35,142 bases of DNA from a virus (Duplodnaviria > Caudoviricetes), in IMG/VR virus record IMGVR_UViG_3300005512_000139, positions 1 through 35,142 of that record, one strand, 5' to 3'. The position numbers and the translations under genes were made by a program. A model generated the notes under the pieces. It was not told where the DNA came from and did not search any database. It saw only the letters and a list, made by a program, of their open reading frames with translations. Positions 1-35,142 of this stretch are shown one piece after another. The number at the start of each line of letters is the position of its first letter. Positions within the stretch are counted from its first letter, which is position 1.

Positions 1-849
1 TAAAATACCATTCGAAATCGTAGCAAGTTCAACAAATCCATCATCATTAAAATCATCAATTGCTTTTTTACTTAAAGATGCAGTAATTTTAAGTCTATCT
101 GCACCAGGTGCCGAATAATTATTAAATCCGGCGGCATTATCATTTAAAGTTGGATCAATATCAGAATTAATAATTTCTTCTGTCAGAGAAAGTCCAATTC
201 TGTAACTAGGAGTAGCACTATATTGATCAAGAAGAATAGTTTCACTGTCTACAAAGATAAATTTACCTTTTGCAAAGTAAACGCCATTTTGTATTGAAAA
301 AGCAGACGCAGTACTTGTAGAATTGACTGGAATAGTAGATGCAAAGGGTTCTCCAGAAGAAATAACAGTATTTTCTGTAGCAATTGTCACATTTGCGGAT
401 AAAGGTTCTCCATCAGAGAACACTTGTGTCTGATTATTGCTTGCATCAGACTGAAGATAACTGATGTATAAGGTTGTATTTCCTCTTTCAGAGTCAGAAT
501 CGACTAAAACCTTATTTACTACCGCTGTTACGCCAGAAATTTGCCCTGTTATCTTTGCTCCTACAAGGCGATCAATATAATTGCTAACTGGTACACCAAG
601 ATAAGTATTTACTAATTCAACCGCATAATAAGAAGTACTATATGACGTATTTCCTGGAATTACCTTGGCACCTTCTTTGAAAAAATGCCTACCAAAAGTT
701 TCAACCTGATTTTGCAGGATAGATTGGAGATTGTTTAATTCTCTAGCTTGAACTGGATAACCAGGTTTGAATAAAACATTATAATATTCGTCATTCGCAT
801 CAAAATCGTCAAAGTATGGTGCGACGTTAAGATTAGTTTCTTGTGGCAT
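1..849 (-). CDS. Virion structural protein, VrlC-like/DUF4815-type (5' part only, runs off the window)
   Basis: Not in the ORF track. ATG at 849 reads MPQETNLNVAPYFDDFDANDEYYNVLFKPGYPVQARELNNLQSILQNQVETFGRHFFKEGAKVIPG and later NNYSAPGADRLKI. This N-terminus is typical of the large structural protein that follows gp8 in T4-like cyanophages. Confidence 0.8.
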   Translation of the reverse strand, partial: MPQETNLNVAPYFDDFDANDEYYNVLFKPGYPVQARELNNLQSILQNQVETFGRHFFKEGAKVIPGNTSYSTSYYAVELVNTYLGVPVSNYIDRLVGAKITGQISGVTAVVNKVLVDSDSERGNTTLYISYLQSDASNNQTQVFSDGEPLSANVTIATENTVISSGEPFASTIPVNSTSTASAFSIQNGVYFAKGKFIFVDSETILLDQYSATPSYRIGLSLTEEIINSDIDPTLNDNAAGFNNYSAPGADRLKITASLSKKAIDDFNDDGFVELATISNGIL

Positions 850-855
850 AATTCT

Positions 856-2415
856 TTAGAACTGCAAAATGACTTTAATATCTTCTTTTTGATTCACTGA
901 TCTGGTGATCGAGGGCCTATTATCTACATAAATTATGTTTCCTGAGTATTTTTCTACTTCAGGATTGGCAACTCCCTGACTGAATTCTTGTCCAAGATAA
1001 TATGTCTTATTATTTATTACCGTTGACAAACCTGTAAAGGTAGTATCAATACCCAAATTTACTGATCCACCATTAATGCTGAGAGAACCCCCAGTAACAA
1101 TATTGGCAGTAAATCTATTCAAAGAAAATCCATATTGTGGCGAAGTATTTTTAGTTCCATCCGTGTTAAATCCTGCCAGGGTTCTATCTTGCCATAATTT
1201 CAAAACACCCGTTGTTTGATCATAAGAAACAACTTTTCCAACCGCAGTAGAACCAACACCGATTGTTTGAGTGACTAAAGAATCTGGGGTAAACGAAGCA
1301 GAACTATATCCTGTTCCAGTTAACCTTAAAGCATATGTTGCAGATGCTTTATTCAAATTTAAAAGATCAGTCGAGTCATATGCTTTGGGATTTTCTATAA
1401 TACCAACTCTCGCAATCTGATTTCCAGTAATAAAATCTGGATTTTCAGTATCATTTTCAATTCTTGAATAGATTAAAGAGTTGAATGCTCCCAGTTCTCT
1501 ATAAATGTTTGCACCATGTCCTCCCTGAGGAGGAATAATCACATCAAAAACTGGAGATGTTGTTCCTGTTGGGACATTTCCTCCCTCCAAATCCAGAGTT
1601 CCAAAGGTATATCCACTTCCACCATTTGAAACAGTTACAGACTCAATTTTAGAATTGTTATTTACAACAACAGTTGCTTCTGCACCTCTTCCGTCACCTT
1701 TAATTGGAACTCTAGTATAAGTTCTGTTTGCTGTTCCTAATCCAACTCCTCTGTTGATAATAGTTACAATTTTAAGTTGTCCGCTAGTAGCGGCATTATT
1801 TCTTACAGGTACAATATTTTCATTAGTAGAAGTTTCCCAGTCGGTAGGGACGGGTAAAAAGTTTGTAGAGTCAAACTTGGTAATATCACTTGGACTAATT
1901 GTAAACAAATACTTCCAAATATATCCATCTCCACTTGTACCTGCTTCTCTTGGTTCTAAGTCAGTAAAAGTAGGTTCATCAAGAGACGCTCTACCGCTTG
2001 GATTTTCTGGATTAGTTCCATTTTGAAGACAAATATAAACTCTATAATCAGAGTTCATCACATAATAATTTGCTCCATACAAATTTGTAGCATTTGATGG
2101 TTTTGATGTATTTTCTGCTTTAATATCATTTCTGTACATGTCATATGTGACACCAGATGCCCAAGATATCTTTCTTACAACTCTTTTCACATCAGAAGAA
2201 CTGATTTTCTTAAGAGCAATCATTGTGTCCCAATAACTATTCTCTTCATTAAAATTATCCCTAGGGCTGGGCGGACTAGTATCCCAAGTTGACTTCACTT
2301 CTGTTGGATTTGGAAGTCCAACAAAAGTGTAATATGAATTACTAGTCGATGCCACACTGGCAACAAACTCTTTTGAATTTAAGATACGAAGTTGATCAGT
2401 TATGATTGCTGCCAT
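856..2415 (-). CDS. gp8: Baseplate wedge subunit gp8
   Basis: 519 aa with MAAIITDQLRI, YRVYICLQNG, GDGYIWKYLF and C-terminal QKEDIKVILQF; lies after gp7. Confidence 0.9.
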   Translation of the reverse strand: MAAIITDQLRILNSKEFVASVASTSNSYYTFVGLPNPTEVKSTWDTSPPSPRDNFNEENSYWDTMIALKKISSSDVKRVVRKISWASGVTYDMYRNDIKAENTSKPSNATNLYGANYYVMNSDYRVYICLQNGTNPENPSGRASLDEPTFTDLEPREAGTSGDGYIWKYLFTISPSDITKFDSTNFLPVPTDWETSTNENIVPVRNNAATSGQLKIVTIINRGVGLGTANRTYTRVPIKGDGRGAEATVVVNNNSKIESVTVSNGGSGYTFGTLDLEGGNVPTGTTSPVFDVIIPPQGGHGANIYRELGAFNSLIYSRIENDTENPDFITGNQIARVGIIENPKAYDSTDLLNLNKASATYALRLTGTGYSSASFTPDSLVTQTIGVGSTAVGKVVSYDQTTGVLKLWQDRTLAGFNTDGTKNTSPQYGFSLNRFTANIVTGGSLSINGGSVNLGIDTTFTGLSTVINNKTYYLGQEFSQGVANPEVEKYSGNIIYVDNRPSITRSVNQKEDIKVILQF

Positions 2416-2435
2416 TTTTAACAGGACTTTTTTGT

Positions 2436-2442
2436 TATTTAT
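2436..2442 (-). promoter_or_regulatory. T4-type late promoter (ATAAATA)
   Basis: TATAAATA-like box about 20 nt upstream of the gp8 ATG. Confidence 0.6.
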
Positions 2443-2451
2443 CTACTCAAA

Positions 2452-5400
2452 TTACAAATAGTTTTGGAATTTTAATGGTGAAGATCTTGTGATAATTGCT
2501 GACGTAGAAATTCCAGCAGAACCATTTAGCGTATATGAATTAAATGCCTTAGCACTAACTCTTGCACCCAAATCAATTCTTCCCCATGAATAGTTACCAT
2601 AGAATTCCGTAAGTCCAATTCCAGTCACGTCTCCTAAGTCTTGAACACTTACGGTGACTCTTCTCACATAAGTAACACCAACGCCTGCCACTGCTGTTGT
2701 TGCAGTAGAAACTGCGGCGACTTCATAAACACTATCTAGGAATTGTGTTGTTACACCAAGAACAGTATTATCTTGATAGAGTGATGTGACACCACTACCA
2801 ATATTACTATTATTTACCACGAAATAATATCCAGTCTGAATACCGCTAACAGTAACGGCAGATCCCACAATATTTGTATCTCGGAGAGCAGAGTCAATGG
2901 GAATAAAGAAGTCAAATACATATCCCGTCGATGCAGCACCAATAGAAGTTGATGTTACTCCAACGATAGATCCAAAATCTCCAGAATAAGAATCAGTGGT
3001 ATTTTCCTCGGAGAGAGAATTTGGAATCTCGATTATAACTTCGGGAGGAGTTGTAGATGTATATCCAGTTCCTGCTCTTGTGACAGTAATTGAAGAAACT
3101 GCATCACCAGTCAAAGTTGCTGTTGCGGTTGCAGTAGTTCCCAAACCAACAGGAATATTGCTGCCATTGACATATGTTGTCTTTGGAGCAGTATAATCAA
3201 ATCCAATTGGATCTGCAATTTTAACTGTTGGTGCAGAAGTATATCCAGTACCGCCGTAACTGACAACAATTTCAGAGATAGTTCCTGCAATAGAAACAAC
3301 TGCGGTAGCAGATGCGCCAACTATGTTATCTTGCGAAGTTAAGGTAACTTTTTTTGTACGTGCTGCAGTATTGTTTTCCTTATCATTATCAAAGAAAGTT
3401 TTAACACTCTCGACAAATGCGATATCGGAAGAAACTCCAACAGGTTGAATAAGGAAGGTAGATGGGAAGATGAGAGGTTCAACTTCATTTCTACTCTTAC
3501 TTATTATTTGTCCATCAATAACTTTATCAAACTTCTGTTTGCACCACTCAACACGACGTATATTATCTGGGTTAGAGTCAATTCCGAATCCATTATATGC
3601 GTTGGTTTCCACAGAATCTGTAGCAAATATCTCAGTTACTAAACGCTTCTCTTGATTTTCAATTTGTAAAGTGTCACCTTCTTTGACGGATTCGAGAACA
3701 TCACGGAATACAACATCAACGTCGCCACTTCCCTTATAGAAGAGAATCTTACAAGTGTCTCCGGTATAGTCAGTGTCTGCACCCCTTGGAGCAGATGCAA
3801 ATGTCAAGGTAGAACCACCGTCTAAGGTAAATCCTTCACCAGGGACTTGAAGAATATCATTCAAGAAAACTAACAATGTTGATTGAACATCAATCTTAGA
3901 ACCTGGAGCAGATCTGATTGTTACTGGTGAAGATGCAGTTTTCAAAGTAAAGGATCTCTTAACTCCATCAAACTGATCTTGAATCAGATCCAGAACCTGA
4001 AGTTCGCCAAAATGCCATCCTGAGAAAGAATCAGATTCTACTTTATCGATAGTAAGTTGGAATTCTTTAAACGTTTTAGTAGTATCTGTGGGAATTCCAG
4101 TCATTCCTCCGATTGGTACAGTAAGAACTTGCCCTTGCCCATACCCATATCCACCATTTCTAATTTCAAACTGAACTACACTAGATCCTTGTCCAACAAC
4201 AATATCGGCAGTTGCTTCAGTACCACCACCTCCGACAAGAGAGATGTTGGAATAAGAAAGTGGTTCATCAATTACAACGATTGGTTCAGAACCGATGGAA
4301 TAACCAGATCCACTAGTAGTTACCGCAATACTTACAATATGCCCATTTTGAATTGCAGCAGTTCCAATAAATTCAATATTGGGAGTGCCAGTACTGCTAG
4401 TTTGAACACCAACTCTAACTGTCTGAATTCCAGCACGATATCCAGATCCACTATTACCAATGCTGACAGAAACAATAGTTCCTCCTACAGAAACAATCGC
4501 TGTTCCGCCAGCAGCAACCAAAGGTTGATATCCAATCCCACCAGTAGATCCAACAGACACAATAATTCCTCCAACAGGAATTGTTGCATTATTGGGATCA
4601 GATGCCAATGATGTTGCTGCACCAGTAAATGTAATCGTAGAGATTCCAGATCCTTCAGAAAGGGTATAGTCCTGATTGGATGTTAGTTGTCCAGTTGGAC
4701 TCTGGAAAATATTATTGATCAAAACTACTGCATTATTAGTGCTAAATCCAGCGACATTTTCACCATTAGACTTGAGGGTGAAATCCTTAGATGTAGCATT
4801 GAATCCCTCAGAAATATCATCAAAGACGTAGTTATCATTGTAAGTTCTTATGGATCCACCTGTTGTACCAGATCTCAAGAATGTTCTACCTTGGAAAGTA
4901 GAGAATGTTGTAATTCCTGTCCAATCTCTTGAATCGGGAGGATTGGTTGTGCTACTAATAGGAGTTGGGCCTTGAGGTGCGGTGTAGAAGTTGATTGTGT
5001 TGTCTACAATGTTATAAGATCCATTTACTTTGGTAACAATAGAGTTTTCTGTATGAATCGCTATATTTGTTCCCATCCATCCTCTGTCTACCAAGATGGC
5101 ATTTGTAGTTCCGATACCAATGGTATTGATCTTCATGATCTCATCATCAATTTGAATCAAGTCTCCGCCGAAGAATGATGTGATTCCAGATACTTTCAAG
5201 ATGTCTTCAGTTTTCAAAAGTGTAGTCGTAATTCCAGTAGTTGTTGCCGTAGAAATAATTGGAGACTGAATCATATTGTCCAGTGCAATCAAACACTTAG
5301 TGTTTTGATTTCTTGCGGTAAATGCATGAACAGTACCAACACCAGCAGCAATAAAATTGACGGGAGTTGGAATAGACGCTAAAGCATTTGCAGCAGACGA

Positions 5401-8400
5401 AGCGATTTTAATTGTAGAATCATCAATCTTAATTGCATAAAGTGGAACATTATGGTTTGGTAAAAACGCAGTAGCACCAATTCCGGAGAAAGTTGTGGTT
5501 ACAATTCCAATTGGTGTGTCATCTTCGCCATAACTATACACAATTTCTTCTCCACTTACGAAGAAGTGATCAGGAATAGTTAAAGAATCTTCAGAAATAT
5601 TGATAATATTTGTATCAGAAGCATCAACATCTCTTCTAAAAATTTCTTTCTCTTTATGTCTAAGTTTAAATGCCCTTAAAATATTTGTTGCAGTACCCGC
5701 ATAAGTTCCATAAGATCCTTCAATAATAGCATTGTTCAATCTAACCGCTGCTTCACCAAATGAAGTTGGGGTTACTTGCTCAATCGCCATTTGAAAGACA
5801 CGAACTTCGGTTGCCGCACTTGCAGGTGGGGTATATTGTAAATGAGTATTAGTTGATGTCCTTAAGGCACCAATAGTTCCAATTCCTATTCCAGTTGTCA
5901 GATTACCATATTCTGTAACATAGACATTGGAAGAATCATTTAGAACGACAGCTTCAGAAACTTGATACTGATTGTTAGTGGTATCCTCAATACTTATAAC
6001 ATAATATGCTGCTTGGTAATCATTAATACCATCATGTGTATAAGTTGCAATCGTATGAATTCCTGGAGTTCCAGATGCTGGGATAGTGGTTTGGTGGGAA
6101 TCAACCAGTCCAATACCTTCATCAAGATTTCCAATGGTAATTGTATTACCAATACCACCGCTTGCAGAAGTTGGGATAAAAATTCCAAACACATTCGTTG
6201 TACATGCAGTACCTGCATTTGGAGTGAATGAAACATTTAGATTTCCTCCACTGATAGCAGTTTCATAAGTACCCAATCCAACAGAACCAGAAGCCCCCAA
6301 TGTACCAGTAACAATTTGATTGTATTCGATAAGTTCTGCAGATGATCCATCATGAATAACGTTCAATTCATTATATTCAAATAAACCTTGATCGTTATTG
6401 GTTTCGACAATTAAATGTGCAGATCTGTAAGTTGAAGCAATAGAGACAATATTTGTCGTAGAACTGAAACTATCTTTTTGGAATGTTTCTACTCTTGCAA
6501 CATCTCCCAAAGATGTAGATCCAACACCTATTACACTATTATTAACACCAATATTAATAAAAGAAACATTGAAATTATTAACAGAGAACTTAGTTGGGTA
6601 GAAAAGCAGTTCTCCTTCAGTACCAGAGACTCTAAAATCAAAAGATCCCATATCATAAGTAGTATCTACTCTTCCATATTGGGATAGATATGCTCTCGTT
6701 CCATCATTAACGATAGAAACAAACATGGTTTGTCTCTCATCTGTGAATCTTCTGTCTTTAATAAATGTGAAGAACTTGTTGACTTTTTGATTAAGAGAAA
6801 AATTTCCAATTGCAGAGAATCTATCTGCTCTTGGTTCACTATTGAATTCGGTGCTGATATCGTCGATAGTTAAAACTCTGTTTCCAACTGACTCAAAGTA
6901 ATCAGTAAGAATTCTAGACTTGAAATAAATCTCATCAGAGATCGTTTGAGATCCAATATTCAAAGAGTTTTCAGTTACTAAATCAAAGTCTGAATAGCAT
7001 TGAATGTCAATTGCAGAAGATACATCGGTTACAATGTCAACAGTTGATCCTGAGTTTTCAGTGAATACTCCTCTAAAGTTTTCATCTTGAGTTTCAATGA
7101 TATGATCACTAAACTTAAGTAATCCTGTTGGGTGAGCAAGAGCACTTACTGCATCATTCCAAGTCTCATATGAGACTTTAGATTTGAGAGAATATGAGAA
7201 CTGCTGATAATAATTGTTATCAGGCATTCTTTCTGTATTGTAATTCAGGAATCCAGTTTCTTTTTGCCATCCTTTTTGAACGATGGAGGTAGAATCCAGA
7301 TTAGAATGTGCGTTGAAATTAACTACTTCTTTTACAATACTTTGAGATTTAGAAGTTCTACCAGAAATTATATCTCCGACTTGGAAATCAACTTTAGTGT
7401 TAATCTTTAAGAGTTCAACCTGATCATTCCAACTTTCAACCGTTCCAGACTTATTTCCAGAAGTAACAACTTCACCTGCCAAGAAATTGTTTTTCTTAAG
7501 AGTAGAATTGAATTTTGGAAAATCCTTCTCTGGAATAATTCTTGGAGAAGAATTTGCAGCATCAAAATTGCCAGGAATCTGTCCACTCGCAAGGAGATCA
7601 ATCATAGTATAAGTCACCACACCAACTGAACCGCCGAGAGGAATGTTTACATCAGTCAATTGGAATAAAGCATAACCGTAGTCGGAAGAATTATATCCAT
7701 TACCAGTTGTTCCAACTCCAACACTTACACCTTCAAGTAGAATTTTATCTCCAACAGAAAGTGGAGCACTGTCACTAAAAGCAGTTGCTAAACCAACAGT
7801 TACTGTCTTATCACTATCGTCATATGTGATGCTACTAACAGGAATACCAGTAGAGTTATCTACAGGAATGATTGTTGGTTGAACGTTACTGATTCCCTTT
7901 GTATTTTTGAGAATGGTGACTTTAGTATCTCCAACTTCATAAGTCAGATCAACATCATTAACAAGGTTTCCAGTAAGTCCGTCAAGCACTACCAAGTTTG
8001 GTGCAATAGTATAATTTTTACCTGCAGAAGTAATACCAATTTCATCAAATACTACTAGAGGATCAACCAGAACAACTTCTGGAAGATTTAAGGTAGGACG
8101 AAGAGTGTTGTCAGTAGGGTAATCAAATCCAATATCTTCGATTGTAGTCGATATAATCGATCCAATATCAGTACTAGATGGTTGCAGAATTGCTCCACCT
8201 CTATTAGAATTGGAAGATACTCCAACAATTGAAGATACTCCAACGATATATGGATATCCAAATCCTTTGTTTAAGAACTCTATGTTGGAGATTGGGCCAT
8301 ATGCAACCTTAGAGTCGGTTTCATAAGATAAAGTTGCATTAGAAGAAGTGTAAGAAGAAATTTCAGGAACTCTTTCCGAATTATATTCAAAAGTATTTGT

Positions 8401-11400
8401 AGTAAGTCCTGTGACTTTGTAATTTCCAGAATACTTACTAGATTCAATTTGAATAGTATTGTTGTTTAAAACATCACTATCAATCACAATTTCTTTCTTA
8501 TTCTCAGGGATAAACGTATCCAATACTGGAGTTGCTCTATAGTATAGTTTACTTGGAACATTGCTATTAATTCTTAATGTCAGTCCAGCATTTGTATCAA
8601 CACCAACCCTACCAGTTTTACTGACTTCGAAAGTGTCAGACGACTCGCTTGTGTTAAATACATAATCTAAATTATCGTCAGAATAAAGATCAAAGTCAAA
8701 TGCAGAATAATTTGCTCCAGAAACCTCAAATGACAACGATGAGTCTGATAAATCAAACGTCACAGTCTCATTATTAAAAAATGTTTTGGAAGGATTAATT
8801 GGAGAAATAGTTCCAGCAGATGCTGAAGTTATATCTACAAAAATAGGATCAAACTTAGTCGCATTGTATGCTGATGTAGTGAGTTTAATCTTATCATCAG
8901 TAAACGCAAAGATATAATAAATCTCCTCATCCATCAACCCACCAGATGGTGTCGATGCTGTGTGAATTACTTTATCACCAGTAACAAGTCCATGATTAGC
9001 AATAGTGATTGTATTCTCAACGACATCTACGTTACCTGCAGTGAAATCCTTCGGATCGAATACAAGTCTTCTATTGTGATCATTATACTTGACAGAAACG
9101 CTTGTGGACACCCCAGAGATAGCGTTTATAAAGACATTATTGCCTAGAGTCAACCCATGAGTTGATGCAGTAGAAACTGTAACAATATTCTTTTTAACAC
9201 TAGCAGATACAATATTATCTTTATTGGTTGTAAAACTATGCTGATGTCCAGTACCAATTCCAGTGAAGTAGAGGAGTCCATCATTGATAGTTGTGGCAGA
9301 TGCTCCAACAAATGTTCCTGTGCTACCAAGTGAAACGGATACTGTAGACAATCCGATCAGATCCTTAGAAATTCTAGCAACATAAACTTTTTCAGGAATA
9401 TCAAATTGATTAGAAGCACCAACGGTAGAAACTCCAATTGAAGATCCGTCATACGAATTATATGTAAGAATGTCTCCAGTCTTAAGTTCATGATCAGGAA
9501 GATAAATTGCTCTTGTTTGTACAAACAGTTGAGTTTTTCCTGCTCCTGGATTGGAGAACGTAATAGTAGTTCCAATACCAACACCACTTTCATTTCCTAA
9601 CGCTACTGCCTCAATAGGATTGAAATAAATTTCTTTATTCAATTCAAATTTGACGTTAGTTTCTTTTTTGTTTGGAGAGAATCTAAACTTTCTAGTTCTC
9701 TCTACAAGTTGAGTTGTAGCAGTGTGTGCAACAGATACTGTACCTTCTACAGATCTTTGAACTCTAACTCTAGAATTTAAAACATCTACATTCAGAATTC
9801 TAATTCTTTCAGATCCAATATCAAAAATATCATTTTCTCTAATATTAAAGATATCGGATAGAATCTCTCCAGAAATACTGAAGTATGTTACGATTCCAGT
9901 AACACCAGCGGTTCCTACTCCAGTAGTTAAGTTGAACAGAGATGATGTAATACCAACATTGAAAGATCCTTGTATATAAGAACTAGAAGTACTAATTCCT
10001 TCAATGTTTACAATATCACCCGCAGAGAAGAGATTAGGTGCAGTAGAGAATGCAACAAATTGATTAGAAGTATTCAGTCTCAGTGGTACGATTTCTAAAG
10101 AATCAATACTACTCGAAGCAACACTAACAGAATTGACTACTTTACCACCAACTCTAGAAACTCTTGCAACTGCAGGAGTTGTTGGATATTCACTAACAGT
10201 TTCAAATTCAATCCTGTCTCCAACTTGATATCCAGTTCCTCCAGTAATAATACCAACACTTTGAACTGATCCTTTGCTAGTATCATTGATATTGATAGTT
10301 TGACTTCTTATACTATCAGGTTGGAACAGATAATTATAAGATGCACCAGCAGTATCAAGTGAATAAGGAGATGTGTTTCTGAAATACTTAGAAGTATTCA
10401 GATCAAAATTATCCTGATTGTTAAATTCAAAATTAAATGAATCTGGTTTGGAATAATAACTGTTACCAATCAAATATGGGAACTGTGGTGCTTTGTATCC
10501 CCTGAAAGGGCCACTACTCTCAGCACCATTTGAATTAATGGTTGCAAAATATGCATAAACTCCATTTGGATAATCTGGAGTTATGCAGAAACGTCCATTA
10601 TGTTCATCTAAGTCTCCATTACCTGTAAAAATGTAATCATCAACAAAGAATCCACTATTAAACAGATCGGGACGATTTGGCAAATTCGATTGTAACTCAT
10701 ATCCAGAAATCATTGAACGGACTACGCCGCCAGTAGGAGTATCATATCCATATGGGCCATAGATGGGATTTCCATCATATGCCCACCCAATGATTGGTGA
10801 GTGATATGAGGATGAAACCTCTATGTTGTTTAACCTAACAAGATCCGTAGTTCCATATCTAATTTCATTTTCCTGAGACTTAGAGAAAATAGATTCTCTC
10901 AGATTTCTTGGAGCATAGATATGCGAATATTGAATTCCATAGAATTCATTTTGGGAAGAACTCAGAATTCCATCATCATCAGTAGTAAGATCAAAATATT
11001 TTTGGAATAAGTTGATATTCCATTTTTGCAAATTGGAATTAAATTGTGCTCCAGATCCTGCAGAAACAATCGCAACAGTGGTATCGTCTTGATTGTAATC
11101 AGATCCAGGATCATTTACAATGACACTACTAATTTGTCCATTAAGTAAGACAGCAACTAGTGTAGCATTACTCCCAGATCCAGAAACAATCAGATCAGGA
11201 GGAGAGTTATATCCACTTCCAGGGTTTGTGACTAAGACCTCTTGAATTCTTCCATTATTAACAATGGGAAGAAGTTCTGCATCATCTCCACTGAAAACAG
11301 TTATTCTTGGTTGTCTGTCAAAGTCAATGATGTCAGAAGATCCATAACCAACTCCATTGTCAGTTACTTGAACACTTTCGATTGTACCCCTGAATACAGG

Positions 11401-14400
11401 TTGGACATCTGCGTCAAAACTTTGTCCTACAAATGTAGTAACTCCAATCTTACCAGCAACAGATACTGAGATTGGTTCATAATTGAATGAATGATTACCA
11501 GATCCTACAGAACCGAAGTTGATATATTGAGCAGTATCGTAGAAGAATGACTTATTTGTTGTTCCAACTCCAACTGCAGATAAAGCAAAGTTGTCTTCAT
11601 CAATTACAGTAACATAGTATGAGGTATTTGAATTCAGTCCCGAAACTTGAGTGTCGGTAAATGTATAACGAACTAACTCTCCAGAAGCGTACTGATGATT
11701 TGAAATATTGATGTAATTGAGAGAAGTATTGATTCCAGATATACCTGTTGATCTTTCTTTGCTTTCATAGTTAGATCCTTCATTTACTATGGAGATATGG
11801 GCAATAACCTTTTTCTTCTCAACAGATTCTAATCTATGAACACCAGAACCAAGTGCAGTTAGATCAAGAACATTGGTGTTTGAAATGGCATCAACCTTAG
11901 TTGGGTGTAAGGATACTGTATGTGCATCAATAGTTCTTACATGATATTTCGCATCAGTTACAATTCCAGCAATTCCAGTTTGATTGTCTGTTCTATAAAT
12001 GACTTGCTCGGAGTTTCTAAACTTATGGAAAGTAGAAAATCCAATGGTGTCTGAAGAAATACCTGTGGTAACAGAATCTTCCGCATTAAATGATTCTGTA
12101 TGAGTAATCATATTGGTGCTGATTTCTGCTACAGCGCCTTTGCCATTACCACCTGTGATTGTAACAATAGGATCTTCAACATAATCAAATCCACCAGAAA
12201 GGACTTCAATTCTCTTAAGAGATCCTTTTACGTTACAAATTCCAGTAGCACCCGTTCCAACATTGTCATTAATAACCAATGCAGGTGGGTTAATTATATC
12301 ATATCCATCTCCTGAATTGGATACAACAATATCTTCCAGTTTTCCGTAGTAAACGTAATTTTCGGATTTATAGTTTAAAATCTCTACACCATTAATTAAA
12401 ATACCAGTCTTTCCAGAATTGGTAAGATATGTTCCACTTTCATTAAGTGGTTTAGAAATTTTTTTAATCAGTTTTTGATGTTCAATATCTTTACCACTAT
12501 ACTCAGTGGGTGTCAAAGTATTTGAAGTTACAATTCCAGAAACAGATACATATTTCTCTTCAAATAAATTTGACTGACTAGTTGCTAGTTTAAACTGATT
12601 ACTGCCAATTCTTCTAACGTAATAAATTCTTTCAGATAAATCGTTGAATCCACTGATAGTTTCTACTTGCTCACCAGCGACATCTGTCGTCGTTACATTC
12701 TTTTTATAATAAACAGAATCTCCAGTAAAATATCCATGATTGTTGAAGGTGAATGTATCTCCCTCAAAAGAACCACTCAAATCAATCTGTCTATTATTTG
12801 GTTGTAAGAAATTATTAGCATAATATGGAAGAGATGATGCTGCGACTAAAAGATTTCCATCAAAATCTGCGTATGTGTTTGAAACATCGGAAGTGTAGTT
12901 TTCAATATATCCAAACTTATCCGAAAGCGATGGAATTACTCTTGCGTTTGTCGTTACTCTCTGTGCAGTAATAGTATTGCCGACAGGTATAGTAGTACCA
13001 AAGGTTGCAGAGAACGTTTTGTCATTGGAGACGCTATCAACACTTGCAAACAACTCAGTATCTCCTGCAATTACAACAATACGAGTTCCTATGTTGAAAT
13101 TATGTGGAGATTCACATTTAATTCTATAACTTCCACTACTACTATCAATCAGTTCACTTGAGTCAACAGTAAATGTAGGTGAGACATTATAAATCCAACT
13201 GTAAGCAGCAGGACTATTGGTTGTAATACCAAGAGACTTAATTCTTGCTGTATCTCCATCGGTATAATAATAGGTATTGGGAGAATCTATTTCAACATCA
13301 GATAAAACAGATCCAATTCTCAAATCAATTCTAGTTGTAGTACCAACACCAACATAAGAGTATGCGGTACAATTAATTCTAATATCAGATTCTCTTGCTA
13401 AGGTAGACTCGACACCATCAACACTTAAGAACTGATTGACAGATTTTGCTGTGTAAGTTACAATTCCAGATCCGATAACAAGTTCACCAGAGTCTGGGAA
13501 TCCTATGGTTGAATCTACATCAATCGTAGTTGCACCAATAGAAACTGTATTAACAATTTTTGTCTTGGGATGGACAGAGAAATCGCCAAGAATACTTCCA
13601 CTAAATCGAACATCTCTTGCATAACCAAAGTCAAGAGAGAGTTTATAATACTCTTTTCCACCAAGGAATAACTTTTCTACATCATTGATAGTTGCAGATG
13701 CCGAATCGATACCATAATCTGCTCTTGCTGCACCAGTTGTTCCAATAGCAACGTTTGTAAAGTTATCTTGGAATAATGTTTGATTTTTTAAGTCTAAGGG
13801 AGTTCCGATGTCACTATTTAAATCTGTTCCTGTAGCAGAAATAAACTCAGTTACAATGTCTTTTGTAACTCTGTACTGGGCATCAGAAGGTTTGAAAAGA
13901 AACTCTGCTGGACGGATGACTTCTACGGGTTCTCCATAAAGAGCACTAAAAAGAATTTCAAATGATCTATCCGTTCCTTTCGATTTGTAGAAAGAAGATC
14001 CCTCAGAAATGAACAGTTTCTCATTCAATCCAGAGAAAAGTTCTCTCTGATCAAATCCTGGAGTAAACTGCTTCTTGATCTTAATTAAGAATTCATTTAA
14101 TAATAATGCACTCAGATTAGTAACAACTGATCCGGATGCATGACTATCTACTTGAGATTGTGAAAAAGTTAATTTATCTGGTGTATTTAAATCATGATAG
14201 GAGGTAACTCCACTAAATCCTCTGACACACCCAGTGAATGAATTGGATGTTTTTTCTGCATAGAGAATGATTTCATCACCAATCTTAATTAATCCATTTT
14301 TTTCTGGGAACTGATAAGTTCCTAATACATTACTACTTAAATCAAATTCAACACTAATTGTATCATCATCAATATCTACATATGCTGAGGTTACAGTTGT

Positions 14401-14604
14401 ATCTGTATTGTCAGTTAATGACTCTAACTTTAGATATTGATCAATATTATTCAGTAAATCAACAGATGCTCCAGGATATTCTTGAGAAATATAATACTGC
14501 TTTAAAAACTCTCCAATTAAAGGAAAGTCATCTCTAACAAAAGATGGTAGTTGACTAACAACTACATCTTGAATTTGTACTCTTTGAAGATCTGTAGATA
14601 TCAT
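2452..14604 (-). CDS. gp7: Giant baseplate wedge initiator (gp7-like) structural protein
   Basis: 4050 aa. N-terminus SQLPSFVRDDFPLIGEFLKQYY...FYKSKGT, a YHYH-like segment (HSPIIGWAYDGNPIYGPYGY, LDEHNGRFCITPDYPNGVYAYF), and repeated GxGY beta-rich units; lies between gp6 and gp8. Confidence 0.8.
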   Translation of the reverse strand: MISTDLQRVQIQDVVVSQLPSFVRDDFPLIGEFLKQYYISQEYPGASVDLLNNIDQYLKLESLTDNTDTTVTSAYVDIDDDTISVEFDLSSNVLGTYQFPEKNGLIKIGDEIILYAEKTSNSFTGCVRGFSGVTSYHDLNTPDKLTFSQSQVDSHASGSVVTNLSALLLNEFLIKIKKQFTPGFDQRELFSGLNEKLFISEGSSFYKSKGTDRSFEILFSALYGEPVEVIRPAEFLFKPSDAQYRVTKDIVTEFISATGTDLNSDIGTPLDLKNQTLFQDNFTNVAIGTTGAARADYGIDSASATINDVEKLFLGGKEYYKLSLDFGYARDVRFSGSILGDFSVHPKTKIVNTVSIGATTIDVDSTIGFPDSGELVIGSGIVTYTAKSVNQFLSVDGVESTLARESDIRINCTAYSYVGVGTTTRIDLRIGSVLSDVEIDSPNTYYYTDGDTARIKSLGITTNSPAAYSWIYNVSPTFTVDSSELIDSSSGSYRIKCESPHNFNIGTRIVVIAGDTELFASVDSVSNDKTFSATFGTTIPVGNTITAQRVTTNARVIPSLSDKFGYIENYTSDVSNTYADFDGNLLVAASSLPYYANNFLQPNNRQIDLSGSFEGDTFTFNNHGYFTGDSVYYKKNVTTTDVAGEQVETISGFNDLSERIYYVRRIGSNQFKLATSQSNLFEEKYVSVSGIVTSNTLTPTEYSGKDIEHQKLIKKISKPLNESGTYLTNSGKTGILINGVEILNYKSENYVYYGKLEDIVVSNSGDGYDIINPPALVINDNVGTGATGICNVKGSLKRIEVLSGGFDYVEDPIVTITGGNGKGAVAEISTNMITHTESFNAEDSVTTGISSDTIGFSTFHKFRNSEQVIYRTDNQTGIAGIVTDAKYHVRTIDAHTVSLHPTKVDAISNTNVLDLTALGSGVHRLESVEKKKVIAHISIVNEGSNYESKERSTGISGINTSLNYINISNHQYASGELVRYTFTDTQVSGLNSNTSYYVTVIDEDNFALSAVGVGTTNKSFFYDTAQYINFGSVGSGNHSFNYEPISVSVAGKIGVTTFVGQSFDADVQPVFRGTIESVQVTDNGVGYGSSDIIDFDRQPRITVFSGDDAELLPIVNNGRIQEVLVTNPGSGYNSPPDLIVSGSGSNATLVAVLLNGQISSVIVNDPGSDYNQDDTTVAIVSAGSGAQFNSNLQKWNINLFQKYFDLTTDDDGILSSSQNEFYGIQYSHIYAPRNLRESIFSKSQENEIRYGTTDLVRLNNIEVSSSYHSPIIGWAYDGNPIYGPYGYDTPTGGVVRSMISGYELQSNLPNRPDLFNSGFFVDDYIFTGNGDLDEHNGRFCITPDYPNGVYAYFATINSNGAESSGPFRGYKAPQFPYLIGNSYYSKPDSFNFEFNNQDNFDLNTSKYFRNTSPYSLDTAGASYNYLFQPDSIRSQTININDTSKGSVQSVGIITGGTGYQVGDRIEFETVSEYPTTPAVARVSRVGGKVVNSVSVASSSIDSLEIVPLRLNTSNQFVAFSTAPNLFSAGDIVNIEGISTSSSYIQGSFNVGITSSLFNLTTGVGTAGVTGIVTYFSISGEILSDIFNIRENDIFDIGSERIRILNVDVLNSRVRVQRSVEGTVSVAHTATTQLVERTRKFRFSPNKKETNVKFELNKEIYFNPIEAVALGNESGVGIGTTITFSNPGAGKTQLFVQTRAIYLPDHELKTGDILTYNSYDGSSIGVSTVGASNQFDIPEKVYVARISKDLIGLSTVSVSLGSTGTFVGASATTINDGLLYFTGIGTGHQHSFTTNKDNIVSASVKKNIVTVSTASTHGLTLGNNVFINAISGVSTSVSVKYNDHNRRLVFDPKDFTAGNVDVVENTITIANHGLVTGDKVIHTASTPSGGLMDEEIYYIFAFTDDKIKLTTSAYNATKFDPIFVDITSASAGTISPINPSKTFFNNETVTFDLSDSSLSFEVSGANYSAFDFDLYSDDNLDYVFNTSESSDTFEVSKTGRVGVDTNAGLTLRINSNVPSKLYYRATPVLDTFIPENKKEIVIDSDVLNNNTIQIESSKYSGNYKVTGLTTNTFEYNSERVPEISSYTSSNATLSYETDSKVAYGPISNIEFLNKGFGYPYIVGVSSIVGVSSNSNRGGAILQPSSTDIGSIISTTIEDIGFDYPTDNTLRPTLNLPEVVLVDPLVVFDEIGITSAGKNYTIAPNLVVLDGLTGNLVNDVDLTYEVGDTKVTILKNTKGISNVQPTIIPVDNSTGIPVSSITYDDSDKTVTVGLATAFSDSAPLSVGDKILLEGVSVGVGTTGNGYNSSDYGYALFQLTDVNIPLGGSVGVVTYTMIDLLASGQIPGNFDAANSSPRIIPEKDFPKFNSTLKKNNFLAGEVVTSGNKSGTVESWNDQVELLKINTKVDFQVGDIISGRTSKSQSIVKEVVNFNAHSNLDSTSIVQKGWQKETGFLNYNTERMPDNNYYQQFSYSLKSKVSYETWNDAVSALAHPTGLLKFSDHIIETQDENFRGVFTENSGSTVDIVTDVSSAIDIQCYSDFDLVTENSLNIGSQTISDEIYFKSRILTDYFESVGNRVLTIDDISTEFNSEPRADRFSAIGNFSLNQKVNKFFTFIKDRRFTDERQTMFVSIVNDGTRAYLSQYGRVDTTYDMGSFDFRVSGTEGELLFYPTKFSVNNFNVSFINIGVNNSVIGVGSTSLGDVARVETFQKDSFSSTTNIVSIASTYRSAHLIVETNNDQGLFEYNELNVIHDGSSAELIEYNQIVTGTLGASGSVGLGTYETAISGGNLNVSFTPNAGTACTTNVFGIFIPTSASGGIGNTITIGNLDEGIGLVDSHQTTIPASGTPGIHTIATYTHDGINDYQAAYYVISIEDTTNNQYQVSEAVVLNDSSNVYVTEYGNLTTGIGIGTIGALRTSTNTHLQYTPPASAATEVRVFQMAIEQVTPTSFGEAAVRLNNAIIEGSYGTYAGTATNILRAFKLRHKEKEIFRRDVDASDTNIINISEDSLTIPDHFFVSGEEIVYSYGEDDTPIGIVTTTFSGIGATAFLPNHNVPLYAIKIDDSTIKIASSAANALASIPTPVNFIAAGVGTVHAFTARNQNTKCLIALDNMIQSPIISTATTTGITTTLLKTEDILKVSGITSFFGGDLIQIDDEIMKINTIGIGTTNAILVDRGWMGTNIAIHTENSIVTKVNGSYNIVDNTINFYTAPQGPTPISSTTNPPDSRDWTGITTFSTFQGRTFLRSGTTGGSIRTYNDNYVFDDISEGFNATSKDFTLKSNGENVAGFSTNNAVVLINNIFQSPTGQLTSNQDYTLSEGSGISTITFTGAATSLASDPNNATIPVGGIIVSVGSTGGIGYQPLVAAGGTAIVSVGGTIVSVSIGNSGSGYRAGIQTVRVGVQTSSTGTPNIEFIGTAAIQNGHIVSIAVTTSGSGYSIGSEPIVVIDEPLSYSNISLVGGGGTEATADIVVGQGSSVVQFEIRNGGYGYGQGQVLTVPIGGMTGIPTDTTKTFKEFQLTIDKVESDSFSGWHFGELQVLDLIQDQFDGVKRSFTLKTASSPVTIRSAPGSKIDVQSTLLVFLNDILQVPGEGFTLDGGSTLTFASAPRGADTDYTGDTCKILFYKGSGDVDVVFRDVLESVKEGDTLQIENQEKRLVTEIFATDSVETNAYNGFGIDSNPDNIRRVEWCKQKFDKVIDGQIISKSRNEVEPLIFPSTFLIQPVGVSSDIAFVESVKTFFDNDKENNTAARTKKVTLTSQDNIVGASATAVVSIAGTISEIVVSYGGTGYTSAPTVKIADPIGFDYTAPKTTYVNGSNIPVGLGTTATATATLTGDAVSSITVTRAGTGYTSTTPPEVIIEIPNSLSEENTTDSYSGDFGSIVGVTSTSIGAASTGYVFDFFIPIDSALRDTNIVGSAVTVSGIQTGYYFVVNNSNIGSGVTSLYQDNTVLGVTTQFLDSVYEVAAVSTATTAVAGVGVTYVRRVTVSVQDLGDVTGIGLTEFYGNYSWGRIDLGARVSAKAFNSYTLNGSAGISTSAIITRSSPLKFQNYL

Positions 14605-14614
14605 TTTACGTCAA

Positions 14615-16705
14615 TTAATAGGAATATCCGCTGGAGGTGATTGAACTTGAAGTCATAGTATTATTTACCGTAGTCGCAGAACGTCCTGTTTGAGTTCTTT
14701 GAGTTCTTTGAGTTCTTTGAGTTCTTATTGCTGTTGTTGAATCTTGGATTTGATTCGCCAAGAGAACTGGGCCACGAACTAAAGAACCATTTGCAAAACT
14801 AGAAGTTACTTCATAGTTACTTCCAGAGATATCATTACCAGAAGCAATGTTGTCGGGTTTTGATTGCACACTTGTATAACTCATATCAAGTTGGAGGTAC
14901 AGATCTTGAAGTCCGATTACATCATTTGAATATGGAACTGCACTTATTTGAACAATAGGATATCCTTCATTGATTACTGTACCAGTAATCATGATTGGAC
15001 TTAATTTTACTTCACCTTTAATATAATCAATTACTCCAGCATTTGCTTTTACAACTCGGACTTGAGATGGAGAATCTAATTGAATTAAATTTACAACTCC
15101 AGTTTTGAGATCTTGATTTGGAGAATCTGCAAGATAAACCGTACCAACAATACCACTTACGTTAAATCCCGAAGATTTAATATTATATCCAATCTGTCCA
15201 CCATGAGTTCCATGTCCATGGTTTTTGATATAAAATCTATTACCAAAGCAAATTTCATATTCAGCAAAATTATTTACTACAGGACGCATGTCCCTTCTCA
15301 TTTCAATTGTTGTAATATTTGAAGTGATAGAATCTGCACTATCATCAATAATTTTTAAAAACTTACTATACTTAAATCTTGCGCCAAACTTATTCATCTC
15401 ATCAGATTCTGCAAATTTATCGATATTTCTAGTTACAACATCTGTCACATTCGCTCGTGATTTTGCAGTATTGCTGTTATAATATGCACTGACAGTTGGT
15501 TCGACATAAAGATACTTCAAGTCAATAATTTCTGGCATAATACCAGCAACTGAGTATTTCTTAAGATCAGAAATCAGATTTTGTTTGATATTAGTTGATA
15601 AGAAAGATCCATTAATTGGTTTGATTGAAATAAAAACCTTTCCGAACTGCGGAGGACTTAACTCTTCCCCACCAAAAGCAGCAACAGATTCTGCCTCAGG
15701 ATAAATCGATGGAACAATTGCTTCATAATCAGATGCAGTTACTGCTCTATTTTGAGATGCATAAATTCTAGTTGAATATTTTTTGATAGATTCAACACTT
15801 TCAATACTTTTTCCGCCAGATGAAATTGTATTTGCAGTTAATGGAGAAACAACAGCGCCATTAATTGGATTTCCCGTTCTGGTATCAGTTATTCTACCGA
15901 TAAAATTAAAAGTACTATTTCCGTTTCCTGCTTCACCATCAGTAACTACATATGCAACTTCAATTACTGATGGAGATTCTAATTTAATACCATAAACACC
16001 GTCACCAAAGATTAATTCATATCTTTCATCTTGAATCTCCTGAACCCAATATATGGGTGATGTGGGAGTAACATTGAATAAACTATCAGATTGTGTATAT
16101 TTTCTACTGATTCGAGATCCAGAAGATGGTTTTACACTGACTCTAATCGTTGTAGTGTCAATATTTGGATTAGGTAAAATAAATCTTTGATTCGGATCAA
16201 AGGCATCAACAGTAAAAGTAGTCGTGATATATGTTCCCTGTACAATGTCGATATTATCAAAATCTGCTTGATCGTCATTAACCGCAATTGAAATATCATC
16301 TAAAATATTAAAATTGCGGTTAACCGCACCAAAAATTTCTGATGTCGCAACAGGGCCTTTGTTTAGAGTTACAACTTCTGGTTGTTGCCCTAGAATTCCT
16401 TCTGTATCGATAAAAAATGAAATATTTGCTCTTGCTGCTCTTCTTGATCTTGGAACATATCCAATATTTCTTGCTAATGAGACGACATTCTCTCTTAATG
16501 TCGCACTATCAATGAATACCTCATTCGACAACATGTTAGCGTTGTATGAGGTTATATACGTATTATACGCTAAAACATCAATAATTGTTGACAGGTTAGA
16601 TCCTTCAAAATCATAATCCGTAAAATTTGAATTAGATCTTAAATAATCTTTGATAGATGTTTTTATCTGATCAAAATCGAGATCAGAAAAGTTGACTAAT
16701 GGCAT
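14615..16705 (-). CDS. gp6: Baseplate wedge subunit gp6
   Basis: 696 aa with LDFDQIK, FTDYDFEGS, DSATLRENVVSLARNIGY and QNRAVTASDY, hallmark gp6 motifs. Confidence 0.95.
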   Translation of the reverse strand: MPLVNFSDLDFDQIKTSIKDYLRSNSNFTDYDFEGSNLSTIIDVLAYNTYITSYNANMLSNEVFIDSATLRENVVSLARNIGYVPRSRRAARANISFFIDTEGILGQQPEVVTLNKGPVATSEIFGAVNRNFNILDDISIAVNDDQADFDNIDIVQGTYITTTFTVDAFDPNQRFILPNPNIDTTTIRVSVKPSSGSRISRKYTQSDSLFNVTPTSPIYWVQEIQDERYELIFGDGVYGIKLESPSVIEVAYVVTDGEAGNGNSTFNFIGRITDTRTGNPINGAVVSPLTANTISSGGKSIESVESIKKYSTRIYASQNRAVTASDYEAIVPSIYPEAESVAAFGGEELSPPQFGKVFISIKPINGSFLSTNIKQNLISDLKKYSVAGIMPEIIDLKYLYVEPTVSAYYNSNTAKSRANVTDVVTRNIDKFAESDEMNKFGARFKYSKFLKIIDDSADSITSNITTIEMRRDMRPVVNNFAEYEICFGNRFYIKNHGHGTHGGQIGYNIKSSGFNVSGIVGTVYLADSPNQDLKTGVVNLIQLDSPSQVRVVKANAGVIDYIKGEVKLSPIMITGTVINEGYPIVQISAVPYSNDVIGLQDLYLQLDMSYTSVQSKPDNIASGNDISGSNYEVTSSFANGSLVRGPVLLANQIQDSTTAIRTQRTQRTQRTQTGRSATTVNNTMTSSSITSSGYSY
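14690..14725. repeat. 9-bp tandem repeat x4 (TTGAGTTCT), encoding RTQ x4 in the gp6 C-terminal tail
   Basis: Directly visible in the sequence and in the translation RTQRTQRTQRTQ. Confidence 0.95.
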
Positions 16706-17106
16706 TATCGTGTCGGTTGTAACGCAAACGTTAATTGTTGTGCTTGAGCTTCGATACCAACGATTCTATATCGAATAGTAACGTTTAATTCTCCATTATC
16801 AAAGTCTGGAACAGCAGTTACACTATCCAAAGCAACCCTTGGTTCAAATCTGGTGATCACATTTTCAATTTCATCCCTTACTTCTGAGGCAATTATATTG
16901 TCTAATGGTTCAAAAAGTAGTTTAGATACCCTAGATCCCAATTCGGGTTGAAAAAATCTCTCTCCAGGACTTGTAAGAACTAAGTTTTTTAATGATCTAG
17001 CAATCGCATTCTCATTTTTAAGCGCCAAAAGATCATAGGTTAGCGGGCTAACCTGAAAACTAGACGAAATGTCTTTAAATGTCCTACTTTGACGCTGTAC
17101 AGGCAT
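16705..17106 (-). CDS. gp25: Baseplate wedge subunit gp25
   Basis: 133 aa with FKDISSSF, AIARSLKNLVLTSPGERFFQPELGS and FEPRV; its stop overlaps the gp6 start. Confidence 0.95.
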   Translation of the reverse strand: MPVQRQSRTFKDISSSFQVSPLTYDLLALKNENAIARSLKNLVLTSPGERFFQPELGSRVSKLLFEPLDNIIASEVRDEIENVITRFEPRVALDSVTAVPDFDNGELNVTIRYRIVGIEAQAQQLTFALQPTR

Positions 17107-17127
17107 TACATATAGTACTTTATATGG

Positions 17128-17811
17128 TTATTTATTACCCAAATCTGAAGAATTTTCAACATTTTCACGTTCTTTTGCAGTTTTCCAGAAATATTCGTCC
17201 TCTCTACCCATTCCAAGACGTTCAAAACCATTTTCAACCTGATAATACTGTGTCGAAACCTTAAAATCAGGCATTTTTGGTTCGACAGGTGTCAAACTGT
17301 TATCAAAAATACGCATTCGGTTGTTCGGATACAGTGCATATTGTCCATTTTCAAGTTCAATGAGGTTATGTGACTTGTGTTCTGCTGGATTTTCACTTGT
17401 TGCATAATCAATAACATCAGGATCTTGATGATAATTGTCTAATGTACAAATATAAGTACCTTTCTGAATACCAAAGTCCCTTGTATACAATTCATAATCC
17501 ATTGAACCAATAAATTGCTTCTGAACAGAAACAACACCATAGTCCATACAATTCCAGAACTGTAAATTTGGTAGATCCATATCAGGATTTGGTGTTTCAG
17601 GAGCACTTACAAAAGCACTAATTGGTAGTTTATCATACATTGCAGCATATTCTGGTAAATATGTCTCAAAATAAAAAGTGCGTCCAGGTATCGACTTAGC
17701 CGATACCCAAACGCCCTTTACGAATTCTCCGTGTCCACTTTGATGATCCGTTAGATATTCTTTTCTAACCCATACCTCAACTGATGGAAGGTTGCAAATA
17801 AGTGCTGCCAT
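17128..17811 (-). CDS. Conserved hypothetical phage protein
   Basis: 227-aa ORF with normal composition. A late-like box GTAAATA at 17834-17840 lies just upstream. Confidence 0.8.
   Translation of the reverse strand: MAALICNLPSVEVWVRKEYLTDHQSGHGEFVKGVWVSAKSIPGRTFYFETYLPEYAAMYDKLPISAFVSAPETPNPDMDLPNLQFWNCMDYGVVSVQKQFIGSMDYELYTRDFGIQKGTYICTLDNYHQDPDVIDYATSENPAEHKSHNLIELENGQYALYPNNRMRIFDNSLTPVEPKMPDFKVSTQYYQVENGFERLGMGREDEYFWKTAKERENVENSSDLGNK
17129..17135 (-). promoter_or_regulatory. T4-type late promoter (ATAAATA)
   Basis: Late box about 22 nt upstream of the gp25 ATG. Confidence 0.6.
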
Positions 17812-17832
17812 TTACATAACGTAACTCTTTAC

Positions 17833-17967
17833 CTATTTACCCTGTCCGCGATACTTCTTTTTTGCTTTATTGCGAGAGGTTGCACTCAAAAGAGTATTTT
17901 GTGACTTACCTTGACGAGTCTTTTTCGGAGTACTTGGTACATAATTACCGCCTTTCATGATTGCCAT
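17833..17967 (-). CDS. Small basic hypothetical protein (44 aa)
   Basis: MAIMKGGNYVPSTPKKTRQGKSQNTLLSATSRNKAKKKYRGQGK, preceded by an AAGGAG Shine-Dalgarno. Below the ORF-track cutoff. Confidence 0.7.
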   Translation of the reverse strand: MAIMKGGNYVPSTPKKTRQGKSQNTLLSATSRNKAKKKYRGQGK

Positions 17968-18118
17968 AATGAATCTCCTTTAATTCAATAAGTTCTGGAT
18001 TTAAATCTTCTCCCGAGAAAAAACTTTCGGAATAAGTTTGTAAGATCTCAGTACATTCTTCATGACTGAGATCTGTATGAATCAATCGTCCTTTATAATG
18101 AACATTGAAACGTCTCAT
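17945..18118 (-). CDS. Small hypothetical protein (57 aa)
   Basis: MRRFNVHYKGRLIHTDLSHEECTEILQTYSESFFSGEDLNPELIELKEI...; its ATG overlaps the upstream stop (TAATG). Confidence 0.65.
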   Translation of the reverse strand: MRRFNVHYKGRLIHTDLSHEECTEILQTYSESFFSGEDLNPELIELKEIHYGNHERR

Positions 18119-18885
18119 TAGATAATACGAGTTTTTTCATGTCCAACACGAATACGAGGGTCGCACCAAATTTGATAACCTTCCTCAATTGCATCAAGAC
18201 AGAATGAGACATCCTCACCACACATGTCCTGAACTTCACCACTTTCAAAGACTTGCATCTTCGGAGCAAACCAAGGATATGGAAGTTTCTCAAAGACACC
18301 TTTCTTCACCAATACCCAACCAAAACCAGTGTAGTCAACAGTAAATGGTTTCCGACGCTTTGTGATAGAATCGACAGTTTCGTGATTCATCACTCCACCA
18401 TTCTTACGGAAATCATCCTCTTCTAACCAGTGTGCGACAGAAGTTGTGCGTCCATCCTCTGTGGCATACCACCCAGCAGTAATCTCCTTTTCTGTGCCGT
18501 CTTCAGAGATTGCCATATCACACAACTGCCAGAACTTGTTTGTGTCAAAAACAATGTCACTATCAATCCACAGTTGATAATCATACTCCAACTTACCATC
18601 CCAAGGTACTTGATCTCGTCCACGCAAGACATTTGCACCCAATACCTTACAACGTGCAAAGTTAACCATAGAAGAGTAATCTTGACTAATCTGAATACTC
18701 ATTCCATTCTGTACCATATCAAAGCACAGTTGTACAAAGTTCTTCAGAAAAATAAAACTACATCCACGTCCTGGAAGGCAGAATACAATACTCTTACCCT
18801 TCATCCGTGCTTTGATTGCATCATAATCCCAATCCTCAGTCTTCTTCTTTGGTGGGACAGTCTTAACAGTAAATCCTTTTGCCAT
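18118..18885 (-). CDS. Glycosyltransferase-like protein (GT-A fold)
   Basis: 255 aa with a DxD motif (LWIDSDIVF), YTGFGWVLV, GEDVSFC and RVGHEK, as in GT2-like phage proteins. Confidence 0.7.
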   Translation of the reverse strand: MAKGFTVKTVPPKKKTEDWDYDAIKARMKGKSIVFCLPGRGCSFIFLKNFVQLCFDMVQNGMSIQISQDYSSMVNFARCKVLGANVLRGRDQVPWDGKLEYDYQLWIDSDIVFDTNKFWQLCDMAISEDGTEKEITAGWYATEDGRTTSVAHWLEEDDFRKNGGVMNHETVDSITKRRKPFTVDYTGFGWVLVKKGVFEKLPYPWFAPKMQVFESGEVQDMCGEDVSFCLDAIEEGYQIWCDPRIRVGHEKTRII

Positions 18886-18908
18886 GTTTTTGAAATTACT
18901 TCAGTTCA

Positions 18909-18937
18909 ATTATAGTGTGTAAATTGGTTCTTGTCAA
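18909..18937 (-). promoter_or_regulatory. Sigma70-type promoter
   Basis: Perfect TTGACA-17 nt-TATAAT upstream of the 18885 start. Confidence 0.85.
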
Positions 18938-18943
18938 TTTAAC

Positions 18944-19144
18944 CTAGAAACTAGGAGAACCAGAAGGTGAATCACCTTCCATTAAATTATATACCTCCTC
19001 ATATGATAAATCCTCAACCACATAATCAGTCTTCATTAAACCAACCATACCTTGAAGATCCTTCCAAGTTCTCTTGAATTCATCCTCTTTTAATGAATGA
19101 AAGAGAATATTATTTTTTGCATAAATGTGATAAACTTTTTCCAT
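18944..19144 (-). CDS. Hypothetical protein (66 aa)
   Basis: ORF with a GGAGG Shine-Dalgarno upstream. Confidence 0.7.
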   Translation of the reverse strand: MEKVYHIYAKNNILFHSLKEDEFKRTWKDLQGMVGLMKTDYVVEDLSYEEVYNLMEGDSPSGSPSF

Positions 19145-19179
19145 ATGGAATTTTTCCTCCGGAATTTTTTTCCTTATTA

Positions 19180-19320
19180 CTAATTAGACACAGCATTATA
19201 TATGATCACTATTAGAATACCCAACAGTACTCCAATGGGGCGGATAACTTTACCTGGATAACGTATTAACCAACCAGCAAATACTACTCTCCAAAAATTC
19301 CAATAAGGGGTGTTTTTCAT
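19180..19320 (-). CDS. Small membrane protein (probable start MKNTPYWNFW)
   Basis: Hydrophobic C-terminal helix IGVLLGILIVIIY. The ATG at 19320 is preferred over the track start at 19368. Confidence 0.55.
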   Translation of the reverse strand: MKNTPYWNFWRVVFAGWLIRYPGKVIRPIGVLLGILIVIIYNAVSN

Positions 19321-19465
19321 ATCCGGTAATTTTTTTATGAGAGTGATATAGAGAAGGCGTTTTGTCACCTCTGTAGGTTAGGGTAGTTTGGTTTTTTATA
19401 TACGGGGGGCCATCACGCCCGCATCAACCAACCGCCGAATAACCGCCCTTAACTGTCAACCACTG

Positions 19466-19506
19466 ATTCTAACATAAACGGGGCAAAGTGTCAATCACCG
19501 TGCCCC
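19466..19506 (-). promoter_or_regulatory. Sigma70-type early promoter with a stem-loop around the -35
   Basis: TTGACA (19489-19494)-17 nt-TAGAAT (19466-19471), with a GGGGCA...TGCCCC inverted repeat flanking the -35. Confidence 0.75.
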
Positions 19507-19515
19507 TGCTAAGTG

Positions 19516-19749
19516 TCACTGAAGGTGCTCTAATAATTCCTGATAGCACATCTGATAGATTTCCCCAGCGTGATACTCAGGGAGTTCAGTCCAGTGCATA
19601 TCAGCAGGAATACTATCGCAAATAATATCAGTTAGCACGAATTCGTCCAGTGTTACATTGTGACGGAATTCCACTGCTGCCATTAACTTAGCAACTGCCT
19701 CATTCATAACAGCGAAGAGGTGCTCAGTTTCGCGGGAGATGGTGATCAA
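19516..19749 (-). CDS. Hypothetical protein (77 aa)
   Basis: ORF with a TTG start 22 nt downstream of junction motif copy 1. Confidence 0.55.
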   Translation of the reverse strand: MITISRETEHLFAVMNEAVAKLMAAVEFRHNVTLDEFVLTDIICDSIPADMHWTELPEYHAGEIYQMCYQELLEHLQ

Positions 19750-19841
19750 GGGCGTTTCGAGTAGTGCTTACACTAGAGAGGACATTTGGGGGTAACTAAC
19801 AATATTACCCCCTCGGAGTTACTGTCAATCAGACTGCTGAA

Positions 19842-19985
19842 TCACGCACTGATTGATGCATAATACTCTGCACAGTCATTGATATTTTCTTGAATAATAT
19901 CCTCTTCGATAACATCCAGGATCTGAAGAATCTCAGAACCAGTGTTACCCTGACGGAGCAAACCGAGTGCCATTGAACGAGTCAT
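19842..19985 (-). CDS. Small hypothetical protein (47 aa)
   Basis: MTRSMALGLLRQGNTGSEILQILDVIEEDIIQENINDCAEYYASISA; sits between motif copies 2 and 1. Confidence 0.7.
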   Translation of the reverse strand: MTRSMALGLLRQGNTGSEILQILDVIEEDIIQENINDCAEYYASISA

Positions 19986-20070
19986 GTTTTGAAGTAGTGC
20001 TTACACCATAGAAGACATTTCAAGGTAACTAACAATAATACCACTGTGAGTTTCTGATACTCACTCTGAT

Positions 20071-20099
20071 ATTATACCAAAAAACTGTCTATCAGTCAA
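20071..20099 (-). promoter_or_regulatory. Sigma70-type promoter
   Basis: TTGACT-17 nt-TATAAT with an extended TG. Confidence 0.8.
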
Positions 20100-20132
20100 C
20101 GCAATCCTGTCAGAATTTCTATACGGGGGTTC

Positions 20133-20161
20133 TTGACATTTCTGCGAGAGTGTGATAGCCT
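20133..20161 (+). promoter_or_regulatory. Plus-strand sigma70-type promoter facing a noncoding region
   Basis: TTGACA-17 nt-TAGCCT with an extended TG; divergent from the 20071-20099 promoter. Confidence 0.55.
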
Positions 20162-20190
20162 GCTCGCCAAGATCACTACTCCCAGACACA

Positions 20191-20273
20191 TTTATCAGCA
20201 CCTTTCTATCATGCTTATCTGATACTTTATCAGCACCTTATCTGTACCAACTCTGAGGATTTATCAGCACCTT
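20191..20273. repeat. Three 14-bp direct repeats TTTATCAGCACCTT
   Basis: Copies at 20191-20204, 20226-20239 and 20260-20273 (period 35 and 34 bp). Confidence 0.9.
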
Positions 20274-20535
20274 TCTTCCTACTCTATGAGACATTTAGAG
20301 AGATACTTCTGAGTGCCTTCAGAGTACCTATACAGACACTTTACAGGGTATTCTCCACATCTTTTTCCACACATTGTTGAAAACGTATAAACAACGCATA
20401 TACATTAAAAAAACCTTTTTTAATTGATTTTTTACATAATCTTTATCTATATGAGGAAAAATAGAGCAAAAATCACTCGCAAACGCCTCGGAGAGTTACT
20501 ATAACATAAGGAGATATGTAGAGAAAAAAAGACAT

Positions 20536-20560
20536 AAAAAAGAGGGGATAAAACCCCTCT
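20536..20560 (-). terminator. Rho-independent terminator
   Basis: Minus-strand hairpin AGAGGGG-ttttat-CCCCTCT followed by a T run, 21 nt after the stop at 20582. Confidence 0.8.
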
Positions 20561-20581
20561 CTATGTGTATCTTACTGGTGA

Positions 20582-20932
20582 CTATGCAAAGGTGAAACCA
20601 TTGACAAAATCATAGGTATTGAAGACTTTACCAGTGACAGGAGATTGTGAAACAACCTTATCAACGAACCACTTAAAGTTCTTCTGATAGACTCTTTCTC
20701 CTTCAATACAGAAGTAATCACATAGAGCATTGATTCTGCTCTTGGTAGTAACACTCTGCCAACCACCATCATAGATCGTCATATCATTATCTGTCACCGT
20801 AGCAATCAAGTTACCGTGCAAATAAACAGAGGAAGTATGAGTTTCAGGATCGAAAACTACAGAGGTGTTAGCAAGACTCCAGTTCAGATTTTGCTGGATT
20901 GCTTGACACATTTGTTGTTCGATTTTACGCAT
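20582..20932 (-). CDS. Hypothetical phage protein (116 aa)
   Basis: MRKIEQQMCQAI...VYLHGNLIA...GGWQSVTTKSRINAL; typical small early phage protein. Confidence 0.8.
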   Translation of the reverse strand: MRKIEQQMCQAIQQNLNWSLANTSVVFDPETHTSSVYLHGNLIATVTDNDMTIYDGGWQSVTTKSRINALCDYFCIEGERVYQKNFKWFVDKVVSQSPVTGKVFNTYDFVNGFTFA

Positions 20933-20959
20933 GATTGTTGAATGAAATGAATGTGGGAG

Positions 20960-21019
20960 AGAGAAGCAATCTAGGAGAGAAGTCTGAAGAATCAGAGAAG
21001 CAATCTAGGAGAGAAGTCT
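20960..21019. repeat. 26-bp direct repeat x2 (AGAGAAGCAATCTAGGAGAGAAGTCT)
   Basis: Copies at 20960-20985 and 20994-21019. Confidence 0.9.
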
Positions 21020-21063
21020 CAACCCTTATACCATAGAAGACATTTGGAGGTAACTAACAATAA

Positions 21064-21270
21064 TTAACCAGAGATTTGTTGATAAAGTGTATTGAAAGCA
21101 TTGTAATCAGTATAATAAAATGCCTGTTCTTTTTTGTCCCAAAGTTGATAAGCAGCACACCCAATCTTAAAGTCGTAAACAACAAACTCATTGTTGTGAT
21201 TATCAACAACAACGGTGCCCAGTTGTTCTTTGACGAGAGTGTAATCTACCATGGTTGAAGTGTTGTTCAT
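21064..21270 (-). CDS. Hypothetical protein (68 aa)
   Basis: Fills exactly the space between motif copies 4 and 3. Confidence 0.7.
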   Translation of the reverse strand: MNNTSTMVDYTLVKEQLGTVVVDNHNNEFVVYDFKIGCAAYQLWDKKEQAFYYTDYNAFNTLYQQISG

Positions 21271-21304
21271 ACCATAGAGGACTTTTAGAGGTAACTAACA
21301 ATAA

Positions 21305-21472
21305 TTACCAGATTTCTGTGAAACGTTTATGTGTTGCTTTTGTCATTCTTCCCTCTGCTAACATGTTATCGCAGACATTAACAAAGACTTGAAACTTTTC
21401 CTCTCTTGTGAGAGTATTAGCACCGTCGCAATCTTTCATAATGCGGAGCATTTGTGCTTTGGAAGTGATCAT
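21305..21472 (-). CDS. Small hypothetical protein (55 aa)
   Basis: MITSKAQMLRIMKDCDGANTLTREEKFQVFVNVCDNMLAEGRMTKATHKRFTEIW; ATGA overlap with the upstream ORF. Confidence 0.7.
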   Translation of the reverse strand: MITSKAQMLRIMKDCDGANTLTREEKFQVFVNVCDNMLAEGRMTKATHKRFTEIW

Positions 21473-21606
21473 TTTTTGTTCAGAAAGTGTGCTTCAATGA
21501 TGTCAAGAATCTCACCACATTCGTCTGCGGCATCTTCATCAATCAGAACAGCATAATCCTCAACAGCATCAGCAATCAGTTCTAATTGTCGGTCGGTAAA
21601 TGTCAT
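21469..21606 (-). CDS. Small acidic hypothetical protein (45 aa)
   Basis: MTFTDRQLELIADAVEDYAVLIDEDAADECGEILDIIEAHFLNKK; ATGA overlaps on both sides. Confidence 0.7.
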   Translation of the reverse strand: MTFTDRQLELIADAVEDYAVLIDEDAADECGEILDIIEAHFLNKK

Positions 21607-21854
21607 CGGAGAACGTAGCAATAATCGATGGATTTGATACACCAACCCGTAGCATTTGTGATCTCTTCAACTAAATCATCAGCATCACATGCTTCCCAGG
21701 TTGTTGACATCGTTTCGTCAATAATAGACTGGAAATATCCTGGTTCCTTATCATAGGAAGCAGAATCATCAAAATCAAACTCAATGTCAGTGATACGATA
21801 GTGCATTTTTTTGATAGAAAGTTTACGGAGTTGACGATTAGTGTCAGCAAACAT
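21603..21854 (-). CDS. Hypothetical protein
   Basis: 83-aa ORF (ITDIEFDFDD...WEACDADDLVEEITNATGWCIKSIDY). The true start may be the internal Met. Confidence 0.7.
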   Translation of the reverse strand: MFADTNRQLRKLSIKKMHYRITDIEFDFDDSASYDKEPGYFQSIIDETMSTTWEACDADDLVEEITNATGWCIKSIDYCYVLR

Positions 21855-21879
21855 AATCAGAGATAAAGAACAGTTAAAA

Positions 21880-22026
21880 TCAGAAGAGTTCTAATTGTTG
21901 AAAGTTAAGATGATCGCAGCATGTATCATCATCCTGCAAATCAATCATGTCAGTGTCAACTTCACATGCAAGTTTGTCAAACAAGAAGTCAACAAATTCT
22001 TTGTTAGTCATTTTAGTTACGTTCAT
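21880..22026 (-). CDS. Small acidic hypothetical protein (48 aa)
   Basis: MNVTKMTNKEFVDFLFDKLACEVDTDMIDLQDDDTCCDHLNFQQLELF; its ATG abuts motif copy 5. Confidence 0.65.
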   Translation of the reverse strand: MNVTKMTNKEFVDFLFDKLACEVDTDMIDLQDDDTCCDHLNFQQLELF

Positions 22027-22050
22027 ACTATAGAGGACATTTGGAGGTAA

Positions 22051-22248
22051 CTAATAATCTACAGTTCGCATTTGTTCAACAATAGCACTCAAATCTCTTG
22101 CTACATCAGTCATCGCAGAACGTGAATATCCTGTCGCATAAGGATAACCTTGATCCTTATTTTCAGGTGCTTCATGACAAACATTGATCGCATTATTCAG
22201 TCGATCAATTATCATCACCAGTTGATCATCAATAGAAAAAATGTTCAT
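22051..22248 (-). CDS. Hypothetical protein (65 aa)
   Basis: ORF whose stop codon is the TAG inside motif copy 5. Confidence 0.7.
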   Translation of the reverse strand: MNIFSIDDQLVMIIDRLNNAINVCHEAPENKDQGYPYATGYSRSAMTDVARDLSAIVEQMRTVDY

Positions 22249-22266
22249 TATTAAAAAATGTGAATG

Positions 22267-22461
22267 TTAGTTAATGGGAAAGTTTTTACAGACAGCATCA
22301 CATAGTGTGCGGATGAGTTCATCACTATCAGTGGCAGTTAGTTGGAGACGGTCATCACCGCAGCAGTTTTGAACTGGATTATCAAAGTAAAAACCTTCAA
22401 TAATAGCATCAATGTCCTCAATTAGTTGTTCCCTTGCCGTGAGCATTTCAAGGCGATCCAT
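22267..22461 (-). CDS. Hypothetical protein (64 aa)
   Basis: Tightly packed minus-strand ORF. Confidence 0.7.
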   Translation of the reverse strand: MDRLEMLTAREQLIEDIDAIIEGFYFDNPVQNCCGDDRLQLTATDSDELIRTLCDAVCKNFPIN

Positions 22462-22463
22462 TA

Positions 22464-22697
22464 TTAAACATAGTGTAATGCAAGTTTGATGATTTGATCA
22501 TCTTTCACAATAGTGTTCGGACCAACTTTAGTCTCGAAACGATGATAGATTGTTTCGGGATCTTCACCCTCAAAACTAATAGCAGAAACGAGATCAGTTG
22601 TCATCTCTTTGACAGTGGAAATACCACGATAAGTTGAATCGAATTGTTCTTCAAGAATTTGAAGTGCTTGTTTAAAAGTGATTTGAGTGTTGTTCAT
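22464..22697 (-). CDS. Hypothetical protein (77 aa)
   Basis: ATG abuts motif copy 6. Confidence 0.7.
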   Translation of the reverse strand: MNNTQITFKQALQILEEQFDSTYRGISTVKEMTTDLVSAISFEGEDPETIYHRFETKVGPNTIVKDDQIIKLALHYV

Positions 22698-22721
22698 ACT
22701 ATAGAGGACGTTTGGAGGTTA

Positions 22722-23015
22722 CTAACAATCTACTTCAGAAAGTTCTTGTTGAAGTGCCATATATTGTTCTTCAGTTACTTCATCTACGCACTCCTGAATC
22801 ACAGTGTAGATGTAATCAATGTTGCCAACATCATTGAAGATTCTTTCAGCAAGTTCAGAACTTACCTCTTCTGGAAGATACTTTGGTTCATCATCTTCAT
22901 CACGAATCATACAATCCTCAGCAGTGTAGATCCATGCCGCACAAGGTGCATTTTCACCCTGAAGTTCGATCAGTTTGTTGACTCGTTCTTGCAGTTGTTT
23001 GAGTGTGTAGTTCAT
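22722..23015 (-). CDS. Hypothetical protein (97 aa)
   Basis: ORF whose stop is the TAG inside motif copy 6. Confidence 0.75.
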   Translation of the reverse strand: MNYTLKQLQERVNKLIELQGENAPCAAWIYTAEDCMIRDEDDEPKYLPEEVSSELAERIFNDVGNIDYIYTVIQECVDEVTEEQYMALQQELSEVDC

Positions 23016-23019
23016 GATT

Positions 23020-23181
23020 TCAGATGGATGGAGTAACAGAAACTTCCTTGATATTCAATCCACAAAGTTGATTGTAGACACGGTTGAGAATCAATTTGTC
23101 GGCAGTTTTTGCCTTTGATTTTTCATGCCAGATGGTCACACAACCATCATTAGTTTCAACCCGAACTCGATAGTTCTTCAT
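23020..23181 (-). CDS. Small hypothetical protein (53 aa)
   Basis: MKNYRVRVETNDGCVTIWHEKSKAKTADKLILNRVYNQLCGLNIKEVSVTPSI; fills the gap between its neighbours. Confidence 0.65.
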   Translation of the reverse strand: MKNYRVRVETNDGCVTIWHEKSKAKTADKLILNRVYNQLCGLNIKEVSVTPSI

Positions 23182-23186
23182 GTTAA

Positions 23187-23408
23187 TCAACCTCCGAAGT
23201 TATCATCCATAAATGCAGAATCTTGTCCACGATCATCACCGAACATTTCAGCGAAGAGATCAAGATTTTGGCGATCATACTGATCACGAACCATCCAAAT
23301 TTCTTGCTTAACCCATGCTAACTCTGCATTGAGTTTATCCATTTTAACCCGAAGATCATAGAGTTTTTGATTACGTTCGGTGATAGTCATTGATTGAGTG
23401 TTGTTCAT
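23187..23408 (-). CDS. Hypothetical coiled-coil protein (73 aa)
   Basis: ATG abuts motif copy 7; a second Met is at codon 7. Confidence 0.7.
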   Translation of the reverse strand: MNNTQSMTITERNQKLYDLRVKMDKLNAELAWVKQEIWMVRDQYDRQNLDLFAEMFGDDRGQDSAFMDDNFGG

Positions 23409-23452
23409 ACTATAGAGGACATTTGGAGGTAACTAACAATCTATTCAGTCAA

Positions 23453-23641
23453 TCAACGGATATAGAGATAACCTCCTTCGTTTCTCCACAATTTCCACAA
23501 TTCTTCAATGGATTTAACATTTTTGAATCCATTATGTTTATTTTGTTCTCTATAAAGTTTTTTTCCCATTTCCTCATACCATAGTTGAAAACTTTGACGT
23601 TCTGGATGATAAAGTGGAAGTGAAGTTACAGGATAAAACAT
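23453..23641 (-). CDS. Hypothetical protein (62 aa, start MFYPVTSL)
   Basis: The ATG at 23641 lies 2 nt after the upstream stop and is preferred over the track start at 23695. Confidence 0.6.
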   Translation of the reverse strand: MFYPVTSLPLYHPERQSFQLWYEEMGKKLYREQNKHNGFKNVKSIEELWKLWRNEGGYLYIR

Positions 23642-23643
23642 AA

Positions 23644-24012
23644 TCAACGGATATAGAGATAAGAACCTGCCCAATCTGCATGTTCCATCAACCACTCACG
23701 ATCACTCATGATACAAAGGTTAAAACGAATACCTTTTGCAGGTGCTTTGAATGATGCTGCTTTATAAACATCACCACTCTTCTTATCAACAAAGGCATGA
23801 ACACTGCGGGAACCAGCACCAGTCTCCATGATGATCTTGTGATACTTACGTCCCTCTTGAATGTAGAACTTGTAGTCGAGAGTGTGTCCTCTGCGGTTGA
23901 AATCGATCAGGAGAGCATCACACAGCATCAGGCAATACTTGCGGATGTTAAGTTGAATCGTGTTGCGTGCATCTTGAGTTGCAACATAATCAGCAAAAGA
24001 GGTTTTAGTCAT
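23644..24012 (-). CDS. Conserved hypothetical phage protein (122 aa)
   Basis: GRKYHKI...SRSVHAFVDKKSGDVYKAASFKAPAKGIRFN motif; ATGA-type overlap with the upstream ORF. Confidence 0.8.
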   Translation of the reverse strand: MTKTSFADYVATQDARNTIQLNIRKYCLMLCDALLIDFNRRGHTLDYKFYIQEGRKYHKIIMETGAGSRSVHAFVDKKSGDVYKAASFKAPAKGIRFNLCIMSDREWLMEHADWAGSYLYIR

Positions 24013-24194
24013 TTTGTGAGAGTAAAGATTGCGTTGAGTTTTGCTTGAATAGAGTTGAAGATTTCAATTTCGCCATCATCTTCATCAAGATGATCTTGAT
24101 ACTCACTCAGAGCATAATCGATGATTTGCCATTCAGAATCTGTAAACAGTTGTTTGTAGATTGAGGCGGAAAGTCTTTGAGAATCGTTGTTCAT
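24009..24194 (-). CDS. Hypothetical protein (61 aa)
   Basis: ATG abuts motif copy 8. Confidence 0.7.
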   Translation of the reverse strand: MNNDSQRLSASIYKQLFTDSEWQIIDYALSEYQDHLDEDDGEIEIFNSIQAKLNAIFTLTK

Positions 24195-24230
24195 ACTATA
24201 GAGGACGTTTGGAGGTTACTAACAATCTAC

Positions 24231-24965
24231 TCATGCAGTTTCGAGTTGAAGATATTTCACATTCTTCTTACGTTCTCCATTTTTCTTATACAAACCACCA
24301 GCAGGATATGCTAAGTTACCCCATGCAACTTGGTTCTTAAATTGATCATATGAATCAACACCAATGAGAAGTTGAGTTCGGGAATTGTTCGCAGTTTCTT
24401 TACCCATACGAATCAATTCAATAGATTCAAATACTCCGATAAAGATTTCATCCAGAAGTTTTGCATCACCAGTGAAAATATCAAAGACATTGATGTCTTC
24501 ATTCAAACCATACTTCACACCAATGAAGTCCATTTTCTGATCTTCTTTCTTGCTGGCATGAGTCGAACCAGTCCAAGAATTATCACCAGATGTTCCTTTG
24601 ATCTCCCAGATCTTAGAACTTACAGTAAGATCACCAGAAGAACTGCGATCTTTCTTGACATCAAATCCACCTTTTGCAAGTTGGCAAGTGATGACAGACT
24701 CAAGAATTCGTCCGAGGTATACAAAAACCTCATTACGATCTTCAGTGCCAAGTTGACGGAATGTAATGGGTTTGTCTTCAATTACATTATACTTTTTCTC
24801 ACGATTCAGATTGCGAAGAATCGGACAGAAACCGATCTCTACATTCAGTTCATAAATCAATTCACTGACAACTTTAGGATCAGAAAAATAGTCGCGGATG
24901 GATGATGCTTGAGTCATAATAGTTTCAGTCAATTCTTTGAATAAAGGATAGGTTTTAGTTTGCAT
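24231..24965 (-). CDS. Putative PD-(D/E)XK nuclease (restriction-endonuclease-like)
   Basis: GRILES...SSGDLTVSSKIWEIKGT fits an E...D-x(n)-EIK catalytic pattern. The start is probably the ATG at 24965 because a separate ORF occupies 24955-25122. Confidence 0.5.
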   Translation of the reverse strand: MQTKTYPLFKELTETIMTQASSIRDYFSDPKVVSELIYELNVEIGFCPILRNLNREKKYNVIEDKPITFRQLGTEDRNEVFVYLGRILESVITCQLAKGGFDVKKDRSSSGDLTVSSKIWEIKGTSGDNSWTGSTHASKKEDQKMDFIGVKYGLNEDINVFDIFTGDAKLLDEIFIGVFESIELIRMGKETANNSRTQLLIGVDSYDQFKNQVAWGNLAYPAGGLYKKNGERKKNVKYLQLETA

Positions 24966-25122
24966 TTTCGAGAATGAATTGTCTTGCTTGATATGCTTCA
25001 AATTGTGAATTGAATGTGGCAATCTTGGTATAATCTTCTCTCCAATAGATTGCCCACTTATGTGAACCCCACACACCCTTAACTAGAATGGGATTGTCAA
25101 TGCCAAGAGGATAGGATTTCAT
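24955..25122 (-). CDS. Small hypothetical protein (55 aa)
   Basis: MKSYPLGIDNPILVKGVWGSHKWAIYWREDYTKIATFNSQFEAYQARQFILENAN; ATG 17 nt after motif copy 9. Confidence 0.7.
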   Translation of the reverse strand: MKSYPLGIDNPILVKGVWGSHKWAIYWREDYTKIATFNSQFEAYQARQFILENAN

Positions 25123-25169
25123 CGGATTGATGTGCTTATACTATAGTGGACATTTGGAGGTAACTAACT

Positions 25170-26051
25170 TTAACGGAAACGAGATGTGGCAAAGTTAGCA
25201 TAACTGAAGAGTGAACGATCAACCAACTTCACTGCACCATAGTCGTCAGAATAGAAGACGAAACCTTCACCATCAATCTCAACATCGTCAAAGATGAAAG
25301 ATTTAGGAGAATCATGAATGATGAAACTACTCATCAGATCTTCCTTGATTTCTATCACCAACTGATAGAGATTGGCAAGTTGAGGAGATCCAAGGATTAC
25401 AGTCAACAAACTGTCATCGAGTTCGTGTCCTTCTGCAATGCAGGAGTTAATCTTTTGTTTGGCAATCTGCGCCTCTTTAACACTTAAGAAGGGAATTGCA
25501 CCTGAATTAACTTTAGGTGCCCTTACAGAGGCATATACCCTATCCACAGAGGGTTGTACCCACTTGACATAAGATGTATCGACAAAACAATCATTCAGCG
25601 GTTGACAATCTGCATTATGAAATTCATCATTTACATCCACGATTGTGTGAGGTGCAATGACAAGCAGTTGCTCAATCTCTTCAGGAAAAACATAAGAGAT
25701 CGTATTGGATTGCAGACAGTCAGTACCACCGAACCCAAGGAAATCGCCCCAGTAAATGTTCTCTGTGCGAGGCAGATAATTCAGACAATGAGTGAGAACT
25801 TCTGCCAGAGATTCTTGATGTCCGAAGTGACGATAGATGTCGTCAGTGTTGTAACAAAGGCGAATCTTTTTTTTGTTAAATGCTGCTTTGGTACAAACAA
25901 AAAACTTACCATTCTGAGGATTAGTGCCCCAAACAAGGGAAGTACCATCCATTTTCATGGAGATAGTACCAGTCCCGTACAAAGTATCAAGAACCGAAAG
26001 ATCACCAGTGAGGATCAAATCTTCGGGATGTTCGATGTGAGTGCTTGTCAT
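25170..26051 (-). CDS. Ligase-superfamily nucleotidyltransferase-like protein
   Basis: 293 aa with KMDG (motif I, KxDG), EGFV (motif IV-like), VKLV (motif V-like) and N-terminal HIEHPED. Confidence 0.55.
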   Translation of the reverse strand: MTSTHIEHPEDLILTGDLSVLDTLYGTGTISMKMDGTSLVWGTNPQNGKFFVCTKAAFNKKKIRLCYNTDDIYRHFGHQESLAEVLTHCLNYLPRTENIYWGDFLGFGGTDCLQSNTISYVFPEEIEQLLVIAPHTIVDVNDEFHNADCQPLNDCFVDTSYVKWVQPSVDRVYASVRAPKVNSGAIPFLSVKEAQIAKQKINSCIAEGHELDDSLLTVILGSPQLANLYQLVIEIKEDLMSSFIIHDSPKSFIFDDVEIDGEGFVFYSDDYGAVKLVDRSLFSYANFATSRFR

Positions 26052-26084
26052 ACTATAGAAGACATTTGGAGGTTACTAACTTTA

Positions 26085-27395
26085 TTAACGCCTAATTTCA
26101 CTGATCGCAGGTTGTCCCTGATTGAACACAGTATCAACAACTGCCTGCACTTTGCGAGCAGTGCCAATACCCACAGCATCATAAGTTGGGATGCAAACCA
26201 ATCCAAACGTCTTCTCAGATCCACCAAGTCTAATAACTCGTCCAATAGACTGGCTAATACCTATAAAGTCCATGTTACGCATGAAGATAACTGCCTCTAA
26301 ACCTGACACGTTAATACCTTCAGACAGAATACTGTGGTGGATAACTACAAACTTCTTGGTAGCATCTTTGCCCCAGGTGTTCAGAGTGTTGAAGAACTCT
26401 TCACGATTGACTTTCTTGCCATCAATGATTGCACCAGTCTTATCAGACAGAATACTGTGGTGGATAACTACAAACTTCTTGGTAGCATCTTTGCCCCAGG
26501 TGTTCAGAGTGTTGAAGAACTCTTCACGATTGACTTTCTTGCCATCAATGATTGCACCAGTCTTAGATGTAATCGTCATCCAAGAATATCCGCGCTGATA
26601 CAACTCAGAGCAGAAATTAGACTGAGAAAGTAAACCAACAATCTGCTTTGTAGTGCGAGCACAGATCAAAGTTTTGTTGATGTTGTTGTCATCAATCGTT
26701 TCCAGCAGATTGTCACAATCTTCTGCATAGACTACCTTACGTCCTTTGATCATAGGGAGTTGCTTGACTACAACTTTAGGAGGAAGAATGAACCCACCTT
26801 CAACCAACTCAGGAGCAGGAACATTTACAAGAACTTGTCCGTAAACACTCCAATTCATCCCTGGTTTTTTAGGTGTGAGGGAATGTTTAGGAGTTGCAGT
26901 ATAACAATATGCACGATCTGCGTTCTCTAGAAAGAACTCAGTGGAAGGAAAAAAGTGACGTTGCACACTGTTATGTGCTTCATCAAAGTAAATTGTATTC
27001 ACCTCAATGTCAGCATCCATAACACGATGCAGAGAATGATATGAGGTAAAGATGATAACATTCTCACCACATGCACGGGCAGTGTTAGCAAACAGGTGAA
27101 TCTTTTCTGCTTTGGTACTGCTATAGTGATGAGTTTCACCACTATGAACGTGCATAATGTGAGTGTTGGCGGTATCAATAACCTCCAAGAACTCAGAACA
27201 CAGTTGCTCTGCCAACAAAATGCGGGGAGCAACAACAACAGTGGTGGTGCCGTTAGTGATAGAATCATGACGGCGTTGAGTGTCAAGAATCATGGTAAGA
27301 GTCTTGCCACCACCAGTGGGCACAATGATCTGTCCTTTGTTGTAAGAAAGCATCCGATCAAGGATACGATCTTGATGTGGACGAAGGTTGATCAT
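26085..27395 (-). CDS. Superfamily 2 (DEAH) helicase
   Basis: Q motif LRPHQ, Walker A PTGGGKT, Walker B FDEAH, motif III TAT, SEGINV and QSIGRVIR. Contains a 41-aa internal duplication. Confidence 0.9.
   Translation of the reverse strand: MINLRPHQDRILDRMLSYNKGQIIVPTGGGKTLTMILDTQRRHDSITNGTTTVVVAPRILLAEQLCSEFLEVIDTANTHIMHVHSGETHHYSSTKAEKIHLFANTARACGENVIIFTSYHSLHRVMDADIEVNTIYFDEAHNSVQRHFFPSTEFFLENADRAYCYTATPKHSLTPKKPGMNWSVYGQVLVNVPAPELVEGGFILPPKVVVKQLPMIKGRKVVYAEDCDNLLETIDDNNINKTLICARTTKQIVGLLSQSNFCSELYQRGYSWMTITSKTGAIIDGKKVNREEFFNTLNTWGKDATKKFVVIHHSILSDKTGAIIDGKKVNREEFFNTLNTWGKDATKKFVVIHHSILSEGINVSGLEAVIFMRNMDFIGISQSIGRVIRLGGSEKTFGLVCIPTYDAVGIGTARKVQAVVDTVFNQGQPAISEIRR
26320..26565. repeat. 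Exact 123-bp tandem duplication inside the helicase
   Basis: 26320-26442 is identical to 26443-26565. Confidence 0.95.
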
Positions 27396-27441
27396 TTATC
27401 GTATGTCTGTGTAACTGTGGATCTTTGGAGGTAACTAACTT

Positions 27442-27798
27442 TTATTCGTAACGATTGGTAAGAGTTTTGTTCTTCCAAACGTACTCATTGCCACCTAAAC
27501 AATCATCACCAAGTTCTTCAATCATGATGTTATCGGGGAACATACCAAAGTATTCATCTTTCTGCTCATATCGCGTCACTGTGGAAGAACGACATGCACG
27601 AACATCAATCCAAACAGTATCACTCACATCAGCAAACTTTTGACTGATATAGTTCTCAATATCACCATATTCATTGATGTGATGTCTATCAATCCAGATT
27701 AAATCTTTATCACCATCTTCATATCTTTCCTCCCTATCTTCATCTGCCCAACATTCAATCTGGCAAAGTTCGCCTTTTTCAGTGTCGTAAGTAAACAT
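27442..27798 (-). CDS. Acidic hypothetical protein (118 aa)
   Basis: ORF ending 2 nt before motif copy 11. Confidence 0.7.
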   Translation of the reverse strand: MFTYDTEKGELCQIECWADEDREERYEDGDKDLIWIDRHHINEYGDIENYISQKFADVSDTVWIDVRACRSSTVTRYEQKDEYFGMFPDNIMIEELGDDCLGGNEYVWKNKTLTNRYE

Positions 27799-27800
27799 AA

Positions 27801-28100
27801 TCAGGAGTAAAGTGCTAGTTCAAGTGGATTTAATTTGAGGGGCATTGCTGTATATGGACGAGTGTCCGTAATGTTGATAGGTTCTCCTACCTTATTTGCG
27901 TTGATGGGGGCATGGTAAGTGTGCGAATTGCTTCTCGATGTTGTTTTAACGAATCCCCAGATTGTTCTAACGGGATCACTAGTGTAACTATAAAAAGCAT
28001 GGTGGCGCAACCATATAGCAGTAACATTCCGTTTGAATTGAGTAACTTCATAGGAATAACCTTTAGGTGCTTTGTGTGGAAAATCTACAGGAAGTTCCAT
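27801..28100 (-). CDS. Conserved hypothetical phage protein (start MELPVDFPH)
   Basis: The ATG at 28100 overlaps the upstream stop (TGATG); contains TIWGFVK and TRPYTAMP. Confidence 0.75.
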   Translation of the reverse strand: MELPVDFPHKAPKGYSYEVTQFKRNVTAIWLRHHAFYSYTSDPVRTIWGFVKTTSRSNSHTYHAPINANKVGEPINITDTRPYTAMPLKLNPLELALYS

Positions 28101-28309
28101 CAAGGTTGTGCAGGTTGTGGAGCAGGTTTTTTGGCAGCGGTATTGAAATGAACCATGCCATTTTCGTACCAATATGTCACAAATGCACGACGAAGCATTA
28201 GCAGTTCATCATATCGTGACTGTTGATCTTTAGTGAATAGAAAGTCTTGATCTCTCCAAGTTTTTTTCAGTTCTTGAAGTTCGCGGAGTACCAAAGAAGA
28301 ATTGTTCAT
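28100..28309 (-). CDS. Hypothetical protein (69 aa)
   Basis: ATG 15 nt after motif copy 12. Confidence 0.75.
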   Translation of the reverse strand: MNNSSLVLRELQELKKTWRDQDFLFTKDQQSRYDELLMLRRAFVTYWYENGMVHFNTAAKKPAPQPAQP

Positions 28310-28348
28310 GATGTGATTGATTACAATAACGGTGAATTTTAAAGGTAA

Positions 28349-28531
28349 CTAACTTTTACTACGTCCTTTTCTGTCATTCTTTTGTAATTGATAACCCTCA
28401 CGAATTGCATGGAGGATGATGTTATCATAAGAATGTGAACGCAATGGTATATTCCGATGCAGAAGATAGTCCTCACAATCTTCTGCTAGCAGTTCTTTCT
28501 CTTCATGGGAAAGATGTTCTAAGTCAATCAT
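28349..28531 (-). CDS. Hypothetical protein (60 aa)
   Basis: ATGA overlap upstream; stop is the TAG inside motif copy 12. Confidence 0.7.
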   Translation of the reverse strand: MIDLEHLSHEEKELLAEDCEDYLLHRNIPLRSHSYDNIILHAIREGYQLQKNDRKGRSKS

Positions 28532-28974
28532 ACTGCTAGTGCTCCATCAGGGATTTCAATAAACTCAGGATCTTTACGATGATCGAATGAGTGCATATCT
28601 ACACATTTCCATTCGTCATTTACAGTCCAAATATAAGCATACTCCTCATTGTTGTCTTTGTCAAGATACTTAGAGATACTATCATCCAAACGAGGAGGAC
28701 AATCCTCACCACGCTGAGAGTAATACTGAGGAGCATATTTTGCGGTTTTTTTAATCTCTTTCACATAAGGAGCAGTTTCTTTACCAGTCCAGCACTCATT
28801 ACTCCAGCAGGATGACATGTCACCACCATCAATCAGTTCGGAAACTTTTTCCTTCGTATTGTAGTGTGTCTTGAGAATCCTACCCAACCACTGAGGATAA
28901 CCATCCCAGTGATGATAAACAGAAAGAACAGAATTGTCACTGAGTTGAATACCAATGCGTGAACGTGTTGCCAT
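28528..28974 (-). CDS. Conserved hypothetical phage protein (148 aa)
   Basis: MATRSRIGI...SVYHHWDGYPQWLGRILKTHY...LIDGGDMS...EEYAY, a recurrent phage family; ATG 16 nt after motif copy 13. Confidence 0.8.
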   Translation of the reverse strand: MATRSRIGIQLSDNSVLSVYHHWDGYPQWLGRILKTHYNTKEKVSELIDGGDMSSCWSNECWTGKETAPYVKEIKKTAKYAPQYYSQRGEDCPPRLDDSISKYLDKDNNEEYAYIWTVNDEWKCVDMHSFDHRKDPEFIEIPDGALAV

Positions 28975-29023
28975 GATGAAATGCGATTGTACTGATGTGG
29001 ATCTTTAGAGGTTACTAACTTTA

Positions 29024-29161
29024 TCAGTAATCAATGTTGCCGTTCAAATATTCTTCGATGCTGAACTTTTGCTCATCTTCAATCAAATCTGCCAGATCTT
29101 TTTCAACGTAATCAAATTCAATAAGTTCTTCGATTTGTTGTTCAGTCAAGTAAGAATCCAT
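29024..29161 (-). CDS. Small acidic hypothetical protein (45 aa)
   Basis: MDSYLTEQQIEELIEFDYVEKDLADLIEDEQKFSIEEYLNGNIDY; sole ORF between motif copies 14 and 13. Confidence 0.7.
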   Translation of the reverse strand: MDSYLTEQQIEELIEFDYVEKDLADLIEDEQKFSIEEYLNGNIDY

Positions 29162-29209
29162 GATGAAGTTGCGTACAATGCTGTGGACTTTTAGAGGTTA
29201 CTAACAATA

Positions 29210-29848
29210 TCAGGTACTCATGCGACGATGAACTCTACCCATGATCTTAGTTCTACCTTTTGCATCGGGGTTTTGTCCTGTCTCTTTCTTATATTTGTCA
29301 GTTTCTTGTTTCTTCATGATGCCACGAAGTTCAGTTTCACCTTTTCTGGCGATCTTCATTCTCTCTTGTCTAGTATAACCAGATGCTTTTGCTGGTTTGT
29401 AGTTTGGATTAACTTCTTTCTTCTTCTTTATAGCAAGAAGTTCAGTTGCTTTCTCATCAGCATCCTTAGAAGAAATGGTAGTTTTCTTTACTTCACCACC
29501 AGACTTTTTCGCTGCTGCTCTTGCTTGTGCTGCTTTTTTTCTTTCTGCTTTTACCTTATCAGCATATGATTGTTTAACTTCAGCAGAACCACGTTCCTTG
29601 GTTGGTTGTTGCTCAATTTCAGATCTTGCTTTGGTGGCACCAACATCTTTTCTAGTTTTATATTCACCGACTGGTGCAGTTTTACCACCACCGACTGCTT
29701 TAACCCTAGGTTTTACACCAGGGCGGCGTCTACTAGCGGTGTCACGTTTAGGTTCTTTACGTCCACCTTCACCAGTTTGTTTGATCTGAGATCTACCCTG
29801 AATTTCAGGATCATAAACTTCAGACATAAATTGCTGAAAAGTTTTCAT
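29210..29848 (-). CDS. Lys/Arg-rich protein, candidate internal head protein
   Basis: Very basic 212 aa. The N-terminus MKTFQQFMSE resembles the T4 internal-protein capsid targeting sequence, and a late-promoter-like box lies upstream. Confidence 0.65.
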   Translation of the reverse strand: MKTFQQFMSEVYDPEIQGRSQIKQTGEGGRKEPKRDTASRRRPGVKPRVKAVGGGKTAPVGEYKTRKDVGATKARSEIEQQPTKERGSAEVKQSYADKVKAERKKAAQARAAAKKSGGEVKKTTISSKDADEKATELLAIKKKKEVNPNYKPAKASGYTRQERMKIARKGETELRGIMKKQETDKYKKETGQNPDAKGRTKIMGRVHRRMST

Positions 29849-29854
29849 AAGAAA

Positions 29855-29887
29855 AGAGACACTAAACCATTAGTATTTAGTGTCTCT
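29855..29887 (-). terminator. Hairpin or terminator with an embedded late-promoter-like box (CTAAATA)
   Basis: 12-bp perfect stem AGAGACACTAAA/TTTAGTGTCTCT followed by TTTCTT and then the ATG; CTAAATA at 29874-29880. Confidence 0.65.
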
Positions 29888-29897
29888 GTAATTTTAT

Positions 29898-30068
29898 TCA
29901 CCAAAAATCAGGAGTGCTGAGATCTTCCACATATGAAACCACACTTTCAGCACCTTGAATATCAAGGACTTTTTCCCAATCAATATTGTGAGGATTGAAA
30001 TCTTCCATCACGTCAAGTTCAAGAGTGACGCGAAACTTTTGCTTTTGAAAATATGCGGTGGATGGCAT
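29898..30068 (-). CDS. Small hypothetical protein (56 aa)
   Basis: MPSTAYFQKQKFRVTLELDVMEDFNPHNIDWEKVLDIQGAESVVSYVEDLSTPDFW, with an AGGAG Shine-Dalgarno and its own promoter. Confidence 0.75.
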   Translation of the reverse strand: MPSTAYFQKQKFRVTLELDVMEDFNPHNIDWEKVLDIQGAESVVSYVEDLSTPDFW

Positions 30069-30098
30069 GAAGAACACTCCTGAATCGATTACTTTGTA

Positions 30099-30141
30099 AT
30101 GATAATTGACTTGAACCCAGAAGTCAAGGGAGAGTGGACAC
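30099..30141 (-). promoter_or_regulatory. Early sigma70-type promoter with stem-loop and upstream GTGTCCAC box
   Basis: TTGACT-17 nt-TATCAT, a TTGACTT...AAGTCAA inverted repeat, and GTGTCCAC at 30134-30141. Confidence 0.75.
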
Positions 30142-30184
30142 TAGTTGAACCTGCCCAATCATTATATTTATGTTTGTGTTTGAT

Positions 30185-30403
30185 TCACGACTTTCTGTTT
30201 TTTACATATTCAAGTTCATCCCATTGAAAGTTTTGGCACACCAATAGGATATGATTCTTCTTGTGACATGTACCTTTGTCGCAAGAAACATCTTTCACAC
30301 CTAACTCAATGCTGATAGAATCTTCACACTTAAAGTACACCCAACCCTCATGGTTTTTCCATCGCACATAATCATCAACTTCAGGAACGTACTGGTTCAT
30401 CAT
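30185..30403 (-). CDS. Hypothetical protein (start MMNQYVPEVDDYV)
   Basis: Internal ATG preferred over the track start; contains EGWVYFKC. Confidence 0.7.
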   Translation of the reverse strand: MMNQYVPEVDDYVRWKNHEGWVYFKCEDSISIELGVKDVSCDKGTCHKKNHILLVCQNFQWDELEYVKNRKS

Positions 30404-30605
30404 CGACGGAGATTGATTCGTAATCTGGATACATTGTAGTGACGATGTATTGCGCAAGTGCTTGTGTGGTTGCCACTACATAAACCTCCACGGTGTAGGT
30501 ACAAAAATCACCAGGAGTATCTTGCATAGAAAGTTCTACCTCAACTCTCCACACATTTCCTTTCTTGAGATGTTGATCCCAAGAGATTGTCATGTCAGGA
30601 TTCAT
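30381..30605 (-). CDS. Hypothetical protein (74 aa)
   Basis: Overlap-packed minus-strand ORF. Confidence 0.7.
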   Translation of the reverse strand: MNPDMTISWDQHLKKGNVWRVEVELSMQDTPGDFCTYTVEVYVVATTQALAQYIVTTMYPDYESISVDDEPVRS

Positions 30606-30906
30606 GATGTGCTTTCAGATCTGGGTTTGGTTGTGATTTAGTCAGATCCCTACGGGATTGATTCTTAATAACAATGAACGCATCTTTGTTATACTTACGC
30701 ACACCAAATGGTGTTGCCCATTTCTTATTATACTCTTCACCTTGATGAATACCTGACACAGCAGTTCCACCAATTTCTACATCTACTTCATCACCATATT
30801 CCCATCCAAGTGTTTCTAAAGCAATAGCAAGTTGCCCTAGCATTTTACCAGGATACATCGTAGTTTCATCCATTACATATTCTTCAGGTTCAAGATTGCC
30901 ATTCAT
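30595..30906 (-). CDS. Hypothetical protein (103 aa)
   Basis: GAGGAG Shine-Dalgarno; ATGA overlap with the upstream ORF. Confidence 0.75.
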   Translation of the reverse strand: MNGNLEPEEYVMDETTMYPGKMLGQLAIALETLGWEYGDEVDVEIGGTAVSGIHQGEEYNKKWATPFGVRKYNKDAFIVIKNQSRRDLTKSQPNPDLKAHHES

Positions 30907-31145
30907 GTTGTAAACTCCTCAACAATTTCAGACTCAAGATCTTCTTCTGCTAGCGCATAAGTTCGGGCATTTTGAATGTTGTAACGAAGTTGTGGATAAT
31001 GTTGCACATTATATTCTTGATCTTTCTGAACAATCAGATCAAAACACTCATTTTCATCTTCAGCAATTACATTCCAGATGCCACCATATTCAGATTGAGG
31101 AAATGGAATGAAATGTTCAACAATATACAGAAACTTTTGTGCCAT
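30903..31145 (-). CDS. Conserved hypothetical phage protein (start MAQKFLYIV)
   Basis: PFPQSEYGGIWNVIA motif; ATG at 31145 lies downstream of a promoter. Confidence 0.75.
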   Translation of the reverse strand: MAQKFLYIVEHFIPFPQSEYGGIWNVIAEDENECFDLIVQKDQEYNVQHYPQLRYNIQNARTYALAEEDLESEIVEEFTT

Positions 31146-31168
31146 CGGTGTGTATAAATTACTCCTCA

Positions 31169-31197
31169 AGTGTAATCGATTGAGTGTTAATTGTCAA
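31169..31197 (-). promoter_or_regulatory. Sigma70-type promoter
   Basis: TTGACA-17 nt-TACACT. Confidence 0.7.
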
Positions 31198-32018
31198 GCG
31201 TTGAAAGCGTCAGTCAATGCATTTGAACGGCGTTTCAATCTCCTCTGGCACACATCATAATATGTTGCATCAATTTCAAATCCAATGTATTGACGATTTG
31301 TATCAACACAACATACAGCAGTTGTACCTGATCCCATAAATGGATCAAGCACAGTATCTTTTTCATCACTCCATGTGAGGATATGATCTTTTGCTAATGC
31401 TTCGGGAAAAATAGCAGGATGCTCAAATGCTTCAGCATCCTTTGATGAATAGTTTTTTCCAGTATTATACTTCCAAATATTATTTCTGGGACTAAATTCT
31501 GGAATTGGTTTAATATTACGTTCTACAAGTGAACCATCTTTTTTACGAATTGTTCCTTTACCAAAGTGTGTATAACCTGCCCATCGGTTGGGTTTATCGC
31601 AGAGAAGATGTGCAGTCTTTGGTTTAGTTTTTTTCGAGAACACAAACATATACTCAAATACTTGTGAGTATCTATTACCTGTTCTCTTTGCGGGAAAAGG
31701 ACTACCATTCTTCTCATAGATCATGGTGTCATGTAATAAGAAACCAAGATCCATAAAGTGAACGACTTGACGGAAACTAGAACCAGTTTCACTTCCTTTT
31801 ACGGTAGCATCTCCAATCACCCACACAACAACTCCACCAATCTTCATCACTCGATAAAGTTCAGCAGCAACATTTTTGAATGTATCAAAGTTCCATGATG
31901 AACTATCATTGTATGAACGAAGATTATCATATGGTGGAGAAGTAACACAAAGATCGATCGAATTACTTTCTAGTTTACTCATTCCACTGATACAGTTTTC
32001 GTGGAAAACGTGGTTCAT
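31194..32018 (-). CDS. DNA methyltransferase, beta class (N4-cytosine/N6-adenine)
   Basis: Motif IV TSPPY near the N-terminus, HPAIFP, and motif I VLDPFMGSGTT near the C-terminus. Confidence 0.92.
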   Translation of the reverse strand: MNHVFHENCISGMSKLESNSIDLCVTSPPYDNLRSYNDSSSWNFDTFKNVAAELYRVMKIGGVVVWVIGDATVKGSETGSSFRQVVHFMDLGFLLHDTMIYEKNGSPFPAKRTGNRYSQVFEYMFVFSKKTKPKTAHLLCDKPNRWAGYTHFGKGTIRKKDGSLVERNIKPIPEFSPRNNIWKYNTGKNYSSKDAEAFEHPAIFPEALAKDHILTWSDEKDTVLDPFMGSGTTAVCCVDTNRQYIGFEIDATYYDVCQRRLKRRSNALTDAFNA

Positions 32019-32245
32019 TCGATGCGTTCTTTGTTATGTAAATTATACACCACAGGTTGAATTTTGTCAATCCTTGCCATCATCCTGTTTTCACATTCAT
32101 AGATGGAGTTTGTAAGTTCTACATTCTCTGCTTCTAGTTTCTCAATTCTGTTTTGAAGTTCTAAAATTTTATTTGCAAAAGCAAATGAGTTATTGCTTAC
32201 TTCTGGTTCTTCTCTTCTTTTGAAGAGATTGGAGAACATTCCCAT
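32015..32245 (-). CDS. Hypothetical coiled-coil protein (76 aa)
   Basis: Heptad-like ILELQNRIEKLEAENVELTN; its stop overlaps the methyltransferase ATG. Confidence 0.65.
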   Translation of the reverse strand: MGMFSNLFKRREEPEVSNNSFAFANKILELQNRIEKLEAENVELTNSIYECENRMMARIDKIQPVVYNLHNKERIE

Positions 32246-32450
32246 AACGGTTTGATACTTGGTAATCCTTTGGTTTTAATTTATACCGATCAATATATTT
32301 CTGTAAGTGTTCTTCACATTCAAAATGACAAACAGTGAGTGCAATACCTCTTATATTATGATGATCTTTATTCACCTCCAATCTCCACGGAAATGATTTA
32401 TATGGAAAATTAATATTGTATTCTGGATTTAAGATGGAGGATCTGATCAT
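32190..32450 (-). CDS. Hypothetical protein (86 aa)
   Basis: FPYKSFPWRLE...CHFECEEHLQKYIDRYKL; ATGA overlap with the upstream ORF. Confidence 0.7.
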   Translation of the reverse strand: MIRSSILNPEYNINFPYKSFPWRLEVNKDHHNIRGIALTVCHFECEEHLQKYIDRYKLKPKDYQVSNRYGNVLQSLQKKRRTRSKQ

Positions 32451-32599
32451 TTTTTAAGATTCATTTGTCTTTTCAATTCCCACTTAACCGTGTTTAGATG
32501 TTTGTGTAAGTAAATTTTCCATTCATTGTCTTTAGTTAATTCCATGATATTTTCTGTTTGCCATAATGCAAACAAAAGTTTTTCATCATCAGTAATCAT
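32447..32599 (-). CDS. Small hypothetical protein (50 aa)
   Basis: MITDDEKLLFALWQTENIMELTKDNEWKIYLHKHLNTVKWELKRQMNLKK; ATGA overlaps on both sides. Confidence 0.7.
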   Translation of the reverse strand: MITDDEKLLFALWQTENIMELTKDNEWKIYLHKHLNTVKWELKRQMNLKK

Positions 32600-32799
32600 T
32601 TGAATCCACCTTTATCAAGGACTTCAATATGTGAAAGGAAAATTTTTCTATTCCACCAAATTTCTTGTGCTGACAGATAATTATCAACCACAATACTTTC
32701 GCCCATTTTACTTACAACTCTATAATGGTGCCGATCATAATCTTTGTAGCATGATTGCTCAAAGTATTGTGGATCATTTTTTTCAATTAATGCAGTCAC
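32596..32799 (-). CDS. Hypothetical protein (67 aa)
   Basis: GTG start overlapping the upstream stop; contains YDRHHY and LSHIEVLD. Confidence 0.7.
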   Translation of the reverse strand: MTALIEKNDPQYFEQSCYKDYDRHHYRVVSKMGESIVVDNYLSAQEIWWNRKIFLSHIEVLDKGGFK

Positions 32800-32954
32800 G
32801 ATGTCAGTCTGAGATAATAATCTTCTAGTTTTTGTTGGAGTTTTTTATGATTAACAGATGGTGTGTTAATTTGTTCACCTTGAGCAATGGTGTAAGAAGA
32901 GGTGCAATTCAACACCTCTTGAAGATACTTAACTTCTTCTTTAGTAAAATTCAT
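32796..32954 (-). CDS. Small hypothetical protein (52 aa)
   Basis: MNFTKEEVKYLQEVLNCTSSYTIAQGEQINTPSVNHKKLQQKLEDYYLRLTS; 4-nt overlaps on both sides. Confidence 0.65.
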   Translation of the reverse strand: MNFTKEEVKYLQEVLNCTSSYTIAQGEQINTPSVNHKKLQQKLEDYYLRLTS

Positions 32955-33148
32955 TGCCAGCGTTTTGTTTTAAGATAGTTGAGAACATCAGCACGAACAT
33001 CCATGAGTTCATGATAACATTTTTGATTGTGAGCACATTGACGAAGTGCAGGATCAGGTTTAATTACAGATTCGATGAAGATGTCTAAACCTCGATTCCA
33101 TTTTTCTTGTTTAGTTTCTCCATCATTAATAGTGTACTGATCCTTCAT
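32951..33148 (-). CDS. Hypothetical protein (65 aa)
   Basis: KWNRGLDIFIESVIKPDPALRQCAHNQKCYHELM. Confidence 0.75.
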   Translation of the reverse strand: MKDQYTINDGETKQEKWNRGLDIFIESVIKPDPALRQCAHNQKCYHELMDVRADVLNYLKTKRWQ

Positions 33149-33168
33149 TAAACCCCCCTAGGTTTTGA

Positions 33169-33372
33169 CTATTTAATCAGTTTCCAGTTAGGATCATTTT
33201 CCTTCTCCATCCAGAAGAAGTACCTACCTGAAATAGAAGAGAGAAACATACGTCGATCATCTTCCTTTTCTATTTTACATGAATGCAAGAGATCCATTTG
33301 ATTAGCGAAACGATTCTTTGCTTTTGATGTCTTTGGTTGGACTGTAACGAATTTAGATTTAGTAACTGACAT
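33169..33372 (-). CDS. Hypothetical protein (67 aa)
   Basis: ATG 15 nt after motif copy 15; contains KAKNRFANQM. Confidence 0.75.
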   Translation of the reverse strand: MSVTKSKFVTVQPKTSKAKNRFANQMDLLHSCKIEKEDDRRMFLSSISGRYFFWMEKENDPNWKLIK

Positions 33373-33457
33373 GAATAAATGGATTACATCATAAAGGATC
33401 TTTAGAGGTTACTAATAAAAATATAAAAGCTATATTTTTATCAACCCCAACAAAGGT

Positions 33458-33486
33458 ATTCTACATGGGTTTACTTACCTTGTCAA
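33458..33486 (-). promoter_or_regulatory. Sigma70-type promoter
   Basis: TTGACA-17 nt-TAGAAT. Confidence 0.8.
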
Positions 33487-33504
33487 GAGTGACATCATAG
33501 GATA

Positions 33505-33942
33505 TCATAGTAAACGATTTGGAAGATACTCAATCCCCATGTACTTATTGTACAGTTCTTGTTCCTTTTCTGATGCTTCAGTCTCCCATGGTTGATCAGA
33601 ATAGTCCGTGTGAGAGTGATCTATGCCCTTCCAGAAGCGTTTAAATCCTTTGTCCTTAAGATCACCCTTGACGTGTTGATAAACGTGCCACAGTTCGTGT
33701 AAAAGAGTCTTTGTGTACGTTTCTACATCCAGTCGGTTATGAATTTCGATCTCAAAATCTCTTGGACGAGAATTGAGATCTAAAACAGTACACCAACCGA
33801 TAACACCTTCGCGAATCAATCCACGATGATTCACGATAATGTCCAACTTATGTCGTGGTAGGTAGTTTGAAATGAACCACAGAACAATGTCTTCACATCG
33901 TTTCTGACTGTATTTGTAACCAGCAGTTTCAAGACAGAGCAT
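33505..33942 (-). CDS. Putative zinc metallopeptidase-like protein (HEXXH)
   Basis: TLLHELWHVYQ plus downstream QPWETEA; probable start MLCLETAG at 33942. Confidence 0.7.
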   Translation of the reverse strand: MLCLETAGYKYSQKRCEDIVLWFISNYLPRHKLDIIVNHRGLIREGVIGWCTVLDLNSRPRDFEIEIHNRLDVETYTKTLLHELWHVYQHVKGDLKDKGFKRFWKGIDHSHTDYSDQPWETEASEKEQELYNKYMGIEYLPNRLL

Positions 33943-34027
33943 TAATAGCAGCAGCAGTGACACGGGTTCCCCAGTTCATAAACCAGAAGAATGAAGCAAT
34001 GAAGATTAGTTTGTGGGTGGCAGTCAT
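33929..34027 (-). CDS. Small hydrophobic peptide (32 aa)
   Basis: MTATHKLIFIASFFWFMNWGTRVTAAAINALS, with a strong AAGGAGGAGG Shine-Dalgarno and an upstream promoter. Confidence 0.6.
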   Translation of the reverse strand: MTATHKLIFIASFFWFMNWGTRVTAAAINALS

Positions 34028-34049
34028 CCTCCTCCTTGTGTATGCACAT

Positions 34050-34092
34050 ATTATAAAACCCGTCAAGCGTGAACCTGACGGGTGTGTGCCAC
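34050..34092 (-). promoter_or_regulatory. Early-type promoter: GTGGCACA box, stem-loop and TATAAT
   Basis: Minus strand reads GTGGCACA-c-ACCCGTCA...TGACGGGT-tt-TATAAT. There is no canonical -35 at 17-nt spacing. Confidence 0.65.
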
Positions 34093-34106
34093 TTTTTAAA
34101 GCGTTC

Positions 34107-34598
34107 TTAGAAGTAATTAAAGTTCACATTGATTCTACATTTAGTATCAGTGCATGTTGTGCTGGTGTGCATTTTAGAAGGATCAAAAAGCAATAAACGA
34201 TTCTCAATAGATTCAACTTTTACAGTATCTTCAAGAATCGTCAATCCATTATTAGTATTCAGATAAAAAATAGCACCCTTATGTGGAAATGGATAATCAT
34301 AATGATTATCATGTACTATCATTTCTGGTGTGGATGGATAGCAATTTGCTTTGATTCTCATGAGTGCATGGCAATCCATCATATTAAGAAGTGGTGCAAA
34401 CATTTGTGATGCTGGTTCCGTGTTAAATCCATCCCAGAACATATGGACAAAGTAAAAAGAAGCATGTGTAGGGAGAACCTCTTTTTCGTTTGTAATTGCT
34501 GTAGTCAAATTCCAAGGAAAGTTTGGATTTAATATATTATTTTTAATATTCTCAAATTCCTCTTTTGGAAGAGCATTATCTATAATTTGGTAAGTCAT
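34107..34598 (-). CDS. 2OG-Fe(II) oxygenase family protein
   Basis: HYD (HxD), AIFYLNTNNG, ENRLLLFD, a distal His (MHTST) and RINVNFNY. Confidence 0.8.
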   Translation of the reverse strand: MTYQIIDNALPKEEFENIKNNILNPNFPWNLTTAITNEKEVLPTHASFYFVHMFWDGFNTEPASQMFAPLLNMMDCHALMRIKANCYPSTPEMIVHDNHYDYPFPHKGAIFYLNTNNGLTILEDTVKVESIENRLLLFDPSKMHTSTTCTDTKCRINVNFNYF

Positions 34599-35140
34599 TA
34601 GTTATATAAAAAATTTTTTGGTTTATCTTTTTTATCTGTAAGAACAATTTTATAATCAATATTAAATGTCTGACGAATACCTTTTGTTTGTGGATAAGTT
34701 CCATGTGGAATATAATGAGGAAAAATCAAAACTTTTCCAACTTCGGGTTCTATGTGGTGAATACTAGGAACTCCTTGATTTACAAAAGGACTTGATGGAT
34801 CAGCATGTAAAACTAAAAATATAGAATTTGAGAAATCTTTAGAATCTGGAACATTCAAATATGATACGACAGATACTCCATCCATCGTACCTTCAGAATG
34901 TCTATGAATTGTATGATACGAACCTTCTTCACCTATTACCGTCCAAGCCGTATCTTGATGTAGTTCAATGTCATCAGTTTTTAAAATAGATGCTGCCTTT
35001 AGTCTTCCGTGTATTCCTTTCCTATATCTTCGTTCTATGTCTTCGTACTCTTTACTTTTATAATGAAAAGATTTCTTTCCTCTCTTTTTAATCCAATATT
35101 GTTTTGCATTATCTCCCGTTGTGCTATAATTTTCTTTATC
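34598..35140 (-). CDS. 2OG-Fe(II) oxygenase-like protein (5' end outside the window)
   Basis: The frame stays open upstream of the track start to the window edge: DTAWTVIGEEGSYHTIHRH...VSVVSYL...PEVGKVLIFPHYIPHGTYPQ...RQTFN. Confidence 0.7.
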   Translation of the reverse strand, partial: DKENYSTTGDNAKQYWIKKRGKKSFHYKSKEYEDIERRYRKGIHGRLKAASILKTDDIELHQDTAWTVIGEEGSYHTIHRHSEGTMDGVSVVSYLNVPDSKDFSNSIFLVLHADPSSPFVNQGVPSIHHIEPEVGKVLIFPHYIPHGTYPQTKGIRQTFNIDYKIVLTDKKDKPKNFLYN

Positions 35141-35142
35141 AT

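Follow-up and report, generated by a model that had tools for sequence, protein, structure and literature searches.

The repeated element and its surroundings

The window analyzed here (the whole 35,142-nt stretch of DNA) is from a T4-like cyanophage, a relative of S-SM2. Between the tail-fibre block and gp25 lies an array of small genes punctuated by a short repeated element. The features of this region are as follows.

19771-19799, minus strand: element copy 15, with box TTAGTTACC, AAA, core, hexamer and predicted +1 purine (pattern and PWM scans)
20004-20032, minus strand: element copy 14, ATG 19 nt past the hexamer
20539-20562, minus strand: terminator-like hairpin closing the main array (terminator/promoter scan)
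21029-21057, minus strand: element copy 13
21270-21298, minus strand: element copy 12, ATG abuts the hexamer, predicted leaderless
22026-22054, minus strand: element copy 11, upstream stop supplied by the TAG of the box, ATG abuts the hexamer
22697-22725, minus strand: element copy 10, upstream stop supplied by the TAG of the box, ATG abuts the hexamer
23408-23436, minus strand: element copy 9, ATG abuts the hexamer
24194-24222, minus strand: element copy 8, ATG abuts the hexamer
25139-25167, minus strand: element copy 7, where the window and one relative (L061) differ by a clean element-to-element indel of 474 bp
26051-26079, minus strand: element copy 6, DUF6267 start codon abuts the hexamer
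27410-27438, minus strand: element copy 5, precedes an SF2 helicase gene
28324-28352, minus strand: element copy 4, upstream stop supplied by the TAG of the box
28990-29018, minus strand: element copy 3
29176-29204, minus strand: element copy 2, 5 nt past the stop of the candidate reader gene
29210-29848, minus strand: gene of the candidate box reader, a 212-aa basic protein (57 K+R, 27 D+E)
29291-29380, minus strand: predicted recognition segments, codons 157 to 186 (residues 160/164/168 and 179/181/183 track box bases)
29855-29887, minus strand: terminator-like hairpin (z -5.0) that closely precedes the reader gene and includes a late-promoter-like CTAAATA
33387-33415, minus strand: element copy 1, an outlier upstream of the dense array

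The initial annotation had reported 15 co-oriented minus-strand copies of a 29-bp junction element, and these are real. The pattern TTAGTWACCNNNAAANNTC gave exactly 15 matches (0 in 100 shuffles), spanning 19781-19799 to 33397-33415 and on the minus strand throughout; allowing two mismatches added no copies (shuffle mean 0.83). A PWM scan of the whole window (score of at least 10) returned the same 15 and none in positions 1-19,700, as had been noted for the structural module. The reported placement at gene boundaries was also borne out. The upstream stop lies 2 to 16 nt before the box at nine copies and is the element's own TAG at three (22051, 22722, and 28349), while the remaining copies (19799, 20032, and 33415) show stop-to-box gaps of 42, 549, and 89 nt, respectively. 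Conservation runs on 3' of the annotated consensus into a TATAGT-like hexamer, a purine and a T. An ATG directly follows the hexamer in 6 of 15 copies and comes 15 to 19 nt later in another six; for the other three the distance to the chosen ORF start is 22, 63, or 97 nt.

Folding of seven copies yielded no stable hairpin for six (z -0.6 to +0.9) and a stable one only for the copy at 19799 (z -3.1). A hairpin (PeSL) structure was rejected on this basis, as the annotation had held. A sigma70 scan of the window detected canonical sigma70 promoters separate from the elements, and no element copy was called as its own promoter. An Rfam search of 18800-35142 gave no match.

Boxes of the same element family are found in the cultured phages P-TIM68, S-SM2, SynMITS9220M01 (M01), and S-B05, and in S-B43, the last with eight elements. 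The family layout is a 9-bp genome-private box, NNN-AAA, a 7-bp core, the TATAGT-like hexamer and a purine. The P-TIM68 box is identical to that of the window and the boxes of the other four differ; between genomes the box ranges from TTAGTWACC to GGGGGGWCG, forming a natural set of at least 12 variants. Syn9 and Bellamy carry no TTAGTWACC element. A literature search, mostly of non-subscription papers, found no description of the element or of the 212-aa protein.

Breakpoints and comparison with known repeats

The annotation had offered an undescribed cassette or regulon system, in which the element could be a crossover site for gene gain and loss, a dedicated regulatory site, or both. A dedicated crossover site, in a shuffling system that has its own recombinase, is favored by the shared orientation of the copies at gene junctions and by a few clean element-to-element indels among close relatives (474, 492, and 679 bp). 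Breakpoints between 17 close relatives form 92 independent clusters, and 25 of these lie inside elements, well beyond the 5.9% of the sequence that elements occupy. However, 45 clusters fall at gene junctions without an element, and the elements account for 36% of junction breakpoints (25/70) vs 39% of junctions (p=0.77). Gene-level breakage (64% vs 51%) was not significant on unique junctions (p=0.26), in a test that is noisy because the gene calls are heuristic. Alignment ends are scattered over about -16 to +43 of the element, and the element sequence is locked to start codons. As first stated, no recombinase is visible among the 52 ORFs of the window, a 35-kb contig that is all the sequence of this genome; the S-SM2 annotation viewed lists no recombinase, RNA polymerase or extra sigma factor. 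The copies are also not attC- or dif-like, with no dyad or hairpin and a 5' box that is not conserved across the family. A site-specific cassette system was rejected on the two junction tests (gene level and breakpoint cluster) and the scattered alignment ends. The crossover reading is thus largely refuted already, and we give it almost no credence; the repeats may provide homology for occasional ordinary recombination, with no dedicated crossover system. The regulatory part of the proposal is supported, and is extended below by a promoter-like geometry and by a candidate reader that co-varies with the box. In Logan contigs of four DNA runs the relatives were fragmentary only, with no usable joints.

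PeSL and PmSL cassettes are described in T4-type phages (Comeau 2014, PMC4122927; Arbiol 2010, PMC2839356), and the accessible text of PMC4122927 gives the PeSL as an AT-rich stretch, a stem-loop, a sigma70 -35/-10 (or Mot box) and a Shine-Dalgarno sequence. As far as these excerpts go, the window element is similar in being repeated in hyperplastic regions, in bounding small ORFs and in occasional element-to-element indels. It differs in lacking a stem-loop, a TTGACA at -35 and, in many cases, a leader; its box is private, and it shows no more breakpoints than other junctions do. No PeSL-type -35/-10 pair with a spacer of about 17 nt was detected in the window copies by the sigma70 scan.

An early-gene regulatory element in the T4-like cyanophages Syn9 and P-TIM40 was reportedly described by Doron et al. 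in the ISME Journal in 2016, and we take the repeated element of Syn9, Bellamy, and P-SSM2 to be that motif. An S-SM2 variant may be listed there. The Syn9-type motif likewise precedes small genes in the same genome region, and its second box AAGTGNCAC resembles the 3' core AAAGTGTCCC of the S-SM2/M01 element. In the Syn9-type element, which is shared across genera, a pair of dyad boxes stands some 30 nt upstream of a sigma70-like -10, whereas in the window element an asymmetric genome-private 9-bp box comes before the core and a non-canonical hexamer, and a phage protein co-varies with the box. The two-dyad-box layout with a sigma70-like -10 was not found in any of the 15 copies. One Syn9-type element is present in the window at about 34050-34094.

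A candidate reader of the box

What is new here is a 212-aa basic protein of no known family as the candidate reader, encoded at the head of the dense array. It is rich in Lys and Arg, with Arg-rich helical segments, and has no Pfam, PHROG or PDB sequence match; in the Atlas it falls in hypothetical clusters only. A profile search of 1.84 billion proteins returned 218 relatives, none of them named. The protein occurs in 10 of 50,697 phage records (eight phages), and all six of the examined phages that have it carry elements. Among unique homologs, 106 of 140 are in loci with at least three copies of one box. Syn9 and Bellamy have no homolog, and seven cultured cyanophages without the protein showed no array in the early region examined. 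S-B43 has no detectable homolog despite its eight elements; its record is rearranged relative to S-B05 and the reader-gene block is not at the syntenic place, which may reflect loss or misassembly. An 88-aa gene (30903-31169) was rejected as the reader because it is also present in the array-free P-SSM2, S-SRM01, S-SCSM2R, and DSL-LC02/03; in addition, the column of this gene that best predicts the box reaches just 0.69.

The box changes in step with a few residues of the 212-aa protein, which is therefore its predicted reader. In 105 loci, with boxes called blind to the protein (the calling requires C at box base 8 by construction), residues 160, 164, 168, and 181 track individual box bases across independent switches on the tree. 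Since the window and S-SM2 proteins served as the queries for collecting these loci, the box classes are unevenly sampled. R160 is found with Y9 (78/78) and other residues with G9 (27/27), consistent in 105/105. At residue 164, M goes with T5 (41/41), Q with A5 (11/11), K with G5 (23/23) and D with C6 (15/15); at residue 168, G or N goes with C4 (14/14) and R or K with G4 (88/91). Q181 accompanies TTA (56/56) and L179 accompanies G3 (27/27). The exceptions are L164 with G-boxes in two loci and R168 with C4 in three. Asp-C, Gln-A, Lys/Arg-G and Met-T are the usual base-contact preferences. The code is modular: TTAGTATCG pairs with A160 plus M164 and ATGGGGGCC pairs with R160. Of 19 held-out loci examined, 16 were callable and all 16 were predicted correctly. 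At the same loci the best box-predicting column reaches 0.93 to 1.0 in the 212-aa protein vs 0.61 to 0.76 in six neighboring genes.

The co-variation could also come from hitch-hiking, in which the gene 3' end and the adjacent element travel together, the array is homogenized by gene conversion, and the real reader is elsewhere or the host polymerase acts alone. In 41 of 103 loci, no more than 40 nt separate the reader-gene stop from the first element, and S-B43 lacks the gene. In addition, residues 176 to 212 co-vary broadly (median AMI 0.52, a value that has no synonymous control), which could be explained by linkage or domain swaps. Yet the modular signal is strongest at individual non-synonymous positions that share one helix face, and synonymous sites in codons 151 to 175 reach an AMI of at most 0.15 vs 0.87 for residue 164. 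The P-TIM68 protein, 52% identical and encoded 1.5 kb from the first element, keeps M164, R160, R168, and Q181 with the same box. On a tree of residues 1 to 145, residue and base traits change 5 to 10 times each. Independent pairs on the starred branches agree in 4/4, 6/6 (p 0.03), about 5/5, 5/5, 3.7/5, and 3.4/4 cases and are never opposite; just one of these six tests has p<0.05 because the pairs are few. We consider hitch-hiking very improbable.

Predicted start-site geometry and proposed mechanism

The geometry was examined in 333 unique elements chosen by box and AAA alone. A pyrimidine-purine (Y|R) step marks the hexamer end in 330 of 333. An in-frame ATG stands right after the hexamer in 20 of 23 gene families (p 1.6e-7) vs 23 of 67 for other triplets. 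By position, open-frame ATGs number none at -7 to 5 and 82 at position 6, with most at 20 to 27. The DUF6267 start adjoins the hexamer in the window, S-SM2, and M01, and has a 15 to 18 nt leader in P-TIM68 and S-B05. The Y|R step and the in-frame ATGs after the hexamer suggest a non-sigma70 start site. Transcription would begin at the purine that adjoins the hexamer, and the RNA would either open with AUG, without a leader, or carry a leader of 14 to 21 nt; a start there places the box at -28 to -20, AAA at -16 to -14 and the hexamer at -6 to -1, a non-sigma70 geometry.

An alternative keeps the protein as reader of the box and takes the element for a host sigma70 promoter, with TATAGT as -10 and a start about 7 nt later. 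The protein would then be MotA-like at -30, or a late-made repressor or DNA organizer that shuts off or protects the array instead of starting it. The box would fall at -34 to -26, resembling the MotA box position. TA..T is found at the hexamer in 219 of 333 elements and a Y|R step 6 nt later in 214 (A there in 77%; 11 ATGs). An ATG directly after a -10-like hexamer is also found in classical elements. The late-promoter-like motif of the reader gene and the retention of elements in S-B43 fit this alternative as well. Against it are the ATG peak at position 6, with none just upstream, and the hexamer itself: the A(-11) of sigma70 is present in just 244 of 333 elements and missing in 89, including nearly all P-TIM68 copies. 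The strict conservation of the box would also fit a needed activator better than a dispensable repressor. We regard the sigma70 alternative as unlikely.

An RNA-level element, at which read-through transcripts are cut (at Y|R) or bound to create new 5' ends for translation, would make the protein an RNA-binding or processing specificity factor. A cleavage site would account equally well for the fixed Y|R step and for the spacing to the start codon, and the protein is highly basic with its Arg-rich helices. But most folded copies have no hairpin, read-through transcripts would be stopped by the terminator-like hairpin at 29855-29887 before they reach the array, and an i, i+4, i+8 base-specific code appears typical of duplex DNA reading. 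This possibility is quite improbable.

We favor, with reasonable though limited confidence, the reading of the repeat as a phage-private transcription-start signal for the small-gene array, with the 212-aa protein predicted to read its box. The array is probably expressed early. One helix face (residues 160/164/168) would read box bases 9, 5-6, and 4, respectively, and a second segment (179/181/183) would read bases 1 to 3; the bound protein would recruit or redirect the host RNA polymerase.

T4 middle promoters have a MotA box and use MotA with AsiA. The candidate would resemble MotA in that a phage protein reads a short upstream box and redirects the host polymerase. It differs in having no Pfam or PHROG match, in looking late-made and virion-targeted, and in a specificity that varies between genomes; homology to MotA or AsiA was not found in Pfam, PHROG or PDB searches, or in the Atlas. 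Mot-box PmSLs are described in T4-type phages in the accessible part of PMC4122927, and T4-like cyanophages are given as lacking motA and asiA in excerpts of PMC5780444 and PMC3152331.

The protein is also a predicted virion-delivered reader. TAAATA lies within 70 nt upstream in 96 of 135 homologs vs 0.03 expected per window, and a capsid-targeting-like N-terminus (a T4-type pattern) is present in 111 of 140 homologs and missing in 29. It would be made late, packed into the head by this N-terminal signal and injected with the DNA. T4 Alt and the N4 virion RNA polymerase are virion-injected transcription proteins. Alt modifies RNA polymerase without reading DNA, and the N4 enzyme is a large polymerase using hairpin promoters, both unlike the predicted reader. 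A capsid targeting sequence is common to the T4 internal proteins, and injection is described for IPI* (accessible text of PMC3012670); these are defense proteins as far as that text describes them. The predicted reader would share with all of these packaging in the head, delivery with DNA and action at the start of infection; none of them, in the sources available, combines small size with sequence-specific reading and a code that varies.

More tentatively, and with somewhat less than even confidence, we propose that a marine T4-like cyanophage clade opens infection with a small virion-injected DNA-binding protein of a new family, which makes the host RNA polymerase use private non-sigma70 promoters. 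The protein would co-evolve with the box by a modular code of one residue per base, so that every lineage has its own orthogonal transcription address, unreadable to co-infecting phages or the host. These integron-like arrays are recast here as regulatory repeats, not recombination machines. T4-like cyanophages lack Alt, Mod, MotA, and AsiA of T4, according to the parts of PMC3152331 and PMC5780444 available, and for one clade of such phages we now offer a concrete candidate pair for switching on the first genes. The pair can be tested in cultured S-SM2, P-TIM68, SynMITS9220M01, and S-B05 with residue-level predictions. The natural set of 12 or more boxes, together with the protein code that matches them, would amount to a new DNA-recognition family and would supply orthogonal promoters for cyanobacteria.

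Distribution of the element and its private box

The record is 35 kb in its entirety and comes from a T4-like cyanophage. It has matches in 440 phage records, the best being S-SM2, SynMITS9220M01 (M01) and Bellamy. All 15 copies of the 29-bp element described in the initial annotation were recovered, all on the minus strand (0 in 100 shuffles), and no further copy was found in the window with 2 mismatches allowed or by PWM. The placement at gene boundaries held for 12 copies, where the element includes an upstream stop or has one at most 16 nt away, but not for the other three. Conservation extends 3' beyond the consensus first given, to a TATAGT-like hexamer followed by purine-T. The absence of a hairpin was confirmed in 6/7 folded copies. 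The array adjoins gp25/gp6/gp7, as does the small-gene region of S-SM2, M01 and Bellamy.

The 9-bp 5' part of the element differs between genomes and is referred to as the private box (e.g., GGGGGGTCG, TTAGTTACC, TTACTCACC and ACTGAAGCC). A check of related genomes, which had been proposed together with a PWM, was positive in part. Twelve copies each are found at the syntenic position in S-SM2 (box GGGGGGTCG) and M01 (box TTACTCACC), and arrays are also present in the cultured phage P-TIM68 (12 copies, box identical to that of the window), S-B05 (14 copies) and S-B43 (8 copies), the latter two with box TTACTCACC. No private-box array was found in the region examined of Syn9, Bellamy, P-SSM2, S-SRM01, S-SCSM2R and DSL-LC02/03. 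These phages carry a two-box AAGTGNCAC-type element, presumably the one described by Doron et al. 2016. Among viral contigs, 3'-core scans gave at least 369 unique contexts, most of which sort into at least 12 box types; the box type is uniform within each contig, and all copies are co-stranded in 40/40 merged contigs.

The 7-bp core after AAA, for which a separate reader is possible, differs between lineages irrespective of the box. In P-TIM68 (locus L586, 14085-22986) it is TTGACAT or TTGATTT, a sigma70 -35 look-alike; no consistent -10 was found 17 nt from it in the P-TIM68 elements. One or two classical Syn9-type elements are retained in S-SM2 and in S-B05, and the window has a single one alongside its private-box array. 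Other features of the window are as follows.

34050-34094, minus: classical Syn9-type element (AAGTGGCACA, hairpin, TATAAT)
33505-33963, minus: SSM2_042 homologue
31194-32018, minus: N6/N4 DNA methyltransferase, downstream of a canonical TTGACA-17-TATAAT promoter at 32070-32042
20099-20071, minus: sigma70-like promoter, by promoter scan
~20134-20162, plus: sigma70-like promoter, by eye

The SSM2_042 homologue is common to S-SM2, M01, related contig G002 and the window and absent from Bellamy and Syn9; P-SSM2 carries the same gene cluster. SSM2_042 is annotated as PF06114, an ImmA/IrrE-like domain. The two sigma70-like promoters, on opposite strands, lie in a stretch without genes (20035-20570) that also holds three TTTATCAGCACC copies at 20190-20280. 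A small RNA is possibly encoded here; the plus-strand fold was non-significant (z -0.8) and no Rfam match was found. In the long leader 3' of element 21057, a segment of about 24 bp (gagaagcaatctaggagagaagtct) is directly duplicated (20945-21020). A 55-aa ORF (24955-25122, minus), with a DNA match in G002, starts 17 nt past element 25167; the unit probably begins with this gene and not at the GTG codon at 25076.

Predicted transcription start and the crossover-site question

Geometry was examined in 333 unique elements selected by box and AAA alone. The last base of the hexamer is a pyrimidine and the next base a purine (Y|R) in 330/333, and the A required by sigma70 is found in only 244/333. 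An ATG directly 3' of the hexamer is in frame with the downstream gene in 20/23 gene families (p 1.6e-7); other triplets in this place are in frame in 23/67. Open-frame ATGs show none at positions -7 to 5, a peak at the first purine (82), few 6 nt past it (11) and a second cluster 14-21 nt on. In the window, S-SM2 and M01 the DUF6267 start coincides with the first purine; in P-TIM68 and S-B05 it lies 15-18 nt past it. Because of the Y|R step, the in-frame ATGs and the ATG spacing, we infer that element transcripts would start at the purine directly 3' of the hexamer. Two observations count against this start: 214/333 elements have another Y|R step 6 nt further on, and classical elements, too, can have an ATG immediately 3' of a -10-like hexamer. 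The position of the array suggests early timing.

It had been proposed that the element is a dedicated crossover site. Comparison of 22 pairs among 17 close relatives (86-95% identity) gave 109 events and, with in-place divergence and a 123-bp duplication in the window left out, 92 independent breakpoint clusters. Elements hold 25 of the clusters, other gene junctions 45, and the remaining 22 lie outside both. The element count far exceeds the element share of sequence (5.9%), but elements make up 110/279 junctions (39%) and 25/70 junction breakpoints (36%, p=0.77), and the claim was not upheld since there is no excess over other junctions. Clean element-to-element indels of 474, 492 and 679 bp were found, which ordinary recombination between repeats would yield. 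This is the mechanism described for the PeSL (promoter plus stem-loop) cassettes of T4-type phages (PMC4122927). As noted in the initial annotation, no recombinase is visible among the window ORFs; the same is true of the S-SM2 annotation viewed. The most likely role of the element is that of a start signal private to the phage, and not of a recombinase site.

The 123-bp duplication is in frame and in tandem (26320-26565), inside the SF2 helicase ORF 26085-27395. It is missing from three related loci, L042 (99.8-100% identical), L498 and L061, and is either an assembly artefact or a strain variant.

A candidate reader of the private box

S-SM2, M01, P-TIM68, S-B05 and partial relatives were compared against Bellamy and Syn9. 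Two array genes are common to all element-positive genomes in this set:

30903-31169: 88-aa gene
29210-29848, minus: gene for a 212-aa basic protein, the candidate reader

The 88-aa gene was rejected as it is also present in cyanophages without the array. The 212-aa protein has no match in Pfam, PHROG or PDB. It is found in 10 of 50,697 phage records, and 6/6 of those phages examined have elements. Its counterparts in S-SM2 and P-TIM68 are SSM2_065 (ADO97407) and AIR93418.

The strongest new result is that individual residues of the candidate reader co-vary with individual bases of the private box. Loci were gathered via the protein and not the motif. With the box called blind, 106 of 140 unique homologues lie in loci with at least three copies of one box; only 3 of the remaining 34 have at least 4 kb downstream.

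Candidate-reader residues and box bases (1-9) in the 105 loci with residue 164 aligned
R160 with pyrimidine at base 9: 78/78
Non-R at 160 with G at base 9: 27/27
M164 with T5: 41/41
Q164 with A5: 11/11
K164 with G5: 23/23
D164 with C6: 15/15
G/N168 with C4: 14/14
R/K168 with G4: 88/91
Q181 with TTA: 56/56
L179 with G3: 27/27

Asp-C, Gln-A, Lys/Arg-G and Met-T pairings and the i, i+4, i+8 spacing fit a recognition helix. Residue 164 predicts the box in 16/16 callable held-out loci (19 examined, two without a repeated box and one of a new class). In the same loci, the best column of six neighbouring genes reaches 0.61-0.76 versus 0.93-1.0 for the candidate reader. Synonymous sites of codons 151-175 carry no box signal (at most 0.15, versus 0.87 for residue 164). 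Trees built from residues 1-145 show 5-10 switches of the traits, and independent pairs are never opposite; p<0.05 was reached in only one of six pair tests because there are just 4-6 pairs. Residues 176-212 co-vary with the box broadly, which could partly reflect linkage.

TAAATA is found within 70 nt upstream of 96/135 homologues (0.03 expected per window of that length); in the window it lies inside a terminator-like hairpin. A capsid-targeting-like N-terminus, by a pattern drawn from T4, is present in 111/140 homologues. T4 internal proteins carry a signal of this type and are injectable (PMC3012670). P0079, P0112 and similar homologues have 50-130 added low-complexity residues after their targeting-like N-terminus, some totalling 360-430 aa. 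On the array, the candidate reader may act as an activator, a repressor or a DNA organiser.

S-B43 counts against the proposed reader: it carries 8 elements, yet neither protein nor profile search found a homologue in it. Its record is rearranged relative to S-B05 and the reader block is missing from the syntenic place, so the gene may truly have been lost. In the deposited S-B05 and S-B43 genomes (loci L585, L589 and L614-L616) tail genes are interspersed among separated parts of the array; the rearranged appearance of these genomes is possibly due to misassembly.

No description of the element or the candidate reader was found in the literature searched. Judged from sequence, the two would form a matched pair, a phage promoter plus a predicted phage reader.
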